In this document: piece by piece, positions 1-64,000 of the stretch | Layout of the letters: each line of letters begins with the position of its first letter | Position numbering within the stretch: position 1 is the stretch's first letter | Virus record (IMG/VR): IMGVR_UViG_3300014613_000001 | Coordinates: 1-64,000 of that record | Reading direction: 5' to 3' (one strand) | From: a virus | Length of the DNA stretch: 64,000 bases | The notes under the pieces: generated by a model | Seen by the model: the letters and a program-made list of their open reading frames with translations, nothing else | What the model was told of the DNA's origin: nothing | Database searches by the model: none | Made by a program: the position numbers and the translations under genes

Positions 1-302
1 AACTGGATTCTGGGGCTGTCTCTCTGGGCAAGCGGTGGCCTGTGGCAGTCCGTATGGTTCCTGACGTCCGGTTTGCGCTACGGATGGACGCTCGAGGGTG
101 TCTACCGTCAGAGTGAGCACGAGATTAGAATGGATGCGAATATGTGGGCACTTGTAGCGGAGCTCGAAGCGCTGAAAGCTCGTGTGGCCGGAATGACGGC
201 CTATAACGAAGCTCATCCGTCAGGCGCGAAATGGACTGATAAGTCCTTCGAGCAGGTTATGCAAGCGATGCGAGATATTGCACAGAAATTGAGATCGGTG
301 AA

Positions 303-533
303 ATGAGTCACAACTCTGAATACTGCCAGAAGCAGATGGAAAAACTGATAGACGGCACGATCACATGTGTGATCAAGGACCCGTATGGGTACTTCGGGCT
401 CCGAGTAGAGAAGGGCGGAGTACGATACAATCTGTGGATACAAAGCGATTCCGAGGGTAACGATGTTGGGTGGGTCAGCGTAGACAAGGTACACGAGCCG
501 GAAGAAGAGGAAGAAGAGGGTCCAAGTGATTGA
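303..533 (+). CDS. hypothetical phage protein
   Basis: 76-aa ORF, ATGA-coupled to neighbours, acidic tail. Confidence 0.5.
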   Translation: MSHNSEYCQKQMEKLIDGTITCVIKDPYGYFGLRVEKGGVRYNLWIQSDSEGNDVGWVSVDKVHEPEEEEEEGPSD

Positions 534-825
534 AGAGATCGAAGAGATCGAGCTACGCCCAAAGGTGCGTAGGTTTGCAGAAGAGATGGAGCGCGCTCTG
601 CGAAAGCATGAAGACAAACCGGGCTGGGCGTATAACACCCCCTCCGAGCTACTGGAGCGTCTTTTGGAGGAGGTTGACGAGCTCGAGGATGCGATAGACG
701 TTCAGCAGATGCACCTGCACGCTGAATCACGTGGCGTACTGATCAGAGAGGTAGCGGACGCATGTGCTGACGTAGCGAATTTCTGCCTCTTTATCGCTGA
801 CGTCGTGGGAGGACTCGATGATTGA
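526..825 (+). CDS. MazG-like (all-alpha) nucleotide pyrophosphohydrolase-family protein
   Basis: FAEEM..ALRKH..K.GW, LLEEVDELEDAI and ACADVANF match the EExxE...ADVAN pattern of phage MazG-like proteins. Confidence 0.55.
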   Translation: MIEEIEEIELRPKVRRFAEEMERALRKHEDKPGWAYNTPSELLERLLEEVDELEDAIDVQQMHLHAESRGVLIREVADACADVANFCLFIADVVGGLDD

Positions 826-1573
826 GTTCAAGGAGCCCGGAGAACACCTGGCCGCGCTGTACGCATTGCGACTGACGGATCCGTTCGTAGCAGCCATATT
901 CGATATGTTTGATCGAGGTAGCTACGCCTCGTTCGAGGAGGCGCTTACTCAGTGCATCATTGCGCTCTCTACTGCACGGATCAAGACCGAAAAAGCGTGG
1001 GACGAAGAGATCCAGAACCGTCGCTACGTCTTCCTCAAGACAGGCTCAGTCGAGGGGCAAGAAGAGGCTGAAAAAGAGGGCCTTGGCGCTCCGAAGGAAC
1101 CTAAGAAAGCGTCGGATATCTCGTGTCACTCACACGTCTGGCCTGGTCCAGTTGAATGCCCATGGTGCAGGATTGATCGTCTCAAGGCAGAGTGTGACAG
1201 CATGCGGAAGGAGATCGAAGCTGTCGTGGATGCTGCGGCTGTCTGCATGCGTGACCGAGACGCTAAAATCACTCTTCTCAAGATAGAGCTCAAGAAGGCA
1301 ACTTCCAAGTTGGCGGCGGGTCCTACCCTTCATCCAAAGGAAGCTAGGAGGTTCAAGGACAGCAGGACGCTACTCGAGTGGAACGGGCGCAGCAAGGTTT
1401 TGGACTTCAACGGGATCATTCGTTTCAACGCTGATTGGATCCCTGAAGAGCAAATTGACTGGCTCGTTGGGGTACTGGACCGTGAGATTGAGGACTTTCG
1501 GCGGGCTACCATCAATGCTACGAAGAGCATGATCAGAGATCACTGGAAGACCTTCGTGAAGGTGATTGAGTAA
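818..1573 (+). CDS. hypothetical protein with coiled coil
   Basis: 251-aa ORF, GGAG RBS, overlaps upstream stop. Confidence 0.55.
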   Translation: MIEFKEPGEHLAALYALRLTDPFVAAIFDMFDRGSYASFEEALTQCIIALSTARIKTEKAWDEEIQNRRYVFLKTGSVEGQEEAEKEGLGAPKEPKKASDISCHSHVWPGPVECPWCRIDRLKAECDSMRKEIEAVVDAAAVCMRDRDAKITLLKIELKKATSKLAAGPTLHPKEARRFKDSRTLLEWNGRSKVLDFNGIIRFNADWIPEEQIDWLVGVLDREIEDFRRATINATKSMIRDHWKTFVKVIE

Positions 1574-1582
1574 GGAGCGATC

Positions 1583-1843
1583 ATGGAGAAGTGGTGTAAC
1601 GCGAGCCAGAGCGTCCAGCCTAACGGTGAGCTCACGCCGTTAGCTCTAGCTCTCCGGGATATCTCTTGGAACGGCTGTGAGTGTGATGAGGATCTCGATG
1701 AGGATGGTGTCTGCCTGCCGTGTCGTTGCGAGGCCGCTCTGCATGATCAATTCGACATGATCGTCCGTCGTGATGAGCGCATTGCAGAGTTGGAATCTGA
1801 GGTAGCAAAATTGCAAGACTTGGTGGATCAACATGAGGTCTGA
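1583..1843 (+). CDS. hypothetical protein (RIAELE coiled-coil type)
   Basis: AAGGAG RBS; CxC..CxxC; RIAELE motif. Confidence 0.5.
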   Translation: MEKWCNASQSVQPNGELTPLALALRDISWNGCECDEDLDEDGVCLPCRCEAALHDQFDMIVRRDERIAELESEVAKLQDLVDQHEV

Positions 1844-1868
1844 GATCGATAAGCCCCTCAGATGGCAT
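1838..1868 (-). CRISPR. solitary CRISPR-type repeat, antisense to flanking genes
   Basis: Minus strand reads ATGCCATCTGAGGGGCTTATCGATCTCAGAC, a variant of the consensus ATACCAGCTGGGAGGTTTAGTGATCCCAGAC with the stem retained. Confidence 0.75.
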
Positions 1869-1885
1869 TAGCAAATCCTGATCAG

Positions 1886-1913
1886 AGCTTACACGCGTCA
1901 GGTGCGTTGTCAA
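1886..1913 (-). promoter_or_regulatory. sigma70-type promoter pointing into the solitary repeat
   Basis: TTGACA (1913-1908), 16 nt, TAAGCT (1891-1886); same boxes and spacing at 16830-16857. Confidence 0.65.
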
Positions 1914-1932
1914 TAAAAAAGGAGGAGCAAAC

Positions 1933-2361
1933 ATGGCAAGTACCTTGAATCTGAAGACATTCGCGGCTGAGATGATGGGCCGGCAGGTCTACTACTCTCG
2001 GGTGGCCGAGCGAGTATGGAATCTGGAAAAGCGGCTAGAGGAGCACGTGTTCGTCGATCGACATCGGTACAGGACCGGCTACGGTTGGATCACTGGTGTT
2101 CGATGGTTGCGCAGCGGGTACACGGAACGAGATTCAGAGTACGGAAATACGTTCCACCCAGTCGGCTCTCCAATGATGGTCTTCCTCGTCGTCGAGCACC
2201 CAAACGGAAAACCGGTGCGGGTCGACCCAACATCGGTAGAGCTGTGCGAGTTCGATTATCGAGATCACACGATGTCAGAGAGATCTCGAAAGTGGCTGTC
2301 GGAGGACTCGAAGAACTGGCCACGCGATGAGCGTGGCCGATTCCTCAAGGAGAGCTGCTGA
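1933..2361 (+). CDS. hypothetical protein
   Basis: 142-aa ORF with strong GGAGGAG RBS. Confidence 0.6.
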   Translation: MASTLNLKTFAAEMMGRQVYYSRVAERVWNLEKRLEEHVFVDRHRYRTGYGWITGVRWLRSGYTERDSEYGNTFHPVGSPMMVFLVVEHPNGKPVRVDPTSVELCEFDYRDHTMSERSRKWLSEDSKNWPRDERGRFLKESC

Positions 2362-2368
2362 CGGTCAA

Positions 2369-2399
2369 ATACCTGCTGGGGGGTTTAGTGATCCCAGAC
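2369..2399 (+). CRISPR. solitary CRISPR-type repeat
   Basis: ATACCTGCTGGGGGGTTTAGTGATCCCAGAC, 7 nt after a stop codon and 43 nt before the next ATG. Confidence 0.85.
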
Positions 2400-2442
2400 T
2401 ACTCCTGGCTGAGCATCGTCGAGGCACTGTGAGGAGCAAAGC

Positions 2443-3153
2443 ATGAAACGCAACGAAGCGAGAACGCAGCTCTGTAAGATGGCATTCGTCGTCGGAGAGC
2501 GTATCGGTGTCGATAGTACCTGCACGTGTGAAGAAGGAGATGAAGGACTAGAGGAAGATTTCCCGGACAGGATCATCGAGGAGATGTGGAAGCACATATC
2601 ACACGATGATCGCCTGTTGGCCATCGAGGAGGCGTGGGAGCGCGAGAGCGCGTCTGCTACTGCTGTCGAGCAGCTCACAGTTCAGCTGGCTGGGTGCTCA
2701 GTTGCCGCTCTCGGTGGGACGTCTGACCCGCAGGTGGCCCGACCTGGAGATTATGGATGGAGCCCGGCCTATCAAGATGTGCTCGATCTACACCGACGCC
2801 ACTCGGATCTACGGACACACCTACTCCAGCTCATGGGTACTATCATCCACTGGATGGACGTCGGTCTCATCGACCCGGGAGCGGAACTAGGAGAATGGAC
2901 GAAAACGTCCTCACAGAAGGGAGCAGACATGGCAAGTGAATGGGACGCACCTCATTCGATGGGCGACGCGACGTGCATCAAGCTCTCGGACGGAGGCGCG
3001 GTGCTCTTTGACGTGGGGGGCGAGGAGATCTGGATACCTGGTAAGTGCATCCATCCAGATTCTGAAGTGGTCACCTCACACGATCCCGACAAGAACGTAG
3101 AGGGCGAGCTCATCGTCCGTGTCTGGTGGGCAGTCCGACACGGCTACGATTGA
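2443..3153 (+). CDS. hypothetical protein (possible internal start near 2929)
   Basis: 236-aa ORF with GAGGAG RBS; in-frame AAGGGAG-N-ATG before MASEWD suggests a separable C-terminal domain. Confidence 0.55.
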
Positions 3154-3163
3154 TCCAAGCTAC

Positions 3164-3433
3164 ATACCAGCTGGGAGGTTTAGTGATCCCAGACTCCATG
3201 AGAGCTGTGAGAGCGAGGCGCACTCAGATCCCAGACGAGAGTATCCGCATGCTCACACCTGCTGGGAGGTTTAGTGATCCCAGACGAGACGACCACGTCA
3301 CCATCACGCATACCTGCTGGGAGGTCTAGTGATCCCAGACGAAACGACCACGTCACTGTTCGCCGGGAAACTTAGTGATCCCGGACGAAACAGTCATCGT
3401 CACTGTTCGCCGGGAAACTTAGTGATCCCGGAC
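3164..3433 (+). CRISPR. degenerate mini-array upstream of cas12m-like gene (5 repeats plus 1 partial)
   Basis: Repeats at 3164-3194, 3255-3285, 3310-3340, 3356-3386, 3403-3433; partial GATCCCAGAC at 3227-3236; spacers 15-24 nt between the last four copies. Confidence 0.85.
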
Positions 3434-3457
3434 GGCAAGCGCAAAGGAGAAAAGAGA

Positions 3458-5305
3458 ATGATACTCATATATGAGTACGGAATCCCGTTTGACCCGATGG
3501 AGGGACATGACTTCGTCGAGGATCAGATCCTCATGGCCCATCGGTACTATAACAAACTGATCGAGATCGAGAGAGCGAAACGAGCTCGTATCCGGGCCAT
3601 TCAACAGGCTCATCCAATTCTCGGCCCATTGGTCACAGAATCTGACGAGACTCATGAGCTCTTCAACGACATCATCGACCGGCAGAAGAAAGCGAAGTCA
3701 AAAGACAATCGGTACCCCGAGGTCGACCCGGAAGAGTGGGAGGCCGCCAAAGAGATTTCCGCTGAGGTGCGGCTCAGACTCACGGCGGCGAAGGCGGCCG
3801 TGAAAGCGGAGCTTACGCCAGCCTATGAAGCCGCATCCCAAGAGGCGAAAGATCGGAAAAGACTGGCCCGAGCAAACTCGAAAGTGTACTGGGGCACATA
3901 CCTGATCACGGAAGCTGCAGCCGAGGCCGCGGTCAACGCCAAGCCCAAATCGAGACCGGGTAAGGTCCCGCCACCCTGGCACATGTGCCCGGCATTTCGT
4001 CGGTGGAACGGCGAGGGATCACTCGCCGTCCAGATCCAGAAGCCGAAAGCGCTGACGGAGGTGACTGTTTTCGGGCACGACAATCAGTTCAGAATCACGC
4101 CCGTTGACCCCTATGCGTGGGACAAGAGCACGCCTCGTGGCCTACGATGTCGCCTCGGCCGAACCACCTTTACGATGAGGGTAGGGATGAAGCGCGGAGA
4201 GACAGCCAGCTTCCGTATGGTCATGCACCGCCCACTTCCCCCAGGATCCAGGATCACGTGGGCAAAGATCATCCGTCGTCGAGTTGACGATCGTCTGTAC
4301 AGGTTCCGGTACTTCCTTCAGCTCACCGTTGAGACCACACTGTGCGTGCGGCACCCGGGCCTCGATAACGCAGATCCGGTCAGCATCCCGGTCGTGGCCA
4401 TCAACTGCGGTTGGAGGGCACTCGCAGATGGATCTCTTCGAGTGGCGACGTGGCTCGGCTCGGACAACCGAACGGGCACCCTCGAGCTCGGACGAGAGGA
4501 GTTTCGTGATCGGATAGAGAGAGCTGAGTCGATCAGATCACGCAGGGATATAGACCTCGACGAGCTCAAGAAGGCCATCGAGGGTTTCGGAGAGATCTTC
4601 AAGTCGATGGAGGTGGAGTGTGTCGAGAAGTGGAAGTCGTTCAGTCGGTTCCACGGGCTGTACTGCGATGTGCTGACGGAGTACGCGGAAAATCCAACAG
4701 AAGAGAAGAAGGAACTGCTCGAGCTGCTGACCTCCTGGCATCACAGGGATCGGTACCTCATGCAGTATGAGAACGGGTGCCGAGGAGGCGCACTGCGGTT
4801 CCGGCGTGAGAAGTACCGTCTGTTCGCCCTGGAGCTGGCGAAGGCCTATCCCGTGGTATGTATCGAGTCGTGGGATCTTCGACGCATTGTCGAGGATGAA
4901 CACCGACTGAAGGAGCCGTCGGCCGCTCGTGTAGAGGGAGCATCCTCTATCGCCCGGCAGATCACGCGTAACACATCGCTCAGAGAGGGCTGTGTCGTAC
5001 TGAAGCAGGGAGACAAAGAGGTCGAGCTCGCGACGCAGAGGTGCCATCTCTGTGGGTACGGTGCGAAAAAGCGTGAGCGCTGGGATGCGGCCAAGGAGCT
5101 CGTCCATGTCTGCGGCGGATGCGGCGCCGAGTGGAACCAGGACGTCAATTTCTGCGAAAACATCCTGACTACAAGCCGAGGCGACCTCGTCGGCGCACCA
5201 CAGCTGCTCGAGCCTAAGATCGTGATCCAACTCGGTCGGTTTCAGAAACGAGCTGCTGCGAAGCGCGAGCGTGAAGCAGCGCAAGCGGATGAACAAGAGG
5301 AGTAG
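3458..5305 (+). CDS. cas12m: Cas12m-like type V-M (formerly V-U1) CRISPR effector, 615 aa, non-canonical RuvC
   Basis: Start reassigned to ATG 3458 (AAGGAG RBS; the longer ORF runs through repeats). Motifs YNKLIEIER, VYWGTY, RRWNGEGSLAVQIQ, MHRPLPPGSRITWAKI, VVAINCGWR (RuvC-I), VVCIESWDL (RuvC-II), CxxC...CxxC Zn finger and NQDVNF (RuvC-III) parallel characterised Cas12m; flanked by repeats on both sides. Confidence 0.85.
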   Translation: MILIYEYGIPFDPMEGHDFVEDQILMAHRYYNKLIEIERAKRARIRAIQQAHPILGPLVTESDETHELFNDIIDRQKKAKSKDNRYPEVDPEEWEAAKEISAEVRLRLTAAKAAVKAELTPAYEAASQEAKDRKRLARANSKVYWGTYLITEAAAEAAVNAKPKSRPGKVPPPWHMCPAFRRWNGEGSLAVQIQKPKALTEVTVFGHDNQFRITPVDPYAWDKSTPRGLRCRLGRTTFTMRVGMKRGETASFRMVMHRPLPPGSRITWAKIIRRRVDDRLYRFRYFLQLTVETTLCVRHPGLDNADPVSIPVVAINCGWRALADGSLRVATWLGSDNRTGTLELGREEFRDRIERAESIRSRRDIDLDELKKAIEGFGEIFKSMEVECVEKWKSFSRFHGLYCDVLTEYAENPTEEKKELLELLTSWHHRDRYLMQYENGCRGGALRFRREKYRLFALELAKAYPVVCIESWDLRRIVEDEHRLKEPSAARVEGASSIARQITRNTSLREGCVVLKQGDKEVELATQRCHLCGYGAKKRERWDAAKELVHVCGGCGAEWNQDVNFCENILTTSRGDLVGAPQLLEPKIVIQLGRFQKRAAAKREREAAQADEQEE

Positions 5306-5313
5306 CCGTGAAA

Positions 5314-5542
5314 TAGCCAGCTGAGAGGTTTAGTGATCTCAGACGACGCGAGCATCTACCATCCGAACGCCAGCTGGGAGGCTTAGTGATCCTGGAGTGC
5401 GATCACATATAACCCGCACACCCGCTGGGAGGTTTAGTGATCCCAGACCACAGGGATACAAAATCATGTAGGATACCCGCTGGGAGGTTTAATGATCCCA
5501 GACGGACTAGAATGCCAGCTGAGAGGTTTAGTGCTCTCAGAC
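5314..5542 (+). CRISPR. mini-array downstream of cas12m-like gene (5 repeats)
   Basis: Repeats at 5314-5344, 5367-5397, 5418-5448, 5473-5503, 5512-5542; spacers 22, 20, 24 and 8 nt. Confidence 0.88.
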
Positions 5543-5571
5543 AGCAAAGAGAGGAGGGCGAGGGTACAGCG

Positions 5572-5859
5572 ATGGAAGACTACAAGGGTCCAGAGCGCAC
5601 AGTGCGCATCCCAACAACGTCGGATGATTGGCAGCTATATGATCTGCGCGGGAGCAACTTGGCTGCTGCTCGGCTGACGCGGGCGCTGAAAAAGGCCTTT
5701 ATGGCGTCGACGAGTAAGGAGTCGATCGCGATCATGTCAAAGGCACTCCGTGCAGATGTGAAGTACGGAGCGATGGATACGGAACCGCGCGCCGCGGCAG
5801 AGCGATGCCTAAACGAGGTGCTGGCGCGTGAGTTCAATTACGAAGGTACACTGGGGTGA
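5572..5859 (+). CDS. hypothetical protein lying between two repeats
   Basis: 95-aa ORF from ATG 5572 (GAGGAGG upstream); the longer ORF call runs through repeats. Confidence 0.55.
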   Translation: MEDYKGPERTVRIPTTSDDWQLYDLRGSNLAAARLTRALKKAFMASTSKESIAIMSKALRADVKYGAMDTEPRAAAERCLNEVLAREFNYEGTLG

Positions 5860-5869
5860 GTGACCCCGA

Positions 5870-5958
5870 ATGCCTGCTGGGAGTCTTAGTGATCCCAGAC
5901 AACTACGAGGGAACGCTATCATGTAGGATACCCGCTGGGAGGTTTAATGATCCCAGAC
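5870..5958 (+). CRISPR. repeat-spacer-repeat unit
   Basis: Repeats at 5870-5900 and 5928-5958, 27-nt spacer. Confidence 0.85.
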
Positions 5959-6109
5959 GCCTCGCTGCAAGAGATGTATGGAGAGTGGTGTCAAGAGAGC
6001 GAGCTCTCGAGCCGCAGGATGCCCGATTTCGAGGAGGCGATGCGGAGGGCCATGGCGCAGGGCGTAGCTCCGCTCAAGCCAGAGATCGAAATAACGGAGG
6101 AGTGATCAG

Positions 6110-6730
6110 GTGAGCTCCGAGAATATGATCATCGGGATAGATGGCTGCGGCAACGGAGCATGGTGTGGACCTCTCGTCGTTGCCGCGGTCGCTCTACCCG
6201 AAGACGCAGTGATAAAGGGGGTGCGCGACTCGAAGAAGGTGAGCGCCTACCGACGTGCCGACCTCGACCCCATCATCCGAGAGCGCGCCCTCCATTGGGT
6301 CATCGTGCAGTCCAGCGCGTCTCAGATCGACCAGTACGGCCTAGCAGCCTGTGAGAACGCTGCCATGCTGGTCTGTGCCCAGAGATGTCTCGAGCGCGCA
6401 CCGGGTGCTCAGGTCATCGTAGACGGCACCAGGCACATACGTGGACTGAAGGCAAACCAGAAGGCCATAGCCAAAGCTGATGACCTGTTCATGGCTGTCT
6501 CCGCAGCCAGTATCATCGCCAAGCTGCATCGTGATCGTTGGATGATGACGCTGGCTGCGGAGTACCCACTCTATGATCTACACTCGTGCAAGGGTTATGG
6601 CACGAAGGTGCATGGGATCTGTCTGCGCAAGCACGGGCCCTGCCCCGAGCATCGGATGTCATATGCACCGGTGGCAACGGCCGCGAAGGAGATGCACCGC
6701 CCACTCGTGGCGATCAAAGCTGGGGAGTAG
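6110..6730 (+). CDS. rnhB: ribonuclease HII (first acidic motif altered)
   Basis: GIDGCGNG..GPLVVAAV, DSKK, VIVDG, KADD...AASIIAK..RD, KGYGT..H and GPCPEHRMSY follow the RNase HII pattern. Confidence 0.85.
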   Translation: MSSENMIIGIDGCGNGAWCGPLVVAAVALPEDAVIKGVRDSKKVSAYRRADLDPIIRERALHWVIVQSSASQIDQYGLAACENAAMLVCAQRCLERAPGAQVIVDGTRHIRGLKANQKAIAKADDLFMAVSAASIIAKLHRDRWMMTLAAEYPLYDLHSCKGYGTKVHGICLRKHGPCPEHRMSYAPVATAAKEMHRPLVAIKAGE

Positions 6731-6738
6731 CGAGTAGG

Positions 6739-6769
6739 ACATCAGCTGGGAGGTTTAGTGATCCCAGAC
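6739..6769 (+). CRISPR. solitary CRISPR-type repeat
   Basis: ACATCAGCTGGGAGGTTTAGTGATCCCAGAC preceded by GTAGG; 13 nt before ATG 6783. Confidence 0.85.
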
Positions 6770-6782
6770 AGAGGGGTTTGGC

Positions 6783-7007
6783 ATGGAAGAGATCATCAGA
6801 GAGTATCAGGAGTCCGAAGGTTGGAACGATCGTGTGATCATTATGATTCTGTCCGACTTCGTGGAGATGAAAGTCTGGGAGCATGAGTTCGAAGAGTACA
6901 TCGAGCGTCGTGCAGAGGCTGATCGCCATGAGGAGACGCTGATCGCTGCGTTCGCCGAGGAAGAGGATAGCCCAGACTGTGATGGCTGGGACTGGGAGAC
7001 CGACTGA
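6783..7007 (+). CDS. small acidic hypothetical protein
   Basis: 74-aa ORF, GAGGGG RBS. Confidence 0.5.
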   Translation: MEEIIREYQESEGWNDRVIIMILSDFVEMKVWEHEFEEYIERRAEADRHEETLIAAFAEEEDSPDCDGWDWETD

Positions 7008-7679
7008 GTGGCGATCATAACCACACGAGGGCGGATCTTCAATGGGAGGCGCTTTGCACTGAAGGTCCGAGTAAACAGAGATGGTTTGTTTCGTATAGCG
7101 TGGCCCCACGAAATCGTTGACCTTTTCGGGCCTCCTGTCGAGGCGATTGCAACAACACAGGATGAAGCACTTGTGCTGTGGGAGAATCGAGTACGTGAAT
7201 TCACCGAAGCGCGTACTACAAAACGAAAAGTGATCCGATACAGGGTGAAGATTCAAGGTAAGTTTTGGGTCGAAGAAGGCGGCCACTGGTTTGTGCGGAG
7301 TGATGTTCCTTTTGGTTGTGGACTAGGGCTTCTCATCTGGGCTGGTGTATATGAAGAAACTTGTGTTACTCGGGATAACGCCGAAGACGTGTACAGCTAT
7401 GACGCAATCCCTAATGATCTTCCGCTAAGCATTCGTAATCCCGGGAATTTTGGAATTGATAGACACGGGCAAAGGCGTGATACTCACTCCATTCCATGGT
7501 CCGAAAAGGGTGAAGCGTTTTTCAGTCGGGCAGCGTCTTTGCTGGAAAAGCTGTCGGTTTCATTGGCGGATATGACCTCGAATTCAAAAGAATTTGCGGA
7601 GCTGGTAGAGACAGCCGGCCCAATGTTGCTTTCACCAGCGAGCGGAGATGCTCGAGCAGATGATGAGCCTATCAAATGA
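7008..7679 (+). CDS. hypothetical protein
   Basis: 223-aa ORF abutting the upstream stop. Confidence 0.55.
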   Translation: MAIITTRGRIFNGRRFALKVRVNRDGLFRIAWPHEIVDLFGPPVEAIATTQDEALVLWENRVREFTEARTTKRKVIRYRVKIQGKFWVEEGGHWFVRSDVPFGCGLGLLIWAGVYEETCVTRDNAEDVYSYDAIPNDLPLSIRNPGNFGIDRHGQRRDTHSIPWSEKGEAFFSRAASLLEKLSVSLADMTSNSKEFAELVETAGPMLLSPASGDARADDEPIK

Positions 7680-7949
7680 AACGTACTTGGCTGCACAAAA
7701 GTGATTTAGTAAAGGGGGGATTTGAGCTCTGGGATGTCCCCCAGCGCGCATACGTGTAAGGATGAGAGGTAGATATGCTTAAATTTCACCGTAAGGAACA
7801 ATGGGACCTCGAATGCTGGCCGTGGCTCGTCATCGCGTGGACGACGCCCGACAGGTACCGGCGCATCGCCTGCCTCTGGAGAGGGGGTGTGGAGCTCGGC
7901 AGCCTGCTCGTGACCTGGGAGCGACGGAAGCTGACGGCGGTGTGGTGAG

Positions 7950-8342
7950 ATGCTGAAACAACACCAACAACGAAACGACGACTGTGTCCGGGCGTGTGTT
8001 GCGACCATCCTTGAGCTGCCGATCGAATCCGTTCCGAATTTCGTAGCCGAACGGGGATGTGTATGGCTCGACAGGCTCAGGGAGTGGCTCCTGCCTCGTG
8101 GTTTAACGGCCATCAATGTCTCCTTCTCTGACAGTGACGAACCTGGGCTCGGAATCCTCTGCGGCGCGGGCGGAGCTGGTCCGAGGGGATGTGACCACGA
8201 GGTGGTGTGGCGCGATGGAGAGGTGGTGTGGGACCCGTATCCTGGCGGAGGCGGACTCGTCGGGAAGCCAAAAGATTTTCTGATCTTTATCCCACTCGAC
8301 CCGGCCCATGTCCAGCTCGGTTTTCTGGGATGCGATGAATAA
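7950..8342 (+). CDS. papain/C39-like fold hypothetical protein
   Basis: Q..DDCVRACVATIL N-terminus and H-x-V-V...WDP C-terminal motif. Confidence 0.45.
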   Translation: MLKQHQQRNDDCVRACVATILELPIESVPNFVAERGCVWLDRLREWLLPRGLTAINVSFSDSDEPGLGILCGAGGAGPRGCDHEVVWRDGEVVWDPYPGGGGLVGKPKDFLIFIPLDPAHVQLGFLGCDE

Positions 8343-8351
8343 GGAGTCCAA

Positions 8352-8576
8352 ATGGCAAAATTGTTTTACAAGATATATTGGGATATGGCGCTTGGAGTAG
8401 GACGAAACAAGTTTCGCCATGGATTCACAGTTGTAGACATAAACGGGGAAAAGGTGTCACACTGTTTGAACTACCTATGTCTGCAACCTACTCCTTTTAG
8501 GAAAGCCAACAACCTACAGAATAAGCATATTAGGATGGCTAAGAAAGCAGGAATAGAAAGATTTGAATGGGTTTAG
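8352..8576 (+). CDS. hypothetical protein
   Basis: AAGGAG RBS, AT-rich 74-aa ORF. Confidence 0.45.
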   Translation: MAKLFYKIYWDMALGVGRNKFRHGFTVVDINGEKVSHCLNYLCLQPTPFRKANNLQNKHIRMAKKAGIERFEWV

Positions 8577-8681
8577 ACTATGAAGATAAATGTAGACATT
8601 GACATCGCCAGGAACCCTGACCCCATCCGACGTCGAGGGCTCGGCAGCCCCGGTGCAGTTCGGTCTGCTGGGAGATGAGGG

Positions 8682-8888
8682 ATGACCCCGACGCACCGAT
8701 GGATCCTCGGCGCCCTGATCATCCTGGTCGCCGCCGAGGTGGGCTGGTGGGCGCTCGGAGGCGAACTCCTCGAGTCGCTCCGCGGGATGGCGGCGATCAC
8801 CTGCGTCGTCGGACTGGCGCTGGACGACCTCGGCTGGTGGCAGGACACCGTCGCCGTCGGGATCAGGGAGTGGTGGAGACCGTGGTGA
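8682..8888 (+). CDS. small membrane protein
   Basis: Two hydrophobic segments; GAGG RBS. Confidence 0.45.
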   Translation: MTPTHRWILGALIILVAAEVGWWALGGELLESLRGMAAITCVVGLALDDLGWWQDTVAVGIREWWRPW

Positions 8889-9012
8889 CCGGTCACCGAG
8901 GACGAGGAGGAGGAGGAGGAGGAGGACGAGGGCTGAGATGGCCGACGAGTGGCGATCGTGCTGACCCCCAGGACGGAAGAAGAGGAGGCCCCCAGCGGGC
9001 CGAGGAGCCATT

Positions 9013-9411
9013 TTGACAGAGAAAACCAACCTACAGAAGATCATCGACGCAATCGGGAGGCACCGGCTCCTCTTCGAGGAGCCGGAGCGGAACCGGGTTG
9101 AGGCGATTGCCGCCGTCCAGCAGCTCCATGCCAGGGTTGCCGAGCTGGAAGCCAAGCTCATCGTATCCAAAGGCGAGGTTATCCACTACAGGGGCGACCG
9201 CGATCGCCTCCGAGCCTTGGCCACCCCGAGATCGAAGAGCGGGCCTCCTGACGAGCCCTGCGAGGTCTTGCTCGTGAGCCGTGGACAGTGGAGCGGTACG
9301 GGGTTCATCGGAGGACCGCTGACAGGATGGCTCCCGATGCCAGCGCCTCCTGCCACCGAGGACGAGGGCTGTGTCCTGGTCTCTCCAGCATTGAAAGAGG
9401 GCACGGAGTAA
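9013..9411 (+). CDS. hypothetical protein (RVAELE coiled coil; GWLPMPAPP C-terminus)
   Basis: GAGGAG RBS; the C-terminal W.P.P.PP motif is common in phage accessory proteins. Confidence 0.5.
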   Translation: MTEKTNLQKIIDAIGRHRLLFEEPERNRVEAIAAVQQLHARVAELEAKLIVSKGEVIHYRGDRDRLRALATPRSKSGPPDEPCEVLLVSRGQWSGTGFIGGPLTGWLPMPAPPATEDEGCVLVSPALKEGTE

Positions 9412-9412
9412 G

Positions 9413-10048
9413 ATGACCCGAGAAATAAACCAGGATGGCTCGCTCGCAAAGAATGATGTAGTGTCATACCCAAAAAAGTGCTTTGGGTGCGGGTCCGCAA
9501 TATATGGTTTAGATACACCGTTCGGAGGGAGCTCTGCTCTAGACATAGAAGTGACCCGTTTTGGTCATATTACGGTGTGCCACACTAAGACAAGAGGAGG
9601 CGGATTATGGGCCTATCACCCAAAGAAATCATGCCTTTCTAGCGCCCTTCAGCATTTACACGAGCTCCGCTTGTGCGTGGGGTGCGGTAAAGTCGCAAAG
9701 GGTCCCATATGCCCATGCTGCTCTAGGGTGCTGGAGAACTCTGAATCGGTCGCTAGAAAACTCGACGAATTACGGCGAAATCAGCGTGCTTTAGAGGAGG
9801 AACGCGAACTCAAGGCAGCATGCCTTATAGCCGATCGTATCATCGGCAAATACTGGGTATCGGAGCACCGTGACGCCACCAGTGCTCATGAGCTTGCGCG
9901 GCGAGCTCGTGATTACGTCGTCCAAAAGATTGAAGCCGCTCGGGAAGATGGGTTCAGGCAGGGGAGAAGTCTGCTCCTGGGCATCCGGGACGGAACGCTT
10001 AAATTGTATGACACGTTTGATCTCGGTCCACAACGTGGGGGCGAGTGA
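9413..10048 (+). CDS. hypothetical Cys-rich protein
   Basis: 211-aa ORF with CxxC pairs. Confidence 0.5.
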   Translation: MTREINQDGSLAKNDVVSYPKKCFGCGSAIYGLDTPFGGSSALDIEVTRFGHITVCHTKTRGGGLWAYHPKKSCLSSALQHLHELRLCVGCGKVAKGPICPCCSRVLENSESVARKLDELRRNQRALEEERELKAACLIADRIIGKYWVSEHRDATSAHELARRARDYVVQKIEAAREDGFRQGRSLLLGIRDGTLKLYDTFDLGPQRGGE

Positions 10049-10104
10049 GATGACAACCGATATGTACGACCTGTTTGGATTGGGCTCCGATAAGGAGAAG
10101 TACA

Positions 10105-10305
10105 ATGTCTGACGTGAAAACTGATCTTGAAAACATCGAGGATGTCAAGGATCGACGTCTCGATGAGAAGCTACAAATCACACCGGTCACGCCGGCTGAG
10201 TACGGCGTCAATGAGGAGATCGTTGAGGCGCTGAAAGCTACGCACAGGCAAGCACTCTTGGAGGCATCGTGGCGTGCAGCATTCCCACTTCTACCGTGGG
10301 ATTAG
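10105..10305 (+). CDS. small hypothetical protein
   Basis: TAAGGAG RBS before ATG 10105. Confidence 0.45.
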   Translation: MSDVKTDLENIEDVKDRRLDEKLQITPVTPAEYGVNEEIVEALKATHRQALLEASWRAAFPLLPWD

Positions 10306-10357
10306 GGTCAGTCTACGGCCCACTCGTGGCGATCAAAGCCAGGGAGTAGCGAGTAGG

Positions 10358-10388
10358 ATACCAGTTGGAAGGTTTAGTGACCCCAGAA
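10358..10388 (+). CRISPR. solitary degenerate repeat
   Basis: ATACCAGTTGGAAGGTTTAGTGACCCCAGAA preceded by GTAGG; 17 nt before ATG 10406. Confidence 0.75.
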
Positions 10389-10405
10389 GTATGAGGAGAG
10401 TTGAC

Positions 10406-10696
10406 ATGGATTTTGAAAAGAAGCACCGGGAGAAGTGTTATGCCTACGATTGGAGCGGAGCGTGTGCTCCACTTTCGGCGAAGTTGTACAACAGCCAAGA
10501 GACATTCTCGGTTGGCATCTTCCAGTGGGTGAAGACGAGTCGGGGTAATCACCTCAAGAAGACGCCAATCATCTACCGGATCAGGGGCAGCGTACAGCAC
10601 CCCGAGAAGGTCTATGCTCGAGCTGAAGAGCTGTGCGATCTGCTGGACTCGGGGATCGAGTGGAAGATGAAGGGGAAGTCGGAGACTGTGAGATGA
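10406..10696 (+). CDS. hypothetical protein
   Basis: 96-aa ORF from ATG 10406 with GAGGAG RBS. Confidence 0.55.
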   Translation: MDFEKKHREKCYAYDWSGACAPLSAKLYNSQETFSVGIFQWVKTSRGNHLKKTPIIYRIRGSVQHPEKVYARAEELCDLLDSGIEWKMKGKSETVR

Positions 10697-10998
10697 GTTT
10701 AGTGCTACACGGGCTCAAAGGCAACGCATGGTCTGATGAGGCCGAAGAGCTGCTCAGCGGGTTAGAATATGAATTCCGGCGGATACCACCCGATGTGCAC
10801 CCCAAGACCAATCCCAGGGTGCCTTACATCCCCACACTCAGCCGTGAGTACACGGTCGACGGGGATCATAGCTGGCAGCGGCTCGCGGCTGGGCTCGACG
10901 AGATACGGGAGTGGGTTGACCAGCGACGTAGGCTGGAGATCCTCATCAACAACATAGAGGAAGAGCAACAACGTACAGGAGGAGTAGGAGATGAGTAG
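10693..10998 (+). CDS. hypothetical protein
   Basis: ATGA overlap with upstream gene. Confidence 0.45.
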   Translation: MSLVLHGLKGNAWSDEAEELLSGLEYEFRRIPPDVHPKTNPRVPYIPTLSREYTVDGDHSWQRLAAGLDEIREWVDQRRRLEILINNIEEEQQRTGGVGDE

Positions 10999-11323
10999 AG
11001 GGACGCCGACTGTCATCCAGCTTGAGCTGGAAAAAGATCTGATACAGCGCCAAGAGAAGAGGCAGACTGCTAACCGTATCAAAGAATTGGAGGATCTGGC
11101 CGAGAAAGAGAACGAAGAGCTCCAATTGCTTCGAGCCCGGGTTGCCGAGCTAGAAGACGAGGTGAAGCACGCTGCCGAAATTTGCGAGCAGTGGGCACGG
11201 CAGGTCGAGCTGCCGGACTGCGACCTCGAGTCAGTAGCTTCGGTGCTGCGCTGCTTGGTTCAGCAACTGAGGTCCCTGTCTATCGCCGAAGAGCTGCTCA
11301 TCCTAGAGGCCTCGAACGCGTAA
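10991..11323 (+). CDS. coiled-coil hypothetical protein
   Basis: GGAG RBS; RVAELE motif. Confidence 0.5.
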   Translation: MSRGTPTVIQLELEKDLIQRQEKRQTANRIKELEDLAEKENEELQLLRARVAELEDEVKHAAEICEQWARQVELPDCDLESVASVLRCLVQQLRSLSIAEELLILEASNA

Positions 11324-11357
11324 GATGGGCATAAAATACTGATGGTAGGAGCAGGGG

Positions 11358-11906
11358 ATGACGACTGACGATCCCTACAACACAACGTTTGTGCCCGTCC
11401 CGCTGAAGGAACTCGAGCGGCTGAAAAGTGACTCGCACGACCTCGACTTGATTATGGGCCGTCTTGCTGAGGTCGTCCTGAAGAATGAAAAGCTCAAGGA
11501 CGAGCTCGTTGATTTCGCCAACATACTGGAGTGGGTCGGGGGGAGTGGTGATGAGTGTCACGAGTGCTGTGGGTCGGGCCTGGGTTGTGAACTGTGCAGG
11601 GCGTGGAACCGAGAAGAAGAATACTGCAAGCTCCAGGCGCTACCTGGTAAAGATGGTTGCCAAGGAGACGCCCTAGATGCGGGTCCCTGCCCTCGATGCT
11701 CCGTCCCTGCCTATGTCCCTGCCGGCGAGTGGGTGGAGTGTGAGGAGTGCCGAGGATCTGGCTGGGTACCATGCCCGGATGGCATCGACTGGGCGTCCGG
11801 TGAGCAGACGGTCGGTGACAGGGAATGGTGCCCTGGATGCCGAGGCCGGGGCGAGGCTCGTGCCCCGGTTGCACTCGGAGTGGTCTACGACGATTGGGAG
11901 AAATGA
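11358..11906 (+). CDS. protein with DnaJ-type CxxCxGxG zinc-finger repeats
   Basis: CHECCGSG, CEECRGSG, CPGCRGRG. Confidence 0.55.
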   Translation: MTTDDPYNTTFVPVPLKELERLKSDSHDLDLIMGRLAEVVLKNEKLKDELVDFANILEWVGGSGDECHECCGSGLGCELCRAWNREEEYCKLQALPGKDGCQGDALDAGPCPRCSVPAYVPAGEWVECEECRGSGWVPCPDGIDWASGEQTVGDREWCPGCRGRGEARAPVALGVVYDDWEK

Positions 11907-12183
11907 ATGCTGGATTGAACGTATGCTCCAACTATACTGTTCCTGTTGGCGGCCGTCCTTGTTTTTGTGTTTGGGATGTGCGAATCCGCAGAGCGCGAAC
12001 CAGAAGAGTGCGACTGCGATCATGAGGAGCCGAGCTGCAGAGTCGCGGACACCTGGTACACCTGTTGCCTCAACGCAAGCAACGATCTTGATCTCTGCCA
12101 AGAGGAGCTCGAGCACGCAGAGAACATGAACAACTACTACTGGAGCTGTTGTCTCGGGGCGACGCGTACACCCTACGACGACG

Positions 12184-12654
12184 ATGATGAGGAGTGAGAT
12201 GGATCAGGAGAACAATGTGCATGGTTCGCTCGATAAGAGTGGGGTGGACATCGTTGAACGGGCGAGGGAGGTCGCGGCCACTCCTCACCCTGCACCGCTT
12301 GAGGCTCGGCAGTTTGCGGCGGAAGTGGTAGAGGGGATTGTCCGGCTCCGGGCTCGCGTTGCCCGACTAGAGGCCACGGTCTCGGACCGGGAGGATGAGA
12401 TCGGCCTGCAGGCGATCGTGATTTGCGGACTCAGAGATCGCGTTGCCGAGCTGGAGGGGGCCGACGAGTGGGTGGAGTGTGATGGGTGCGAGGGAAGCGG
12501 AAGAACCCTGCGAAACGAATACATCGGATTCCAGGAAGACATCCCCTGCCCCGAATGCCAGGGCCGGGGTAGGGTTCGCGCTATGGTCGCTGAATCGGAG
12601 GTCGAGCCCTCGGCGTCGCGGATGCTGCACGGCCTGCTGGGAGGTGAGGAGTGA
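12184..12654 (+). CDS. coiled-coil protein with DnaJ-type zinc finger
   Basis: RVAELE; CDGCEGSG...CPECQGRG. Confidence 0.5.
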   Translation: MMRSEMDQENNVHGSLDKSGVDIVERAREVAATPHPAPLEARQFAAEVVEGIVRLRARVARLEATVSDREDEIGLQAIVICGLRDRVAELEGADEWVECDGCEGSGRTLRNEYIGFQEDIPCPECQGRGRVRAMVAESEVEPSASRMLHGLLGGEE

Positions 12655-13016
12655 CCGAGATAGTGAAACCGACAAGGGAGATGACGATCCGGGAGCTGGC
12701 CGCGGCGTTGAATGCCAACGGGCGGCGAATCCGAAACAACGCCGAGTTCATCTTGGAACTCGCCGAGGAACTGATGAGGCGGGGTTCACTGGAGTACACA
12801 TCGGAGGTTGAGCGAGAGCGTGATGAGATGGTCGCCGCGCTCGAGGCAGCGTGGCAGCGCGAGGTGTCGAGTTCCGGCTCGATCGCGGTGATGCGGCGAG
12901 TCCACCAGCGACGGACTGCTGAGTTGGAGGCAGAGCGCGACCAGTGGCGAGCGAAGGCCGAGGAGGCGAGGACTGCCTTCGACGAGAAGTCAGAGAGGTC
13001 AGAGGAGCCGTGTTGA
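12651..13016 (+). CDS. coiled-coil hypothetical protein
   Basis: GTGA-coupled, GAGGAG RBS. Confidence 0.5.
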   Translation: MTEIVKPTREMTIRELAAALNANGRRIRNNAEFILELAEELMRRGSLEYTSEVERERDEMVAALEAAWQREVSSSGSIAVMRRVHQRRTAELEAERDQWRAKAEEARTAFDEKSERSEEPC

Positions 13017-13043
13017 CCGAGAAAGCTGATTAGGAGGAGTGAG

Positions 13044-13622
13044 ATGGGAACAAGAGGAGCGATAATCTTCACGATCGACGGTCATAGTGTCATCCAGTAC
13101 AACCACTATGACAGCTATCCGACGGGCCTGGGTAAGAGCATCTCGAAGGAGTGGCCGGTGCTGTTGAAGCGCTGGCCGATGGATGTGCTGAGGGAGCGGG
13201 TGCGCGAGCTCAGACAGGTATCCGAGGATGGTGATCCGCCGTCCGAAGAGGCGAAGCACTTCCTGGAGAAGTATAGCAACCTCGGAGTGTCTGAGAAGTC
13301 GCTGGATGATTGGTACTGTTTGCTCCATCGGTGCCAGGGCAAGTTGATCCGGACCCTCGAGTCCGGGCATATCATGGGTGACATGGACTCCATGGTGAAC
13401 GACGGAACGGCGTTCTCATTCATTTATGTCCTGGACTTCGACGCCGAGTGTCTCGAGGTCTACGAGGGGTTCCAGAGGAGAGAGCACGTTCTTGGATGGC
13501 GTGGGGCCGCTATGCCTGACGCAAGAGGGTTCTGGCCGCCGGCTCTGATCAGCTCAACCCCGTTCGGCAGCATCGAGTCTATCGACTGGGAGGCGATGGA
13601 AGAGCTCACCCGAGAGGACTGA
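13044..13622 (+). CDS. conserved phage hypothetical protein
   Basis: AGGAGG RBS; MGTRG...YNHYDSYPTGLG N-terminus typical of a widespread phage family. Confidence 0.65.
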   Translation: MGTRGAIIFTIDGHSVIQYNHYDSYPTGLGKSISKEWPVLLKRWPMDVLRERVRELRQVSEDGDPPSEEAKHFLEKYSNLGVSEKSLDDWYCLLHRCQGKLIRTLESGHIMGDMDSMVNDGTAFSFIYVLDFDAECLEVYEGFQRREHVLGWRGAAMPDARGFWPPALISSTPFGSIESIDWEAMEELTRED

Positions 13623-13639
13623 GGAGCATCGCTGATTGA

Positions 13640-13777
13640 AGACCTGCTGGGAGGTTTAGCGATCCCAGACTTGACGTCTGACGGTTGACATCTGATCGTA
13701 TACCAGCTGGGATGTTTAGTGATCTCAGATAGCCAGCCGGGGTCACATATTAGCTGGGATATTTAGTGATCTCAGAC
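13640..13777 (+). CRISPR. mini-array (3 repeats)
   Basis: Repeats at 13640-13670, 13700-13730, 13747-13777; spacers 29 and 16 nt. Confidence 0.82.
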
Positions 13778-13806
13778 GTGAACAAACGGATTACGATGCA
13801 GAGGCC

Positions 13807-14004
13807 ATCGGAAAGTGTAATAGAACGTTACGCATTTAGCTAAGTGGGTAATGTTCTATTACACTTTCCGATTCAATGTGTAGGGGGCGCACCACCCCAT
13901 ATCGTGCGGTAAATGTAGTCTGGAGCGAGGATACGGCTGGTATCGTAAAGTGTAATAGAACATTACGCATTTAGCTAAGTGGGTAATGTTCTATTACACT
14001 TTCG
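13807..14004. repeat. two copies of a ~60-66 bp near-perfect palindrome
   Basis: 13807-13872 and 13942-14004 share AAAGTGTAATAGAAC(G/A)TTACGCATTTAGCTAAGTGGGTAATGTTCTATTACACTTT, centred on TTAG|CTAA. Confidence 0.9.
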
Positions 14005-14021
14005 CTGGGAGCTTGATCGGT

Positions 14022-14246
14022 ATGACGACACGTATTCCGACATCAATGCTGGTAGAGTACCTTCTCCGTTGCACAAAATGTGGGAAGGATCACAAGGCTA
14101 CCATGGTCGCGAACTTGAACCTGGGTGACGTTATCGTCCCGCCTACGACGGGATCGAAATACGGGCGGTGTGTGCTCTGTCACAACCCCGGGCTCCGGGT
14201 CATGCGAAGATCTGACGACGGCTCGGGTGTTGATTACAACGCCTGA
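14022..14246 (+). CDS. small zinc-ribbon protein
   Basis: CTKC...CVLC; ATG 14022. Confidence 0.45.
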   Translation: MTTRIPTSMLVEYLLRCTKCGKDHKATMVANLNLGDVIVPPTTGSKYGRCVLCHNPGLRVMRRSDDGSGVDYNA

Positions 14247-14406
14247 ATTCGCTGGTCCAACCCAAGTGTGTGCTGCCTGCACCGGATTTTTCTTAGCTGG
14301 TCACGGTACCAGTCCGACCTCCGTGCTGTGAGACCGCATCCCTCTCTCTGAGTAGGGCATCCGCTACTGGTCCTGCCCGAGTATCGGATGCCTGAGTCTG
14401 GTTTTT

Positions 14407-14680
14407 CTTAGTTGATCATGTTAGTGATCTGATCCGTGTACTGCAAGATCAGAGCTCTCTTCGGGCGCGCTCTGCATCACTCATCGGAAAGCGGTATAGT
14501 ACATTACGCATTTATACATAATATATTATAATACATAGTATATAGAATTAGTTATATATATAAGTGCGTAATGTACTATACTGCCTTTCGACGGGTAATG
14601 TCACACGCACAACCAGAGAGCCCTGATCTTCGTGCATATGAGCAAGATCACTAACATGATCACTAACATGATTAGCTAAG
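14407..14680. repeat. nested inverted repeats around an AT-rich core (candidate origin or terminus)
   Basis: Three concentric inverted-repeat pairs share an axis near 14537; core 14511-14563 has 5 G/C in 53 nt. Confidence 0.8.
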
Positions 14681-14700
14681 AGGATGTACACCCAGTAGTG

Positions 14701-14732
14701 TCCCGACACCGGCCTCTCGGCCGGCATCGGGA
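14701..14732 (-). terminator. GC-rich hairpin at the end of the minus-strand block
   Basis: 14-nt arms with a GAGA tetraloop on the minus strand, about 20 nt past stop 14753; no clear U-tract. Confidence 0.35.
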
Positions 14733-14752
14733 TCAGGGCGGGCTCTATCTAT

Positions 14753-15334
14753 CTATCGGCGGGGGTCGTCGTCAGGGTCGGGCTCGGTCCCCCTGCAGGC
14801 CGACTTCGTGAGCAGCTCCAGAAGCTCTTCAATCCTCATCCCCGAAGCGGGCGCTGTCTTAGCCTTGAGCGCCGAGAGGCGCTCTCGGATCTCGACCCTG
14901 GCGATCGAGTTGGCCGTTTCTGCCTCGATCCGCTTCGTCTCCGCCCGGTACTGTTCTGTCGCCCGGGTGGAGATGACTGCAGGGACAAAGCTGGTGGCGA
15001 GTGCCACCAACTGGTCCAGCATGCCCTGGGCTGATTCCAGGGCGTTGGTTTGCAGAGCTACCTGGCCCTCCAGGTAGCTCTGCACGTTCGCCTCGTGCGC
15101 CATGTGGCACACGCGACATCGCACGACGCCGGCCCGGCACTCCAAGCACTCGACGCCTTCGTCGGCGCCGAGAGTCTGTCCGCACTCATCACAACGGTTT
15201 TTGCCCGCTGCGGTTTTTTCTCCGCGACATTGGTCGCAGAGCGTTCCGTCGAGCATGAGCTCGACGCAGTGACCCTCGAGATCTTCGATCTCGAGTTCGC
15301 GTCCACACTCTTCACAGCGACAGCGGGTCTTCAT
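14753..15334 (-). CDS. multi-CxxC zinc-finger protein with coiled coil
   Basis: GGAGG RBS; at least five CxxC pairs. Confidence 0.6.
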   Translation of the reverse strand: MKTRCRCEECGRELEIEDLEGHCVELMLDGTLCDQCRGEKTAAGKNRCDECGQTLGADEGVECLECRAGVVRCRVCHMAHEANVQSYLEGQVALQTNALESAQGMLDQLVALATSFVPAVISTRATEQYRAETKRIEAETANSIARVEIRERLSALKAKTAPASGMRIEELLELLTKSACRGTEPDPDDDPRR

Positions 15335-15608
15335 TTTGTCCTCCAGCTGCGAAAAAGATTGCGCGCCGCACCCACCCTACATGCACGGCGCGCGGTCCTT
15401 ACTTTTGCTTACTCGGTTGATCAGCCGAGCAAGGTGTTTCAGGCCCTCCGAGGGTAGATGGAGTCTCACCATCTACCTACTCCCCGAGGAGTCGCGGTCT
15501 ACTCGGCGTCCGCTGGATAGTCAGGTGCCAACGTCTGGAGCTGTCTCTCCCGTGATCACGGGCCTAGCTCCGCCCCGAGGTATCCATACCCTCGGGAATC
15601 TCCCTGAC

Positions 15609-15639
15609 TTCTGGGATTACTGAGCCTCCCAGCCGGCTT
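15609..15639 (-). CRISPR. solitary repeat
   Basis: Minus strand AAGCCGGCTGGGAGGCTCAGTAATCCCAGAA, 4 nt after the lipoprotein stop. Confidence 0.7.
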
Positions 15640-15643
15640 CGCC

Positions 15644-16108
15644 TTATTGCGCCGCTTGTTCGACCTGGACGGACCAGGTCCGGCCGGGGTCGGCATTCAC
15701 ATTGATCACAAATGTCCCTCCGGTCCTCAGCGTTATTGATCGGTGCACGTCCACCGGTGTCGTCCTGGGCGCGCTGTGCAGACTCACTTCGTTGACCAGC
15801 GCCCCGTTGTAGAATGGTTGTTCATCCGCAGAGCTGAGCTCTGCGGAAAAGAACTCAGACGCTCCAGGCGTCCAGTTGTGCTGCACCGACACCGTGACCG
15901 TGCCGGGATACAGCGCGAAGGTAGTTGTTCTGTGCAGCCCGGACCCGACGAACTCCCTGCTTACAGCAGGGTGGCTCGCTGGAGCTGGACTGACCGCAAT
16001 GATCGCTGCGGGCACTACCCGCTCCGTTTGCGCTACTTCTGTTCCTTCGATTTCGTCATAACAGCCAGACATCAGTACAGCTGCCAGAAACATGGTCATG
16101 CGTCCCAT
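15644..16108 (-). CDS. predicted lipoprotein
   Basis: Hydrophobic signal with lipobox LMSG-C; AAGGAG RBS. Confidence 0.65.
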   Translation of the reverse strand: MGRMTMFLAAVLMSGCYDEIEGTEVAQTERVVPAAIIAVSPAPASHPAVSREFVGSGLHRTTTFALYPGTVTVSVQHNWTPGASEFFSAELSSADEQPFYNGALVNEVSLHSAPRTTPVDVHRSITLRTGGTFVINVNADPGRTWSVQVEQAAQ

Positions 16109-16130
16109 CTTATCTCCTTCTTCCTTACCT

Positions 16131-16161
16131 ATCTGGGATCAATAAGCCTCCCAGCCGGCCG
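16131..16161 (-). CRISPR. solitary repeat
   Basis: Minus strand CGGCCGGCTGGGAGGCTTATTGATCCCAGAT, 22 nt before lipoprotein ATG. Confidence 0.75.
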
Positions 16162-16320
16162 AGCGAAAGATCATGTGCTGTACCCGCTCCCGGAAGGAGC
16201 GTCCTCCGTCTCGCAGCACGTCGACCACTGCCCGTGGTAGACATGCCTGTACTCGATATGGCAGCTCGTCGAGGCGGGGCACGCCAGGACATGCTTGTTT
16301 GCCACGAGATCTCACACCAC

Positions 16321-16351
16321 CTATGAGATCACTAAACTTCTCAGCTAGTAT
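16321..16351 (-). CRISPR. solitary repeat
   Basis: Minus strand ATACTAGCTGAGAAGTTTAGTGATCTCATAG. Confidence 0.75.
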
Positions 16352-16523
16352 CTGGCGGTAGAGACGAGTCCGAGAGCGGGTACAGCACATGATCTTGAGA
16401 GTTAGCACTCCCAATTCACTAATACTCTTATGTCTGTTTTTATTGGTTTTTGCCGATGATCAGCTAAGAAGAGAGCCCAAGGAGCCTGACGAATGTCAGC
16501 GCTTGATCCTCGGACTATCAGGT

Positions 16524-16811
16524 TTACACGGTGGGGGAGATGGCGTGGAGTACTCTGAGGAGTATTGTCACGTCATCGTCGTCAGCCCGTCCTTCTGCCA
16601 TATCTATGGCGGTTTGTTCGAGCTGGCTAATGCAGTTCGCACTTTCGTAGCCGAACACAATGTGCCCGATCAAGCTGTTGATCAGGAGCTGAATCTCGTA
16701 GGTCCCCAACGTGGGGGTTAGGGTACCCCCACCTGGTCCGAATTGTGCGACGTTGAAAACGACGTCGCCGTTCTCGTCTGGTGCTTCGCGCACCAGAATC
16801 ACATCCTTCAT
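16524..16811 (-). CDS. hypothetical protein
   Basis: AAGGAG RBS, 95 aa. Confidence 0.55.
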   Translation of the reverse strand: MKDVILVREAPDENGDVVFNVAQFGPGGGTLTPTLGTYEIQLLINSLIGHIVFGYESANCISQLEQTAIDMAEGRADDDDVTILLRVLHAISPTV

Positions 16812-16829
16812 TCACCTATCTCCTTTTTA

Positions 16830-16857
16830 TTGACAATGCACCTGACGAGCATAAGCT
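16830..16857 (+). promoter_or_regulatory. sigma70-type promoter pointing into the solitary repeat
   Basis: TTGACA (16830-16835), 16 nt, TAAGCT (16852-16857). Confidence 0.65.
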
Positions 16858-16874
16858 CTGATCAGGATTTGCTA

Positions 16875-16905
16875 ATGCCAGCTGAGAGGCTTATTGATCT
16901 CAGAC
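16875..16905 (+). CRISPR. solitary repeat, antisense to flanking genes
   Basis: ATGCCAGCTGAGAGGCTTATTGATCTCAGAC. Confidence 0.8.
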
Positions 16906-16986
16906 CTCATAGTGCCAGTCCAGCCCAAGTCCTGTGCTTCGGATCGGGATGCAGCTCCTCGGGGAACTGCTCTCCACCTATACGGA

Positions 16987-17364
16987 TCACGTGTTCGCAA
17001 AGATGGCCGCGACCGCGGCCCCCATGAGAACTCCGTGATTCTCTTCTCCGGTTTGCTGCAGTTCCATAGCCGCCTCCAGCCCGAATCGCATCCATGGCCC
17101 GGGCTTGAATCCAGCCTGTATCAGATCATCACCGGTGACCAATGGTTTTGGTCCGGTCTCCGCATGTCGGTCGATGATCGTGGGCGCGACTTCCCACACC
17201 TTCCTCTGTCCCCAGTCCAGGATCATGATTCTAGACTGGCACTCTGTGCATTCGCAGAGCAGCCTATTGCCCTGCATCTTTTTTGTCAGCAGTCCCATAT
17301 GCCCACAGCTCGGGCACCCATGCTCCTTCCACTGGCTCCATGTCATCGGAAACAGTCTGCTCAT
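16987..17364 (-). CDS. zinc-finger protein fused to a CCA-adding-enzyme-like C-terminal segment
   Basis: CPSC...CTEC followed by PLVTGDDLIQAGFKPGP...LEAAMELQ..G; AAGGAG RBS. Confidence 0.6.
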   Translation of the reverse strand: MSRLFPMTWSQWKEHGCPSCGHMGLLTKKMQGNRLLCECTECQSRIMILDWGQRKVWEVAPTIIDRHAETGPKPLVTGDDLIQAGFKPGPWMRFGLEAAMELQQTGEENHGVLMGAAVAAIFANT

Positions 17365-17457
17365 CTCCGTGCTCCTTTCATTCGCAGGGAAAATCCCCCC
17401 ACGAGATCAATACTCTTATCTCACATTCGACGTCCTCTTTGCGCCATATTGGCGAAA

Positions 17458-17523
17458 GTGTGTGCACAACGTGTGTACATGTGTGTACAACGTGTGCACA
17501 ATGTGCACACAACGTGTGTACAC
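17458..17523. repeat. six tandem 10-13 bp GTGTG(T/C)ACA(A)C units in a divergent intergenic region
   Basis: Direct reading; each unit has a palindromic GTGCAC or TGTACA/GTAC core. Confidence 0.8.
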
Positions 17524-17530
17524 TTTTTCC

Positions 17531-17560
17531 TTGACACAGCTATGGTCTGCGGACCATGAT
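17531..17560 (+). promoter_or_regulatory. possible sigma70 promoter for the plus-strand block
   Basis: TTGACA-N18-CATGAT just upstream of ATG 17573. Confidence 0.4.
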
Positions 17561-17572
17561 CACCATAGTAGG

Positions 17573-17830
17573 ATGAGAGATCAGTTGATCACGGAAGAAG
17601 AGCTCGAAGAGATTTGGGAGAATCACGGGCTCAAACAACACGTCGAGCGACTTCATAAGTACTTGTTATCACACGGCTTACAGCCAATGGCCGTACCCGC
17701 TTTCGTTTTCGTCGGTAATCTAAAACAAAAGATCCTCGTAAACTTTCTAGTAAAGGGGGTCTCGGAGGACAGTTATGGGAGACAGACCTTCCCCAAGCAT
17801 AAAGACCGCGACGGAAGCGGCGAAGAGTAG
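17573..17830 (+). CDS. hypothetical protein
   Basis: ATG 17573 after TAGG; start reassigned from the ORF track. Confidence 0.4.
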   Translation: MRDQLITEEELEEIWENHGLKQHVERLHKYLLSHGLQPMAVPAFVFVGNLKQKILVNFLVKGVSEDSYGRQTFPKHKDRDGSGEE

Positions 17831-18629
17831 AGGGGCCTCGGCGTCCCCTATGCCTGCTCCGAAGGCTCATCAATTGAGGCCGTCGCCGCAACAGGCCGGA
17901 GTCATTCTTCCGGGCAATGTTAGCGATCTGGGGCCGCAGGTGATCGGTATGCCGACGTCCGGTCAGGCGATGTCGTCGAGTCAGTTCATGGCTGGCCCTC
18001 AATCCCTCGAGCATAAGCGCGGTCCCGAGGACGTGCGTGATGATCTGGAGACCCTGGCCGCTGCTATGAAGCAGAAGGCGGAGCTGGAGAAGAGGAAGGA
18101 TCAGGATCAAGAGGAGGAAGAGGGGGATGGTGATGATGCGTTGTTGAAGAGTGAGAGCGATGAGATGCAGATGTATCTCGACATGTTCAACAACCCGAAG
18201 CGTCGTCGGAAGATCGAGGCGGATCTCGAGCCGATGAACGTGCAGGACATCGTCTTGTATCGTGAGCTCAGGCAGAAGGTGAAGGTGAGCTGTGGTCTGG
18301 AGGTCACCTTCCGTACAGTCAACGGTCACGAGTCACAAGCGATCCTGGACGAGGTGGGGCACGTCAGCCACGACAAGGCTGTGAGTGATCTCTACCTTCA
18401 GGAGATGTTGGCCTACATGAACTTGGCCGCCGGGGTACGTGCTGTCGGATCAGAGGTGCTGCCCAATCACATGGATGGGCGAGTGCTGAACAAGGAGCGC
18501 TTCAAAGAGAAGCTCGATCACATCTTGGACTTCCCGATTCAATTGCTTGCTGATCTGAGGGTCAACTACTTCTGGTTCGACAACCGGGTGAAGAAGACCA
18601 TGATCGAGGAGGAGTTGGGAAATGGCTGA
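17775..18629 (+). CDS. tail assembly chaperone (gpG-like)
   Basis: 284 aa; ends on slippery heptamer G GGA AAT immediately before the stop; the -1 frame is open into the next ORF. Confidence 0.6.
   Translation: MGDRPSPSIKTATEAAKSRGASASPMPAPKAHQLRPSPQQAGVILPGNVSDLGPQVIGMPTSGQAMSSSQFMAGPQSLEHKRGPEDVRDDLETLAAAMKQKAELEKRKDQDQEEEEGDGDDALLKSESDEMQMYLDMFNNPKRRRKIEADLEPMNVQDIVLYRELRQKVKVSCGLEVTFRTVNGHESQAILDEVGHVSHDKAVSDLYLQEMLAYMNLAAGVRAVGSEVLPNHMDGRVLNKERFKEKLDHILDFPIQLLADLRVNYFWFDNRVKKTMIEEELGNG
18617..18623 (+). other. programmed -1 frameshift site GGGAAAT
   Basis: X XXY YYZ in the correct frame (TTG GGA AAT GGC TGA); -1 frame reads GGG AAA TGG CTG ... ATG(18659) with no stop. Confidence 0.7.
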
Positions 18630-18658
18630 CGACCCCGCTCGGCTGGGCAAGAGCGAAC

Positions 18659-19051
18659 ATGCTCTACGATCTGCTCAGCGAACCGCCGGAGCCGGGGTCG
18701 GTATTGGAAGCGTTGTGTCTCATGATCCAGATGCGGCGCGAGGCGACAGAGCTGTACAAAAACTTCGCGATGTTGAGGGCGATCCAGGTTTCACAGTCGA
18801 AGGATCCAAGCTCGGCAGAGTCTGTTGCAGAGGCCTTCAAGACCTATCGTGCGTCGCTGATGCCGTTCCTCGAGAGGGAGGTGACGCAAGAGAAGACAGA
18901 GCTGATCGAGGCGTTGAAGCGAGAGATCGCTATGAATTCCAGTCTGGCTGTACAGTCTGTGATGCCGCGCAAAGCGGAAGAGGTTGTACGGAAGCGTCTC
19001 GAGGCACGTCCTATCCAGAAGTCGAAGTGGGCTCGGAAGAAGAGATGGTGA
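18659..19051 (+). CDS. C-terminal (gpT-like) part of frameshifted tail assembly chaperone
   Basis: In the -1 frame of the upstream gene; weak own RBS. Confidence 0.6.
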   Translation: MLYDLLSEPPEPGSVLEALCLMIQMRREATELYKNFAMLRAIQVSQSKDPSSAESVAEAFKTYRASLMPFLEREVTQEKTELIEALKREIAMNSSLAVQSVMPRKAEEVVRKRLEARPIQKSKWARKKRW

Positions 19052-19383
19052 TCATGGAAATCAACGAAATCAACGAAATCAACGAAGAGGCAGTGGAACG
19101 GGCGATCAAGGTTCTCAACCGTGCGCTCAACGAAGACTGCATGGTGCTATCAGAGATGTTGCTCACTCGTTATCGTTGCAACTCTGCCCTCGCTGTCGAT
19201 GACACGGTGCAGACAGAGAGCAAGAAGGGCGCTCGTGTGTCGCACAGCGTCAGCGCGATGGGGCTCATCAATGGACTCTTCGGAGTCGACGAGCACGGCT
19301 ACGGTCCGATCACCATGATCGTCAATGATGAAGAGACCGGAATCATCGAGTTCTGTCGCACGAGACACAGGAAAGAAAGCTGA
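19048..19383 (+). CDS. conserved phage hypothetical protein
   Basis: GTGA-coupled start; GLINGLFG motif; the longer ORF call is a shadow of the upstream gene. Confidence 0.5.
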   Translation: MIMEINEINEINEEAVERAIKVLNRALNEDCMVLSEMLLTRYRCNSALAVDDTVQTESKKGARVSHSVSAMGLINGLFGVDEHGYGPITMIVNDEETGIIEFCRTRHRKES

Positions 19384-19476
19384 TCATGCGCTACGCGCAG
19401 GTCACGAAGTGGCGACAGCGTGTTCTGATCTCGAAGCCCCTCCTGGTCTTTTGATCAAGAAAGAGGTGCAAAGTCC

Positions 19477-19830
19477 ATGAATATCGAAGAAGTAAAAGAC
19501 CATCTCGTGCGGGCGCTAGTCGATCTGTCCAAGGTGTCCAGAGTTCTTGATACGTTCGATGATCAGAACATGACGACACCTTGGTGGGAGGCTGCGGGCA
19601 TGGCCCCCGAGGTCGCTGAGGCGCACATCGACCATGTGTTGGCGATCTGCAAGCAGGAGCTGATGAAGCCAGGTGCCTCTTTTACCTTCAACCAGAACCG
19701 CCCCATCATGAGGAGCTACGAGTCTGGTAGTGATTGTTGTTGGGTCAACTTGTTGGGGGTGCAGTACATGACCCTCAGCATCTCAGCTCCATGCCCCAGG
19801 GGGCCGATCACGACAGAGGAGAAGGTCTGA
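19477..19830 (+). CDS. hypothetical protein
   Basis: GAGGT RBS, 117 aa. Confidence 0.5.
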   Translation: MNIEEVKDHLVRALVDLSKVSRVLDTFDDQNMTTPWWEAAGMAPEVAEAHIDHVLAICKQELMKPGASFTFNQNRPIMRSYESGSDCCWVNLLGVQYMTLSISAPCPRGPITTEEKV

Positions 19831-20213
19831 TGCTTGTTTGTCCAAACTGCGCATTTCCGGTTGAAAACGATCTGCGGGTCATGTCAGTGAGCAACGTGGT
19901 CTGTGTTCTGTGTGGTCATCGTTGTGAGAGTTCTGATCTCGTAAGGTATCGCGATGACGCAAAGATCGTGAACCCGAAGGTCTTCGTCGAGCTGATGCAG
20001 TTCTTCACACAGGCGATCACGCCTCAAATAGGAGGGAAGCTGGTAGAGCTCGGCATCGTGTCCGCCGACCCGAGCTTGGAGAACATAGCCGCTTTCACCA
20101 AGCTGCTGATCAAGATCAGCCGTGCGTCGTTTCAGGCTGTGTTGGAAGGAGTGTTGATTCAGGATGATGAAGAACATGTGCTGGGCGGCGGGGGCTCAAA
20201 CACCTTGCAGTGA
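19830..20213 (+). CDS. zinc-ribbon protein
   Basis: TGATG coupling; CPNC...CVLC. Confidence 0.5.
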   Translation: MLVCPNCAFPVENDLRVMSVSNVVCVLCGHRCESSDLVRYRDDAKIVNPKVFVELMQFFTQAITPQIGGKLVELGIVSADPSLENIAAFTKLLIKISRASFQAVLEGVLIQDDEEHVLGGGGSNTLQ

Positions 20214-20402
20214 GTGTTGCGTGGCCTACGCGCCGAGTGACGAGGAAGAGGGCAGCGGGTACTGTCTGGTGATGACTGCTCTCTACTCGATCGTGAGCGC
20301 GTTGCCGCCGGCTGGTGATATCATGGTGAAGCTCAACAGCATCGAGGAACATCTCGCTCCCCCGGTCACAGGCAGTACGCTGCTACCTCCGCAGGTGCGC
20401 TG

Positions 20403-20864
20403 ATGTTGGTGATCAAGAGCGTAGGCGCCCATGCTGATCTGATCGCGGGCATACCTCGGTACACGATGGTAGTTGGCCCGGACAACGCCGACATGGGTGT
20501 CGAGGTCGAGCTCGATGTAGCGACCTACACTCAGCTTGTCGAGATCGCTAACCTGGAGATGTCCAATCGTGCCCAACAGTCTCCTACGGAGGAGCCTGTT
20601 GCGGTCACTTCACTTTCCAGACAACCTGATCATGGTGCGTTACGTCGACAGCTGATGGCTGATCGAGAAGAAAACGCGTTCGCAGAGCTGCGCGGGCTCG
20701 AGCACGTGTCTCAGCGCAGTCTCACACCCGAAGAGGTTTTGCGCAGCGTGGGGTTCATCGAAGATGGCGAGGAGGGCCCGAACGAATCTGATCTTCTGTT
20801 TGGCGATCAGGAACCTGACCCAGGTGAAATGTCCGACGACGACGACGGAGTGAGGCAGTATTGA
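20403..20864 (+). CDS. acidic hypothetical protein
   Basis: 153-aa ORF in operon. Confidence 0.5.
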   Translation: MLVIKSVGAHADLIAGIPRYTMVVGPDNADMGVEVELDVATYTQLVEIANLEMSNRAQQSPTEEPVAVTSLSRQPDHGALRRQLMADREENAFAELRGLEHVSQRSLTPEEVLRSVGFIEDGEEGPNESDLLFGDQEPDPGEMSDDDDGVRQY

Positions 20865-21304
20865 TGAACTTCGGATACGAGTGCGCAGGCTGTCACACCT
20901 ACTTCGGGGTCAGTAATCCTGATGGTGATTTAGGGGCAGTTCAGCGTCTGCTCAACCAGGACGCACCATGCCCGAAGTGCGACAACGGTACGATCATGAC
21001 CCCTGTTGTAGTCGAGGTTGCGGGACGCCCCGGTGACATGTGCATGACGGCCGATGATCTGCTTCGATACGTCAACGGGCTCGGAGCCCCGGGGGAGACG
21101 ATCTTCAGCTGTGAGGACGTTCGGCAGTGGCTCGAGACATACAAGGTGATTGAGGCTGACGTCGAGGGCAGTGACAGGCCTCGCCCCGTCATACGATCAC
21201 TCCTCTTGAAGGGTGGAATCAGATTGTACCTGGCGGCGTCTGGAAACGGAGCCGTCGTTTACCGAGTAACGAAGGAGACCGAAGATGCCAGTTCAGGGAT
21301 TTGA
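20861..21304 (+). CDS. zinc-ribbon protein
   Basis: CAGC...CPKC. Confidence 0.5.
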   Translation: MMNFGYECAGCHTYFGVSNPDGDLGAVQRLLNQDAPCPKCDNGTIMTPVVVEVAGRPGDMCMTADDLLRYVNGLGAPGETIFSCEDVRQWLETYKVIEADVEGSDRPRPVIRSLLLKGGIRLYLAASGNGAVVYRVTKETEDASSGI

Positions 21305-21605
21305 ACATCAACAGAAGCGCCGCGGGCCGAAGAACATTCTGATCGGTGTGAGGCCGCTCCCGCTGCTGATGTGGCAGAGGACGGACAAGGACGGGATTGT
21401 CCAGACAGAGCTGGGTGTGGAGATCACACCCGGCGACATCCGCAAGCTCCCTACGGACCTGTGGAACAAGTCGGGGCCCGTCAACGCCAAGCTCCAGAAG
21501 CTGTTGGCCAAGGAGCTTCATGGCTCAGAGGCCGTGTCCGCCGAACCGATCATGTCGAAGGAGAAGGCCGCGGCACAACTTCCGGCAGAAGTCGATGTAG
21601 GGTGA
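21285..21605 (+). CDS. hypothetical protein
   Basis: AAGGAG RBS. Confidence 0.5.
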   Translation: MPVQGFEHQQKRRGPKNILIGVRPLPLLMWQRTDKDGIVQTELGVEITPGDIRKLPTDLWNKSGPVNAKLQKLLAKELHGSEAVSAEPIMSKEKAAAQLPAEVDVG

Positions 21606-21609
21606 CCCG

Positions 21610-21945
21610 ATGTCATTACGTCTTCTAGGTGATCGCATCTTGATCGAATTCGATCCCACCGAAGATCAGGAGCGTACACTGGAGAGTGGCATCATCATTC
21701 CAACAGATGTCTACGATGACATCCACCAGTGGGGCACGGTCCTGGATGTTGGGCCAGGGCGTTGGAACAAGAAGCAGACGCTCAGGATTCCGGTGCAGGT
21801 GAGACCCGGTGATCGGGTTCTTTACATCCGGTTCCTGAAGAACACGCACACGGGAGAGGCGATGCGCTTGAGCGGCCAGCTTACGGATCGCCAGTTTCTG
21901 ATCAGGGAATCAGATGTCATCGCAATCGCAATCCAAGAAGACTGA
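21610..21945 (+). CDS. groES: co-chaperonin GroES (Cpn10)
   Basis: LRLLGDRILIE, SGIIIP, GTVLDVGPG, VRPGDRVL, IRESDVIAI. Confidence 0.88.
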   Translation: MSLRLLGDRILIEFDPTEDQERTLESGIIIPTDVYDDIHQWGTVLDVGPGRWNKKQTLRIPVQVRPGDRVLYIRFLKNTHTGEAMRLSGQLTDRQFLIRESDVIAIAIQED

Positions 21946-22165
21946 CAGATTCAGCTTTCGGATCGATACCTCCTTGCTGGTCTGGGTCCGATGGTATGCC
22001 AGTCAACATGGTGTCACGGTGACACACTTGATCACGGAGTACTTTCGTGAGCTGCGGTATGCCAGTCAACATGGTGTCACGGTGACACACTTGATCACGG
22101 AGTACTTTCGTGAGCTGCGGGAGGAATCTCCGGCAAAGCCAATAGGAGACGTGGATCAGCTATGA
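21914..22165 (+). CDS. ribbon-helix-helix DNA-binding protein with duplicated helix segment
   Basis: RFSFRID strand followed by two helices; 21-aa exact duplication. Confidence 0.6.
   Translation: MSSQSQSKKTDRFSFRIDTSLLVWVRWYASQHGVTVTHLITEYFRELRYASQHGVTVTHLITEYFRELREESPAKPIGDVDQL
21993..22118 (+). repeat. exact 63-bp tandem duplication
   Basis: 21993-22055 is identical to 22056-22118. Confidence 0.95.
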
Positions 22166-22731
22166 AATTCGATGATGTTGAGAGGGTCTACTCGCTCGAG
22201 GGTGCCCAAACAGCAGACACGATAGCAGAGTTGGTCCGAGCCATTTTGAGCCAGAAGTATGTTGTCGTGCGCGAGCTTCATCTGCTCTCCGACCCAGGTC
22301 GCGTCGTAGCGCAGCTCTCGATCCCGAGATCTGGTCCACCCGATGGTGTCATCCCGGAGACGGATCCTGAGAGCGTGTGGGAGCTGCTGACGCAGGTTGA
22401 CATCGTTGAGTACGAGTCGGCAAACGTGAAGCTGAATCCGGCTGCCGTGTCTTCGCTGACGCATATCATGCTCGAGGCAGGTCATCGAAGGTTGGCAGGC
22501 GTAGCTTGGGCTACCGGCAGCATACAAAATCTGATGAAGTGGGTGGGGGTACACCCCCGTGAGGGGGTTCCAGCCACGTTTTGGAACATGCCATTGATCC
22601 AGACCCAGCTCATCCCGGAGGACTGTGTGGTGATGCTCTGTGCCAAGAGCGTGCGTCAACGTGTCCTGAAGGCGGAGTTGGGGATCATGGCTCAGTTTGA
22701 GGAGGTAGACGATGTTGGACAAAGTGAGTGA
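22162..22731 (+). CDS. hypothetical protein
   Basis: 189-aa ORF, ATGA-coupled. Confidence 0.55.
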   Translation: MKFDDVERVYSLEGAQTADTIAELVRAILSQKYVVVRELHLLSDPGRVVAQLSIPRSGPPDGVIPETDPESVWELLTQVDIVEYESANVKLNPAAVSSLTHIMLEAGHRRLAGVAWATGSIQNLMKWVGVHPREGVPATFWNMPLIQTQLIPEDCVVMLCAKSVRQRVLKAELGIMAQFEEVDDVGQSE

Positions 22732-22987
22732 GGCGTACAACTCTCGTATTCTCGATCTGCACGCTCAGAAGAAGTTCGCCGCCGTGGTGATCACCGAAGA
22801 GGGCGTCGAGATCGCCGCTGCTTCGGATGGCTTCCGATTCGAGTACTCAGGTCGTTGGCGCGACATCCAACGGAGCTGGGCCGAGATCGACAAGAAGGCC
22901 AAGGCGCGTCAGGCCGGGTCGCGTATCGATGTGCAGGAGGTACGGGAGGACGGAGGAGATTCTGCCGTCTCGGATCAGGTGAACTGA
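22712..22987 (+). CDS. hypothetical protein
   Basis: GAGGAGG RBS. Confidence 0.5.
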   Translation: MLDKVSEAYNSRILDLHAQKKFAAVVITEEGVEIAAASDGFRFEYSGRWRDIQRSWAEIDKKAKARQAGSRIDVQEVREDGGDSAVSDQVN

Positions 22988-22988
22988 G

Positions 22989-23576
22989 ATGGACGACGTG
23001 ATCCAAGAAGACGCAGCGCAGGAGAACGGCTCTGAGCAGCTCTTGATCGAGTCGCTGATCGGCCTGATGAACTCTTCGGGGCCGTACGTAGAGGTACTTC
23101 AGAGTTCGAGTGATTCGAACAGGGTGAAGCTGCGTCTCCGCATTTTCGACGGACACTCGTGGAATCACGTCGCAGCCCTTCTCTTGAAAGAAGAGATCAG
23201 ATCACGGATGGTCAAAGGCGTGGCATGGGATCTTCATCTCTGTCGTCAACTGATGCTACGTAAGGAGACAAACTCTCTGTGTTACTTCTGGAACTTCATC
23301 GTCTCTTCAGAGGATGTGGGCAGCGCCGTGCTCACCATCTGTCGTGTGCTGGACTTTGCGAGCCAGCAACAGGTACCAGTGGCTCCGCAACGGGTCGCGC
23401 TCGGTCCACGGAAGGAGGAAGAGATCTTCACACCGAAGATAGGAGGTACGGTCGTAGACGGTCAGGTGGTCTCGATGCCCTTGATCGGTGGGGCAGGCCG
23501 AAATATGCCTGAAGGTGGTTTCATGGAGAAGGGGAAGAAGCAGAAGGGCGCGCACCCGGTAGGGGGGAAGAGATGA
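22989..23576 (+). CDS. hypothetical protein
   Basis: 195-aa ORF in operon. Confidence 0.55.
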   Translation: MDDVIQEDAAQENGSEQLLIESLIGLMNSSGPYVEVLQSSSDSNRVKLRLRIFDGHSWNHVAALLLKEEIRSRMVKGVAWDLHLCRQLMLRKETNSLCYFWNFIVSSEDVGSAVLTICRVLDFASQQQVPVAPQRVALGPRKEEEIFTPKIGGTVVDGQVVSMPLIGGAGRNMPEGGFMEKGKKQKGAHPVGGKR

Positions 23577-24232
23577 GCTTCTACGGCCCCGAAGAGAGTG
23601 CCGCCCTGGAGCAGAAGGCCGGCCACCTGGCAAGCGAGCTCTCGGCTGAAGAGCTCAACTCGATCGAGAGGAAGCGGCAGGCGTTGGCCAAGCTGTTCTC
23701 GAAGGATAGGGTCACAGCGACCTATAAGCTCGAGCTCACCTTCGGCAAAGAGAGGTCGACATACAAGCACTTCCCAGGATCACTTGTCGTGTTCAGAAGC
23801 GGATCGGCGTTCAACGGTGGGGGTGACGAGCCGATGTACCCGTGTCCGAATGACATGTGCAGCGGTTTTCTCCCACCGAAGTTGATCTCAGCCATGCTGG
23901 GTATCGGCGTCTGCCCAGTTTGCCGGGAGAAGTGGCCACAAGATCAGCTCATGGAGATGCGGCTGTTTCGGCTTGCCCCTCGAGCTTGGGCACGAGTGGT
24001 GGCACGCTACTTCATCCGGTTGAACCACGACGCCGACATCTATCTGAAGGGGCACCCTATCGACATCCGTATTCAGACGGCAAAGGAGATCGAACACTAT
24101 CGTGGCGGTGATCAAACAAACCTGGCGCGACGAAAGCGGGTCCGGGTGCTGTATCCTCTCGAAAGGATCTATACTGATCTACAGCACGGAGCTGATCTCG
24201 AGAATCGGTTCTTGAAGTTTTTGGTGGCGTGA
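23573..24232 (+). CDS. hypothetical protein with zinc-binding motifs
   Basis: CPNDMC, CPVC; ATGA-coupled. Confidence 0.6.
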   Translation: MSFYGPEESAALEQKAGHLASELSAEELNSIERKRQALAKLFSKDRVTATYKLELTFGKERSTYKHFPGSLVVFRSGSAFNGGGDEPMYPCPNDMCSGFLPPKLISAMLGIGVCPVCREKWPQDQLMEMRLFRLAPRAWARVVARYFIRLNHDADIYLKGHPIDIRIQTAKEIEHYRGGDQTNLARRKRVRVLYPLERIYTDLQHGADLENRFLKFLVA

Positions 24233-24495
24233 TGGCAAAGACGATCAAAGAGCTTATGGATCGGCACGCACAGCTGACTGGTGAAGTTGACGCGGCCGAG
24301 GAGATCCTCAACTGGTTGTTGGCCGGCGATAACCGATTCAAGGAGCGCTTCGGTCAAGATGTGGTTGACAGGCTAGCGACTCAGATAGATGATCTGATAC
24401 TCGCTCCCAGGTTGGAAGAGATCGGTAAGATCATTTCGACGGAGATTGGAGATGCGGATGAAAAGAGTCAAGCAAAGAAGCGTAAAAGATCATGA
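24229..24495 (+). CDS. hypothetical protein
   Basis: GTGA-coupled. Confidence 0.5.
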   Translation: MMAKTIKELMDRHAQLTGEVDAAEEILNWLLAGDNRFKERFGQDVVDRLATQIDDLILAPRLEEIGKIISTEIGDADEKSQAKKRKRS

Positions 24496-25285
24496 TTCCA
24501 AGGCGCACAAGAAGCATGTTGATCTCGAGCAGCGGGTCAAGACAACCTTCGAAGGGTTCCAGGAGCTCGTAGGTTCAGAGTTCGCCAAGTTCCAGAACAA
24601 GGTCAACGAGGTGCTCGGCATCCTGTTCAAGAACGAACGCGAGATCGCCAGCATGGTCTACACCAACAGTGTGCGGATCGCGGTGTTGATGAAGTTCCTG
24701 AACGCGAAACATGGTCTGACCGATGAGCTCTTCGAAGAGATGGTGAGCGCGGAGATCGCAGAGAGAAATCGGATCACCGCCGAACAGCAGGCCCTGGAGA
24801 AGGCCGCCGCCGAGCAGAAGATGGTCGAGGATACGGCCAAGCGGCTGCTCGAGGAGAAGGCCGCGAAGAACGAGCTCGGGGTCAAGAAGACCGAGAAAGC
24901 TGGGATCGTGGACGAGTTCCTCGGGGTCGAAGAGCGGATCTTCGGCGGGGATTATACCGGTGACAACTGTGACGGCGAATCTGGTGGTGAGGGCGTGCCA
25001 GACGATATGGTCGACGGCTCTGACACGGTAAATCACGGGTATGTCTGCTGTGATGACTGCGACGACAACGACGGCGACGGCGACCTCGGCCGTCCGGTCT
25101 CGTCCCCAGACTACGGCTGCCTCGAATGCGCAGGGGAGTCCTATGACAAGGATCACGACCAAGTGGCGTCTTCGGATACTTCTGTGGAAGGCGAAGCTGA
25201 CGTGGCATCTCCTGAAACTCGCGATCCAGCTGAGGCTGGAGAAGTCGGAGCTGATGAGGAAGCTCCGGGGGTATCCGATCTATGA
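24458..25285 (+). CDS. coiled-coil protein with acidic disordered C-terminus
   Basis: GGAG RBS before ATG 24458. Confidence 0.55.
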   Translation: MKRVKQRSVKDHDSKAHKKHVDLEQRVKTTFEGFQELVGSEFAKFQNKVNEVLGILFKNEREIASMVYTNSVRIAVLMKFLNAKHGLTDELFEEMVSAEIAERNRITAEQQALEKAAAEQKMVEDTAKRLLEEKAAKNELGVKKTEKAGIVDEFLGVEERIFGGDYTGDNCDGESGGEGVPDDMVDGSDTVNHGYVCCDDCDDNDGDGDLGRPVSSPDYGCLECAGESYDKDHDQVASSDTSVEGEADVASPETRDPAEAGEVGADEEAPGVSDL

Positions 25286-25611
25286 CCCGCAAGATCTGTA
25301 TACCGGAATTGATCCTGGAGCTGCCGGAGCCGGCGACGAGCAGACAGCATCTGTCGAAGATGCTCGATACGATCCTCGAGGCGTACTCTTTGGGGATGGC
25401 GGAGAGGTTCAACACACGCCCTCTGATCCCGTTCGAGTATGCGGCGATCAAGACCTTCCTGATGAATCTGGCGCTGGGGATGGAGCGCTGTGAGCACGTC
25501 TGCGATCACGGTGTGAGGTGTGAGCTGATCGACGGTCATTCGAGAGATCATGACTACGAGCTCCACGACTGCGGCTCGCTTGATCTTCCACCCCCTGACA
25601 TGACCAGCTAA
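25282..25611 (+). CDS. hypothetical protein
   Basis: ATGA-coupled; last gene of the plus-strand run. Confidence 0.45.
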   Translation: MTRKICIPELILELPEPATSRQHLSKMLDTILEAYSLGMAERFNTRPLIPFEYAAIKTFLMNLALGMERCEHVCDHGVRCELIDGHSRDHDYELHDCGSLDLPPPDMTS

Positions 25612-25647
25612 AAAGGTGACCCGGGTCGGCTAGCCTGGAAGCCCGCT

Positions 25648-26007
25648 TTACGCGTTGCATCGACACTTCAGCTTACCGGGTCCCTTATACCCAAATTTTG
25701 TAGACAACGCCCCCCCTCGGACCACGGCCAGCCATACCATGCACCCGATCTCTCCCGGGTCCATTGGTTCGACACGTGTCGAACCGATAGAGTGGCCTTG
25801 GTCGTCTCCGTCCCCGTATTCCGGGGCAGAGATGAATTGAACGGCCTGGAGGGGCAGAGCCCCTTCCCAGTACCCGTTCGATCGCCGGATCAGGATGGCT
25901 TCCCATCCTTCCCCGATTATTCGCACGTTGGACCGGATATCCTCCGGTCCAACGACACGCACGACCCAACTGCCATTGGGCAGCTGGTCAACCTCGGCGT
26001 CGAACAT
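25648..26007 (-). CDS. hypothetical protein
   Basis: AAGGAG RBS before ATG 26007 (MFDAEV). Confidence 0.45.
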   Translation of the reverse strand: MFDAEVDQLPNGSWVVRVVGPEDIRSNVRIIGEGWEAILIRRSNGYWEGALPLQAVQFISAPEYGDGDDQGHSIGSTRVEPMDPGEIGCMVWLAVVRGGALSTKFGYKGPGKLKCRCNA

Positions 26008-26026
26008 CTCCTTCTCCCTTCTCAGA

Positions 26027-26326
26027 TCAAGCTCCAGTGAGGAGCTGGACCAGGGTCTTGATCTGATTCTGGGTCTGAGCCTCTCGCTCAGCCCACGCTG
26101 CCGACCATGTGGCGTCGGTCGCGGCAGCAGCCGCATCCTGCGCCGCCTCTATCTGCACCACAGCCTCAGCCTCGACCCGACTGCGGGTTTTGGCCTCGAT
26201 GTTCTTGCCGTAGTTTTCTACGGCTTTTGTTCCGTTGTCGATTGCGGTGTCGAGTCCTACAAGGGCTCCAGCCGCGAGCAGGGTCGGTGTTCCGATCACG
26301 AGCAAGATGAGTGCAAACATAATCAC
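26027..26326 (-). CDS. small membrane-anchored protein
   Basis: N-terminal hydrophobic helix; AAGGAG RBS. Confidence 0.5.
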   Translation of the reverse strand: MIMFALILLVIGTPTLLAAGALVGLDTAIDNGTKAVENYGKNIEAKTRSRVEAEAVVQIEAAQDAAAAATDATWSAAWAEREAQTQNQIKTLVQLLTGA

Positions 26327-26404
26327 ACTCCTTTCTATTGTTCTTATCCCACATAGAGACGCGCTTTTTCGCTTGTGCTATCCTGCTCGTAGAGGTTCTG
26401 CCCC

Positions 26405-29400
26405 ATGCCAATGAGCTCTCATCAGATAACCGCGTTGGCCATGCAACAGCAGGCGTTCTTTGGTAACGCCGCGGCTTATGCGCAGCAGATCACACCCCCG
26501 CGATCAGGCGGCGGGTACGTGACAGGTGGAGCTCCACAGCCGCCGCAGCCGATGATGGCGCCGCAACCCGGGTACAGCATGCCGATGCAAGGAGGGATGC
26601 TGGGGATGGCGGACGCAGCGATGAGCGGACACGCTCAGTACGCTCCTCAAGTCTTCGGAGAGCAGCTCGCCGGCGGCGGTATCAGCGCCATGCAGTCGAT
26701 GATGGGCGGGATTCATGGTCTGGCCAACATGGGGACCATGGCCGCCGGAGTCAGTATGATGGGCGCCGGAGCTCTTGGGGCGATGGGTATCGGCGGAGGC
26801 ATCGCGGGGTTGACAGCGCTTCCTATGATCGGAGCTCCTATTGCAGCACTGGGTAGCATGGCAGCTCTCCCGATTGTGGCTGGTCTGGGTGGGGCCGCGT
26901 GGTCAGCAGATCAGGTAGGGGCGGGCTTTCAAGAACGACAAGCTGTCGGACAAGTCATGCGCAACCGCTTTGGCGGGATGGGCATAGGACAGGGGCGGGG
27001 AGGATCAGGATTCAACGCCAAAGAGATGGGGAGCATGTCGACCATGGTCCGGGAGATGTCCGGCAACGACATGTACACCGGATTCGACGAGCTCACCCGC
27101 ACTCTTGATCGCACGGGGCAGATGGGGTTGTACCGCGGGGTTCAGACCGCTGGCGAGTTCCGGGAGAAGTTCAAGAAGACGGTTGAATCCCTCAAAGAGA
27201 TCGCCAAGACCATGCACACCTCACTCGAGGAAGCGACGACCTTCATGGAGGCCCAGAGGAGCATGGGGTTTTTCAGTGGCAAGGACATCTCCGATTCCCT
27301 CACCCGTACTCGATTATCTGCTGGCGCCAGTGGGATGTCCGTTGGTCAGATGCAGCAGATCGGAATGCAGGGATCGCAGACCGGACGCATGATGGGGATG
27401 CGTGGCCGCTCCGGAGCTCAGGCGATGCAGGAGATGGCGACGAACGCCGGCATCGCTATGCAGACCGGTGTTCTTTCTGACGAGATGGTGGCCGAAGCCA
27501 CGGGTGGGGCTCAGGGGGCCGAGGGCGCTCAGATTCTTGCCGGTCGACGGATGCAGGCGGGCAACCGCTTCTTCAGCAGAGGAGCCGGAAGAGCTCTGTT
27601 GGCGGGCCTCTGGGATCCGGAGACAGGGGGGATCAACCAGGATGCACTTCAGCAGTCGCTCGCCGGTGGTATGTCGTTCCGAGGAGCTCTCGGTCGTGGA
27701 CGCGCCAACATCCGAGCTACAGGTGGGCACAACAGTGAGTTCTTCGCCCAACAGGAGCGCATCTCTGGCGAGCTGATGAGTACTGGCCAGGGCATGAACG
27801 TCATGCTCGGCATGATGGAGGGGCACTATGGGAAGCGTGGATGGAATCTGGAAGATCCAGCCATGCAGCGATCACTTCGCAAGCGTTTCGGCCGAAGCCA
27901 GGCCGAGATAGAGGCGGACATCGCCGAGTACCGAGCTCTCCCGAGGACCATGGCGCAGCGCCGTATGCGCTTCAATCAGCAAGCGGACAACGAACAGCGT
28001 ACCCAGGCACGAGAGGGGTCTGGAGTTGGCGGTTTCACTCGTCGTCTCCAGAACACGTTCGAGAAAGAGGTGGAGAATCCCCTTCGTCAGGCCGGTGATG
28101 ATCTGACGACTGCGATCGCATCTGAGATCGAGCAGATGCGCAACGATCTCGAGGGCCGTATACAGGTTCGAGTGACTGAGGCCGGTCAGGCCACAGCCCG
28201 GGACATTGCGTCTGGGCGTAGGGGAGCACGCTTCTCTGGACTCAGCGTGTCGGAGATGAGAACGGTCCGAGCCCAAAATCCCGAAGGGACCATGGCGAAC
28301 CTCGGACGACGTTTCGGTATTCGCGGTCAAGACTCGGCTACACGGTTGAAGTCCATGGGGATAAGCACGGAGGGTATGAGCGCCGCGGCAATTGATGACC
28401 GCCTTGATCGAGTGTCTCGTGAGCGTGATATTTCTCTTTCTGATCTTGGGTTAGACAGCGGCGGAGCTAAGGAGATGGGCGATCGGTTATCTCAGATCGT
28501 CACCATGAATCAAGAGGCTGGCCGGGTCGAGGCTCCGGGTCTGTGGGGGCAACTCTGGGGCGAGACGACAGACGTCAACGCAGTCGCACGAACACGTGTT
28601 GAGTACCTTCGAGGTCAGGATGCCGATTTTGCAAGACGTACCTCTGGCATGACTGAACAGCAACGTATTGGAGCTATGCAGACGGTCATTGGTGATCGGC
28701 TAAAGGGGAAGTTTGCGCTGCCAGGTCTCGAGGGGGGCGGCTCTACCGGATTCGCTGATCTTGCATCTCTTGCCGCAGCTCAGAAGACAACTCGGGGTCA
28801 GCTCGGCAGGATGGTGACTCGTAAGCGGACAGCGGCTGAGTCCGTGGGCAAGGTGGCTGTGACGGGAGTGGGCCGTTGGGGCGGATTTTTAGCTGGATCT
28901 GTGCTTCCAGGTGCGTTCGCTTCTCAGGGTCTAAGCATGATCGGCGGTGAGGCTGGTCGTCGAGTTGCAAAGGCGATGGGCCTTGCGCGTGGTGCACTGA
29001 GCGGGGATATGTCCGGTCTTATCGAACGTGCCCACAGCAATCCGCCGCTGCTCGGTCAGATCGAGAAGGCTATGGGTGGAGATGTTGCAGCTCGGACAGC
29101 ATTGGCTAACATGGCTGAGGACCCGGATGCCGATCTCTCAGAGTCACACAGAGAAGCTCTGAGCGCCCTCATGGAAAATGCCACAAACCCGGAGGTCAAG
29201 AAGGTCTTCGAGCAAGAGCTTCGCCAGACGGCTTCTATGGACGACACGCTCATCCGCGTCCGAGACAAGAAGATCGGGGCGCGTCTCGAGGACTTTGTCG
29301 GGACCAGGCAAGTTCGGATCAAAGGGGCTGTGGGAGCAGAAGGTCTTGCTGCTCTCAATAGTCTCGCGGCATTTCAGCGCGCGGGCACTGGAGACACCAA

Positions 29401-30076
29401 TCAGTTGAACGAGCGGCGCCGAGCCTTTGTTGCAGGTGTCGCCGGAAAGAAGGGGGCTGGCGAGCTCCAGGGTATCCTCGCTGCTGATACGACAGGTGGC
29501 GGCACAGCGTTGGCTGAACAGCTCCGGGTCACGGACACACTGCTGCAAAAATTTGATCAAGGGTCCGGCCGACGTGCTGGCGGTAGAGGCGGTGCGTTTC
29601 TCAGAGAGTCTTTGGTGGAGTTGGGTATTGATCCATCCGGTCTCAGACAAAAAGACATGCAGGCCTTCCAAAAGGGCGCGCTCTCTGCTGACGACATCAT
29701 GGAGACGCTACGCAAAACCAAGGGCTTAGAGAAGACGACCGTCTCCGATGAAACTCTGAAGAACTGGCTCGGTGATGTAGTGAGTGCGCAGAAGTCCGGC
29801 GGCACTATGGAGCGCAAAGAGGCTCTTTCGCTCGGACTGAATCTCGGCGGGGGCCGTGCAGAAGCCCTTCGCCAGTCAGGTGATCGGTCTGAGGCTGATG
29901 ATCTTCCTGATCTGGCCCGGAAACAAGTGGCCCATTTGTCCGATATGGTCACACTGACGAAGCAATTGGTGACCGGGAACAAGCTAAACGCCGATGCCAT
30001 TTCTAAACTGAATCTGAACGTTGATATTACGACGCCACCTGCTGGTGATGTACCCGAGGTGCCGCCAACACCCTAA
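26405..30076 (+). CDS. tape-measure-like protein
   Basis: 1223 aa, Gly/Ala/Met-rich and helical, hydrophobic stretch near the N-terminus, first gene of the virion block. Confidence 0.6.
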   Translation: MPMSSHQITALAMQQQAFFGNAAAYAQQITPPRSGGGYVTGGAPQPPQPMMAPQPGYSMPMQGGMLGMADAAMSGHAQYAPQVFGEQLAGGGISAMQSMMGGIHGLANMGTMAAGVSMMGAGALGAMGIGGGIAGLTALPMIGAPIAALGSMAALPIVAGLGGAAWSADQVGAGFQERQAVGQVMRNRFGGMGIGQGRGGSGFNAKEMGSMSTMVREMSGNDMYTGFDELTRTLDRTGQMGLYRGVQTAGEFREKFKKTVESLKEIAKTMHTSLEEATTFMEAQRSMGFFSGKDISDSLTRTRLSAGASGMSVGQMQQIGMQGSQTGRMMGMRGRSGAQAMQEMATNAGIAMQTGVLSDEMVAEATGGAQGAEGAQILAGRRMQAGNRFFSRGAGRALLAGLWDPETGGINQDALQQSLAGGMSFRGALGRGRANIRATGGHNSEFFAQQERISGELMSTGQGMNVMLGMMEGHYGKRGWNLEDPAMQRSLRKRFGRSQAEIEADIAEYRALPRTMAQRRMRFNQQADNEQRTQAREGSGVGGFTRRLQNTFEKEVENPLRQAGDDLTTAIASEIEQMRNDLEGRIQVRVTEAGQATARDIASGRRGARFSGLSVSEMRTVRAQNPEGTMANLGRRFGIRGQDSATRLKSMGISTEGMSAAAIDDRLDRVSRERDISLSDLGLDSGGAKEMGDRLSQIVTMNQEAGRVEAPGLWGQLWGETTDVNAVARTRVEYLRGQDADFARRTSGMTEQQRIGAMQTVIGDRLKGKFALPGLEGGGSTGFADLASLAAAQKTTRGQLGRMVTRKRTAAESVGKVAVTGVGRWGGFLAGSVLPGAFASQGLSMIGGEAGRRVAKAMGLARGALSGDMSGLIERAHSNPPLLGQIEKAMGGDVAARTALANMAEDPDADLSESHREALSALMENATNPEVKKVFEQELRQTASMDDTLIRVRDKKIGARLEDFVGTRQVRIKGAVGAEGLAALNSLAAFQRAGTGDTNQLNERRRAFVAGVAGKKGAGELQGILAADTTGGGTALAEQLRVTDTLLQKFDQGSGRRAGGRGGAFLRESLVELGIDPSGLRQKDMQAFQKGALSADDIMETLRKTKGLEKTTVSDETLKNWLGDVVSAQKSGGTMERKEALSLGLNLGGGRAEALRQSGDRSEADDLPDLARKQVAHLSDMVTLTKQLVTGNKLNADAISKLNLNVDITTPPAGDVPEVPPTP

Positions 30077-30085
30077 GGAGTTCGA

Positions 30086-30370
30086 ATGACAACCTACGGA
30101 GACGGAATCGGGCAGGTCTACACGAAGTCGGTTGCGGCCGAAGACATCGGTGTAGGCAGACGCGAGAAGCGCGTGATCACCATCGTAGGTGGTCAGCAGG
30201 TGACGTTGATCGTGCGGGACACCATCGTCCCGGAGGATCCGTACCTCAACCTGGTCCGAGCTGCCGCCTACCCGTTCCAGATAGGGGCGAGTGCCGCAGC
30301 CAAGTTCCCCGTACCTCCAGTGCCCACCGCGCTGAAGGATGTTTTGATCAAGTCCTCCATCACGATCTGA
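30086..30370 (+). CDS. small virion-associated protein
   Basis: TAAGGAG RBS. Confidence 0.5.
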   Translation: MTTYGDGIGQVYTKSVAAEDIGVGRREKRVITIVGGQQVTLIVRDTIVPEDPYLNLVRAAAYPFQIGASAAAKFPVPPVPTALKDVLIKSSITI

Positions 30371-30377
30371 GGATCAC

Positions 30378-31673
30378 ATGACAGTATTCATCGAAGCCAG
30401 GACCGAGCCCTTCCAGCGATCTCGGGAAGAGTACGCAGAGCGAGGTCGACAGAGTGAGACGACCCAAGCTGTACGTCGTCCGCATCGTGGGTACCAGCTG
30501 AAGGAGGACACGTACGCTGTCATTCGTGTCATGGGTCCGAACGGCGACTTCATGGAGGTCATCGACGCTGCCGGTGCATGGGCCCCCACCTCTCCAGGCA
30601 CCGAGAACTACACGACGCACTACACGAACTTCTTCGTGCAGCAGATTTCAGAAGAGCGTCACGAGAAGCAACAGGTCGTGGACACCTTCGGGGACAGCTT
30701 CATCTTCTTCTTCGGAGAAGCCCCTCGGATGCTCAGGGTCAGCGGGTTGTTGCTCAACACCGCGGACTTCAACTGGCGCAACGAGTGGTGGGCCAACTAC
30801 GAGCGGTACTTCCGAGGTACGAAGCTGGTCGAGCTCGGCGCACGACTGTATCTGATCTACGATGACAGGATCATCGAGGGGTACATGACTGGAGCTCAGG
30901 CAAATGACAACTCGCAGCAGAAGGAGGTCATCCAATTCAGCTTCTCGATGTTCGTGACCGGCTCTACCGACATCTCTGCGCTCGGTGATCCCAGATTCCC
31001 ATCTCCCACGGATCTCGACTACACGCAGTTGAGCTCCTACGAGGAGGCGTTGAAGTTGTGGGAGAGCAACCGGAATCTGCAAAGGGAGAACACCACCCGG
31101 GCTGTCGCTGCCGCGAATCGTCTGGCCTATCTCGGGTCCGGAGGGTTGATGAGCAGCGTGATCAGGAGTGGTATCATCAACGGTGGTGATCCGTCTGTAG
31201 CGGGGTTCGTTGCTCGGGCATCTGCAGCTCTCCAGACGGCATCTGCAGTCGTTGATGGTGTACGTCAGGTTTCCGGCAGGATGGGCTCTTCGGGGATCAG
31301 CAGGAAAAAGCCGCTGCGCTCGACGTTCGCTCAAAACGTCGATGAGTTCATCGGCTGGGACACAAGTGGTACTGCGAAGGAGCTCGCTGCTCCGTTGTCC
31401 ATGCAGGACAGGTGGTTGATGGCGGACCGTTCTTTCGATTCCGGCATGTCTGGTATGGTTCCTGGTTTCGACGCTTGTACCCCGGCGTACTGGGATACAA
31501 TGGGACGTGTCGGTCGGGCTTCGTCAGAGATCCGAGAGCGCGGAGGCAACAGAGCTCGCACCCCGCCGACCAGCAGGGGTGTCGCCATCGGTGACGCAAG
31601 TGCCCCGAGGCCGCCCATCTATGCACGTGATGTGCCCTTCGGCATGTCACTGCTCGAGGGAGATCTGCTCTAA
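30378..31673 (+). CDS. putative tail/baseplate-associated protein
   Basis: 431 aa directly after the tape-measure-like gene; beta-rich N-terminal domain. Confidence 0.45.
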   Translation: MTVFIEARTEPFQRSREEYAERGRQSETTQAVRRPHRGYQLKEDTYAVIRVMGPNGDFMEVIDAAGAWAPTSPGTENYTTHYTNFFVQQISEERHEKQQVVDTFGDSFIFFFGEAPRMLRVSGLLLNTADFNWRNEWWANYERYFRGTKLVELGARLYLIYDDRIIEGYMTGAQANDNSQQKEVIQFSFSMFVTGSTDISALGDPRFPSPTDLDYTQLSSYEEALKLWESNRNLQRENTTRAVAAANRLAYLGSGGLMSSVIRSGIINGGDPSVAGFVARASAALQTASAVVDGVRQVSGRMGSSGISRKKPLRSTFAQNVDEFIGWDTSGTAKELAAPLSMQDRWLMADRSFDSGMSGMVPGFDACTPAYWDTMGRVGRASSEIRERGGNRARTPPTSRGVAIGDASAPRPPIYARDVPFGMSLLEGDLL

Positions 31674-34600
31674 TGCCATCCGCCCAACATCTTCGTCTGC
31701 GCTGTTTCATCGAGGGTATCGAGGTCCCGATCATTTCGGCGTCCGTCTCGATCCAGCCGGACTCGCCGGCGCAGTGTCAGGTTCAGATCGTAGCGACGGA
31801 CAAGGGGCATGATCTTCTTCCTCGATCACTGATCCACGTCTTCTTTGCCGACTTCTACGACGGGCCGGAACATCGTCAAGAAGGGGTCGAGGAGGCTGCG
31901 CAGGTCTCGACATCGGATGTAGCCGCCGATGAGGAGAACAGGACTCCGGAGACGACAGATCCGGACATGGACACGTTCTTCGATAGTCGCTCTGGTTCTG
32001 CCCTGTTCGAAGGATCCGATGAGGCTGTGACCTCTGATGAGACAGACGTGACTCTCGACCGCGGTCCTCAGAGCGCCGGCCCGACGACAACCCCCGAGCT
32101 CACCGGACAAGAAGAGGACACGGACGAAGAGCCCTCTATTGCTGACTCGAGGTGGAAGCTCTTCTTCTGCGGCGAGATCATGGGCTACCAGTTCGTGAAG
32201 AGTGTCGGCCAACGCGCCATCATCCTGACCTGCATGGACCTCAGCGTCATGTGGGACACCTGTTACCAGTACCAGGTCGATGTTGCGAGCTTGCATGGAA
32301 ACGGGACGGCCAACTTTGTCGGCGCCGGCACGAACCTCTTCGATACGTTTTTTCAGAGCTCGACCTCGACGCTCGTCGACATCGTGATGCAGCGCTCTCG
32401 CGCACGACCCGAGCTCACCGGGCTGTTGAGCGGTATCGTCCACCTGCTCGAGAGGGTCGGAGGGGTCTACAACAACCGGGGCTTCCGTGGGGTCAACGAC
32501 TTTTTCACGATGGCCGAGCTGCGTTACCACCTGATCGACATGATCGGTGCGTCAGAGGACGACAACTCGAGCCAGCGGCTCTTCCCACGACAGGCCTTCA
32601 ATCGGTGGACACGCGGATCAGGGGGCAGGCTGGGCAAGATCGCCTCCTTCCGTGACATCCTCGGGCTGCTCTGCAAGTTCATCTTCCACAACACGTTCCC
32701 GTGCCCGATCGCGTACTACCAGCGGCCTGACACCATAGATCGAACGAGGACGGTGGCGTACTCGTCTACTCAGCAGTTCAGCTCAACCGCTGAGTGGAGG
32801 GAGTTGAACGGTCGGATCGACACCCATTGGAGGTCGTTCAACTCGTACGTCGGATCCAATACGCCGATCAGCTCGGGTCGGGTGTCACGTCAGCTCGATT
32901 CGTTGGCCACGCAGATCGTGGCAACGAAGGACGCGGTACAACAGCACAGTGCTAGGTACAGCTTGGCATCTGCGACAAATGCTCTCCATCATGCGGGGCA
33001 AGAAGTACGAGCGTTGGCATCCCATCTTAGCCGGGTTGAGGGTGATCCGGAGGGTGGGGACGTGACGTACAGTTCATGGGCTGCCGGCTCCACTCCTGCT
33101 CCCAGGATACAGAGGGCACGTGATGGCTTTCGCACCGCCATCCAGGCACTGCAGGGGGGAAGTCATAGCTCAAGTGGAAATCGGGAGCGCACCGATACGG
33201 TCGTTCGTCATGGCCGGCTCTATTCGCAGATCATCAGGCCGGACATCTTCATGTGCGCCCCTCCATGCTGCAACGTGCTCTTCCCCGAGCTCTACTCCAG
33301 CTTCCAGTTCTCTCGCCAGTACATGCGGGAGGTCACGAGGATGCGTCTGACGGTGTCAGACGAGATTTTCGGGCCTGACGTCTTGCTCAACAGTGTCTAC
33401 TTCGCTCCGGACGTCGAGGTATTGGGCGCGCGCGTCCAGCAGGGGCGCCATGCGCAGGACAATGCAGAGAACGCTACCTTGAGCAGGGCGGCGTACGGCC
33501 GGCGGCTGATGGAGCACGAGCTCTACACCGGACCGATCCCGGTGTTCGAGCGGATGAACGAAGTGAACATCATGGCTGCTCGTGGGGCTCAGACGAACTT
33601 TCGTGGAGCTCGTGTCCCCTACGCCATGCGCGCGGCCCACTTCCAGTTCTACAAAAATCGTTGGTCCTCCCGCTCGATGGCAGTGACGGGGAAGTTCAAC
33701 CCATGGGCGGTCTGTGGTTTCCCGGCAGTGGTCGTCGACCGATACATGAACGAAGAGCAGCTCATCCTCTCCGGTCTCCGAGGCCAGCGATTTCTTGAAG
33801 AGGCGTTCGAGCGGGACTACCCAGGGATCGTGCAGAACGCCGACGACGAGTTCACCTACGACTCCGAGTGGGGTGCTCTCGATGCTTGGGATATCCTGAA
33901 GAACACAGTGCCTACACAGTTCGTAGGTCTGATCATGGGGTTGACCCACCAGATCTCACAGAATTCGGCCAGCACCTCGTACCAGTTCACCGCCTCTCGG
34001 GTCCATCGGGACAACGACGTGCTGCTCGGCGCCAACAGGATCAGGGCCAGTGCCCCTCCGGTACGCAGGGAGCACGTCGGCACGGTTTCCTACACGGCTA
34101 CCGGAACGGGCTCCCGGGCTCAGTCTGATATCCAAGGTCATCTCAACGCGCTCAACCAGTATGCCGGTGCGGAACCGGGGTCGATCGCTGATCTATCGAC
34201 ACGGCTGTCCGTGCTTGCGAGCGGTATTGAGCGAACGAAACGTGCGTTGGAGGGATCGGGAGATCGGGAGCGAAACAATTTGCAGAGTGCGTTCCAGGAT
34301 TTGCACCAGGCCGGCAGATCTGTTCTGACCATGGCGCGTCTTTCTCGAATGAACGATTCTGGCGGCGGTACTTCCTTTGCCTATGAGGTGGATCAGTTTG
34401 ACCGCGCTACGAGCACGGCTCGTAATCGTCTTCAGTCAGCTCTCGATATAGTCCAGGGTGCTTCGAGCAGGAGGAGGAGCGTTGCTGCTGAAGTAGAGGA
34501 GCCGGACGAGATAGACGTCCCTCTCGAAGATTTCATCCGTCCACCGTGGATGGCCGACATCTGGGCTAATGATCGTATCGGCGGGGTGTACCAGCAGTTC

Positions 34601-35311
34601 TTCGGGACTGGGGCGATCACTGATCCATCAGTCATTAGCACCGGATATGAGACCGCGGTCGATACAATGGACGCTGCGGCTCAGGATGCCGATGAGGATC
34701 GCCCACTTGAGCCGATTCCATCTGAACTCGGTCTCGGAACTGAGGGTGAGGATCCGGCGCTTCGCCCTTTACCCTCGGATCTCGAGGACCCAGGGTCTCT
34801 GGATCCGATTCGTCAAGATGGTCGTGCAGTCCAGAACGCAGAGATGGGGATCTCTGTTCAGCGCGCCATCGATTTGCTCATCCGCTCTTACAGTGCGATC
34901 AAGGCTCAGGAGGGCATGGACATCAACGAGTTCGTCCGCGCCTACACCTGGAGACCGGTGGCGAACATGACTGACATCCTCGGGGGTCGTGATCTCACGA
35001 TAGATTCGGACACCGGGGTGGCTACTGGGCAAGAGGGCTTCCACAGTCGAGCTTTCGGCAGCGGCCCCAATGGTAGGAACCTACGGAATCTGCTTCCACC
35101 TGATTCAGAGGGACGTCCTGTGAGACGTATCCTTGGGATCAGTACCGAGAGCAGCTCACGTCTCGAGGACGGCCGAGAGGCAGCTCTATCCGAAGAGGAG
35201 AAGCAGCAGGTCAGTGACGCTCTGGTGCGGCTGGACACGCGCGCGGACAAAGCCGACCGTGTTCTGGACTACGTGTCCGATCTCTGGGCCTCGAGGGGTC
35301 TGCTCGGGTAG
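31673..35311 (+). CDS. putative baseplate hub-like protein
   Basis: 1212 aa; N-terminal LRCFIEGIEVPIISASVSI...LFFCGEIMG...ILTCMD resembles hub/gp44-like starts; position in the tail operon. Confidence 0.45.
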   Translation: MPSAQHLRLRCFIEGIEVPIISASVSIQPDSPAQCQVQIVATDKGHDLLPRSLIHVFFADFYDGPEHRQEGVEEAAQVSTSDVAADEENRTPETTDPDMDTFFDSRSGSALFEGSDEAVTSDETDVTLDRGPQSAGPTTTPELTGQEEDTDEEPSIADSRWKLFFCGEIMGYQFVKSVGQRAIILTCMDLSVMWDTCYQYQVDVASLHGNGTANFVGAGTNLFDTFFQSSTSTLVDIVMQRSRARPELTGLLSGIVHLLERVGGVYNNRGFRGVNDFFTMAELRYHLIDMIGASEDDNSSQRLFPRQAFNRWTRGSGGRLGKIASFRDILGLLCKFIFHNTFPCPIAYYQRPDTIDRTRTVAYSSTQQFSSTAEWRELNGRIDTHWRSFNSYVGSNTPISSGRVSRQLDSLATQIVATKDAVQQHSARYSLASATNALHHAGQEVRALASHLSRVEGDPEGGDVTYSSWAAGSTPAPRIQRARDGFRTAIQALQGGSHSSSGNRERTDTVVRHGRLYSQIIRPDIFMCAPPCCNVLFPELYSSFQFSRQYMREVTRMRLTVSDEIFGPDVLLNSVYFAPDVEVLGARVQQGRHAQDNAENATLSRAAYGRRLMEHELYTGPIPVFERMNEVNIMAARGAQTNFRGARVPYAMRAAHFQFYKNRWSSRSMAVTGKFNPWAVCGFPAVVVDRYMNEEQLILSGLRGQRFLEEAFERDYPGIVQNADDEFTYDSEWGALDAWDILKNTVPTQFVGLIMGLTHQISQNSASTSYQFTASRVHRDNDVLLGANRIRASAPPVRREHVGTVSYTATGTGSRAQSDIQGHLNALNQYAGAEPGSIADLSTRLSVLASGIERTKRALEGSGDRERNNLQSAFQDLHQAGRSVLTMARLSRMNDSGGGTSFAYEVDQFDRATSTARNRLQSALDIVQGASSRRRSVAAEVEEPDEIDVPLEDFIRPPWMADIWANDRIGGVYQQFFGTGAITDPSVISTGYETAVDTMDAAAQDADEDRPLEPIPSELGLGTEGEDPALRPLPSDLEDPGSLDPIRQDGRAVQNAEMGISVQRAIDLLIRSYSAIKAQEGMDINEFVRAYTWRPVANMTDILGGRDLTIDSDTGVATGQEGFHSRAFGSGPNGRNLRNLLPPDSEGRPVRRILGISTESSSRLEDGREAALSEEEKQQVSDALVRLDTRADKADRVLDYVSDLWASRGLLG

Positions 35312-35321
35312 GATGTAGGGG

Positions 35322-38300
35322 ATGGACAAGCCGGCGGCAGGAAAGCAGACGAGCGGTTTCATGAAGTCCCGATCAGGGACCAGGCCCTACCGCGTCGAGA
35401 CGCTGCTCAAGAGAGAGCCCTCCAAGAAGCCGAGTGAGGTGCTCAATCCTCTCAGCAGCGCTGAGAAGAAGTACGCCAAGGCCATGGTGCAAGACGAGGG
35501 TGGCGGGGAGTTCGTCAAGAAGGGGGAAGCCGACCTCAAGAATCAGTGCTTCTTTCGCTCTGCGACGATGGCTGCGCTGAATCCGGAGCTTCGTCTTTTC
35601 AAGGGTCAGCACTCCGGCCAGTCGGCAGGGGACACCGGTCATTTCTATCTGCAGGATCCGGCGGGGAAGGTCATCGACCCGACGGCATCACAGTTCAAGA
35701 CGGGCAGGCTCGTGGATCGCGGGTATGAGGTGTCCGTCGCAAAGAACTTGGATTATGTGATCTCAGATCCACTGTTCAGGACCATGTCGAAGACAGATCA
35801 GACGGCCATTCGATCTCTGCAGAAGAAGGGGGAAGCTGCGGAAGGTAGGGATGCAGTACGTCACGTTCTCATCACCGGACTGCCAGCGGCCGGTAAGACG
35901 ACAGAGGGGAAGAGGCTATCCAAAGAGACGGGAATGCCACTCATCTCGTTGGACGGCTTGCCGAAGTCCTACCAGGGCCCAGGTAAATGGGTACGGACGG
36001 ATGGCGCACGACGTTTGATGTCGGAGCTCGATGAGCCACATATCATCGAGGGAACGCAGCTCTTGGGTCTAAGACCTGATGAGATCAAAGGTCATGACTT
36101 CCATGTGCTCGAACAACCGAAGAACGTCATTATTGATCGCTTGGTCGATCGTGGATGGAAGGATGATCAGGGCAAGCTCCATAAGGGTGAGTCACAGAGG
36201 GGGGCGGCAGGAAAGTTCTACTATGAGCATGAGCGCTGGCTGAAAAACCCAATGAAGAAAACGGCTGCCGTAGACCTCGTTCACCTCCAAGGCGAGGAGG
36301 CACAGAAGTTCGGGCAGCAGTATCCCGATGCCAAGGTGCGGCAACGTGATGTCATCGCCGCGGTCAAGGGCGGCAAGTATATCGGGGGCATAGCTGTGAA
36401 ACCCGGTCCTGATGACTTCACGAAGAAGATCTTTGGCGAGGTCGCGCCTAACCGTCCGTCTTCCGGGCACGTCTCGTACCTCCATGTCGATGACGATCAG
36501 CGGAAGCAGGGGATCGGGCGAGCTCTGCTCAACGAGGCGCTCAAGGGTCGGCCAAACCTGACGCTCGGAACGGATAATCGGGGGGTAAACACCGATGAAT
36601 CTGCGGTTAGGCTATACGAGAAAGCGGGATTTGAGCCACTGAAGAAGGAGACGAGAAGCACCTATTGGATGAAGAAGGAGGGCGAGAATCTTCTTCCCCG
36701 TCCCAACGAGTTCGCTCCCGGCATCCGCAAGGAGCGCCGTATTGAGCCTATTCCCGGGGTCAAAGAGTCAGGGCCAAACACGGCGTGGACCGCCAGCCTC
36801 TCCAAGCATCCGGCCGCTCGGCGGGGTGATCATCTCGATCTGAGGCTCGTCGACGAAAAGGGTCGTGCACACTCATGGGCGCTCAAGGCAATACCCGAGC
36901 CCGGGAAGAGCACCTACGCGGCTCAGATGCCCACGCACTCCGGGAAGTACGCCAAGAAGACGAAGCCCTTTACCATCCCTCTCGGCGTGTATGGAGGCAC
37001 AAGGCCGGGTGCTCAGGTCGAATCGGTGTACGTTCAGCCGGCAGAGGTCATCTCGGCCAATTCGAACAGGGTTCACATTCTTCGTCATCATGGTCAAGAG
37101 ACCGAAGAGCTGGTCATGCGCCGGCTGTCTGCTCCTCAGTTGCCTGGATCTCGGCCCCAAGCTCCGCTGTGGGCCCTCCATAACGCGACGAGGACGCGGG
37201 AGACGAAGGACGGAGGTCTTCTTCCGGATAGCAAGCCCAAGTACCGGGAGCAGACCGTAGACGTGGTCGACTTGGGTGACACCTCCACGATCATGACCCC
37301 GAAGCTCGATGGGGCACACGTCTTGGTGCAGTTTCCAAAGAGCGGGAAGATGCAGCGCGTCTTCTCCTACCGTCCGACCGAGAGAAATGGTGGCCTGATC
37401 GAGCACACCTTCAAGTTCCCCGGCTTCCAAAACAGGAAGACGCCCGAGGGCCTTCAGGGTACAGTGATCAGAGCCGAGGCTTGGGGGACCGGTCCGGACG
37501 GCAAGGCTATCCCGGCTTCCGAGCTCGGAGGTTTGCTCAACTCATCGGTGCCGAGGTCCCGTCGTGATCAAGAGTCTAGAGGTGTGACGTTGCGCCTGAC
37601 AGGACATGATGTAATCCGTCACGGTGGCATGGATTACAGCGCCAAGGGGTTCGAAGATAAGCTCCGCGTCCTCGAGAAGGTTCGCAAGCAGACCAAGGGG
37701 ACGGTGGAAGCTCCCATCACTGCCCGCACCCCAGAAGAAAAGATGAAACTGTTCGAGAGCATAAAAAGTGGAGTGTTTCCGGACACTAAGGAGGGCGTGG
37801 TGCTTCACTCCATGCTCCCTGCCGTTCCCCCCACGAAGGTCAAAATCAAGCAGGACGACGATGTGTACGTCCGAGGTGTCTACAACAAATCGTCGAAGGA
37901 CAGTGCCGCGGGCTTTACCTACTCCCTCGATCCTACGGGGCCGATCGTGGGGCGCGTCGGTACTGGCCTCTCCTCTCAGATGCGACGCGAGATGTCCGAG
38001 GCTCCGGAGAAGTTCGTAGGCAGAGTGGCGAAGGTACAGTCAGCCGGTCGGCACCAACCCCGTGGAGGTGAGCCCGGAGCTCTCGTCGGGTCCCCCGCGT
38101 TCAAGGAGTGGCACATCGACAAGACACCTCCTAAGTTGTTGAAGGAGAGTGCGGTCCGTATCAGCGTGCCGTTGGGGCTCGGGTTCATTTCTGCAGGGAC
38201 GGCTGCCACTCTTCAGTACAAGAAAAAACAGAAGGAGCTCCAGGAGCTGAAGGATCGAAGTCCGATACAGCGTACGGGGGCTGTTTTGGCGAATCGTCTT

Positions 38301-38657
38301 CGACAGGATGTCAGGGGGACGACGGGGGGATTCTCAGAACAGCGTGTGGGGGCTGCTATGGCGGCGCGTCTTCGTGATGAGATCAGAAATACGGTTCGCG
38401 GAGATTTCGCACGTCGTAATCCTGGTCTCTCGAAGAAGGGATCGGAGTTTGAGAAGAATCTCGATCCTATGAACTACCTTCCGTTCGACAGCAAGTACAT
38501 GCAGGTCGCGCTCGACATCGCCGAGACCCGGCCAACTGTGAAATTGCTTGGCAGGACGGTTCGTGGGGTCAGGAGCCAAGCCGGGAATATCAAGGAGTTC
38601 ACGAAGGATAGAGCTGGTGATCTCCAGAGATTCGTCAAGGAGAGGAAAACGAACTGA
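35322..38657 (+). CDS. multi-enzyme polyprotein: Cys-His-Asp domain, P-loop kinase, GNAT, LigD 3'-phosphoesterase, ATP-dependent DNA ligase, TM segment
   Basis: GLPAAGKT (Walker A); QRKQGIGRALL...AVRLYEKAGF (GNAT); KHPAARRGDHLDLRL...HSWAL...HSGKY...IPLGVYGG (LigD PE); TPKLDG, EGVVL, KIKQ, GRVGTG (ligase adenylation and OB fold). Confidence 0.8.
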   Translation: MDKPAAGKQTSGFMKSRSGTRPYRVETLLKREPSKKPSEVLNPLSSAEKKYAKAMVQDEGGGEFVKKGEADLKNQCFFRSATMAALNPELRLFKGQHSGQSAGDTGHFYLQDPAGKVIDPTASQFKTGRLVDRGYEVSVAKNLDYVISDPLFRTMSKTDQTAIRSLQKKGEAAEGRDAVRHVLITGLPAAGKTTEGKRLSKETGMPLISLDGLPKSYQGPGKWVRTDGARRLMSELDEPHIIEGTQLLGLRPDEIKGHDFHVLEQPKNVIIDRLVDRGWKDDQGKLHKGESQRGAAGKFYYEHERWLKNPMKKTAAVDLVHLQGEEAQKFGQQYPDAKVRQRDVIAAVKGGKYIGGIAVKPGPDDFTKKIFGEVAPNRPSSGHVSYLHVDDDQRKQGIGRALLNEALKGRPNLTLGTDNRGVNTDESAVRLYEKAGFEPLKKETRSTYWMKKEGENLLPRPNEFAPGIRKERRIEPIPGVKESGPNTAWTASLSKHPAARRGDHLDLRLVDEKGRAHSWALKAIPEPGKSTYAAQMPTHSGKYAKKTKPFTIPLGVYGGTRPGAQVESVYVQPAEVISANSNRVHILRHHGQETEELVMRRLSAPQLPGSRPQAPLWALHNATRTRETKDGGLLPDSKPKYREQTVDVVDLGDTSTIMTPKLDGAHVLVQFPKSGKMQRVFSYRPTERNGGLIEHTFKFPGFQNRKTPEGLQGTVIRAEAWGTGPDGKAIPASELGGLLNSSVPRSRRDQESRGVTLRLTGHDVIRHGGMDYSAKGFEDKLRVLEKVRKQTKGTVEAPITARTPEEKMKLFESIKSGVFPDTKEGVVLHSMLPAVPPTKVKIKQDDDVYVRGVYNKSSKDSAAGFTYSLDPTGPIVGRVGTGLSSQMRREMSEAPEKFVGRVAKVQSAGRHQPRGGEPGALVGSPAFKEWHIDKTPPKLLKESAVRISVPLGLGFISAGTAATLQYKKKQKELQELKDRSPIQRTGAVLANRLRQDVRGTTGGFSEQRVGAAMAARLRDEIRNTVRGDFARRNPGLSKKGSEFEKNLDPMNYLPFDSKYMQVALDIAETRPTVKLLGRTVRGVRSQAGNIKEFTKDRAGDLQRFVKERKTN

Positions 38658-39412
38658 TGAACGCTGTCCTCGACTTTCTGCAGGACGAAAAAGACCGAAT
38701 CGAGAAAGAGGCCACTTCTCGTTCGGAGAAGGATCTTGAGCTCTGGCAGCGATGGGATCAGAATGGCCGGCAGGCGGAAGATCTTGATCCGTTGATGAAA
38801 CAGCTCACGCCACTCATACGGAAGCAGACGAACATCTACTCCGGGCACGTGAACATTCCGAAGCCTGCTGTCGAGGCTGAATTCCAGATCCAGGCGATCA
38901 ATGCGTTGCACAAGTACGATCCTAAGAAGGCGGCGCTGAATACCTTCCTCACCCATCAGCTCAAGAAGGGGAAGCGCTTTATCTCGACCTACCAAAACAT
39001 CGGAAGGATCTCTGAGACTCGTATCTACAAGATCAACGAGTTCCAGAACACTCGTGATCTTCTCGCGGACAAGCTCCGTCGTGATCCATCCGCACACGAG
39101 ATCGCCGACGAGATGAAGTGGCCCGTTCGTCAAGTCACGGCCATGGAGCAGGAGATCCGGCGAGATGTCCCGACGTCGACCTTGATCACAGGTGGGATGG
39201 AGGAGATCCGTCCTTCGAAAGAGGGCGAAGTGCTTCGCTTGCTCCAGTATGATTTGGATCCGGAAGAGAAGCTCGTGTACGAGTATCTTCTCGGAGAGAA
39301 CGGCAAGCCGCAGTTGAAGCCCGGGGCGATCGCCACGAAGATGAACATCAACCCCTCGAAGGTTTCTCGTATCAAGGCCAGTATCGCGGCAAAGGCTAGG
39401 AGGTACTCGTGA
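38657..39412 (+). CDS. sigma70-family RNA polymerase sigma factor (FliA/SigB-like)
   Basis: ALHKYDPKKAALNTFLTHQL (region 2), LRRDPSAHEIADEM (region 3), LDPEEKLV...IATKMNINPSKVSRIK (region 4). Confidence 0.85.
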   Translation: MNAVLDFLQDEKDRIEKEATSRSEKDLELWQRWDQNGRQAEDLDPLMKQLTPLIRKQTNIYSGHVNIPKPAVEAEFQIQAINALHKYDPKKAALNTFLTHQLKKGKRFISTYQNIGRISETRIYKINEFQNTRDLLADKLRRDPSAHEIADEMKWPVRQVTAMEQEIRRDVPTSTLITGGMEEIRPSKEGEVLRLLQYDLDPEEKLVYEYLLGENGKPQLKPGAIATKMNINPSKVSRIKASIAAKARRYS

Positions 39413-39615
39413 CAACCCGGGATGAGAGACTCACTGCGCTTCGCGAGGCCGTGACCGAGTGGTCTGATCGGCGTATCGGAGAGCTCGAGGATCAGGCTGC
39501 GTTTCTTCGTTCCGTTCTTGAAGGTCGAACGAACGGCGGGCAATTGGCCGACTTTGTGACCGGACAGGCTTCGGCGCTGCTCGAAGACGAGATCAACGCC
39601 TTTTTGGTGGAGTGA
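39409..39615 (+). CDS. hypothetical protein
   Basis: GTGA-coupled, GGAGG RBS. Confidence 0.5.
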   Translation: MTTRDERLTALREAVTEWSDRRIGELEDQAAFLRSVLEGRTNGGQLADFVTGQASALLEDEINAFLVE

Positions 39616-39618
39616 GCC

Positions 39619-40077
39619 ATGTTTTATGTAGACGTCCTGATGGACAAGCTGGCGGCGGCAAAGCAAGAGGGGAACAGGTTTGAGCGGGGCGCTGCGAGTT
39701 CTGCTCGGGTGGTGGGCAAAGTGAAGCGCTTCTTTACCGGTCTTGGGTCCGGGCATGTAAGCCGCAAAGAGATGGGGGTGCTCCAAAAGCAGATCAAGTC
39801 CACCGAGCCGAAGAGCAAAAAGCAGCAGTTGCTTGAGCGTCTGTCCGGACGGGCATGGACCTCTAAGCAGTATATTCGTAACGCGGGCATCGGAGCTGGT
39901 GCGCAGATAATTGGAAGCGCTATAGGAAATGTCATAGAAAAAAAACCGGTGTTTGCGCCTAAGAACGCCATCAGAACGCTGGCTCGTCAAGCGGTCCTTG
40001 GATCCATTTATGCGTCGGCGATTCCAGCCGGAAGAAGGTTGGCCGACATCGAAGCGGCCAAGCGCGGCAAGTACTGA
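39619..40077 (+). CDS. basic hypothetical protein (possible internal virion protein)
   Basis: 152 aa; LMDKLAAA N-terminus. Confidence 0.5.
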   Translation: MFYVDVLMDKLAAAKQEGNRFERGAASSARVVGKVKRFFTGLGSGHVSRKEMGVLQKQIKSTEPKSKKQQLLERLSGRAWTSKQYIRNAGIGAGAQIIGSAIGNVIEKKPVFAPKNAIRTLARQAVLGSIYASAIPAGRRLADIEAAKRGKY

Positions 40078-40090
40078 CAGGAGGTCTCCT

Positions 40091-40810
40091 ATGGCTGGAA
40101 GTGAGACACACAGCATACAGGGTATCGGAGAGGCTCTGGCCGTCATTCACAGCGACCTGAGTTCGATGAAGCCCGATGTCCGCTCCGTCAGCATGGGAGT
40201 CGTGGCGCTCACGACCCAGATGGCGGATGTCAAAGAGAGCATCGTCGAGGTAAAGGATCGGATCTCGAAGGTCGAAACACGTGCGCACCAGTGCGACCAG
40301 GTGGAGACCATCGCACAGCACAAAACTGATATGGGGGCGCTCGCTGAAAAAATCGACAGCGATGTGGTCTACGGGGTCGAGACGCGTGGACAACTCGTGG
40401 CCACTACGGACCGAGTAAAGGACATGGAGCAGGAGGAGATCTCAAACAAGTCGTTCCGCCGATCCACAGCTATCTGGATCATCGGTCTTGTACTCGGGGT
40501 TTCTGGATCAGTGTTCGGGGGAGTGTGGTGGTTCGCCCAGTATAAGGCCGAGTCTTCTTATCGTGCGACAACGAACAGTGTCAGTACGGATCGAAATACT
40601 CAGCGGATCATGGATGTCGAACGAGAGATCAAGCTGGGGAACAGGACGGTGATCCAGGAAATCGGGGCTCTTCGGGAAGAGGTGCTGGAGCGTAATGAGG
40701 CGGACAAGCTCCGGGCGGTCTCCTTCGACGAGTGGTACCGAGGTCTTTCCAAGATTGAGCAGGCACGGTTACGGCGCACCATCAAAGGTGTTCCACCAGT
40801 TCCCATGTGA
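40091..40810 (+). CDS. coiled-coil protein with central TM helix
   Basis: GGAGG RBS before ATG 40091; hydrophobic IWIIGLVLGVSGSVFGGVWWF. Confidence 0.6.
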   Translation: MAGSETHSIQGIGEALAVIHSDLSSMKPDVRSVSMGVVALTTQMADVKESIVEVKDRISKVETRAHQCDQVETIAQHKTDMGALAEKIDSDVVYGVETRGQLVATTDRVKDMEQEEISNKSFRRSTAIWIIGLVLGVSGSVFGGVWWFAQYKAESSYRATTNSVSTDRNTQRIMDVEREIKLGNRTVIQEIGALREEVLERNEADKLRAVSFDEWYRGLSKIEQARLRRTIKGVPPVPM

Positions 40811-40842
40811 GCACACCTGAGATAGCGTAGAATCGAGGTGAC

Positions 40843-41781
40843 ATGTCGTACATTCTCACCATAGAGGTCGCGGACATCACGGACGTGGCGGCACAGTTCG
40901 ATGAGATCCAGGTGTGGCGCTCGGATGATGGCGAGGACGGAACATACCAGGAGATCACTGGAGCTCTTCTTGCGGGTGCCTCGATCACTAGCGCGGAAGA
41001 GGGCCCATTCACGGTTGACGGCCTGACATTCGAGGTGGACATCAATGACCTCGGTACCCAGAGTCTCACCTTCGACACGACTGATCCAATAACGGCTGCG
41101 GATCTGGCGACTCTGTTGTCCACGCTTCTGGTAGGGGCGACTGTCGTAGACGACAGGAACACGCTGGTCATCACGAACGACGAGACGGGCACGGACTCCT
41201 CGCTCGAGATCATTGGCGGGACTGCGCTGGATGAGCTTGGTTTCACTGAAGGGGACAAAGACATCGGTTCGGCTGTGCGCATCCCACTGGTTCTCGGGAC
41301 GAGTGAGTATAGCTTCACCGATGAGAGTGGGCTCTCGGCGTCGTACTACCGAGTGCGATACTTCGATAGCGGAACCGACGCTGTCTCGGCGTTCCAACCG
41401 CCATTCCAGGCTACAGCGGAGACTTTGGTACCTTCGGCATCCCTCATCCTCGGGTATGTTGATCTGGCTGATCTCGATGGATCACCACTCGTGGCAAGAG
41501 AGATCACCGTGTACTTCAAGTACGTTCCCCCGCTGGTCATAGGCGCCATCGGGATCATGGGACGGACGGTCCTGTTGGAGACGAACAGCTCCGGTCATGC
41601 GGAGTCACTGCTGGTCAAAGGTTCGGTCGTGGACGTAGCGATAGTTGGAACGAACATGGTTCGTGAGATCACTGTTCCGTCATCCGGGACGTCGTTCGAC
41701 ATCATGGCAGCGGTAGCGTCTGCGGATGACGTGTTCCAGATTCAGACACCCGATATCCCGACGGCGGTGAGGAGATCCTAA
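40843..41781 (+). CDS. virion structural protein (beta-rich)
   Basis: 312 aa Thr/Val/Asp-rich; C-terminal half resembles part of the 42078 protein. Confidence 0.55.
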   Translation: MSYILTIEVADITDVAAQFDEIQVWRSDDGEDGTYQEITGALLAGASITSAEEGPFTVDGLTFEVDINDLGTQSLTFDTTDPITAADLATLLSTLLVGATVVDDRNTLVITNDETGTDSSLEIIGGTALDELGFTEGDKDIGSAVRIPLVLGTSEYSFTDESGLSASYYRVRYFDSGTDAVSAFQPPFQATAETLVPSASLILGYVDLADLDGSPLVAREITVYFKYVPPLVIGAIGIMGRTVLLETNSSGHAESLLVKGSVVDVAIVGTNMVREITVPSSGTSFDIMAAVASADDVFQIQTPDIPTAVRRS

Positions 41782-42062
41782 TGATCCCAGTAGCAGCGTT
41801 CTTTCTCATGGCGAGGCAAGTTGTCCGAGGGGCGCAGATGGAAAAGATCCGTAATGCGACACTGGCCCGGGCTGCGGCGACAGCTGTACCTGATGAACAG
41901 GGTGCTCGGATCTCAGGTCTTCAGAGGATGCGTGCCAACAGCCGTGCTCAGATGAATGTGGAGCTCGCGAGTCGAGGATTGGCGATGCCGGGTATGGACG
42001 GATCACCAAGTGCGGCGCACATTCAGGCTGCCGCCGCGAAGTCGAATTCTGTCGGCATGTGA
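41781..42062 (+). CDS. hypothetical protein
   Basis: TAATG coupling. Confidence 0.4.
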   Translation: MIPVAAFFLMARQVVRGAQMEKIRNATLARAAATAVPDEQGARISGLQRMRANSRAQMNVELASRGLAMPGMDGSPSAAHIQAAAAKSNSVGM

Positions 42063-42077
42063 TCTCACCAGGAGTGG

Positions 42078-43040
42078 ATGATGGCTCTCGAGACAGTTCG
42101 TGTGTACGCCGTTGATGAGGTCGGTGATGCTTTGTCTGGTGTTCTGGTTCGAGCCTACGACGATCTCGGTGCGCTCGTAACCCAAAACACGACGGCCCTC
42201 GTGGGCGTTGAGGCCTATTGCGAGCTCGCGCTCGACGGTAACAACCCACCGGAGGAGTACACAATTCGGTTGAGCAAGACCGGTGTGGCGTTTGATGGGA
42301 CGTTGGGAGACGACAGCAAGACCCCGCAGTCCATCAGCGTCTACAGTCCTGAGGCTCTCGCGCCTGTGACAGGGACGAACAATTTCCAGGTACAGGGGCA
42401 GACGTTCACGCTTTCGGCCGCCACAGATCCGCGGCTGTGTCGTTGTTCGGGCTTCTTCGTGGATGCGTCGGGTAGACCCCTGGAGAACCTCGACATCCAC
42501 TTCATCCCGGTTTGTTACAACGAAGATCAGTCTGATTTTTTTCCGTTGATCGTGGATGGCTATGCCGTGATGGGGGACAAGATCCTGACACGGACGGACG
42601 AAGATGGCTATCTCGAAGTCGATCTCTTCAGAACTGCTGAGGTTTCGGCGCTCGTACAGGGTCTCGAGCATTCGAGGAGGATCATCAAAGTCCCGGACTC
42701 GGCCTCTGTGAGCTTGATCAATCTTCTCTTCCCGGTTGTGACGGAGGTGACGTTCGGTACGAACCCGGTGACGATCGCGGTCGACGCCTACGTGGATATC
42801 GTTCTTACGATTCTGTCTTCGGACGGGCAGACGCTCGATGCTACCGATCTTGACGTCACATTCACCAGCAGTGATACGGGTGTTGCGACTGTTCAGCTCC
42901 AGACTGACACTGGGTTGCTGCGTGTCATGGGCGTAGCATCCGGTGCCACGACGATCACAGCTGCACGAGCCGATGACACCATCGTCACACTCCCGGAAGA
43001 ACCGGTTACATACACACCATTGGTGGTAACGGTGACTTGA
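42078..43040 (+). CDS. structural protein with C-terminal Ig-like (Big_2) domain
   Basis: VTFTSSDTGVATV...GVASGATTITA. Confidence 0.65.
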   Translation: MMALETVRVYAVDEVGDALSGVLVRAYDDLGALVTQNTTALVGVEAYCELALDGNNPPEEYTIRLSKTGVAFDGTLGDDSKTPQSISVYSPEALAPVTGTNNFQVQGQTFTLSAATDPRLCRCSGFFVDASGRPLENLDIHFIPVCYNEDQSDFFPLIVDGYAVMGDKILTRTDEDGYLEVDLFRTAEVSALVQGLEHSRRIIKVPDSASVSLINLLFPVVTEVTFGTNPVTIAVDAYVDIVLTILSSDGQTLDATDLDVTFTSSDTGVATVQLQTDTGLLRVMGVASGATTITAARADDTIVTLPEEPVTYTPLVVTVT

Positions 43041-43378
43041 TGGTGGTGCTGCAGCAGCCGGATGAGAACTACTGGGAGACGAGGAAAGAACTCGAGGCAT
43101 CTCAGGCGATCTGGCGCAGCATCTTTGAACGGGCTGTGCGGGACATCGTCACGTATCGTGATCAGCGGACACCTTACCGGAAAAAGGTGCACGAGACGGC
43201 ACTCAACTGGGCCCTGTGTTGGGACGATTCTGATCGGGATCAGCTCTTCACCTTTCCGTGGATCTGCGACACCTTGGGCTGGGACCCCGACAAGGCAGCT
43301 CGTCTCATCTGGGAAGCGCGGAGGACGAATTTTGAGTCTCTGGCAGACGCTCTGAAGGAGCACGACAATGGCGTATGA
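43037..43378 (+). CDS. conserved phage hypothetical protein
   Basis: IW..IFERAVRD...FPWICDTLGWDP pattern. Confidence 0.5.
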   Translation: MMVVLQQPDENYWETRKELEASQAIWRSIFERAVRDIVTYRDQRTPYRKKVHETALNWALCWDDSDRDQLFTFPWICDTLGWDPDKAARLIWEARRTNFESLADALKEHDNGV

Positions 43379-46300
43379 GGATGATGAGCGATCCGCGGCC
43401 GTGCAAGAGCTCGTTCAAGGGACTCTCACATTTCCGATGACTGGACTCGGGACTCGGGATCTCGGCGAATCCTACGCCGAGGTCATTGAGCTCGTTCATT
43501 CAGCCTTGATCTATGATCCGGACACCGTTTTCTACCTGCTCTACCTTGCTTCTCGGCGTCTTCGAGCTGCTGTTGCTGCGGAAATCGCGTTGTGCACGAG
43601 CTTGATGGCGGCCGTTGACGACCTCTCGATGCCAAACAGGCCTGTTGAGGATGTGAGCGCGCTGGTGAGCGCTCGGCAGAGCGTCTTGGCGCTTGGTGGG
43701 GCCTTGAGTAGGCGCGGGCGTGTGGGCGGCCCTGAGTACGAACGATACCGGGGAGCTCTTTCTCGTGTGCGGAAGCAGTTGCAGCGAGTGGTCCGCGCTG
43801 ATTACGTGCCTCGAGGGGCGACGAGCAGCGTTCGAGATGTCGTTCGTCCGTGGGCAGAGGCCCGTCTCGCTTCTTCCAACGGTTTTGCAGCTCTTGTCGA
43901 GCAGCACTCCACCGTTCTTCAGCAGATCGATTGGTTTCTCGTGGCCTTCCAGGAGTTTCAGGACGCCGGCGTTGCATCTTCGGCTACAAGTCGTCAGCTT
44001 GTGCGGGCCTCTGCTCAGCTCAACGACGTGTACGAGACGCTCGAGCCCCTGAGTCCTTTCGAAAGGACGGCTGTGGCACGCGATGCGTTGCTTCGTGTCT
44101 TGAGCAACGAGACCGTGGTCAAGATGCTCGCTACTGGAATGCGCCCGGGGGACTACAGGATCAGCCAGAGTCCGAGCGCAGCTCCCATGTATCGGATGTC
44201 GGCGTATGGGACTGGAACGCCGGCTTCTGTGATCGGATCAACGTGCGCTCCCTACCCGCTTTACGACAGCGGGGCGGTTGCTCCGACCAACATCCTGTCG
44301 TTCTCCTCTTTGAACGGGTCTGTCGTCGTGGTTGATCTTACTCCAGCCGGTCTTTCGACTGTGCCAGGCATCCAGGCTGCGGAGCTGATCGGATGTGCGG
44401 AGGGACCTTTCCACATTGGTATTGATCTTGATACGCCGCCGCCGATGTTGTCCGCGAAAGGACCCTACGACACCCGCCCGCCGTTACTCGGCGGTAACGG
44501 CGGCATGTTTCATGTCATGGTCGACGGGGAAGTCTACGAGTTTCCGCTTCCATCGAATATCGCTCTGACAGCAGCCGCAACCGCAGCCGCACTCGATGCG
44601 GCAGGAGCTCCGTGGTTCAAGTTCTCGGACGGGACCGCCACGAAGCCTCCGCTGACCTTCACGGCTCCGGGTGGTACGAACGTGTTGGTGGAGTACACTA
44701 ACGCGACGCCTCCGCAGCGCTATCGAGATCGGTGTATTGAGATCACTCCGGGATTTCAATACTGCATGGGGCTCTTTCCATGGACCGGTGGCACGGTTCC
44801 GCCAAGATCTTCGGGCTGGGACGACAACACCAAACTCTGGATCAAGCCCAACGATATGCCGACCTACGTCGAGGTTCCGCTCACTGTTGGAGATGCGCGG
44901 ACAGCAGCGAACATCGTGGCGGACATCGATGCGGCGGCGGCTATCGCTGTCGAGGACTTTGAGGGCGACACGGACGGTAACCGGGTCGTGGTCCGTTCGA
45001 CCATCGAAGGAGAGGGTTCCATCGTCACGATCTTGTCCGGGGGCCTTTATGTTGCGGGCGTGAAGATCGGTTTGTGCACTCCGTCGCATCTCGGGGCGCT
45101 CACTCTTGGTCTCATACCAAGCATGGAGGACCGCGAAGTCGACGTGGACATCCGGGCCCTCATGAATGTCCTGAACATGGATGCTGCGTTCAACGTCGAG
45201 GCGATAGCGACGAACGAAAGGAATGAGTACCTCGAGTCACGAAGGGCGACCAGGACCGGTGCGTCGTCTCTTGCCATAGACATCGCCACAGATCCGACGG
45301 CGTTGTGGCCGGCGTATACGGAGATCAAGCTGGAGATCCGCAACGGAGACAACCGCGGCGTCTACGGTCTGACGGCTGCTCCAGTCCATGCAGTGGGGGT
45401 TCTGACGTTCGCGCTCGATCGTCGATTGCGGGATACGACGGCAGGTCTCCAGCACATCATCATGGTCTACAGGGAGCGCCTCCGGGTCACGTCGCTTGAT
45501 ACGTCGTTGGCGAGTGAGATTCAGTGCGATGATCCGGCCAATACTGCACGTCTGATCTTCGGATTCGATCTCCTGGTTCATGTCGGAGACGCGGGATACG
45601 TGCTCGTGGAGCGTGACGACCCGGTGTACGGGTGGATCGCGCAGAATCTGCAGGCACGTTTCATTCGTGTCGGGGACACGATCTACAATGGTACCGGCAC
45701 GTATCAGACTACGGTGTCGGGGATCGGGGAGCTCAGTGACGGCGTGATTGAGGTGAGCCCGAATGTCGTTCCCTCCTTCTCTCTTACGGTAGCTGGGTTT
45801 TCGGTCAGGTCGTTACCGCAGGATCAGTACGAGACCATCTTGGCCGGTGTCGAGACGTGGTTGGATGTCACGCTCAGTCCGTACGAAGAGGGTCTGCCGA
45901 GCATAGACCGAGCTCTGGCTCCTTTGCTGTTGAGCACACCATCTCGATCGCGCGTGGACTCGGCGTACAATCTCGTGTCGGGTCTGAGCACTCGGCTTAC
46001 CGCTCTTCAGACAACTTTGGATGCGGTGTCGATGGCCGCGGTCAAAGCCGCTACCGTAGCGTTGTCGACACTGCTCGAGCAGGGTTTTGATCGTGCTCGG
46101 AGGCTCTTGCTTGACGGCAGGTACAGTGAGTTCTTCGCGCTTACAGCCAGTGACGCGTCGTTCAGTCGGCGCTTTCAGACAGCTGTGAACGAGGTCATCG
46201 TATCGGACGCCAATGTTTCGAGTTACGCGACAAGCCGTGGGAGCTCGGACGCCACCCGTCTCGTGAGCTCCTGGTCATCTGAGATAGATCCTCAATACGA

Positions 46301-46382
46301 CTTCTCTGACATGGAAGCTGAACTTCCGGCCAGCCCCGTGGTAGATTATTACCCAGGGTCCCGGGGCGGAGAAGAGATATGA
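43368..46382 (+). CDS. large virion (tail/baseplate) protein
   Basis: 1004 aa in the baseplate operon; helical ends with a beta-rich middle. Confidence 0.5.
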   Translation: MAYEDDERSAAVQELVQGTLTFPMTGLGTRDLGESYAEVIELVHSALIYDPDTVFYLLYLASRRLRAAVAAEIALCTSLMAAVDDLSMPNRPVEDVSALVSARQSVLALGGALSRRGRVGGPEYERYRGALSRVRKQLQRVVRADYVPRGATSSVRDVVRPWAEARLASSNGFAALVEQHSTVLQQIDWFLVAFQEFQDAGVASSATSRQLVRASAQLNDVYETLEPLSPFERTAVARDALLRVLSNETVVKMLATGMRPGDYRISQSPSAAPMYRMSAYGTGTPASVIGSTCAPYPLYDSGAVAPTNILSFSSLNGSVVVVDLTPAGLSTVPGIQAAELIGCAEGPFHIGIDLDTPPPMLSAKGPYDTRPPLLGGNGGMFHVMVDGEVYEFPLPSNIALTAAATAAALDAAGAPWFKFSDGTATKPPLTFTAPGGTNVLVEYTNATPPQRYRDRCIEITPGFQYCMGLFPWTGGTVPPRSSGWDDNTKLWIKPNDMPTYVEVPLTVGDARTAANIVADIDAAAAIAVEDFEGDTDGNRVVVRSTIEGEGSIVTILSGGLYVAGVKIGLCTPSHLGALTLGLIPSMEDREVDVDIRALMNVLNMDAAFNVEAIATNERNEYLESRRATRTGASSLAIDIATDPTALWPAYTEIKLEIRNGDNRGVYGLTAAPVHAVGVLTFALDRRLRDTTAGLQHIIMVYRERLRVTSLDTSLASEIQCDDPANTARLIFGFDLLVHVGDAGYVLVERDDPVYGWIAQNLQARFIRVGDTIYNGTGTYQTTVSGIGELSDGVIEVSPNVVPSFSLTVAGFSVRSLPQDQYETILAGVETWLDVTLSPYEEGLPSIDRALAPLLLSTPSRSRVDSAYNLVSGLSTRLTALQTTLDAVSMAAVKAATVALSTLLEQGFDRARRLLLDGRYSEFFALTASDASFSRRFQTAVNEVIVSDANVSSYATSRGSSDATRLVSSWSSEIDPQYDFSDMEAELPASPVVDYYPGSRGGEEI

Positions 46383-46708
46383 CGGAGGCGGAGAACAGCA
46401 CCGCGCAGAGCACTGATGAGATCCGCAGGGTTCTTGCTGAGGGCTTTGCGTTCGTTCGGGGCAACGAGGCCACCGAGTCCGTGTCCGCGGCCTCCTTCGA
46501 GGAGTGTCTGGCCCAGGCCATTCAGGAGATAGAGGGTGATGAGAGCTCGATACGTCCCGGGAGATTGACAGCCGTCAGGAGCATGAAGCAGCGCGTCATC
46601 GACACCATAGATCGCGCGCTCGAGATGTCTCCGGACCTATTTGTCATGGTTGACTCCTCGGCCAACACCCGTGCCGATGGCAGTGGTCAAGCCGGAGATG
46701 AGTCGTGA
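46379..46708 (+). CDS. hypothetical protein
   Basis: ATGA-coupled. Confidence 0.5.
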   Translation: MTEAENSTAQSTDEIRRVLAEGFAFVRGNEATESVSAASFEECLAQAIQEIEGDESSIRPGRLTAVRSMKQRVIDTIDRALEMSPDLFVMVDSSANTRADGSGQAGDES

Positions 46709-47358
46709 CGGACCTACAAGTCATCGAGATCAGAGATCTGTTGAAGGTGACGAGCTACGCCTACGTGGCGAATTCGAATCCTCCGTCGATGCTCATCCGT
46801 GGCGTGGACTTCTCCAGCGCTCAAGAGGTTTTCATCAACGAGGCGAAGTCACCGGACGTCGTCGTCACCTCTATGAATGTTCTCCTGGCTCAAATACCTG
46901 AGACGCAGATCAATTCCCCCATTCGTTCTCTGATCATTAGCAGCAGCAGGCTGACACGAACTGATCGGAGTCACATCGTCTTCAGGATTGGAGACACGCC
47001 GAGCACAGTAGACGGCCTCACCCGACTGATCCAGATGTTCCTGAAGCTGATGTTGCAGAGTCCAGGTACCGATATCTTCTCGAAGCTGAGTGGGGGCGGG
47101 ATGCTCGGGGCACTCGGGAAGCTGATGACCAACCCCTCTTCGTCATCTTTGGTGGCGGACTTCAATCTTTCAGTGAGTAGGGCGCGGCAGCAGATTCTCG
47201 CGTTGCAAGCTCGCAACCCTAAGCTGAGTATGTCTGAACGCCTTCTATACGCGAGAGTGATCAGCGCGAAATACAACCCTTCGGAGCTCGCGCTTTACGG
47301 CCAGATCGCCATCGGCAATCAGGTCGGAAAAGGCTCTGTGGTTGGTCTGGGGCTGTAA
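46705..47358 (+). CDS. baseplate wedge gp25-like protein with N-terminal Ig-like segment
   Basis: VDGLTRLIQMFLKLMLQSPGTDIF..GGG resembles gp25-family; lies directly before baseplate J. Confidence 0.5.
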   Translation: MTDLQVIEIRDLLKVTSYAYVANSNPPSMLIRGVDFSSAQEVFINEAKSPDVVVTSMNVLLAQIPETQINSPIRSLIISSSRLTRTDRSHIVFRIGDTPSTVDGLTRLIQMFLKLMLQSPGTDIFSKLSGGGMLGALGKLMTNPSSSSLVADFNLSVSRARQQILALQARNPKLSMSERLLYARVISAKYNPSELALYGQIAIGNQVGKGSVVGLGL

Positions 47359-50300
47359 ATGAGCATCGTGAACTGGAGACTTTTCATTCAAGAGCGCCTA
47401 CGGGCCATGGACCCTTCCATCAATCTGGATGTAGGTTCATCTGCCTCGATTCAGGTCGTGGAGCCCATTGTCGCGCGGCTTACCCCAGATCCGATCGACG
47501 CCAACATCGAGCTGTTCATCCTCACTCGTCTTCGGCAGGAGTTCCCTGAGATGTTCGCCGAAGAGGGCGGGGCGATGTCAGACATGCTCGTCAAGCCGGC
47601 TCGGGTTCTGCTTGAGCCCTTTCGACGTGAGATCAGATCAGTACGGATGCAGCTCTCGCTGAGTGATCCGAATCAGTTGGCGAATGATGAAGCCGACAAG
47701 CTCATGTCGAACTTCTTCTTCGAAAGGAACGCTGGAGGATACGCCAAGGTTCGGGTCAGGATTTTTTACCAGAACGCGGTGAGTCAGACGGTGGGGAGTT
47801 CGAACATCGCCTTCACCGGAACTGGACTTCGGTTTTTCCCGACGCACGCACAGGCGATCACATCTGAGGGGATGCTGTTCAACGTCGATACTTCGGGGCT
47901 CTACTACTTTGACGTTTCATATCAGGCTGAGCGACCTGGGGCGGCGTATAACGTCGCCAAGAATGCCATCATCGGCGTCACAGGGATCTCGGCCGCGACG
48001 AGGGTCACGAACCTGGCCAAGGCCGTCCCAGGAAACAGCACGGAGAGCACGTCGGACTTTATCGCACGCTGCGAGACGTCCATGGGTGAGAAGTCGAACA
48101 ACACGCTCAACGGATTGATCGCGGTCCTAAGGGAGAACTTCTCCAGTCTTCGGGTTCTGCAGGCCATAGGTTTCAACGACGCTGAGATGCACCGTGATGT
48201 GATCGTGGGTGGGAGTTATGGTCCGATTCTCTTCTCGGACACGAAGGGGAATACAGTAGCGGATGGAGCAGCTCCTGTCGGGTACACGCCATATCTCGAC
48301 TTCGGGGGTACGATCAGCTTTACGACGGCGTTCGGGCCAGTCGGAACAGACATCTCGGGCTATGCGATAACGGTCTGGTATGACGATGGGACGGGGATGG
48401 CGCCGCACACGTGGCAGCTTGGCGAAGTCATCAGCGCCATACGGATCACGGTCCATTCGAGTTACACTCGGCTGGAACTTCCTTCGGACGCGATCGTCCA
48501 GGAGCTTTGGTCCATTCGAAAGCGGGATGTCATCACCCTGTCGGACATGCCCGGGGGTCTCCTCTTCCCAGACAACTTGACGTACGAGACTGTCGACGTT
48601 CCCTCTAACGAGATTCATGTAGGGGGTTGTGTAGACGTCTATGTCCGTGGCGGAGAGATCACGGACGCCGTTCTTCCGCTCACCCTGATTTCCGACGACG
48701 ATGTCATAGCGCGACGTGAAGATGCGCAGACGACCGCAGCTGACGATGAGGTTATCCTGAACGACCTCACGGCAGCCGAGTGGGCTCTGGTCGTGGAGGG
48801 TTCGACGACTCTCTATCTCGAGGAGGGCGGTGATGCCGGGCCGTACAGGGTTATCGAGAAGGTTGCTGGAGGCCCACCGTATGCTGTCCGTCTCGCATCC
48901 GCCATGACCGCCCCGGGGGTTGTGACGGACATCTCCTATCTCCTGGTGGACGACATCGACATCGATCTCGTGTCACCTCGGGAGATGCGCTACTCGGGCA
49001 GCGATCTTCAGACAGTGGCCGGACTCGCTACGATACAGACCGTCAGCGGCCTACCCAGCTTCACAGGAGTAGGAGTCGTCGACACCGACCTCGTTCGCAT
49101 CCTGAGCGGGGATGACGAAGGAGAGTACGGCATCTCTGCCGGAGGGGTTGCTGCCGGATCTATCATCCTCGCATCTGGTATGACGACGACTGCTTCTCCT
49201 CTTGCGTACGAGATCTACCGAAAGGAGGATGGCATCAAGCGCCCCCTTCTTCGGGTGAAGACGGTGGAGCTCCTGGACAGCAATCTCGATCCGACCGGCG
49301 CCTTTGTGCCGTACCGCCATCCTATCGACGTACGCAGCAACAGTTTTCAGAACCCCGGGAACGCACCGAAAGCCGGGACCGAAGTGTCGGTCACATCGGA
49401 TTCCTACCTGTCCAGCATAGCTGGCTCAGCTACGTTGACCGCCGTGGATTCCGCGGGTGGTGCCGTGGTTGAAATCGGAGGTCAGCTCTCGTGGTATGCG
49501 CTGGGTGTGCGCACCGGGGATATCATCAATCTGGATAGCTCGGACAATCAGGGGTACTACACGATCGTCGAGGTCGGCGGGAACCCTCTAGCGCTCATTG
49601 CTACTGATCTTCAGTTGATCGTAGACGCAACCATGGAGACTACAGAGACGGCCATCGCGTACACCCTCGGCCCGCCCTCCTATGGTTCTTTCAGGCTGTA
49701 CTTCTTGGATCCGCTGACCTTCGAGGCGACCTATGCTTCCACGCAGATCTCTGTTGAGGTCGGTCTGACTACGCGCGTCTTCCGCCCGGATTCTGGTGTG
49801 TGGTGTGAGTATCTGCCATCGGATACGCGTACCGCTGTGGCGTCAATGACGAGCGGAGGTGCAAGCGCATTCATCGTTCCTTATGATCTTGGGGGCGCGC
49901 CAAACCTCGATATGATGACCTATGGGATTGCGGTCGACGACCGTGTCGAGATCACGTATGCGCCTCTTGTAGGATCTATCGACATCGCCGTGGCCGGTCC
50001 TCTCAACCTGGATGGGCTGTCTGTGTTGATTGATGTTGGTAGCGGTAATGAGACGGTCACGTTCTCGGGGACGGCCTTGGATGCCGGGACCATTGTCTCA
50101 CAGCTGAACTCGGGCCTCAGTAAAGCGGTTGCCTTTGACTACAGCCCATCCGGTTTCCCTGCGGAGCACTATATTGGTTTGCGCGGGGACCATCAGATCA
50201 TTATCAGGAACAACGCGGTTGCTGGTGACGCTACGGCGACAATTTTCGGGCAGAAGGACACGCACAACCCGTGGCTTCCGGCCGCGGGGTTTGCTGGTGC

Positions 50301-51207
50301 TGATGTAGATAATGACTCTCCTGAGAAAGGGTTTTATCTCGTAAACTCGTGCGCGGCATTTCCAACGGGGGGCATCGAGCTGCTCATGATGAACGGAGGA
50401 CTGTGGGCTGCCGATAACCCCCCGACCTGGACAGGGAACGTTGTGGCCGAGCTCGGGCATTACTTCCACATCTCGAGGCCGGGGTTACAACGAATGAGCT
50501 CAACGGAGATGCTCGACCAGGGAGTTGACGAGCACGGGTTCTACTACTTCGATGTCGAGTGCATCTCTCAAGGTCACGGCAACGCTTGGAATATCGTTGG
50601 CGAAGTTCAGGGTGTGATCACTGGCTATGATTCTGAGGGGTGGGACATCACGACAGATGATGACGACACCTCTTACTCGACCGTTGAAGAGTGCACGCTA
50701 CACATCACTCCCCGGGTGCTCATAGCAGGTGTCGAAGACGACCCAGAAGAGAAGGAGGAGCTGACCGGCCGTAGCATTCAGATTGCATATGAGCATGATC
50801 CGATCACGGAGCAGATCCAGACTTTCTTGCTTGAGCCACAGTACAGGATCCTGGTCTCGAGTCCGCTTGTCCGGTCTCTGCTGCCAGTGTTCGTCCGGAC
50901 GCACATCGAGTACAGAGGTGGCGGCACCGAGTCTTCGGTGCGTAGTGAGCTGGCAGCCGAGATCGAGTCAATCCTCCCGAGCGCGATGCTCGAGGTCGAC
51001 ACCTTGGTGGGCCTGATCCGGGCTACCGGTTCAACGAAGATCACTCACCCAGTGACACTCGTCGGGATCTCACACCAGCGGGACAGGACGATCACAACAG
51101 AGAGGTCGGTCGATCAGATTTCGAATGCGCGCCTGTCGGCGCTTATCCCAGATGATGCGGACACACCCGAAGGCGCCAGCCATATTCAGCTCACCCGGAC
51201 TTCGTAG
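47359..51207 (+). CDS. expanded baseplate J-like wedge protein
   Basis: YQAERPGAAYNV..N.I.G...VTN...PGNSTESTSDFIAR matches the Baseplate_J core; 1282 aa. Confidence 0.7.
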   Translation: MSIVNWRLFIQERLRAMDPSINLDVGSSASIQVVEPIVARLTPDPIDANIELFILTRLRQEFPEMFAEEGGAMSDMLVKPARVLLEPFRREIRSVRMQLSLSDPNQLANDEADKLMSNFFFERNAGGYAKVRVRIFYQNAVSQTVGSSNIAFTGTGLRFFPTHAQAITSEGMLFNVDTSGLYYFDVSYQAERPGAAYNVAKNAIIGVTGISAATRVTNLAKAVPGNSTESTSDFIARCETSMGEKSNNTLNGLIAVLRENFSSLRVLQAIGFNDAEMHRDVIVGGSYGPILFSDTKGNTVADGAAPVGYTPYLDFGGTISFTTAFGPVGTDISGYAITVWYDDGTGMAPHTWQLGEVISAIRITVHSSYTRLELPSDAIVQELWSIRKRDVITLSDMPGGLLFPDNLTYETVDVPSNEIHVGGCVDVYVRGGEITDAVLPLTLISDDDVIARREDAQTTAADDEVILNDLTAAEWALVVEGSTTLYLEEGGDAGPYRVIEKVAGGPPYAVRLASAMTAPGVVTDISYLLVDDIDIDLVSPREMRYSGSDLQTVAGLATIQTVSGLPSFTGVGVVDTDLVRILSGDDEGEYGISAGGVAAGSIILASGMTTTASPLAYEIYRKEDGIKRPLLRVKTVELLDSNLDPTGAFVPYRHPIDVRSNSFQNPGNAPKAGTEVSVTSDSYLSSIAGSATLTAVDSAGGAVVEIGGQLSWYALGVRTGDIINLDSSDNQGYYTIVEVGGNPLALIATDLQLIVDATMETTETAIAYTLGPPSYGSFRLYFLDPLTFEATYASTQISVEVGLTTRVFRPDSGVWCEYLPSDTRTAVASMTSGGASAFIVPYDLGGAPNLDMMTYGIAVDDRVEITYAPLVGSIDIAVAGPLNLDGLSVLIDVGSGNETVTFSGTALDAGTIVSQLNSGLSKAVAFDYSPSGFPAEHYIGLRGDHQIIIRNNAVAGDATATIFGQKDTHNPWLPAAGFAGADVDNDSPEKGFYLVNSCAAFPTGGIELLMMNGGLWAADNPPTWTGNVVAELGHYFHISRPGLQRMSSTEMLDQGVDEHGFYYFDVECISQGHGNAWNIVGEVQGVITGYDSEGWDITTDDDDTSYSTVEECTLHITPRVLIAGVEDDPEEKEELTGRSIQIAYEHDPITEQIQTFLLEPQYRILVSSPLVRSLLPVFVRTHIEYRGGGTESSVRSELAAEIESILPSAMLEVDTLVGLIRATGSTKITHPVTLVGISHQRDRTITTERSVDQISNARLSALIPDDADTPEGASHIQLTRTS

Positions 51208-51511
51208 CATCAATATGGAACGGAATCTCAGGGACGAGGCGACCACGATTTCCCATTTCGATGATCATATCGTTGCAGAACGGATCATAGAGGCATTCGC
51301 ACTCGTTGCACCGGAGAAGGTATCGGGGAATCGGTCGATTGGTGGTGAGGATGCGCTGGATGTCGGCCTCTTTTCGAGGTATCCCCTCGCACCGTGGGCA
51401 GACAGAGGAGTCGTAGATCTCAGCGTCTGCCGCCACCAAGCCAGTCAGCACGTCCTTTTGACCCTCGATGAGCTTTGCGCGATCACTGGCCTTCATCTCC
51501 TTGAAGTACAT
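51191..51511 (-). CDS. small zinc-finger protein, antisense in the structural operon
   Basis: CPRC...CNEC; fills the gap between two plus-strand genes. Confidence 0.55.
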   Translation of the reverse strand: MYFKEMKASDRAKLIEGQKDVLTGLVAADAEIYDSSVCPRCEGIPRKEADIQRILTTNRPIPRYLLRCNECECLYDPFCNDMIIEMGNRGRLVPEIPFHIDATKSG

Positions 51512-51545
51512 GAGGAGAGTATACTAGGATTCTGAGGAGGTTGCC

Positions 51546-53609
51546 GTGCCCTTTCCGACCACAGACTGGCCTGCCGCGCTAGACGGCGTTCAGATAAGGA
51601 CTGATTTCGTCGACCTCGTCGACGACGATGATTTCAACTATCCTGACGCACAGGTACGTCGCGTTCAGACGTGGCTTGGGATCACAGGGGAGCTCCTGGG
51701 CGATGGTATCGCGGGTGAGGGGCCTGGGGGGATGGTGAGCCCTGTTGCCGACGGTGGAGCGGCCATCGGATTCCAATTTGCCGTTCGTGCTCCATACGCG
51801 CTTGGAGATCTTCTGAGTGTCGGCGACGCCTACGATACCGCTTACACCGAAAAGATGCGGTTAGACAACGCCGGCGGGCTATGGGTTCTCGGAGGTCTGC
51901 AGCTCGGCGTCACGGTAGCCGTGACAGACATCCTTGACGAAGACCTCATGACGTCTGACTCAGCTGTCGCGCTCGCTACCCAGCAGTCCATCAAAGCGTA
52001 TGTGGATAATTCGGGATGGGTTGAGCAGGATGTCTACTACGTGGGGAAGCACGGTTCAGCCCTGAACACCGGGCTGTCAATTGACGAGGCGTTCCTGCTC
52101 ATCAACGACGCCATCGCGGCGGCCGCGGTGTCCGGTAACCCATCGACGGTTTTGGTCTATCCAGGGGTGTACGCGGAACAGGTGCTCATGGCGTCTCCTG
52201 ATATTTCGCTTGTCGGGATTGGATCACCAGGGGATGTGGTGGTCAGCCAGATAGCGAACCCCTCGTTGAGTTTAGGCGCGTCTGATATATCCATCAGAAA
52301 TATCACCTTTGAGAATACATCTGCCGGTGTCGCCAATGCGTGCGATATAACTGTATCACCGCTGGTTGGTGTTCGCATTGCGAACTGCCGATTCGTTTGC
52401 ACCAACGCCGTAGCTATTGCTTGTATGGACTTGTCAGCGGGGACTATCGAGGCTTGGATCGACTCGTGTGAGTTCCTGCAGACTACCACAACACAGAAAG
52501 CGTTCTCGGGTGCTGGTGCTGGATCTGACATTCGGTTTACCAATCCGATATTCCGTGGTCAGGTAGAGTTTGCAGCTGTCGACTTCGATATGGTCGGCGG
52601 AGATGTTATATCGGCGAATATGACGTCGGCGGTGTACATAGGTGCTCCGGGCGGTGCAACTCGTAACGAGTTCCGAGATTGTCGTATGCAATGTACCGGG
52701 GGTACTGGGACCGCGATTTATTACACTTCAGCAACGGCTCCTATCACAGTTCTTGGTGGTCACCTCCAGGGGGCGGCGGCGAGCTATGATATTGATGGCG
52801 GTGCTGTAAACAGTGTTATCAAAGTTTCCGGTGTCAAGATGGACGTTGGCATGTCAGCCAATGTCGATCTCGTGGGCCAAGATCGTCGTGTCGGAGCTTC
52901 CGGCGATATCGACATATACAAAAGTCTTCTCATCGCGATGACGTCGGTCCCTAGCGGATCAGAAGGCGTAGTTCGCCTCATACGGTCACAGACCGTGACG
53001 ACTCTCATGGCCCAGACAACCGGATCTACGGTGCGTGTAATTGGGGATGGGTATACCGTTACCCGGGTCGGTAGCCCGCCATTTTGCACGAACACCAACA
53101 GTTTTCTTGAGGTGCTCAATACAAAGATCGTGGGCGGGGTATTGATCGCGCACAACGGAGCTACGGGCCGTTTCATTGATTGTGATCTAACAGATGGATA
53201 TGTTCGCATAAGCGCGGGGTCGGCAACAACAAAATTGATCCTAATACGCGGAACGTACCAGGGCGGTGTCGGTCTCGCGGCGCTATCTATACAGGACGGT
53301 GACCCGACAATCATAATCAAAGACGCGTGGTTGCGTGGCTCGGCGGGAAATCCAGCGATAATATACACAGTCATCAATGATAATCTGAAGATGGAACGGT
53401 GTACGTTGGTACACGGAAACGGTGTTGGCAGTAACCCGATAACGGATAGCGGTGCTGCCACAGCGTACAGTAGCTACCTATGCGTGAGTCATGACGTGTT
53501 CGACTTGAATTCGGGAGCGTGGCCCTGTGCGTTGACGAACAATGCGGCAGTGAGTGGCAACATCATCACAGGCAATACTCTGTCGGTTGACTTCGGCACT
53601 CAGATGTAG
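51546..53609 (+). CDS. tail fibre/spike with pectin-lyase-like beta-helix
   Basis: YYVGKHG...LSIDEAF..I..AI, VLVYPGVYAEQV, then short beta-strand repeats. Confidence 0.65.
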   Translation: MPFPTTDWPAALDGVQIRTDFVDLVDDDDFNYPDAQVRRVQTWLGITGELLGDGIAGEGPGGMVSPVADGGAAIGFQFAVRAPYALGDLLSVGDAYDTAYTEKMRLDNAGGLWVLGGLQLGVTVAVTDILDEDLMTSDSAVALATQQSIKAYVDNSGWVEQDVYYVGKHGSALNTGLSIDEAFLLINDAIAAAAVSGNPSTVLVYPGVYAEQVLMASPDISLVGIGSPGDVVVSQIANPSLSLGASDISIRNITFENTSAGVANACDITVSPLVGVRIANCRFVCTNAVAIACMDLSAGTIEAWIDSCEFLQTTTTQKAFSGAGAGSDIRFTNPIFRGQVEFAAVDFDMVGGDVISANMTSAVYIGAPGGATRNEFRDCRMQCTGGTGTAIYYTSATAPITVLGGHLQGAAASYDIDGGAVNSVIKVSGVKMDVGMSANVDLVGQDRRVGASGDIDIYKSLLIAMTSVPSGSEGVVRLIRSQTVTTLMAQTTGSTVRVIGDGYTVTRVGSPPFCTNTNSFLEVLNTKIVGGVLIAHNGATGRFIDCDLTDGYVRISAGSATTKLILIRGTYQGGVGLAALSIQDGDPTIIIKDAWLRGSAGNPAIIYTVINDNLKMERCTLVHGNGVGSNPITDSGAATAYSSYLCVSHDVFDLNSGAWPCALTNNAAVSGNIITGNTLSVDFGTQM

Positions 53610-53626
53610 GCTCGGAGGATCCTCTA

Positions 53627-56600
53627 ATGGGTACATACGGACTGTTTCTTTACGGAGGGGGGCACTACGGTACTTCTACGCTTCCTGTGTCCGTTCCCTG
53701 GGATATCTTCGATTTTTGCGAACCAACCGACGCGACCATGTTGCTGCTTCTCAGCTTTCCGGAGGTCACGGCAGCTCGATTCGGAGGTGTGTTCTCCTGG
53801 TTCAACGTCTCGAACGACTACTGTATGTACAGCGACGACGGTGTGGATTCGGGGATCAGGATTGACTTGTCTATCCCGAGCAACACCTACAGCCTTCAGT
53901 TCTCGATCCTCCCGACCTCTCTTCCTGATGATTTCTCGGCGCTCGCAACGAATCGTGTGTTCTTCGGGCTCTTCAACCCGTTCGGCGGAACAATCGGTCT
54001 CTATCTTTCGGAGAATGGCGGTATCGCACTTGGCGATGGAAGCGGCACCTGTACGGCGTTTGTGGACTCTGCGGACATCTTCAATGAGGGGTTGGACTAC
54101 TACACCTTCCGTGTGACGGTAAGCGAGGCTGACGGGCGCGCGAACCTGTACGTGACACGGCAGGATGTGTTGGCTTCTACGGGTGTCCACGAGCTCCGAT
54201 ACACCTTCAACCCGCTCGCTACACCAGGGGGTGAATCCGACAACATCCGTATCGAGATCGTCGGTACAGTTGCTGATCCGGCTGAGATCTGCCTCGATTG
54301 CTTCCGCTTTTCCTCTGCTGAGGTCATTTCCGGCACACGCCGGCCGGTTGCAGTCATTGATGACGATCAGGCTCGAACTCTCAATCAGTACGGTTACTTT
54401 GATGGTCGGGGCAGCTATGATCCGGACACGCCGCCGCAGCCTCTCACCTACAACTGGACGCTCGAGGACGCCCCAGAGAGTTCGAGCCTGTGGCTCACTG
54501 GCGCCGGGACGACTCCAGTCGACGTAAGCGGTTACACGAACATCATCAACGGCGCCGCCGGTGTCTTCGATTCGGTGGTCGAGGGCGATCTTGCGGTGGG
54601 TGATGTCGGATCCTCACCTGTGATGCGCGTGGCCTCTGACGGGAGCTGGATAGCGCTGGTCAATGACGTCATGGCGGCTAACACCACCGTGACGTGGAGG
54701 ATCTTGCAGCAATCGTGCTGGGGCGGGGCTCGGATCACCGGTCTCGTGATGGAGGACGTGCTCGATAGGCTGAATGTTCCGCCCGGGATGCCGACGGCAG
54801 CGGATGCCTACCTTGTGATAGCGGTGGCGGCAGGTCTGTGGGCCGGACACGAGGGGGAGATCGCTACCTGGAGCGGGGCTGCGTGGGTGTTCACGACTCC
54901 TGCGGTCGGGCAGATGGTCTTCGTCATCTCCGAGCTCGAGTCCTACAGAACAGACGGTGGAGCTCCGGCTCTGTGGTACGTGTCGGACCCCTATCCGTGG
55001 GAGCTCGACTACTGGGAGGGCCGCAGTCTCTCCGTAGGCGTCATCCTCGGAGATATCATCGGTCTGTACACCGTGTCGTTGGTTGTCAGCGATTCTGTGC
55101 GGATCAGTATCCCAGCCGAAGCGCTGCTGAACCTCTACCAGAACAACATTCCGCTCGGTCTGACACCCGATCTGAGCTTCATTTGGGGCTATCTCTCGGA
55201 TTTTTGGCCGTTGGTGGAGAATCGAGAGCGGGTGACGACGGTGTGGTCGGCGATAGCTCAGCTGGGAGCGGATGAGCTCATGAAGCTGTGGCAGAACGAC
55301 TACAGCAAGAGCATCATGGACATCCAGCGCCTGTTCCAGCGCCGGTGGTTGAACTTCGATCCCTGGTACGAAGAGCCGGCGTACGATACTGACCCGGCTA
55401 CGATCGAGAATGCTGTCGTAGATGGTGGGTACGCGTCGATCCCGACACCTGTGCCTGTTGTTGGTGATCTCGCCGTAGATGCTGAACATACCTACGTGCT
55501 GGATGCCGGGGATATGCCGTCCGGAGTGACGAGTGTGCACTATCTCGTCCTTGACGGGATCGCGTACCGCATTGCACGAACGAGAGGCGACAGTGTCATC
55601 ACGTCGGATGTGTTGTCGACCACGGACCGCTCAAATCACTGGATGGTCAAGCCGTCTGTGACGTCGAAGACGCTGAATTTCAGCAGCCTTGGCGTGGCCG
55701 CTGGCGATTCCGCTGTTTTTGAGATCAGGTACGACGGAGACACGGTTGAGGAGATCCCGACGTATATCTGGGGCGTCCGTGGTTCGACGCTCATCTTTGA
55801 GGATCGACTCGTCTCGGCATACATCTCTGATGACGACTATGAGATTTATTTCAAGGGGGTACTGCGCCGAAGTGTGCTGGCTGTGGACGACCTCGTCGTG
55901 GGTGTCCCGCGACTCCAAGAGGTCATCAACATCAATGGCGTCGACGGCGCGCCGGCCGCTCTTATCGAAGGGAACGATTTTCGTGTTGAGGTGGTGACGA
56001 CGATCGAGGAGGTTGAGGTCAACACCATTCAGATGCTGGACACGTGGTTTCCAGTCGTGATGCGCGGATACGCGGGCGCCACGATCAACCCGAATCACGA
56101 GTACTTCGATGACGCGACGGTGGACTTCGAAGTCGAGTTCGGTGTCGGAGCTGATCTGCGCGGGTATGTCCTCGAGCTCTCCGGCGTGAGCTATCGGTTG
56201 TACCAGGTCGTCAGCGCTACTCGGATAGAGCTCGAGGATTCAGCGTTGCAGACGGTTCCGGCGCTGGCTGGTGAGCGGTGGAAGATCAGGAGTATCAGCG
56301 ATCCACCGGATGTTCTGTGGGCCGAGGTCACGTACCTGGATAACCGCCCAGCGATCGAGACTTTCGGGAAGCTGGTCGGCTTCACTCTCGATGATCTTGA
56401 GGCACGGACCGGCGATCTCGACTATCTCTCAGCAGTGCAGGGGCTCTGGTACTACGTGTGGGGTGCGAGGACCCTCTACAGGACCCGTGTGGGGAGCCAG
56501 ATCATCCTTGGTCTGCCGTTCGCAGAGTCGGCCGGCACCATCACAGAGATTCGTGATCCTTTTGACGCCACACGGTCTCGTATTGTGATCCAGGATACAG

Positions 56601-57919
56601 ACAATCTGGCCATCTATCGGACCTACCTGTACCCAACTGACCTGGGCATCGCGACGAACCCAGACACGAGCGCCGACTACACGACCGGAGATGTGGTTGA
56701 GCGCTTTGCCCCCCTTTCGGGTGGTGTGACGGTCACGGATTATGTGGACGATCCTGACTGGTTCTCGGTATTTGTAGGCTCTGGCGACTTCTATGAGCCC
56801 GAGAAGCTGCACAGGTGGGGTGTCATCGTCGACGCCGACGCTTTTGATCTCGTCAATTTGCTGTTCCTGATCAGCTATCTTCGCTTCTACAAGCCAAAGC
56901 ACACGGATCCGTTCTTCGCGGTGGTCAAAGAAGTCGCGGAGATCATAGATGTCGCTGATCCAGTTCTCATGGGCCCGATGCCCCCGGTGGGCTACACATA
57001 CCCCGATTCGTGGAACCCCTACACGTACCCTCCGTCGTGGGCAGATTCTCCTCATGAGGTCACACGCGCAGCCATCACGAGTCACTACCCGACGACGCCT
57101 CCTGTCCCAACCTACTCTGCCGAGTTCGGGGGTCTGCGGCTGAGTGATGCCCCCGCTCTATGCCCGGACGGGTGGGCACACCCCTGGGTCGGGCCCCCTG
57201 GACCTGCAGAGGCCTCGTGGCTCGACGGTCATCTTCATGCTGCTACGAGAAGCGAGGGCTCGTTCAGGTACGATGAGACCGATGAGAGCGGACATCCTAT
57301 CCATCGGTTTGACGATCATCTGGCATCAGTGAACTTGTGTCTGGATGATGACATGGAGGATGGTCTGGCGCCCGGGGCTCCTGGCAGCCCGTGGGCACTG
57401 AACGATGTCGGTGGGTTGGGGCTCGCCATCACCGCGATCAAGTCGAACGCCCAGAATCACACGGTGCTGGGGGCAGATTCCCTGTACATCACATCTCTCG
57501 GAACTCATACGGGTGTGGAGCAGGTGCTTGCAGGAGCTATCGACACAGGTTTTCAGGTCACGGCAAGGTTCTGGGTGTACCGCACCTGGGGTCAGGCGTA
57601 TTTCCGTCTACTTGATCAAGACAACCCGCAGACGGTGTTGGCGGAGTGGCGGCACGGAACACACTATGCTCAGTGGCATCAGATTACGCTGCATGCTTGG
57701 TCGGTCAGTGCCCAAGCCGTCAACAACATCACGATCCAGATGCTCACTGGTCCCGCGGGAGGGACTTTCTACGTGGACGACATCGAGATATGTGAGAAGC
57801 TGATGCCATGGAATCAGTGGGGTTACGATAAGCAGGTTTGCGGGCGTACAGGGAACTACACGTTCGGTGGATCACCTGACGAAGACCTCACTTTACAACT
57901 TGCGATACCGGTGCCCTGA
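53627..57919 (+). CDS. large baseplate/tail protein with PKD-like and DUF2793-like segments
   Basis: FDGRGSYDPD...LTYNWTL (PKD-like); PPGMPTAADAYLV...GLWAGHEGEIATWSGAAWVFTTP (DUF2793-like). Confidence 0.6.
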   Translation: MGTYGLFLYGGGHYGTSTLPVSVPWDIFDFCEPTDATMLLLLSFPEVTAARFGGVFSWFNVSNDYCMYSDDGVDSGIRIDLSIPSNTYSLQFSILPTSLPDDFSALATNRVFFGLFNPFGGTIGLYLSENGGIALGDGSGTCTAFVDSADIFNEGLDYYTFRVTVSEADGRANLYVTRQDVLASTGVHELRYTFNPLATPGGESDNIRIEIVGTVADPAEICLDCFRFSSAEVISGTRRPVAVIDDDQARTLNQYGYFDGRGSYDPDTPPQPLTYNWTLEDAPESSSLWLTGAGTTPVDVSGYTNIINGAAGVFDSVVEGDLAVGDVGSSPVMRVASDGSWIALVNDVMAANTTVTWRILQQSCWGGARITGLVMEDVLDRLNVPPGMPTAADAYLVIAVAAGLWAGHEGEIATWSGAAWVFTTPAVGQMVFVISELESYRTDGGAPALWYVSDPYPWELDYWEGRSLSVGVILGDIIGLYTVSLVVSDSVRISIPAEALLNLYQNNIPLGLTPDLSFIWGYLSDFWPLVENRERVTTVWSAIAQLGADELMKLWQNDYSKSIMDIQRLFQRRWLNFDPWYEEPAYDTDPATIENAVVDGGYASIPTPVPVVGDLAVDAEHTYVLDAGDMPSGVTSVHYLVLDGIAYRIARTRGDSVITSDVLSTTDRSNHWMVKPSVTSKTLNFSSLGVAAGDSAVFEIRYDGDTVEEIPTYIWGVRGSTLIFEDRLVSAYISDDDYEIYFKGVLRRSVLAVDDLVVGVPRLQEVININGVDGAPAALIEGNDFRVEVVTTIEEVEVNTIQMLDTWFPVVMRGYAGATINPNHEYFDDATVDFEVEFGVGADLRGYVLELSGVSYRLYQVVSATRIELEDSALQTVPALAGERWKIRSISDPPDVLWAEVTYLDNRPAIETFGKLVGFTLDDLEARTGDLDYLSAVQGLWYYVWGARTLYRTRVGSQIILGLPFAESAGTITEIRDPFDATRSRIVIQDTDNLAIYRTYLYPTDLGIATNPDTSADYTTGDVVERFAPLSGGVTVTDYVDDPDWFSVFVGSGDFYEPEKLHRWGVIVDADAFDLVNLLFLISYLRFYKPKHTDPFFAVVKEVAEIIDVADPVLMGPMPPVGYTYPDSWNPYTYPPSWADSPHEVTRAAITSHYPTTPPVPTYSAEFGGLRLSDAPALCPDGWAHPWVGPPGPAEASWLDGHLHAATRSEGSFRYDETDESGHPIHRFDDHLASVNLCLDDDMEDGLAPGAPGSPWALNDVGGLGLAITAIKSNAQNHTVLGADSLYITSLGTHTGVEQVLAGAIDTGFQVTARFWVYRTWGQAYFRLLDQDNPQTVLAEWRHGTHYAQWHQITLHAWSVSAQAVNNITIQMLTGPAGGTFYVDDIEICEKLMPWNQWGYDKQVCGRTGNYTFGGSPDEDLTLQLAIPVP

Positions 57920-58227
57920 TGGCTGCGATACCGAAATACGACTCTGGTTGGTGCTTCGACGCAGCGAATGCGCCGGACCCACAACGGCTCGCCGGCCCAG
58001 CTCCGGGGCCGCTTCCACCTGCTGATTGGACGGCCCCGGGTGTGTCTATCACCCCGTGGTACGGCCCCTACGGCCCTACTGTGGACACGTGGAAGGCAGC
58101 TACGGGGCACGGAGCGGGCTACGGAGCGGTGGCGACACCTACGTTGAGCTGGAGATTTGACCAAGCTCTACCAACCGGGTGGTATACTAGGATCACACGG
58201 AGTAAGAAGTACTCGGGGTTGCAATGA
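57919..58227 (+). CDS. small structural protein
   Basis: TGATG coupling; Pro/Gly/Trp-rich. Confidence 0.5.
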   Translation: MAAIPKYDSGWCFDAANAPDPQRLAGPAPGPLPPADWTAPGVSITPWYGPYGPTVDTWKAATGHGAGYGAVATPTLSWRFDQALPTGWYTRITRSKKYSGLQ

Positions 58228-58967
58228 ACTTTTCGGAAAAGATCAAAGTCGTAGAGCGAGCGCAGCTCAACAGAGGACCCCGTGGAGGTCGCCGGTCCCC
58301 AATCATGGGGCTGGATCCGACTGGCGAGTCCAATGTTCGCATCCGGCTGATCGACCCTAAGACGGGTCGTGTGGCTGAGGAGCGGACGAGTCACAACATC
58401 TTCGTCGACTACGGTCGGGATTGGCTGGCGCACCTTTGCTCCTATGACACGGGGTACACTCACTTTCGAGAAGATCGACCTCGGTACATGGCGTTCGGTA
58501 TCGGCGGAACCAGTCAGCTCATCGCACCCGCGGTCATCCGAGCAGCTCATGCTGCCTGGGCTGGGTTTACGGATGACTGGGCGATCCCAGCTCCCGGCGC
58601 TGGTACCACGGGCCCGCTGCAGACCGATGTCGATCCGACCATCACGGCCATGGAGTGGCCAGTTGAGGTGACGCTCGGCAACTACTACGACCCCATCTCG
58701 GCGCCTGCTACGTTTCCCGCAACAGGGATTGTGCGTTTTACTTCGGTCCTCGGTATCAACGAGGTGAGCTTCGGCGCCTATGCCAGCGTCCCGTTGTCAG
58801 AGATCGCGCTCATTACGTCGGGGATCGTGGGTTCGACCGCCAATCCTCCGGTGATCCATGGTGCGCTACCGGCAGAGAAGTTCATGGTGGCCTATAACAC
58901 CTTCGATACGATCTCGAAGACTTCAGCTTTCGTGCTCCAGGCGGACTGGGAGCTCAGATTCTCGTAG
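58224..58967 (+). CDS. tail-collar/fibre attachment protein
   Basis: HNIFVDYGRDWLA, YMAFGIGG, VRFTSVL, LSEIAL, ADWELRF pattern. Confidence 0.55.
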   Translation: MNFSEKIKVVERAQLNRGPRGGRRSPIMGLDPTGESNVRIRLIDPKTGRVAEERTSHNIFVDYGRDWLAHLCSYDTGYTHFREDRPRYMAFGIGGTSQLIAPAVIRAAHAAWAGFTDDWAIPAPGAGTTGPLQTDVDPTITAMEWPVEVTLGNYYDPISAPATFPATGIVRFTSVLGINEVSFGAYASVPLSEIALITSGIVGSTANPPVIHGALPAEKFMVAYNTFDTISKTSAFVLQADWELRFS

Positions 58968-58976
58968 GAGTGATCA

Positions 58977-61382
58977 ATGACGTTCAGAACTTCGGCCATT
59001 CTGCTTGACACGTGTGATGCGGATACCGGTGACACTCCGACCAAGAATGTGGGATGTCGATTCATTGGTCAGTTCGAGGAAGCCACGACCGCGATCGCAA
59101 ACAGAGGTCCGCTCGCGCTGTCACAGAACACGGATCACCTCTATGGGACGAGAGGGTGGGACGCCGTTTGCGGTCCGGCAGGGGATTTGAACTGCGACTA
59201 CGCCGGCGATGATTCGCTCATGACCGCATTAGCAGCACTCGGGGACGGATGTCGCATCTATGTAAAGCCGGGGACATACACTCCTACAGCATCAATAGTG
59301 ATCAATGGGAACGGTGTGACGATAGTCGGAGGCTCTCGATCTGACGGAGCTGTCGGTTCTGTCTTGTTCGATATGTCCGGAGGGGCGTTCGATTTTCAGT
59401 TCACAGGTGTGTGCATAGCAGTTCAGGGATTGGATATCGCCTTTGGGGGAGCTGGCGGGGATCTGCTTATCACTAGCGATCTAAATCGTCTGGTTCTGGT
59501 GTCGGTCACAGGAGAGACACTGAACACTATTGCTGGCAGTGAGAATCTCATTGAAAACTGTAGCTTGGGTATTTCGGCTGACATTACGTTGGCGGGAGAC
59601 GAGAATATCGTTCGTCGGAATCGTATCCACAATAGCATCGTTATGTCTGGGAACGACAACCACGTTCACGACAACGACATCAACGGGGCCGTGACGGTGA
59701 CCGGTGATCGGTCGATCGTTGAGATGTGTGATATCGACGGTGTTCTGGATTGTGACGGAGCGAATCGTTGTTCTTTCCGTAACTTGACCGTGGGAGTTGG
59801 TGCTCGGGGGATTCATATCCACAACGCATGTGAGTTCCTCAACTTCCAGAACATCCGTGTACTGCTCGAATCCGTGGATGATTCCAACCCCTCCATCGAG
59901 ATCTATTCAGGGACGGACTGTTCTTTCAGCAATATAGAGGTCGAGGCGGGTGCCGCTGGGCCGACTCAGGTGAGCCTGTACATCCGAGCTTCGGAGCGGA
60001 TCTCGTTCAAGGACAGTGTCATCGCGGCCTACGATACTTATGCGCTACATCTTGAGCGTGACAGCTCCCTCGTGGAATTCGACAACGTCAAGTTTTCAGG
60101 ACGTGGGCAGGTCATCGAAACTTATGATGGCGGCGCGGGTGTGGCCAATAACACCAATGCAGCATTTCGTAATTGTCATGTTTACAATACCGGTGTAGCG
60201 CATAATTCACATTTGGCGAGCTTTATCGCCAGGGATGACTACACTGGTCAAAATCCGATAGGGATTGTGCTTGATAACTGTCTCTTTGAAGATCAGAATT
60301 GCTCTTTCTCTAACGGCATCGCTGGTCCCATGGCTCTTCTGTATCTTATTGGGGTAAGTGCCAGAGATATTCAGATTGATTGTTCAACTTCGGTTATGAA
60401 CCAAGACGGTCCTGTTTTGTACATGAAGCAGTCTTGTGCCAGGAGCGTCCATATAGAGACGGGTGTCGGTGCTGGTTTGGCACTGGGTGTGGCTTGCAGT
60501 GAAGGTATCGTAGAGGTTATTGAATCGGAATTGTACGATCTTGTTCTTCAAACACATGGTAGCTGGAAAAAGCCTGCGCTCTATGTGCGCGGTGGAGTTC
60601 CAGTGGTTGATCGTCCGATAAAAACGGCTATCGTCGATGGGGCTACCTTTCCGAGGCAAAACGATTGGTGGAATATCAGCACTGGAGCTGGTGTAGACGG
60701 TAGCAAGGCGCTTCTCGCACAAGTGTTGGACAATGCAGTCGTTCGGCATGTCAAATGGACAGACGACAATGATACACACACGCCTGAGGTTACTGATTGC
60801 CTGTTCACTCTCGAGGGTGACAGTGCAGCGATGGAGGAGTGCTTTATTTATCATGTTGATGGGCAACTAGACTATGTTATCCGAGTCGGTAACACTGGAG
60901 TTCCGGCAGACAATATCCGGATTGCCAATAATTACATTAGGCTTACCGACCCGCGCGCGGGTGGTGTTGCTCTGAAGAATTGTATTCTCTGCGCAGATCC
61001 TACCGGTGCTGACATATCTGAGCATGGGACGATCGAAGGCAATTTCATCCGGTGGGAAGGGGACGGAAACGGCCCCGGGCCGCTTTTGACTGAAGCACCG
61101 ATTTATGTAGGTCTGAACAACTATTTTTGGAAGGTTATCAATAATCACATAGAAGTGAAGGACATCACAGCAGCCGCGGCGGGGCTGACAATGATCTACT
61201 TCGAGTCTCCCCTGTTTCCAGCTGGCGGTGCTGCTGCCGGAGGACAAGCTGGAGGTAGCGCGATCTGTATGGGGAATACCATCCGTAATCTCAATACACT
61301 CGGCGGGAACCTTCTGCCAGCCATCACTGCAACTGGCGGCGTGGTAATTGGAGCCGCACTCAATGTCCTCTGTAACGATTAG
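58977..61382 (+). CDS. tail spike/fibre with right-handed beta-helix (depolymerase-like)
   Basis: GCRIYVKPGTY, NGVTIVG and repeated N/D/I-rich beta-helix rungs. Confidence 0.7.
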   Translation: MTFRTSAILLDTCDADTGDTPTKNVGCRFIGQFEEATTAIANRGPLALSQNTDHLYGTRGWDAVCGPAGDLNCDYAGDDSLMTALAALGDGCRIYVKPGTYTPTASIVINGNGVTIVGGSRSDGAVGSVLFDMSGGAFDFQFTGVCIAVQGLDIAFGGAGGDLLITSDLNRLVLVSVTGETLNTIAGSENLIENCSLGISADITLAGDENIVRRNRIHNSIVMSGNDNHVHDNDINGAVTVTGDRSIVEMCDIDGVLDCDGANRCSFRNLTVGVGARGIHIHNACEFLNFQNIRVLLESVDDSNPSIEIYSGTDCSFSNIEVEAGAAGPTQVSLYIRASERISFKDSVIAAYDTYALHLERDSSLVEFDNVKFSGRGQVIETYDGGAGVANNTNAAFRNCHVYNTGVAHNSHLASFIARDDYTGQNPIGIVLDNCLFEDQNCSFSNGIAGPMALLYLIGVSARDIQIDCSTSVMNQDGPVLYMKQSCARSVHIETGVGAGLALGVACSEGIVEVIESELYDLVLQTHGSWKKPALYVRGGVPVVDRPIKTAIVDGATFPRQNDWWNISTGAGVDGSKALLAQVLDNAVVRHVKWTDDNDTHTPEVTDCLFTLEGDSAAMEECFIYHVDGQLDYVIRVGNTGVPADNIRIANNYIRLTDPRAGGVALKNCILCADPTGADISEHGTIEGNFIRWEGDGNGPGPLLTEAPIYVGLNNYFWKVINNHIEVKDITAAAAGLTMIYFESPLFPAGGAAAGGQAGGSAICMGNTIRNLNTLGGNLLPAITATGGVVIGAALNVLCND

Positions 61383-61391
61383 GAGAGTGAG

Positions 61392-61790
61392 ATGGACGAA
61401 ATAGGAACGATCTTCCGTGCGTGGCCTGTGCTGCTTATCGGAGTGCTGGTCTACTTGATCATGTATGCCTTCACGAAGGCCGGGGAGCTGCTGTGGAAGG
61501 TGAAGAAGCTCCGCAAGACCCTGAAGGTGCTGGGCGCCGTCGCCCCGTGGCTTCCCTGGGCATTCGGTGGTGGTCTGGGAGCCATCCCGATCTGGCCGAG
61601 GCCCGGGTTGGTTCTGGAGCTTCCTGACAATCTTCAGGTCTGGGCGATGGTGCTGCTTGGTATCGTGGCCGGAGCTCTGTATGAGCGCATCTGGAAGTCG
61701 GTGAAGCAGGTCTTGGAGGCGCAGGGCATCGATGTCGATCTGGATATGCCACCGAAGGAGCAGACAAGGCTCAAGGAAGCGCTGAAATGA
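61392..61790 (+). CDS. membrane protein (holin-like)
   Basis: Three hydrophobic helices and a charged C-terminus. Confidence 0.5.
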   Translation: MDEIGTIFRAWPVLLIGVLVYLIMYAFTKAGELLWKVKKLRKTLKVLGAVAPWLPWAFGGGLGAIPIWPRPGLVLELPDNLQVWAMVLLGIVAGALYERIWKSVKQVLEAQGIDVDLDMPPKEQTRLKEALK

Positions 61791-62254
61791 TCTGGTGGCT
61801 CCCACTAGCGCTGGTGCTCCCGTTCTTTTTTCTGTGGTGCGCCGCCCACGAGGGGGCGCACGCTTTGGGAGCCAAACGCGAGGGGTTGGCTATCAGGGCC
61901 TTCAAGCCCTATCCGCATATGATCGGGACCAGGTTCAACTTCGCCGCGGTCTATTACAGCGGCCCGAGCTCCTCGACCTTCACGAAGATCGCACCCTTTG
62001 TTTTCGATCTGATTGCCTTTGCCCCCTTGGCTGTTCTACTCTTTTTCGTGGAGAACGCGTGGATCTGGACAGTGTTGGCGACGTTGGCTGCCTGTCCGGT
62101 GGTCAATTCAATCATCGCTGTCCAGGGTGCAGTCAGGAGGAACGAGCACGCTGATCTGAGCAAAGCTCCTGCAGGCTGGGCCGTGGTGGTAATGTACTTG
62201 ATCCTCTGCTACGCCGCGACGTTCTCCGTTATTGTGTTCTCGAGGTTCTCATGA
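61787..62254 (+). CDS. membrane protein with HExxH motif (M50-like metalloprotease)
   Basis: AAHEGAHALG inside a TM segment; AP...D and NS...D motifs. Confidence 0.55.
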   Translation: MIWWLPLALVLPFFFLWCAAHEGAHALGAKREGLAIRAFKPYPHMIGTRFNFAAVYYSGPSSSTFTKIAPFVFDLIAFAPLAVLLFFVENAWIWTVLATLAACPVVNSIIAVQGAVRRNEHADLSKAPAGWAVVVMYLILCYAATFSVIVFSRFS

Positions 62255-62745
62255 TCAACTTCTTCTCCTTCTCTGACGAGCTGGTAAAGATCGCTAACTC
62301 GCGTCTGATAGCAGAGGGTGAGAAGAAGCTGTTGCTGCACGCCGGGATACCACTCGTTGGGAGACTTCCAAAGGACCCAGAGAAAGCCAGGGAACGTCTG
62401 GGGATGCTCGTGGAGAGTGAGAAGGCTCACCCGGTTTTGGGGTACAAGAACGTGGCGGTCCGCGAGTCAGCCATGCCAGATCTGGCCGCGATGGGGTTCA
62501 AGCCCACCAGGATTGCTACCCCGCTGCCCGGGGAGAAGGCGTTCACGACATCATGGCGTTCCGGGACGCTGCATACGCACAAGCTCGGTCCGCTCTACAT
62601 GGTGCACAAGGATAAAGCTGCTCCGAACGCGGGTCGATTTGGATACTTCAGTGTCGCTGGGGTCAAACACGGGATCACTGAGGGCATACCGTCTCTCGTC
62701 AAACGTCTTCGCGAGAAGGAGCTGCTTGTGAAGGAGTTTCTATGA
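62251..62745 (+). CDS. hypothetical protein with FSDELxKIA N-terminus
   Basis: ATGA-coupled. Confidence 0.55.
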   Translation: MINFFSFSDELVKIANSRLIAEGEKKLLLHAGIPLVGRLPKDPEKARERLGMLVESEKAHPVLGYKNVAVRESAMPDLAAMGFKPTRIATPLPGEKAFTTSWRSGTLHTHKLGPLYMVHKDKAAPNAGRFGYFSVAGVKHGITEGIPSLVKRLREKELLVKEFL

Positions 62746-63074
62746 AGGCGTTGAAGAGAGCGTGGGAGTGGTTCAAGAGGAACTGGAAGTGGGTGGTCTT
62801 TCCCGTGGGTCTGCTGTCCACTATCATTACCATATTGGCGGCGGCCTGGGGTGCAGAACGTCATGTAACGCCAACACCTGATCTCGATGAGGAAGCTCGA
62901 AAGGCTCTTACACGGTTGAGGCAAGCTGAGCTGGATCGGGATGTGAAGGTCGCTGAGCTTGAGATCGCGCACAAGGAGCGGCTGGAGACGTTGTCCGAGG
63001 ATCAGAAAGAAGAGCTCAAGGAGCTCAAGGACAAACCGCTCGAGGAGGTCGTAGCGTGGTTCGATCAATTGTAA
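62742..63074 (+). CDS. membrane-anchored coiled-coil protein (possible spanin-like)
   Basis: One TM helix followed by a charged coiled coil. Confidence 0.5.
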   Translation: MKALKRAWEWFKRNWKWVVFPVGLLSTIITILAAAWGAERHVTPTPDLDEEARKALTRLRQAELDRDVKVAELEIAHKERLETLSEDQKEELKELKDKPLEEVVAWFDQL

Positions 63075-63256
63075 ACTTCGGGTCATTCAGCGATGAGCTC
63101 CAGAAGATCGCTGCGATGCGCTACAGCTCCAAGCCCGCCATTAGCTTTCGGAAGGTGGGCTTGAAGGGTATCTGGGAGGCTCTGACGAAGGGCGATCCCA
63201 TCACAAAGAAGAAGGGCGTTTCCCGTATGATGGGCGGCGCGGGGTTCGGGGGATAG
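63056..63256 (+). CDS. small protein with FSDELxKIA motif
   Basis: FGSFSDELQKIAA. Confidence 0.45.
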   Translation: MVRSIVNFGSFSDELQKIAAMRYSSKPAISFRKVGLKGIWEALTKGDPITKKKGVSRMMGGAGFGG

Positions 63257-63292
63257 CCCCCATAAGCTCGGCAAGAGCAGGGAGATTCAGAA

Positions 63293-64000
63293 ATGGCATC
63301 AGACACTTTTTTCGCTCCGTATGAGCAAGCGAAGAATGCTCACCTGATCAGGCCGACGGGCGGGCTGAAGGGTGAGATTTTCGATCTCCGAGAGGATGTC
63401 TCGGACGGGTTTGCGCGCGTGGATGCCGTCGTCGGCGCTCGATCGCAGAAGAACCCCGTGCGTATGGCGACAGCCGCCGCACTGGGTGCCTACGTCCAGG
63501 CAGGAACAGGTCCCGGGGCGACGCTGACTCAGGTGGCCGCGGCCGTCGAGGCTATCGACGGGGTAACTCCTGTCGTCGGTGATCGAGTCCTGGTCAAGGA
63601 TGGGTCCGCCGGTGAGGACAACGGTATCTACACCGTGACCGTGGTTGGTACGGGTGTGATCAAGCAGGTGCTCACTCGAGCTGTGGACTTTGACGACGCC
63701 GCTGATGTGGTGAGCGGTGCCATCATCCCCGTGACCGAGGGCACGGCGCACGACAACACGATCTGGATGCTCACCACCAACAACCCGATCACGTTGGACA
63801 CCACCCCGCTCCTCTTCCAGGAGGTGCTGACAGACCTGGTTCCGACCAAGGATCCGGTTCGGTTGGCCACGGCTGCCGCGCTGGGTGCTTGTACCGCGGC
63901 GGGGACGGGTCCCGGCAAGACCCTGACTCAGGATGTGGCCGCCATCGAGAACATCGACGGTGTCGCACCTGTGGCCGGCGATCGTGTCTTGATCAAGGAT
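63293..64000 (+). CDS. repeat-containing fibre/decoration protein (partial, runs off the window)
   Basis: Open from ATG 63293 to the window end and absent from the ORF track; tandem ~120-aa repeats with IDGV...GDRVL(V/I)KD...NGIY...LTRAVDFD. Confidence 0.75.
   Translation, partial: MASDTFFAPYEQAKNAHLIRPTGGLKGEIFDLREDVSDGFARVDAVVGARSQKNPVRMATAAALGAYVQAGTGPGATLTQVAAAVEAIDGVTPVVGDRVLVKDGSAGEDNGIYTVTVVGTGVIKQVLTRAVDFDDAADVVSGAIIPVTEGTAHDNTIWMLTTNNPITLDTTPLLFQEVLTDLVPTKDPVRLATAAALGACTAAGTGPGKTLTQDVAAIENIDGVAPVAGDRVLIKD

What the first reader, a model, noticed from the sequence alone, without database searches (positions are those of the whole stretch)
1838..16905. Phage Cas12m-like effector with its repeat dispersed across the early region: a candidate CRISPR-derived gene-regulation system
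Seen: 23 near-full copies of ATACCAGCTGGGAGGTTTAGTGATCCCAGAC (36 nt with 5' GTAGG in the best copies) over 15 kb, as four mini-arrays and eight solitary repeats, almost all intergenic. 21 follow local gene direction (plus strand in the plus block, minus strand at 15609, 16131 and 16321). The two exceptions have their own promoter. I found none in 17.5-64 kb and no cas1/cas2/cas4 in the window. Established: Cas12m effectors process their own pre-crRNA and bind DNA without cutting it; the Cas12m repeat as I recall it (unverified) is also 36 nt, starts GT, has CCAGCT before a stem and ends AGAC. Inference: strand co-orientation implies RNA-level function, so the effector may cut or bind phage early mRNAs at these hairpins and/or release many guides from ordinary transcripts, forming a regulon rather than an immune array.
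Basis: partly seen in the sequence, partly recalled or inferred. Interest (0 to 1): 0.95.

Follow-up and report, generated by a model that had tools for sequence, protein, structure and literature searches.

The report
Phage Cas12m repeats scattered between genes
A complete 178-kb phage carries a non-cutting CRISPR protein (Cas12m) but no normal CRISPR array; instead, 38 copies of that protein's RNA handle lie between its genes in the transcribed orientation, which suggests, without proving, that the phage uses Cas12m to cut or control its own messenger RNAs.

Summary
The window holds 23 copies of a 36-nt hairpin repeat: four mini-arrays and eight solitary units. The ORF at 3458-5305 is a full-length Cas12m homologue (E 6e-40 to a solved Cas12m) with an N-E-D RuvC triad. 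The genome is a complete circular 177.7-kb phage with 15 more copies outside the window, 38 in all at 25 loci. It has no Cas1, Cas2 or Y1 transposase.

24 of 25 loci are intergenic. All 19 loci without a promoter point the same way as their genes. The six antisense loci form a distinct subfamily with a conserved sigma70-like promoter module found nowhere else. The stem shows compensatory and G:U changes and matches the solved Cas12m2 crRNA handle. This supports an RNA-level role.

No downstream "guide" matches another site in the phage, so a DNA-targeting self-regulon is not supported. My best reading is that Cas12m binds and excises handle-plus-17-nt units from phage transcripts. At seven or eight sites the predicted 3' cut falls inside the ribosome-binding region, including that of cas12m itself. 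This resembles T4 RegB but is untested.

Two promoter modules also bracket a three-gene insertion, as PeSL cassettes do. Earlier notes of this scan report similar layouts in other Cas12m phages. I found no paper describing it.

The parts
3458..5305 (+). cas12m effector gene (615 aa), N-E-D RuvC triad, intact CxxC...CxxC zinc finger
   Evidence: phmmer against PDB: Cas12m 23vw_A E 6e-40 over residues 11-574; Cas12m2 8hio 1.5e-14; GoCas12m 8pm4 3e-14. Weak Cas12f1-like TNB and TnpB hits. Start chosen from the ribosome-binding site seen.
3159..3433 (+). mini-array A: five repeats (3159, 3250, 3305, 3351, 3398) plus a repeat fragment at 3227-3237. The last repeat ends 24 nt before the cas12m start codon.
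   Evidence: Copies 3351 and 3398 keep the stem through a compensatory change.
5309..5542 (+). mini-array B: five repeats directly after the cas12m stop codon, with periods of 53, 51, 55 and 39 nt
5865..5958 (+). mini-array C: two repeats between a 95-aa gene and the next genes
2364..2399 (+). solitary sense repeat, 3 nt after a stop codon and 43 nt before the next start codon
6734..6769 (+). solitary sense repeat, 4 nt after the RNase HII stop codon; the next start codon is at +14
10353..10388 (+). solitary sense repeat (diverged); Shine-Dalgarno sequence at +5..+10 and start codon at +18
13635..13777 (+). mini-array D: three repeats at the end of the plus-strand gene block
15609..15644 (-). 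solitary sense repeat in the minus-strand gene block
16131..16166 (-). solitary sense repeat; Shine-Dalgarno sequence at +12..+17 and start codon at +23 of a 154-aa gene
16321..16356 (-). solitary sense repeat (diverged 3' end)
1838..1920 (-). antisense cassette (subfamily B): T-tract, TTGACA, 16-nt spacer, TAAGCT, a leader of about 14 nt, then the repeat at 1838-1873. It reads into the 3' end of the upstream plus-strand gene.
   Evidence: The module occurs only in front of subfamily B repeats.
16823..16905 (+). antisense cassette (subfamily B) inside the minus-strand block: the same promoter-leader module, then the repeat at 16870-16905

Best explanation
This is an effector-only type V-M (Cas12m) system in a complete phage genome. 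The phage has no long array. Instead, the crRNA handle is spread as 38 copies at 25 loci, and every locus is placed so that it is transcribed. Nineteen loci lie inside operons in the sense orientation, typically 3-6 nt after a stop codon and ahead of the next ribosome-binding site. Six lie antisense behind their own small promoter module.

I propose that the phage Cas12m recognises these handles in RNA. Like characterised orthologues, it would cut near the 5' edge of the repeat and about 17-18 nt downstream of it. That would excise crRNA-like units of about 50 nt and sever the flanking cistrons.

At seven or eight sites the Shine-Dalgarno sequence or start codon lies within +2 to +30. The 3' cut, or the bound protein itself, would then disable translation of the downstream gene, including cas12m. 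At six sites the start codon lies at +44 to +81, and the cut would only separate cistrons. The result would be a Cas12m-dependent, RegB-like post-transcriptional switch on accessory and nucleotide-metabolism genes.

Shown here: effector identity, repeat anatomy, copy distribution, orientation, covariation and site geometry. Inferred: binding, cleavage and any effect on expression.
For: - Effector is homologous to solved Cas12m over its full length. The N-E-D triad is shared by phage relatives and is a known Cas12m variant (PMC10442227).
- The repeat shows a G...A pair flanking a 6-bp stem and a terminal C, as in the ordered -29..-1 part of the Cas12m2 handle (PMC10442227). Only the 5' 5-7 nt vary, and these are disordered in that structure.
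- 98% of stem cells are paired. There is a G:C to A:U switch in 9 distinct copies, with G:U intermediates.
- 24 of 25 loci are intergenic against 10.9% intergenic DNA. 19 of 19 promoter-less loci are co-directional with their genes.
- Every antisense locus carries the promoter module, which occurs nowhere else; one copy is truncated.
- Cas12m orthologues process pre-crRNA within the repeat (PMC11013384). Purified PmCas12m cuts after repeat nt 2-3 and at guide nt 17-18 (preprint 10.64898/2026.03.26.714355).
- For cas12m the Shine-Dalgarno sequence is at +11..+16 and the start codon at +25.
- No adaptation genes are present.
- Relatives keep ordinary arrays next to the effector, so the dispersal is derived.
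Against: - There are no expression or cleavage data.
- The 3' cut at +17/18 rests on one preprint about a distant orthologue.
- Distances to start codons are heterogeneous. Several loci (13742, 15609, 16321, the 67-kb array, 172691) have no nearby start codon.
- The hairpin is not thermodynamically exceptional (z about 0).
- One repeat-bounded block is clearly an insertion, which fits a DNA-level cassette role equally well.
- No close relative of this phage is available to test conservation of individual sites.
- The promoter assignment is by consensus only. The -10 element is weak, and the generic scan did not report it.
Confidence: 0.5

Rival explanations
1. Hard-wired guide factory for conflicts between mobile elements. 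Each repeat turns the adjacent phage sequence (a leader, or the antisense 3' end of a gene) into a crRNA guide. The phage's own DNA is spared because the repeat end occupies the PAM position. A co-infecting relative that has the same gene without the insert would be bound and silenced by Cas12m.
For: - Cas12m silences by PAM-dependent DNA binding (PMC11013384, PMC10442227).
- The repeat's 3' end (AGAC) does not resemble the known Cas12m PAMs TTN, YTN and TTV, so self loci would be exempt.
- The dedicated promoter cassettes look like single-guide genes.
- Mini-array periods of 46-60 nt leave 17 nt or more of guide after a handle of about 29-31 nt.
- No guide matches the phage elsewhere, as expected if the targets are external.
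Against: - No target was found in phage records, and no relatives sharing these sequences are known.
- A PAM would have to lie by chance at the homologous position in the rival.
- Guides made of ribosome-binding sites are poor discriminators.
- Several units have 8-16 nt between handles, too short for a 17-nt guide.
Confidence: 0.18
2. PeSL-like mobile regulatory cassettes acting on DNA. The repeats, and especially the ~83-bp promoter-plus-hairpin modules, mark the boundaries of accessory gene cassettes. They serve mainly as substrates for recombination that inserts, deletes and shuffles genes, while also supplying local expression signals. The link to Cas12m would be historical or secondary.
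For: - Two B modules in direct orientation (genome 156323-156405 and 157768-157850) bracket a 1.47-kb three-gene block.
- That block separates a 669-aa gene from a partner gene that lies immediately downstream in 76 of 80 related phage loci.
- Repeats flank many small ORFs with no database matches, and cas12m itself.
- PeSLs in T4-type phages are promoter plus stem-loop cassettes that mediate exactly this kind of shuffling (PMC2839356).
Against: - The stem-loop is not a terminator: there is no T-tract.
- Recombination alone does not require the handle features (G...A pair, terminal C, loop) to be conserved, nor G:U-tolerant covariation.
- Nor does it require the strict rule that only promoter-bearing copies may be antisense.
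- Only one insertion case was tested.
Confidence: 0.15
3. RNA anti-CRISPR decoys (Racr-like). The many handle RNAs would soak up a host-encoded Cas12m with the same repeat and so blunt host immunity.
For: Solitary repeat units in viruses are known to act this way (PMC10651486; review PMC11656645). Some copies have their own promoter.
Against: - The phage encodes the cognate effector itself.
- The repeat core is absent from 185,579 species genomes and from the metagenome and viral collections searched.
- Most copies have no promoter and sit inside operons.
Confidence: 0.05
4. Feedback in cis on DNA. crRNAs cut from a transcript would guide Cas12m back to the very DNA they came from, because this orthologue tolerates the repeat end as a PAM. 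That would block further transcription of the early operons.
For: Every unit matches its own locus perfectly. Cas12m binding blocks transcription without damaging DNA, so self-binding would not be lethal.
Against: Known Cas12m PAMs are T- or C-rich and unlike the AGAC repeat end. No CRISPR system is known to accept its own repeat as a PAM.
Confidence: 0.05

Closest known systems
Type V-M CRISPR-Cas (Cas12m: MmCas12m2, GoCas12m, MsCas12m, PmCas12m)
   Same: Homologous effector of about 600 aa with the zinc-finger TNB domain and a non-canonical RuvC triad. The repeat is 36 nt and has the same handle architecture. The family processes its own pre-crRNA and binds DNA without cutting it.
   Different: There is no regular array of unique spacers and no adaptation genes. 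The handles are spread over about 60 kb as 20 solitary units and 5 irregular mini-arrays, embedded in mRNAs or driven by their own antisense promoters.
Phage-borne Cas12m loci with ordinary arrays (Virus Rctr197k KX853510; IMG/VR contigs behind L001, L106, L114, L140)
   Same: Effector homologues of 29-55% identity in large or Mu-like phages. Their repeats belong to the same family and lie directly downstream of the gene.
   Different: Those genomes keep the repeats in one array. I found 0 solitary copies in Rctr197k, G001 and G002, and 2 in G003.
T4 RegB endoribonuclease
   Same: It works like the mechanism proposed here. RegB is a phage-encoded, sequence-specific RNase that cuts early mRNAs in intergenic translation-initiation regions and cleaves its own mRNA at the Shine-Dalgarno sequence (PMC3014915).
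   Different: RegB is an unrelated protein of the Barnase/RelE-like fold. It recognises GGAG, not a structured 36-nt handle. Nothing has been shown experimentally for the system described here.
PeSL regulatory cassettes of T4-type phages
   Same: They are small conserved promoter-plus-stem-loop modules scattered between accessory genes, and they form the boundaries of insertions (PMC2839356).
   Different: In PeSLs the stem-loop is a terminator. Here it is a Cas12m crRNA handle with a cognate protein, and most copies have no promoter.
Viral solitary repeat units / Racr, and cr-like regulatory RNAs in cas loci
   Same: Both are CRISPR repeats standing alone or in degenerate mini-arrays and used for something other than immunity (PMC10651486; 10.1101/2023.03.03.530964).
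   Different: Racrs mimic a host system and number one or a few per genome. Regulatory mini-arrays carry a spacer that matches a cas promoter. Here there are 38 copies, the cognate effector is in the same phage, and no spacer-to-promoter match exists.

Membership tests
Type V-M CRISPR-Cas (Cas12m) | Effector homologous to Cas12m over its full length (WED-REC-RuvC-TNB) | tested here: met
   E 6e-40 to PDB 23vw_A over residues 11-574; E about 1e-14 to Cas12m2 and GoCas12m
Type V-M CRISPR-Cas (Cas12m) | RuvC triad of one of the Cas12m types (HDD, HEK, DED, NED, DND, NDD) and an intact zinc finger | tested here: met
   N (AINCGWR), E (CIESWD) and D (NQDVN), read from the alignment. The same N is present in homologues P0002, P0005, P0006, P0008 and P0010. 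NED is listed for clades 3 and 4 in PMC10442227.
Type V-M CRISPR-Cas (Cas12m) | 36-nt repeat forming the handle: non-canonical G:A pair, 6-bp stem, terminal C | tested here: met
   Alignment A1 and pair counts, compared with the Cas12m2 crRNA description. The loop is 10 nt here against 8 nt in Cas12m2.
Type V-M CRISPR-Cas (Cas12m) | Regular CRISPR array of unique spacers next to the effector | tested here: not met
   Only mini-arrays of 2-5 units are present, with periods of 39-60 nt and spacers related to each other. Relatives have 71-76-nt periods.
Type V-M CRISPR-Cas (Cas12m) | Self-processing of pre-crRNA and PAM-dependent DNA binding without cleavage | not testable with these tools
   Needs biochemistry. 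Known for orthologues.
RNA anti-CRISPR (Racr) / viral solitary repeat units | The repeat mimics that of a CRISPR-Cas system of the host | tested here: inconclusive
   No match to the repeat core in the genome, metagenome or viral collections. The host is unknown.
RNA anti-CRISPR (Racr) / viral solitary repeat units | The virus lacks the cognate effector and relies on inhibiting the host's | tested here: not met
   The phage encodes the cognate Cas12m.
PeSL regulatory cassettes | Composite of a sigma70-like promoter and a stem-loop that terminates transcription | tested here: not met
   The promoter-like module occurs at only 6 of 25 loci. The hairpin has no T-tract, and none was called as a terminator.
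PeSL regulatory cassettes | Cassettes lie at the ends of insertions or deletions of accessory genes | tested here: met
   One case: B modules bracket a 3-gene block between genes that are adjacent in 76 of 80 related loci.
cr-like regulatory RNAs (autoregulatory mini-arrays) | The spacer is partly complementary to a cas promoter or another target, with a PAM | tested here: not met
   No 20-nt match with up to 4 mismatches, and no 11-13-nt seed match above chance, anywhere in the genome.

The most novel reading that the evidence does not exclude
A phage has converted a CRISPR effector into a gene-expression device for its own genome. Cas12m would act as a structure-specific endoribonuclease or translational repressor on some 20 operon-embedded handles. 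It would switch off a set of genes, its own included, as it accumulates. The excised RNAs and the antisense cassette transcripts could double as fixed guides against rival elements. This would be a natural CRISPR-derived post-transcriptional regulon.
Probability: 0.35. Interest if true: 0.9.

Novelty: new variant of a known kind. Interest (0 to 1): 0.8.

Why it matters
Cas12m is known as a DNA-binding silencer used in plasmid and phage conflicts. Its RNA-processing activity has been treated only as a step in making guides. A complete phage genome has given up the array, kept the effector, and placed the handle at gene junctions under a strict "must be transcribed" rule. That argues that the RNA-recognition half of a CRISPR effector can be exapted on its own. 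If confirmed, it would give a natural precedent for Cas-based operon processing and translational control, and a new class of phage temporal regulator comparable to T4 RegB. It would also make one question directly testable: how CRISPR parts become regulators. The B modules further suggest that CRISPR repeats can become boundaries of mobile gene cassettes.

Tried and rejected
- Guide-directed self-regulon: 20-nt guides with up to 4 mismatches, and 11-13-nt seeds, searched against the whole phage gave only chance-level hits. Rejected as stated.
- Host or relative carrying the same repeat: exact degenerate scans of the viral, genome and metagenome collections found nothing.
- Targets of mini-array spacers in phage records: only chance hits with E of 4 or more.
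- Closest relatives by the effector in viral contigs: none with a single-protein query. The effector's own cluster is only this genome.
- Model R1 on 39 related loci: no hits. It is too specific to detect relatives' repeats, so per-genome patterns were used instead.
- IS200/IS605-type spread: no Y1 transposase in the genome.
- Intrinsic terminator or unusually stable structure: no T-tract, and fold z-scores near 0.
- In-frame translation from the GTG/ATG in the repeat loop: in frame for two genes only (3329, 5437), not for the others. Treated as an ORF-calling artefact.
- Naming the host from the separate I-E-type repeat: its core is too widespread.
- PHROG and Pfam annotation of large virion-region proteins gave little. 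I could not assign temporal classes.


Full report
**The observation**

A looser core finds 16. A profile built from those finds 23 in window 1838-16905 and none between 17.5 and 64 kb. A covariance model built from the aligned copies gives the same list.

**The genome**

The window is the first 64 kb of a single 177,773-bp contig. Its ends overlap by exactly 123 bp. It is held as a virus record with direct terminal repeats and 100% estimated completeness. Scanning all of it gives 38 copies. The 15 outside the window are:
- a three-unit mini-array at 67,014-67,149 on the minus strand;
- twelve solitary units between 135.6 and 177.0 kb.

On the circle, the repeat zone therefore runs from about 135 kb through the junction to 17 kb. 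There is no Cas1, Cas2 or Y1 transposase. Cas4 gives only a sub-threshold match at 69.7 kb. There is a single Cas12-like gene.

**The effector**

The long ORF 3329-5305 starts at a GTG inside a repeat loop. The real start is the ATG at 3458, behind an AAGGAG site. The 615-aa product matches a solved Cas12m (23vw_A) at E 6e-40 over almost its whole length, and matches Cas12m2 and GoCas12m at about 1e-14. Pfam and NCBIfam see only the C-terminal zinc-finger domain weakly.

In the alignment the first RuvC acid is Asn, while the Glu and second Asp are kept. The same Asn occurs in five of seven phage homologues inspected. NED is one of the triads listed for Cas12m clades 3 and 4 (PMC10442227). Orthologues with DED, HDD and NDD triads all bind DNA but do not cut it (PMC11013384).

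**The repeat is a Cas12m handle**

In the Cas12m2 structure only positions -29 to -1 of the 36-nt repeat are ordered. They form a G:A pair, a 6-bp stem, a loop and a base-specifically read terminal C. The copies here conserve the same features, with a 10-nt loop, and vary mainly in the 5' 5-7 nt.

The stem is paired in 98% of cells. One pair switches between G:C and A:U in nine distinct copies with G:U intermediates, and another switches between U:A and C:G.

Homologous effectors in other phages sit next to ordinary arrays whose 36-nt repeats share the same layout and short sequence blocks:
- a Mu-like phage at 55% identity (L001);
- Virus Rctr197k;
- several 150-205-kb phages.

**Placement rules**

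With my own gene calls (217 genes, 89% coding), 24 of 25 loci are intergenic (binomial P about 2e-22). All 19 loci that lack a promoter module point the same way as the flanking genes (P about 2e-6). This holds in the plus blocks, in the minus block at 14.7-17.4 kb, and in the minus block at 66-70 kb. Sense solitary copies usually begin 3-6 nt after a stop codon.

The six antisense loci (1838, 16870, 142152, 156323, 157768, and a truncated one at 160860) form a sequence subfamily. They are preceded by a conserved module of about 55 nt: a T-tract, TTGACA, a 16-nt spacer, TAAGCT, and a short leader. This module occurs nowhere else in the genome.

Copies are therefore either inside transcripts or bring their own promoter. 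Together with the G:U-tolerant covariation, this is the main evidence for an RNA-level role. It is indirect. The -10 element is weak, and the generic promoter scan did not report it.

**What the units do not do**

The 20 nt after each repeat have no second match in the phage with up to four mismatches. Seeds of 11-13 nt match at chance frequency. A network in which guides direct Cas12m to other phage promoters is therefore not supported.

The repeat core is absent from the viral, metagenome and 185,579-species genome collections. Mini-array spacers hit nothing meaningful in phage records.

**Proposed mechanism**

Cas12m orthologues cut their pre-crRNA within the repeat, independently of RuvC. 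For PmCas12m, small-RNA-seq and assays with purified protein place the cuts after repeat nucleotide 2-3 and at guide nucleotide 17-18. This gives RNAs of about 50 nt (preprint 10.64898/2026.03.26.714355).

Applied here, each operon-embedded handle would be excised together with 17 nt, cutting the mRNA twice. The geometry is bimodal:
- Class 1, seven or eight sites. The Shine-Dalgarno sequence or start codon lies at +2 to +30, so position +17/18 falls inside the translation-initiation region. For cas12m the Shine-Dalgarno sequence is at +11..+16 and the start codon at +25. Similar layouts are seen at 16131, 135646 and 176935. At 6734 and 10353 the cut would coincide with the start codon.
- Class 2, six sites. 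The start codon lies at +44 to +81 and would be left intact.

The first class resembles T4 RegB, which inactivates early mRNAs by cutting in Shine-Dalgarno sequences and cleaves its own message (PMC3014915). Every step beyond the geometry is inference.

**A second reading that the data also support**

A lead from earlier notes of this scan held up when I tested it. The 669-aa gene at 154,314-156,323 and the gene whose likely start is near 157,861 are immediate neighbours in 76 of 80 related phage loci. In this phage they are separated by 1.47 kb. That block contains three small genes and two sense repeats, and is bracketed by two B modules in direct orientation.

This is how PeSL promoter-stem-loop cassettes behave in T4-type phages (PMC2839356). 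The repeats may therefore also be, or have been, recombination boundaries for accessory genes. Recombination alone does not explain the conserved handle features or the orientation rule, so I rank this second reading lower. The two are compatible.

**Relatives and recurrence**

The dispersal is not a general property of phage Cas12m loci. Rctr197k (197 kb), G001 (180 kb) and G002 (192 kb) keep all copies in one array. G003 (205 kb) has an array plus two solitary copies 19-25 kb away. These scans used patterns with 2-3 mismatches, so diverged copies could have been missed.

Earlier notes of this scan report larger solitary families in other Cas12m phages, and another agent counted the same 38 copies in this genome. 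I did not test the claims about other genomes. Full-text searches found no paper describing such a layout. The nearest are solitary repeat units as RNA anti-CRISPRs and regulatory mini-arrays in cas loci.

**Verdict**

- The effector and repeat assignments are sound.
- An RNA-level function is well supported indirectly.
- The specific "regulon" is unproven, and its guide-directed form is not supported.

I class it as a new variant of a known kind (type V-M) with high interest.

Noticed in passing
L013:3378-3716 (genome 87,378-87,716, outside the window): The same phage carries a separate, regular, Cas-less CRISPR array of type I-E style: six 29-nt repeats at a 61-nt period with five 32-nt spacers. 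The phage therefore holds parts of two different CRISPR types. The repeat core occurs in arrays of many phyla, so it did not name the host.
   Followed up: partly
L007:11768-13113 (180-kb phage, also G001:158.4-159.8 kb): Next to a 29%-identical Cas12m lies an array of about 28 units with a 47-48-nt period, which is roughly a handle plus 17 nt. The repeats are strongly diverged and their stems covary. It looks like an array evolving by duplication rather than by spacer acquisition.
   Followed up: partly
G003:C1:42900-42926 and 36925-36951 (205-kb phage behind L114): Two solitary Cas12m-type repeats lie 19-25 kb from that phage's long array. One has a compensatory stem change.
   Followed up: no
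genome 156,323-157,850 (L016:12323-13850): Two ~83-bp promoter-plus-repeat modules in direct orientation bracket a three-gene block. The block is inserted between two genes that are adjacent in 76 of 80 related phage loci.
   Followed up: yes
window 1872-1913 and 16830-16871, and the three sister modules outside the window: Inside the promoter spacer of the B modules a short inverted repeat changes on both arms between the two module variants (ATGC...GCAT versus ACGC...GTGT). This may be an operator, or a structure in a longer transcript.
   Followed up: no
genome 167,996-168,045 (L017:3996-4045): A degenerate repeat with a one-base deletion is followed by three tandem copies of its own 3' arm motif. 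It lies 74 nt after a DinG-like helicase gene.
   Followed up: no
genome 69,706-70,170, minus strand (L012): A sub-threshold Cas4-like PD-(D/E)xK match (18.3 bits against a cut-off of 22.7) lies in a 301-aa gene about 2.5 kb from the 67-kb mini-array. It may simply be a phage recombination nuclease.
   Followed up: no
L019:5000-22000 (194-kb AT-rich phage): A 17-nt palindrome is dispersed in at least 12 copies just upstream of ribosome-binding sites. It is an unrelated example of a phage-wide intergenic repeat family.
   Followed up: no
window 3329 and 5437: The repeat stem and loop contain a Shine-Dalgarno-like run followed by GTG or ATG. ORF finders therefore extend cas12m and the 95-aa gene upstream through the mini-arrays. 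Other repeats are out of frame with their downstream genes.
   Followed up: partly

Follow-up and report, generated by a model that had tools for sequence, protein, structure and literature searches.

The window analysed here comprises 64,000 nt, positions 1 to 64,000 of a complete 177,773-bp groundwater phage genome (IMG/VR record IMGVR_UViG_3300014613_000001). It carries the gene for a Cas12m effector between two groups of CRISPR repeats on the sense strand, together with two short cassettes, A (1831-1925, minus strand) and B (16820-16912, plus strand), which an initial annotation had singled out as near-identical. The likeness is confirmed (92% identity across 87 nt), and the two form an inverted repeat (1833-1919 versus 16824-16910). 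The features of the window that bear on their interpretation are collected in Table 1.

Table 1. Cassettes A and B, their neighbouring genes and the Cas12m locus in the 64,000-nt window.
Feature	Position	Strand	Remark
Gene upstream of cassette A	1583-1843	+	TGA stop inside handle end
Cassette A, 20-nt "guide" position	1818-1837	-	Antisense to last codons and stop of gene 1583-1843
Cassette A, full-length type V-M repeat	1838-1874	-	Subtype A/E; two helices intact
Cassette A, leader CTGATCAGGAT, containing palindrome CTGATCAG	1875-1885	-	
Cassette A, promoter-like boxes	TTGACA 1908-1913; TAAGCT 1886-1891	-	16-nt spacer
Cassette A, T-tract	1914-1920	-	Complement continues into GGAGGAG RBS of gene 1933-2361
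Gene with RBS adjoining cassette A T-tract	1933-2361	+	
Six sense handles upstream of cas12m	3158-3433	+	Last ends 24 nt before start codon
cas12m	3458-5305	+	615 aa; only copy in genome
Five sense handles downstream of cas12m	5308-5542	+	Period 39-55 nt
Gene with RBS adjoining cassette B T-tract	16524-16811	-	
Cassette B, T-tract	16824-16829	+	
Cassette B, promoter-like boxes	TTGACA 16830-16835; TAAGCT 16852-16857	+	16-nt spacer
Cassette B, leader	16858-16868	+	
Cassette B, full-length type V-M repeat	16869-16905	+	Subtype B/C/D
Cassette B, "guide" position	16906-16925	+	Non-coding DNA
Gene upstream of cassette B	16987-17364	-	

The picture of a pair of twins proved too narrow, as the genome holds five full cassettes of ~95 bp and one decayed copy. 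The three further full copies (C, D, and E) lie near 142.2, 156.35, and 157.8 kb of the genome, all on the minus strand; in the sixth, F (160.86-160.90 kb), the -10 box and the leader are gone. Every full cassette follows one order: a T-tract, TTGACA-N16-TAAGCT, an 11-nt leader, and a 37-nt type V-M repeat, which we call the handle and which falls into two subtypes (A/E and B/C/D). The "leader" of the initial annotation, rather than being a separate part, already includes the 5' third of a full-length repeat, as a comparison with the 36-nt repeat of another Cas12m locus (L005; 55% identical) indicates. Homology among the copies extends from the T-tract to the final base of the handle and ends exactly there, so that a different sequence stands at the guide position of each. 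The cassettes are solitary, with no regular repeat-spacer array at any of them, and belong to a total of ~38 handle copies dispersed across ~52 kb of early genes. Near-identical copies (90-100% identity) are spaced 14-40 kb apart; this near-identity, which within a subtype includes the promoter spacer, is as compatible with recent duplication as with selection.

The handle matches the crRNA scaffold of Cas12m2 (PMC10442227) in its 6-bp helix ending at -3, its G:A pair, its terminal C(-1), and its second helix. Across 36 handle copies, 98.0% of helix cells are paired (91.6±0.7% in shuffles, and 4-53% in controls slid along the alignment), and none of 500 shuffles attained the observed covariation score (0.353, versus 0.216). 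In the second helix, each of the three pairs varies at both of its positions among the copies. The strand can be read from the same alignment, with 14 G·U against 2 A·C combinations, and from a G·U pair at columns 19/30 of cassettes A and E that is possible on the proposed strand only. Both helices are kept in all five cassettes, the changes between subtypes being confined to G·U or loop positions. As judged from these comparisons of sequence, the handle is under constraint at the RNA level. One loop position (column 26) is T or C in the cassette-type handle and G in most sense handles; since a loop guanine touches the protein in Cas12m2, binding by Cas12m may differ for the cassette handles.

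The effector itself finds its structural matches in PDB 23vw (E=6e-40) and Cas12m2 (8hhl, E=1.5e-14). It conserves the HRP motif, the reader of the repeat 3' end, and has asparagine in place of the RuvC-I aspartate, as does the surrounding clade; its sequence implies a nuclease-inactive protein that would bind DNA without cutting it. The system is in use and has at least one real spacer: a handle of the cassette type also heads a 3-repeat array at 67 kb, the last guide of which is identical at 20/20 positions to sequences in six proviruses and two alphaproteobacterial genomes, the match beginning at +1 after the handle and the target being flanked by CATC.

Upstream of the handles, the TTGACA and TAAGCT hexamers are invariant in 5/5 full copies, and the 16-nt spacer distinguishes the two subtypes at 5 positions. 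As these subtypes are only about 10 substitutions apart, the conservation of the hexamers is not significant taken alone. The combination of both hexamers at this spacing with an upstream T-tract occurs at these five sites only in 178 kb, and a looser pattern, TTGAC[AGT]-N15-18-TAnnnT, gives four additional matches. The -10 box agrees with the consensus at 3/6 positions and follows a 16-nt spacer, and the host may obey different promoter rules; a generic sigma-70 scan did not list the cassette boxes. A terminator search on the cassette strands found none within ~500 nt downstream; the nearest terminator-like sites lie ~550-600 nt off and occur at the frequency expected by chance. The folding energy of the cassettes is no better than that of shuffled sequences.

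A pattern emerges when these boxes are set against the direction of the local genes. All five handles with promoter-like boxes are antisense to the genes around them (0 sense), whereas 32 of the 34 promoterless handles are sense (Fisher p=3.6e-5); of the two exceptions, one is the decayed cassette F and the other a questionable match with 8 mismatches. This strong link between promoter and orientation is an argument that the handle strand must be transcribed. The location of the cassettes is equally regular, each one lying in the gap that separates a stop codon from the next RBS, and at both A and B the T-tract passes directly into the complement of the divergent gene's GGAG. Such regularity bears on the idea that the cassettes are functionless recent duplicates of a promoter-repeat fragment. 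Identity of 90-100%, extending within a subtype to the promoter spacer, and the visible decay of copy F would suit that idea, but the antisense orientation is unbroken in 5/5 full copies and in F, the position between stop codon and RBS never varies, and the changes between subtypes preserve both helices; we therefore consider it highly improbable.

What follows the handles is less easily read as a set of spacers. At cassette A the sequence at the guide position is antisense to the 3' end of the upstream gene, in line with the initial annotation. The same relation does not hold at B, where the supposed partner, an ORF at 16907-17095, is probably no gene (its product is of low complexity and Arg/Gly-rich); the real upstream gene ends at 16987, which places guide B in non-coding DNA, and guide C is likewise non-coding. 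Three guides (A, D, and E) share their sequence with the final codons of phage genes, an odd arrangement for spacers free to evolve. When the ~20 nt behind each repeat were compared, as had been proposed, with the phage itself, IMG/VR, and the proviruses hit by the 67-kb array guide, none of the cassette guides yielded a target. In IMG/VR, guides B (20 nt), D (20 nt), and A (18 nt) had no match, and guide C had one 18-nt match family, flanked by AAA and confined to huge AT-rich phages, a number equal to chance expectation. In four whole target proviruses, no guide exceeded the control rate (~1 hit per 17-mer), and seed matches of 11-13 nt, sought as pairing of the crlRNA/Cracr type with a cas or toxin promoter, were no commoner than for random k-mers. 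At home, moreover, the guides are flanked by the repeat end GAC, as opposed to the CATC at the one real target.

These results weigh on the reading in which the cassettes are classical trans-acting single-spacer units, with guides that silence, through Cas12m binding, a host gene or competing mobile element absent from the searched collections. Cas12m effectors do silence through DNA binding (PMC11013384), the same phage has one proven 20-nt trans spacer with a defined flank, and the non-coding guides B and C, the latter at 142.15 kb of the genome, begin with the same 12 nt, at the end where Cas12 has its seed. Against this stand the searches just described, the double duty of guides A, D, and E as last codons, and an RNA end that no terminator defines, and we regard the reading as unlikely. 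The initial description of dedicated single-guide expression units accordingly fares unevenly: an intact V-M repeat of the phage's own system, promoter-like boxes, and differing guides are all present, but with no guide target, three guides in coding sequence, and no terminator, it stays unproven in the classical spacer sense. Its companion suggestion, a decoy for a host effector, fares worse. Promoter-driven solitary repeat units in a phage are the defining layout of Racr RNA anti-CRISPRs (PMC10651486), which would here soak up a host type V-M effector; yet Racr-type units are typically not cas-associated (PMC10651486), this phage encodes the cognate effector and arrays of the same repeat family, and the handle repeat pattern has no match among 185,579 species (one genome each), which leaves very little room for that suggestion.

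Cassettes D and E add a different kind of evidence, for they lie at the border of an insert. Together they enclose 1,538 bp with three orphan ORFs, and this insert splits a gene pair that is adjacent in related phages (≤41 nt apart in 39/76 related phage loci, with a maximum of 944 nt). Handle D adjoins the stop codon of the conserved flanking gene, at the outer edge of the insert and facing outward, and the handle of E faces into the insert. This border evidence comes from the D/E site alone, as the relatives are too distant for synteny at A, B, and C.

Such a setting invites the view that the units function above all as mobile regulatory cassettes or as antisense promoters, akin to the promoter-stem-loop cassettes (PeSLs) of T4-type phages or to lambda OOP, in which a strong early promoter would oppose upstream read-through and the handle would be a convenient stem-loop; the units would yield cis-antisense RNA, insulate the gene block that follows, and offer sites at which recombination could shuffle gene modules. 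The succession of stop codon, stem-loop, sigma-70-like promoter with AT-rich tract, SD, and start is indeed PeSL-like (PMC2839356), near-identical copies stand 14-40 kb apart, D and E flank orphan ORFs, and the orientation is antisense in 6/6 copies. A chimeric RNA contig is also consistent with a sense-strand 5' end at 16858, the expected edge of a sense/antisense duplex, though a single contig at depth 4.4 makes this a weak hint. However, a PeSL promoter has sense orientation and drives the ORF that follows, which the cassette promoters never do; the handle keeps a pseudoknot-type second helix, the G, and a terminal AC that are needless for a terminator or a recombination site; and the border evidence concerns one site. 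We consider this view unlikely, if slightly less so than the trans-acting reading.

The same border admits a more speculative possibility, which we rate as quite improbable, that the handles provide guides in the manner of TnpB without the cutting: a handle at a block edge would aim Cas12m at the uninterrupted junction of co-infecting relatives that have no cassette, and so silence or stall the rival genome. In the empty site of relatives, an RBS complement lies alongside (TCCT in L054, with 2 mismatches in 20); the protospacer of a relative would be flanked by a pyrimidine-rich RBS complement, not by the protective repeat end, and stalled replication could even give the cassette-bearing allele an advantage in copying.

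We instead consider it most likely that the cassettes are stand-alone guide-RNA genes which also mark the edges of inserted blocks. More specifically, we put at roughly 0.55 the probability that they are recently spread, self-promoted solitary Cas12m repeat units, the handle RNA of which is bound by the phage's Cas12m and acts locally or by dosage. From the arrangement described above we infer their transcription, Cas12m loading, and regulatory effect as follows. Host sigma-70 RNA polymerase would start ~6 nt before the full-length V-M repeat and transcribe outward, against the phage's own operons, and the product, a handle with flanking sequence, would be bound and trimmed by the single nuclease-inactive Cas12m. 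Handles lying along the flow of transcription would need no promoter, while those against it would carry one; we propose that five handles alone have a promoter because they oppose that flow. The guides would then be merely neighbouring DNA. That they match nothing else searched, and are flanked by GAC instead of CATC, argues for local or dosage action rather than for classical spacers. The RNAs could act as cis-antisense, handle-tagged transcripts against the upstream gene and against read-through into the next one, or could supply an early pool of handles, driven by the host polymerase, that loads or buffers Cas12m. Their place at the borders of inserted blocks would resemble that of the PeSLs in T4-type phages.

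In phages, CRISPR repeats that stand alone behind a promoter have so far been known as weapons against host CRISPR; here the effector is phage-owned. The strict rule by which handles with the flow have no promoter and those against it have their own is an argument, made from sequence only, that these RNAs are used, and it suggests that the phage may have recruited a CRISPR effector for controlling its genes or organising its genome. Through their association with insert borders, CRISPR handles can be connected, in a way open to testing, with transposon guide RNAs and with the gene-shuffling promoter cassettes of phages, and one verified target with its flanking motif makes bench tests straightforward. 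The cassettes represent a variant of the known promoter-driven solitary repeat unit, with a mechanism that is partly resolved.

Comparison with known systems places this variant among several precedents. In phage lambda, the promoter of OOP RNA lies just 3' of a gene and fires back into the 3' end of that gene, and the RNA ends at its own terminator. The putative cassette promoter likewise points back at the 3' end of the upstream gene, but OOP has a terminator and no protein handle, and the cassettes have the reverse. The omega-RNA of TnpB reportedly takes as its guide the DNA flanking the element's end (a finding attributed to Meers et al., 2023; compare TldR). The cassettes may similarly place an RNA scaffold of the TnpB/Cas12 lineage at an insert border, to be read outward with the flank as guide; unlike TnpB, they come with no transposase and no nuclease-competent RuvC, and only D is clearly at an outer edge facing out. 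With PeSLs (PMC2839356, PMC4122927) they share a length of ~70-100 bp, an AT-rich tract, a sigma-70-like early promoter and a stem-loop, a location from stop codon to SD, and many near-identical copies in plastic regions beside orphan genes and indels (here D/E). However, the PeSL promoter runs along the genes and its stem-loop is a terminator, whereas the cassette promoter runs against them and its stem-loop, lying downstream of the predicted start, is a CRISPR handle.

Among CRISPR-derived RNAs, crlRNA, CreA/CreR, and viral Cracr (bioRxiv 10.1101/2023.03.03.530964, 10.1101/2024.10.29.618823) also combine a stand-alone repeat with a short guide, used there for regulation and not immunity, but in those RNAs the guide is partly complementary to the promoter of a cas or toxin gene, a match that the cassette guides do not show above chance. 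Racr (PMC10651486) is likewise a solitary repeat with an upstream promoter (by sequence) in a viral genome; it mimics host repeats, usually without a linked cas gene, and poisons host complexes, whereas our phage owns the matching effector and no host repeat was found for the handle. The closest relatives are the type V-M systems known from MmCas12m2, GoCas12m, and MsCas12m (PMC10442227, PMC11013384), with phage examples in Virus Rctr197k (KX853510, arrays annotated) and myxophage MV-1 (bioRxiv 10.64898/2026.09.14.751636). The cassettes share with them the effector family, a 36-37-nt repeat with two helices, a G:A pair, and terminal GAC, a single guide of ~17-20 nt with no tracrRNA, and a non-canonical RuvC site that points to binding rather than cutting. 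They differ from V-M arrays in that the repeat stands alone with its own promoter-like boxes, antisense to its neighbours, and in that the guide of each cassette, for which no foreign DNA match was found, is the adjacent sequence of the phage itself.

The contig, of 177,773 bp, overlaps itself at its ends by 123 bp, which indicates a complete, circularly assembled phage genome, and the window covers its first 64 kb. The initial annotation had noted a twin pair of promoter–repeat cassettes; both are real and together form an 87-nt inverted repeat of 92% identity, but they belong to a larger family, with five full copies and one decayed copy recovered by a whole-genome search (cassettes A to F in the table). 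Each copy, read in its own orientation, is ordered as a T-tract, TTGACA, 16 nt, TAAGCT, CTGATCAGGAT, and a 37-nt repeat with a GAC end; we refer to this type V-M (Cas12m) repeat as a handle, and to the roughly 20 nt directly 3' of it as the guide. Two subtypes, A/E and B/C/D, can be told apart, with within-subtype differences at just 1–2 positions, and homology between copies extends from the T-tract to the final repeat base. Beyond the repeat, five bases (CTCAT) are common to A, B, and C, and 12 bases to B and C.

Positions of the cassettes and of other features discussed in the text (L002 and L003 are stretches of the same phage genome; L150, L164, and L183 are metagenomic Cas12m loci)
Feature	Position	Strand	Remark
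Cassette A	1.9 kb	-	full copy
Cassette B	16.9 kb	+	full copy
Cassette C	142.2 kb	-	full copy
Cassette D	156.35 kb	-	full copy
Cassette E	157.8 kb	-	full copy
Cassette F	160.9 kb	-	33 nt gone: -10 box, leader, repeat start
Repeat copies in window	1838-16905		23 copies
Solitary handle before cas12m	window 3409-3457		
cas12m	3458-5305		615 aa
RNase HII gene	window 6110-6730		Pfam E=8e-29
Hairpins and inverted repeat	window 13807-14003, 14413-14662		
Groundwater metatranscriptome contig	window 16614-16858	ambiguous	depth 4.4
TGTGTGCACAACGTGTGTACA copies	window 17459-17522		four, overlapping
Tandem duplication	window 21993-22118		perfect, 63 bp
Last array guide	genome 66994-67013 (L003:995-1014)	-	
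Conserved gene pair	genome 154314-158253 (L002:315-4254)		
Inverted handles at cassette D	genome 156323-156441 (L002:2324-2442)		
Handle pair, L150	L150:5117-5140, 9551-9574	-, +	4.4 kb apart
Handles before cas12m, other loci	L164:695-730, L183:273-312		

On the opposite strand, the T-tract passes without a gap into the GGAG ribosome-binding site of the gene starting there. One detail of the proposed anatomy required adjustment: the supposed leader already contains the 5' third of the repeat, as judged against the 36-nt repeat of a metagenomic locus with a 55%-identical Cas12m (L005). Across the whole genome, TTGACA-N16-TAAGCT with an upstream T-tract occurs only in the five full cassettes, and a looser pattern (TTGAC[AGT]-N15-18-TAnnnT) occurs at four further sites. 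A start ~7 nt past TAAGCT would fall ~6 nt ahead of the repeat. A possible sense-strand promoter within the cassette was rejected as not conserved (TTAGCA-N16-TATGCT in subtype B/C/D, but TACACG in A/E). A phage-polymerase-type motif, GCTAGAT-N18-CTTATACC, was also considered but lies away from every cassette. Searches for cassette-bearing relatives with the leader in viral_contigs, and for leader plus repeat in metagenome_contigs, gave 0 matches each. At cassette D, the handle and the next sense handle (a promoterless copy pointing with the local genes) are inverted repeats that enclose the promoter, each bordered on its outer side by TA; such flanks are missing from the other cassettes.

The repeat family as a whole has ~38 copies in the genome, with no copy between 17 and 64 kb. 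To evaluate its structure, we considered 36 aligned copies and a model of a 6-bp helix ending at -3 plus a 3-bp second helix formed by the 5' part and the loop. Pairing was found in 98.0% of cells, versus 91.6±0.7% in shuffles and only 4–53% in slid controls, and the covariation score of 0.353 (versus 0.216) was matched by 0/500 shuffles; in the second helix, all three pairs show changes on both sides. This layout is that described for the Cas12m2 crRNA, with its G:A pair, 6-bp helix to -3, C(-1), and coaxial second helix (PMC10442227). G·U pairs outnumber A·C pairs by 14 to 2, and the G·U pairs in cassettes A and E would be mismatches if read on the other strand. It follows from the helix support and this strand bias that the cassette repeat is an intact handle for Cas12m, on the strand whose sequence a transcript from the promoter-like boxes would carry. 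Folding energies of the cassette RNAs were no better than those of shuffles on either strand (z 0.2–0.9), and an Rfam search returned no family for the handle, only spurious miRNA matches on long palindromes. That the copies are merely inert duplicates would fit their near identity within subtypes and the decay of cassette F; set against the preserved pairing, we regard it as highly improbable.

Purine skew shows one long rightward transcription unit, which begins near ~131 kb, crosses the genome end, and reaches ~14 kb, and a short leftward one from 17.5 to 14 kb. Relative to these, the promoter-bearing handles point against the local unit in 5/5 cases and the promoterless ones point with it in 32/34 (Fisher p=3.6e-5), the two exceptions being decayed cassette F and a doubtful 8-mismatch match. 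The simplest reading would be that a handle must be transcribed on its own strand, and carries its own promoter where read-through cannot do so. Since the -10 box TAAGCT agrees poorly with the E. coli consensus, and a generic promoter scan omits the cassette boxes, this orientation rule is the best available case for a real promoter. No terminator follows any cassette copy on its 3' side. The only metatranscriptome sharing sequence words with the phage, X4 (5% of words), yielded three contigs on 20 kb, none on a cassette transcript, a result with no bearing either way on transcription. One contig of this groundwater metatranscriptome, of ambiguous strand, is a fold-back chimera with its junction at 16858, the base after TAAGCT; the junction, seen in one contig of depth 4.4, would fit a sense-strand RNA whose 5' end lies at the cassette edge. 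Exactly where the rightward and leftward units converge lie two 62-nt near-perfect hairpin copies and an inverted repeat with 108-nt arms, for which Rfam gave only spurious miRNA matches. Four copies of the palindromic 21-mer TGTGTGCACAACGTGTGTACA, which look like operators and are followed by a T-run, occupy the stretch from which the leftward unit and the rightward genes diverge. A tandem duplication was also observed further into the window.

The presumptive partner of these handles is encoded by a cas12m gene that is the single such gene in the genome. Its product matches Cas12m structures (23vw, E=6e-40; Cas12m2, E=1.5e-14); searched in viral_contigs, the protein returned no locus. The RuvC-I aspartate is replaced by asparagine, likewise in the closest relatives; the same residue (alignment A3, window ~4390) occurs in a clade (P0003–P0007, P0009, and P0011) to which a Mu-like phage locus belongs, one whose array is normal and has 36-nt spacers. 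The His-Arg-Pro motif is invariant, and in Cas12m2 the His and Arg of this motif read the 3' end of the repeat (PMC10442227). A solitary handle ends shortly before the cas12m start codon, and a spacing of 10–24 nt between handle end and start codon is shared by this phage with two or more metagenomic V-M loci unrelated to it, so that the guide covers the ribosome-binding site of cas12m itself; this may be a conserved autoregulatory layout. Within the same handle-rich block, near cas12m, is a gene for RNase HII, which removes RNA from RNA–DNA hybrids and is a notable neighbor for an R-loop-forming effector.

The Cas12m system is in use for at least one guide. A three-repeat array at 67 kb, whose first handle is identical to the core of that in cassette C and which ends in a hairpin plus T-run terminator, carries a last guide that matches 20/20 bases (+1 to +20 after the handle) in six IMG/VR proviruses of 46–58 kb, as well as in Sphingobium scionense DSM 19371 and a Rhizobiaceae MAG. 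In 7/8 loci the PAM-side flank is CATC, making CATC a candidate PAM. The protospacer corresponds to the antisense strand of a small Cys-rich gene that neighbors a cI-like repressor, across that gene's 5' UTR and ribosome-binding site. By sequence matching, these targets suggest a host range among alphaproteobacteria and a conflict with resident prophages.

The cassette guides behave differently, with no target found for any of them in the phage's own genome, IMG/VR, or four proviruses. In the phage itself, 18-nt guides allowed up to 3 mismatches matched no more often than random k-mers did, and 11–13-nt seeds gave only chance-level matches; guide A matched 13 nt at 139.3 kb and guide E 12 nt at 152.1 kb, both inside the control rate. 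IMG/VR contained no match for guides A, B, and D, and for guide C one family of 18-nt matches, located in AT-rich huge phages and flanked by AAA, in line with chance expectation. Against four whole proviruses targeted by the array guide, the cassette guides did not exceed the control rate, and the array guide alone matched. True trans-acting spacers with unsampled targets would have the working array guide as precedent; given these searches, we consider that reading improbable. The initial annotation also placed the sequence after the repeat antisense to the 3' end of the gene upstream. Guides A, D, and E cover the last codons or stop of the upstream phage gene; B and C lie in noncoding DNA. 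With no distant target, and with a GAC rather than CATC flank at home, the effect of the cassettes is probably local or dosage-based.

Our preferred reading, to which we assign a probability of roughly 55%, is that the host polymerase transcribes the cassettes early, and that the resulting handle-plus-flank RNAs are bound by the phage's own nuclease-inactive Cas12m. Such RNA may act as antisense against the upstream gene and against transcripts reading through into the next block. The cassettes may also serve as a promoter-driven supply of handles for loading or buffering Cas12m during transcription of the ~30 sense handles, which lie just 5' of ribosome-binding sites (that of cas12m among them).

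Placement at the borders of an inserted block was seen for cassettes D and E. Two genes, of 669 aa (ending at 156,323) and 130 aa (starting at 157,861), make up a conserved pair, the latter following the former in 76/80 related phage loci with a gap of ≤41 nt in 39 and never >944 nt. Here they are 1,538 nt apart, and the 1.5-kb insert contains three orphan ORFs without a homologue in any of the related loci, plus two sense handles. Cassette D forms its left border, its handle providing the G of the upstream stop codon, and cassette E its right border, its T-tract adjoining the downstream ribosome-binding site. No handles occur near the pair in 36 related loci. Neither the 669-aa nor the 130-aa protein has a Pfam family, and nothing informative came from searching the flanking and inserted genes against Pfam and PHROGs. 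This comparison covers the D/E pair, relatives of the A, B, and C flanks being too distant; for the flanks of A and B, five large related phages, themselves without Cas12m, contain no homologue of the 251-aa flank protein. Guide D differs at 2/20 bases from the junction in one related phage locus (L054), where the flank, TCCT, is the complement of a ribosome-binding site. That the cassettes act like transposon guide RNAs on cassette-free junctions of rival phages is a more speculative reading, which we think very unlikely.

Among known systems, the PeSL cassettes of T4-type phages combine a sigma-70-like promoter with a stem-loop; they lie beside orphan genes and promote the shuffling of modules (PMC2839356). 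Cassettes D and E likewise flank orphan ORFs, but PeSL promoters point with the genes. PeSL-like or OOP-like (lambda cis-antisense RNA) antisense or recombination cassettes, in which the handle is incidental, would suit the D/E borders; we judge this reading unlikely. Of 80 metagenomic Cas12m loci, 44 have handle-like repeats, mostly arrays just 3' of cas12m on the same strand, and a few have solitary handles, some just upstream of cas12m; no antisense promoter cassette was recognized among these mostly short contigs. One locus (L150) has two identical solitary handles, inverted, just upstream of cas12m, with a geometry like that of A and B but without an obvious promoter. Promoter-driven solitary repeats are known as RNA anti-CRISPRs (Racrs; PMC10651486) and viral crRNA-like RNAs (bioRxiv 10.1101/2023.03.03.530964, 10.1101/2024.10.29.618823). 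The proposal that the present cassettes, too, are decoys of a host effector is left without support, the repeat having 0 matches in genome_contigs (one genome per species, 185,579 species), and we give it very little credence. Phage Cas12m itself has been described for a myxophage (bioRxiv 10.64898/2026.09.14.751636), and Cas12m with arrays is present in the GenBank phage Rctr197k. Three features were found in none of the phage-Cas12m, Racr, and crRNA-like RNA sources: a self-promoted handle family of the phage's own effector, the uniform antisense orientation of the promoter-bearing handles, and, for D and E, a position at module borders.

Follow-up and report, generated by a model that had tools for sequence, protein, structure and literature searches.

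A complete phage genome of 178 kb, to which the 64,000-nt stretch analysed here (the window) belongs, encodes the type V-M effector Cas12m together with 38 copies of its RNA handle. Comparison of these copies shows that they are genuine Cas12m crRNA handles, which are under selection at the RNA level and in a strand-specific manner. The handles abut the preceding stop codon and keep no fixed distance to the next start codon.

The effector and its RNA handle

The open reading frame 3458-5305, which had been described as cas12m from its sequence, is a genuine homologue: it matches the Cas12m of PDB entry 23vw over residues 11-574 (E=6e-40) and Cas12m2 of entry 8hhl (E=1.5e-14), in both cases over nearly its full length. 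Its relatives are 573-630 aa long, a profile search of IMG/VR gave matches, and two proteins (P0003 and P0004) are 53-55% identical to the phage Cas12m. Searches of IMG/VR with the exact handle pattern and with the single Cas12m protein gave no matches, nor did a search of positions 2300-7100 against GenBank phages, and nearly all large proteins of the window were without a match in PHROGs and Pfam. By alignment, the RuvC Glu and last Asp are retained, and the RuvC-I residue is Asn (AINCGWR), in contrast to Asp in 23vw and His in Cas12m2; an Asn here would fit the N-type variants given in PMC11013384. H257 and R258 of the phage protein align with H269 and R270 of Cas12m2, the residues that read C(-1). 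As the entire Cas12m architecture has been kept, DNA targeting has probably been retained too, which counts against reading the protein as an RNA regulator. Cas1 was not found in the phage. AAGGAG lies 8 nt before the cas12m start at 3458, and the start given in the database is a GTG located 36 nt further upstream, within a handle loop.

We set the 3′ end of the repeat at the C of ...CCCAGAC, which corresponds to position C(-1) of the crRNA scaffold of Cas12m2. The phage repeat, of which about 31 nt are conserved, is homologous to the 36-nt CRISPR repeat in the canonical V-M array of the closest relative (locus L001), and as a 36-nt repeat with the fold of a Cas12m crRNA scaffold and the ending ..AC it has the features of V-M repeats. 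It matches the Cas12m2 scaffold (PMC10442227) in its G:A pair, its 6 bp, its C(-1) and the second helix that forms a pseudoknot. Across 35 distinct copies 97.5% of the cells are paired, double changes occur in five of the nine pairs, all three pseudoknot pairs covary, and covariation is found in both helices. The many G.U pairs fix the strand. The preliminary description had taken the repeats for Cas12m handles, and the homology to the L001 repeat, the Cas12m2-type architecture and the covariation bear it out.

Placement of the handles

All 38 handles lie outside gene bodies as called by us (some starts are uncertain), and intergenic DNA makes up only 14% of the genome. They are spread over 22 intergenic regions, mostly in two terminal regions of small accessory genes. 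As 32 of them point in the same direction as the flanking genes and the remaining six, which are antisense and stand alone, have their own promoter, transcription in the sense of the handle looks to be required. The unit at 1838-1922 is one of five near-identical promoter-plus-handle modules, and the genome has no further copy of their promoter, in which the boxes are conserved and the spacer is variable. The guide of this unit enters the last codons of the plus-strand gene 1583-1843. A scan of 1-17.5 kb for sigma-70 promoters and terminators did no better than on shuffled sequence. Solitary handles are also present in a second complete phage (G002), which has a high GC content and in which the context of the handles is too noisy to interpret. 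The sites in the window are listed in Table 1.

Table 1. Location of cas12m and of the handle sites in the window.
Feature	Coordinates	Strand	Remarks
Stand-alone antisense unit (handle 1838-1873)	1838..1922	-	T-tract, TTGACA, 16 nt, TAAGCT, 12 nt, handle
Solitary handle	2364..2399	+	2 nt after stop 2361; 43 nt before ATG 2443
Five handles, cas12m leader	3159-3194, 3250-3285, 3305-3340, 3351-3386, 3398-3433	+	last ends 24 nt before cas12m ATG; start-to-start spacings 91, 55, 46, 47 nt; internal "spacers" 10-19 nt; last two copies share a variant confined to the leader (stem CCGGGA/TCCCGG, pseudoknot GTT/AAC)
Handle remnant, cas12m leader	3227-3238	+
cas12m, 615 aa	3458..5305	+	RuvC triad N-E-D
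Five handles 3′ of cas12m	5309..5542 (ends 5344, 5397, 5448, 5503, 5542)	+	3 nt after cas12m stop; spacers 17, 15, 19, 3 nt; 3′ end of copy ending 5397 decayed; 29 nt before ATG 5572
Two handles	5865-5900, 5923-5958	+	first 5 nt after stop 5859; last 15 nt before doubtful ATG 5974
Solitary handle	6734..6769	+	3 nt after RNase HII gene stop 6730; 13 nt before ATG 6783; tightest junction
Decayed handle	10353..10388	+	17 nt before ATG 10406; two stem mismatches, ends GAA
Three handles closing plus-strand gene block	13635..13777 (ends 13670, 13730, 13777)	+	spacers 24, 11 nt; no start within 240 nt downstream
Sense handle	15609-15644	-	abuts stop of gene 15644-16108
Sense handle	16131-16166	-	22 nt before ATG 16108
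Sense handle	16321-16356	-
Second stand-alone antisense promoter-plus-handle unit	16821..16905	+	among minus-strand genes

It had been proposed that the repeats are placed one guide-length before start codons, on the basis of seven gaps of 43, 24, 29, 15, 13, 17 and 22 nt (before 2443, 3458, 5572, 5974, 6783, 10406 and, on the minus strand, 16108). We reproduced these gaps exactly, and an SD-like run is indeed present in every one of them, the one before 5974 being weak (AAGAG, abutting the ATG). The list turned out to be selective. Within the range it covers, the terminal repeats ending at 13777 and, on the minus strand, at 15609 have no start within 240 nt; the copies at 1838 (minus strand) and 16905 (plus strand), which are antisense to the flanking genes, are absent from it; and two of its seven members are weak examples, namely the copy ending at 10388, in which two stem pairs are broken and the end is GAA, and the doubtful 43-codon ORF at 5974. 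For the 18 terminal sense handles genome-wide, the gaps to the next start are 13, 15, 17, 18, 22, 22, 24, 29, 43, 46, 49, 51, 58, 119, 167, 173, 244 and 274 nt. A gap of ≤24 nt is found in 7 of 17 clusters, and 6.6 would be expected from the room available in the respective intergenic regions (P=0.5). With 12 nt set aside for the SD the P value is 0.17, and when only the 11 regions offering 60 free nt or more are counted, 4 such gaps stand against 2.0 expected (P=0.11). Hence, a placement one guide-length before starts is not borne out, and the proximity to starts is no more than chance and a compact genome, in which the median gene junction is 8.5 nt, would give.

The distance to the preceding stop codon behaves differently. 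That several repeats begin soon after a stop was correctly noted in the preliminary description, and the effect is stronger than was claimed: the stop-to-handle distance is ≤5 nt in 9 of 17 cases against 1.7 expected (P=2e-6). Such abutment is expected if ribosomes must not traverse the handles and if the handles mark the ends of cistrons. The related idea that the RBS serves as the "spacer" of terminal repeats could apply only to the 8 of 18 terminal sense handles that have an SD within the first 20 nt, ten of the 18 being 43-274 nt away from any start. If the handles act in the transcripts, occlusion of the RBS would be possible only at the eight tightest junctions, and the six antisense promoter-driven units do not fit it. 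Folding of the handle-to-start RNA segments gave no consistent alternative pairing that would hide or free the SD.

We also compared the sequences between and after the handles with those of about 60 relatives, in which the spacers are ~36 nt long and the array periods are 72-74 nt. The phage has no such regular array beside its effector: spacings range from 39 to 91 nt, and the internal spacers of its clusters are 3-24 nt long and mostly too short to guide, with five of them being ≥17 nt. A search for second targets in the phage with all 38 guides (16 nt, ≤2 mismatches) gave 7 matches, with 4.6 expected by chance, and at the same threshold no spacer-like match to the cas promoter was found beyond chance. 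Exact searches of IMG/VR with two of the longest internal spacers gave no match. The lack of a second target for the guides and the shortness of the internal spacers favour an action in cis on the transcript.

Handles are also found in the cas12m leader of six other, distantly related loci (L034, L068, L113, L116, L036 and L100), with handle-to-start distances of 13, 35, 36, 36, 86 and 184 nt, a spread that speaks against a placement fixed by the start codon. This recurrence fits autogenous control of cas12m and lends comparative support to the negative autoregulation suggested in the preliminary description, and the handle-in-leader layout across distant V-M loci turns such control into a testable prediction.

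Possible action on the phage's own transcripts

It is quite possible, although we would put it somewhat below an even chance, that the handles are Cas12m binding or processing sites acting within the phage's own transcripts. Cas12m is known to process its pre-crRNA, either inside the repeat or upstream of it (PMC11013384, PMC10442227). Published work credits it with binding DNA and processing pre-crRNA but not with controlling translation; it has been shown to act on DNA only, and target RNA is left uncleaved in vitro. In the scheme that we propose, the handle of this type V-M effector, which would bind and not cut and which is accompanied neither by Cas1 nor by a normal spacer array, would have been copied into 38 intergenic sites in place of an array, and the 32 co-oriented copies would be carried in the polycistronic mRNAs of the phage. 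Cas12m would recognise the pseudoknotted handle, would probably cleave the RNA just 5′ of it as it does in a pre-crRNA, a few nucleotides past the upstream stop codon, and would then remain on the 5′ end that the downstream cistron has gained by the cut. The outcome would be a punctuated mRNA, the upstream and downstream cistrons of which meet different fates. At the minimal junctions (8 of 18), the SD would lie inside the 17-20 nt held by Cas12m as a "guide", and initiation could be hindered, while the five handles of the cas12m leader would provide an autogenous feedback.

The analysis shows what the protein and the handle are, that the handle is selected as RNA, where the copies are placed and that leader handles recur; that Cas12m binds mRNA, cuts it or alters its translation or stability is what we infer. 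The wider proposition is that the phage has taken over a CRISPR effector and domesticated it into an RNA-binding regulator, which cuts the phage's own messages at cistron boundaries and controls the translation or stability of the neighbouring genes, cas12m included; we regard it as a tentative and rather doubtful one. Handles are not enriched close to the RBS, and ten of the terminal ones lie 43-274 nt from any start, both of which argue against an action on RNA in cis, as does the resemblance of the antisense promoter-driven units to ordinary guide-RNA genes.

This resemblance leads to an alternative that we consider unlikely, in which the handles are ordinary single-guide crRNA genes that silence the DNA of outside targets (competing phages, plasmids or host genes), the sense copies being expressed by read-through and the antisense ones from their own promoter, with the adjacency to the RBS incidental. 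DNA binding that blocks transcription is the established activity of Cas12m, the protein is full length with its handle-reading residues conserved, five units have a dedicated promoter from which transcription would begin a few nucleotides before the handle, five internal spacers reach at least 17 nt, and a role in the competition between mobile elements is assumed for the V-M systems that plasmids and prophages carry (PMC11656645). However, most internal spacers (3-16 nt) fall short of the 17-bp heteroduplex, the terminal "guides" are phage RBS or coding sequence and could not evolve freely towards foreign targets, Cas1 is absent, two of the longest spacers gave no exact match in IMG/VR, and relatives that presumably work in this way keep regular arrays with a period of ~73 nt. 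If the handles were ordinary guides after all, they would show how, in a virus unable to acquire spacers, a CRISPR array can dissolve into single guides, some driven by promoters and others embedded in operons. Targeting could instead be directed at the phage itself, the handle and the adjacent 17-20 nt guiding Cas12m to its own locus as a roadblock that attenuates read-through into the next gene and, in the antisense units, terminates the convergent gene. The guides are by construction fully complementary to the neighbouring DNA, those of the antisense units exactly cover the stop codon of the convergent gene (e.g. at 156323 on the minus strand), and self-binding would not be lethal as Cas12m roadblocks RNA polymerase without cutting. 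We nonetheless find this improbable, since the invariant GAC at the handle's 3′ end takes up the PAM position, and the Cas12m PAMs that have been characterised are rich in T or C, and since the canonical arrays of the relatives also end in ..GAC and would all silence themselves.

We give little credence to either of two further explanations. Handle transcripts could act as decoys that titrate Cas12m, be it of the host, of a plasmid or of the phage itself, and so determine how much effector is free. Phages are known to carry solitary repeat units that act as RNA anti-CRISPRs (PMC10651486), and many copies have no usable spacer, e.g. in the tight tandems 3-11 nt apart. Here the matching effector is encoded by the phage, and a decoy would need neither 22 intergenic regions, nor abutment to stop codons, nor upkeep in both terminal regions. 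Alternatively, the handles could be neutral or selfish remnants of a decaying array, scattered by duplication and recombination, tolerated between genes and now functionless. Copies have indeed been duplicated with their flanks: the handle ending at 10388 was copied along with 40 nt of the 3′ end of the RNase HII gene (10315-10387 is 89% identical to 6696-6768 over 73 nt), handle 5923-5958 and its 5′ flank share 42 identical nt with the copy ending at 5503 (5918-5959 and 5463-5504), and the five promoter modules are a further case. Some copies have decayed (5397, 10388, 135681 and, on the minus strand, 16321), and with a median junction of 8.5 nt compaction alone would bring whatever is inserted between genes close to both a stop and a start. 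Against functionless remnants stand the compensatory changes seen in each of the two helices, the pairing of 97.5% over 35 distinct copies, the conserved promoter boxes beside a variable promoter spacer, the non-random orientation and the same leader layout in unrelated loci. Intrinsic terminators were ruled out as no T-run follows the hairpin, and a MITE- or REP-like mobile element would leave the homology to a CRISPR repeat and the cognate effector unexplained.

Comparison with known systems

Post-transcriptional control of early genes is familiar from phages T7 and T4. RNase III sites lie between the early genes of T7, RegA of T4 is an autogenous translational repressor, and RegB of T4 cuts in SD sequences. 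As proposed here, intergenic RNA signals punctuate early polycistronic mRNAs and a phage protein represses early messages including its own, but the protein families and the RNA signals are unrelated, and none of these systems is known to employ a CRISPR effector.

The closest likeness is to type V-M itself (MmCas12m2, GoCas12m and MsCas12m; PMC10442227, PMC11013384). The phage shares with it a homologous effector of ~600 aa with a RuvC site that may be impaired, the crRNA scaffold (G:A pair, 6-bp helix, terminal C and pseudoknot helix) with a His-Arg reader of C(-1), the dispensability of a tracrRNA, the absence of adaptation genes and carriage by a mobile element. It differs in that the relatives have regular arrays (period ~73 nt, spacers ~36 nt) and the phage has none, its 38 handles being dispersed over 22 intergenic regions at spacings of 39-60 nt within clusters, some of them in the leader of the effector and six being antisense units, each under a promoter of its own.

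CreR and degenerate mini-CRISPRs, tracr-L and crlRNAs (bioRxiv 10.1101/2023.03.10.532045; PMC10120712; 10.1101/2024.12.27.630466) resemble the phage handles in being degenerate repeats next to cas genes that serve autoregulation rather than defence; type V-M is absent from the cases described there. They direct the effector to DNA at promoters by partial complementarity and a PAM, whereas for the phage handles no complementary second site was found and their location within the mRNA leader leads us to propose an action on RNA. The RNA anti-CRISPRs, or Racrs (PMC10651486), are likewise spacerless single CRISPR repeats scattered in phage genomes, but they mimic the host repeat to disable the host Cas, while here the effector is encoded by the phage and the copies are far more numerous.

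That the principle works is known from engineered Csy4/Cas6f or Cas12a hairpins (PMC13478208), where repeat hairpins between cistrons or before the RBS insulate, cleave or repress; these constructs are synthetic and Csy4/Cas6f is another effector. No natural counterpart was found in the literature searched. If the handles act on RNA, this would be the first natural case in which a Cas12 needs no more than its repeat to organise how the genes of an entire genome region are expressed, a post-transcriptional mode would be added to the known DNA-level cr-like regulators, and a compact, orthogonal pair of protein and handle would become available for operon design. A domesticated regulator, if that is what Cas12m is here, would be the natural counterpart of engineered Csy4/Cas6f mRNA processing and would give a Cas12 a role without DNA targeting.

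The handle and its Cas12m

The virus record is a complete genome of 177,773 bp with direct terminal repeats, the left 64 kb of which make up the window. ORF 3458-5305 (615 aa) encodes a Cas12m homologue that matches the Cas12m structure PDB 23vw over residues 11-574 (E=6e-40) and Cas12m2 (8hhl/8hio) at 1.5e-14. The His269/Arg270 pair of Cas12m2, which reads the last scaffold base (PMC10442227), aligns with H257/R258 of the phage protein and is invariant across 13 relatives; RuvC motif I has Asn instead of Asp or His. Neither Cas1 nor a second TnpB- or Cas12-like gene was found in the genome.

A whole-genome nhmmer search found 38 copies of the handle (the crRNA scaffold repeat), 23 within the window and a further 15 located at 67 kb and between 135 and 177 kb. 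Among relatives for which the surrounding sequence is available, the closest has a Cas12m with 55% identity and a canonical array (ten 36-nt repeats, period ~73 nt). The repeat of that array and the phage handle align in consecutive blocks, namely AATGCC-N-G, one 6-nt strand of the stem, GGCTT..., the complementary stem strand and AC. The handle also shares with the Cas12m2 scaffold the G:A pair, six Watson-Crick pairs, the terminal C(-1) and the second helix (5' part and loop). In the 38-copy alignment, 97.5% of cells are paired, double changes occur at five of nine pairs, and covariation is seen at every one of the three pseudoknot pairs (A-U, G-C, G.U; C-G, U-A); none of 500 shuffles reached the observed covariation score. 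Several pairs are G.U, which ties the structure to the given strand. Conservation is confined to approximately positions -31 to -1. This agrees with published findings that Cas12m cleaves pre-crRNA either inside the repeat scaffold or 5' of it (PMC11013384, PMC10442227) and that positions -36 to -30 are disordered (PMC10442227). Hence, the C of AGAC is the true handle-guide boundary, exactly where the preliminary description had set it.

The handle loop holds GGAGG and then GTG (window 3422 and 5947/5492), and a G-to-A variant in the copies ending at 5503 and 5958 makes an ATG. The database protein P0001 (627 aa) begins at the GTG at 3422, inside the last handle of the cas12m leader, which is probably a gene-caller artefact. 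Four handles (window 3146-3153; genome ~142730, 154218 and 176925) share an extra motif, ATTGA(T/C)C, 10-12 nt 5' of CATACC. At 3153 the TGA of this motif terminates the upstream gene, and, judging from the called gene end, the same probably holds at 154224; hence, some copies carry their own stop codon. The last 35 nt of the RNase HII gene (window 6110-6730; Pfam E=8e-29) are duplicated with the adjoining handle 3.6 kb downstream (10315-10349; 89% over 73 nt), which indicates that handles spread along with their flanks.

Placement in the genome and in relatives

The handles are spread over 22 intergenic regions and none lies within a called gene body, even though intergenic sequence is only 14% of the genome. 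Thirty-two of the 38 are co-oriented with the flanking genes. Within clusters they are spaced by 39-60 nt (91 nt in one case), leaving 'spacers' of 3-24 nt, most of them shorter than the 17-bp heteroduplex used by Cas12m2. These irregular clusters are unlike the regular arrays kept just 3' of cas12m in ~60 relatives from IMG/VR and metagenomes.

The handles had been described as lying one guide-length upstream of start codons. The seven distances listed (43, 24, 29, 15, 13, 17 and 22 nt) were reproduced exactly, and all seven gaps contain a run resembling a Shine-Dalgarno (SD) sequence. The list is nevertheless selective, as the terminal handles ending at 13777 and 15609 (minus strand) have no start within 240 nt. 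Two of the seven are weak examples: in the 10388 copy two stem pairs are broken and the 3' end reads GAA, and the SD in front of the ORF at 5974 is poor. When the test was conditioned on the free length of every intergenic region, start proximity did not exceed chance (7 of 17 clusters versus 6.6 expected, P=0.5; P=0.17 with 12 nt set aside for the SD; 4 versus 2.0 expected in informative regions only, P=0.11). Across the genome, distances from the 18 terminal sense handles to the following start range from 13 to 274 nt, and only 8 of these handles have an SD in the first 20 nt. Hence, general occlusion of ribosome-binding sites is not supported. The observation that repeats begin shortly after stop codons proved robust: 9 of 17 clusters start no more than 5 nt after the preceding stop versus 1.7 expected (P=2e-6). 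Co-directional junctions without a repeat have a median length of 8.5 nt; an insert at such a junction that has to remain untranslated and to leave room for an SD will be near both neighbouring genes.

The six antisense handles belong to a separate module, five copies being full and the sixth shortened (Table). Its order is T-tract, TTGACA, 16 nt, TAAGCT, 12 nt and handle. Both promoter boxes are conserved, and the 16-nt promoter spacer carries paired changes (ATGC...GCAT and ACGC...GCGT) that retain a small dyad. Genome-wide, this promoter was not found outside handle modules, and it precedes variant-B handles only. The antisense guides reach into the convergent gene, overlapping its final codons or its stop; read in the sense of the flanking genes, the promoter module gives stop codons in all three frames. 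Transcription of handles thus appears to be required, through sense placement or a promoter of their own.

Sense handles also occur 5' of cas12m in six more loci from a non-redundant set of 104; these are distant, with a Cas12m 25-32% identical to that of the phage. Their distances to the start (13-184 nt) show a recurrent layout at no fixed distance. One of them, L113 (Ga0268298_10023635), is an independent V-M locus with the same layout as the phage, on a contig of only 4.5 kb. In another complete phage with a Cas12m (G002, 110 kb), ~5 solitary handles are found away from a canonical array; handle dispersal therefore occurs in other phages, and the present genome is the extreme case. A solitary handle of G002 (83.3 kb; L136 ~560-630) lies directly 3' of an apparent tRNA 3' end (GGTTCGATTCC).

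Among neighbouring elements, a 62-nt element that folds into a long perfect hairpin (GAAAGTGTAATAGAAC...GTTCTATTACACTTTC), two of whose three copies are 97% identical, is found at the +/- gene-block junction just past the 13.6-kb handle cluster and could be a terminator or operator. A variant-B handle separates a DinG/XPD-type helicase (Helicase_C_2, E=1e-39; genome 165913-167922) from a deoxynucleoside kinase (168083-168784; L129). Type IV CRISPR systems are accompanied by DinG helicases, so this adjacency may be of interest.

Coordinates of promoter modules in front of antisense handles, cas12m leaders in relatives and neighbouring elements
Feature	Location	Description
Antisense module	window 1874-1922(-)	full
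Antisense module	window 16821-16869(+)	full
Antisense module	genome 142188-142236(-)	full
Antisense module	genome 156359-156406(-)	full
Antisense module	genome 157804-157852(-)	full
Antisense module	genome 160888-160911(-)	truncated
Leader	L034	two handles, 4 nt between; last 13 nt from cas12m start (GTG)
Leader	L068	sigma-70-like promoter, then single handle; 35 nt to start (ATG)
Leader	L113, 1463-1652	five tightly spaced handles; 36 nt to start
Downstream cluster	L113, 3507-3795	irregular
Leader	L116	two handles; last 36 nt from start
Leader	L036	two handles preceded by a promoter; 86 nt to start
Leader	L100	single handle; 184 nt to start
Hairpin element	window 13806-13868
Hairpin element	window 13941-14003
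Hairpin element	window 14482-14514
Short tandem or inverted run	window 17459-17522	intergenic; TGTGTGCACAACG-type units

Possible roles of the handles

Strand-specific selection on RNA, the requirement for transcription, spacers of insufficient length to guide, avoidance of translated sequence, handles in leaders and the lack of targets in trans (7 loose matches of guides to a second site in the phage genome versus 4.6 expected by chance) all point to action on transcripts. We tentatively suggest, from sequence, that the handles may be sites at which Cas12m binds and probably processes the phage's own transcripts. If Cas12m cut just 5' of a handle, the upstream message would terminate a few nucleotides past its stop codon, and the protein would remain at the start of the downstream message. 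At eight minimal junctions and at cas12m itself, the SD would fall inside the segment held as guide, and initiation would plausibly be hindered. Action at the RNA level combined with feedback on cas12m is plausible on this pattern. In published work, Cas12m binds DNA, silences transcription and processes pre-crRNA, and it did not cleave target RNA in vitro (PMC10442227, PMC11013384).

It is unlikely that the handles serve as ordinary single guides directed at sequences outside the phage; no exact match in IMG/VR was found for two of the longest internal spacers. Still less probable are self-targeting DNA roadblocks, in which the invariant GAC would occupy the PAM position, whereas Cas12m PAMs are T/C-rich. 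We give equally little credence to the handles being decoys, or relics of former arrays.

Comparison with known systems

Reviews describe V-M systems as mostly plasmid-borne, with some in prophages (PMC11656645), and a 2026 preprint on a self-described first phage Cas12m reports a canonical array. Our literature search found no description of a phage's own Cas12m handles dispersed through its genome, nor of a Cas12 handle that controls translation in nature. The nearest concepts are cr-like regulators, which act at the DNA level (bioRxiv 10.1101/2023.03.10.532045; PMC10120712; 10.1101/2024.12.27.630466), RNA anti-CRISPRs (PMC10651486) and engineered Cas6f/Csy4 hairpins placed in mRNAs (PMC13478208). 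We regard the dispersed-handle system of this phage as a novel form of V-M CRISPR-Cas.
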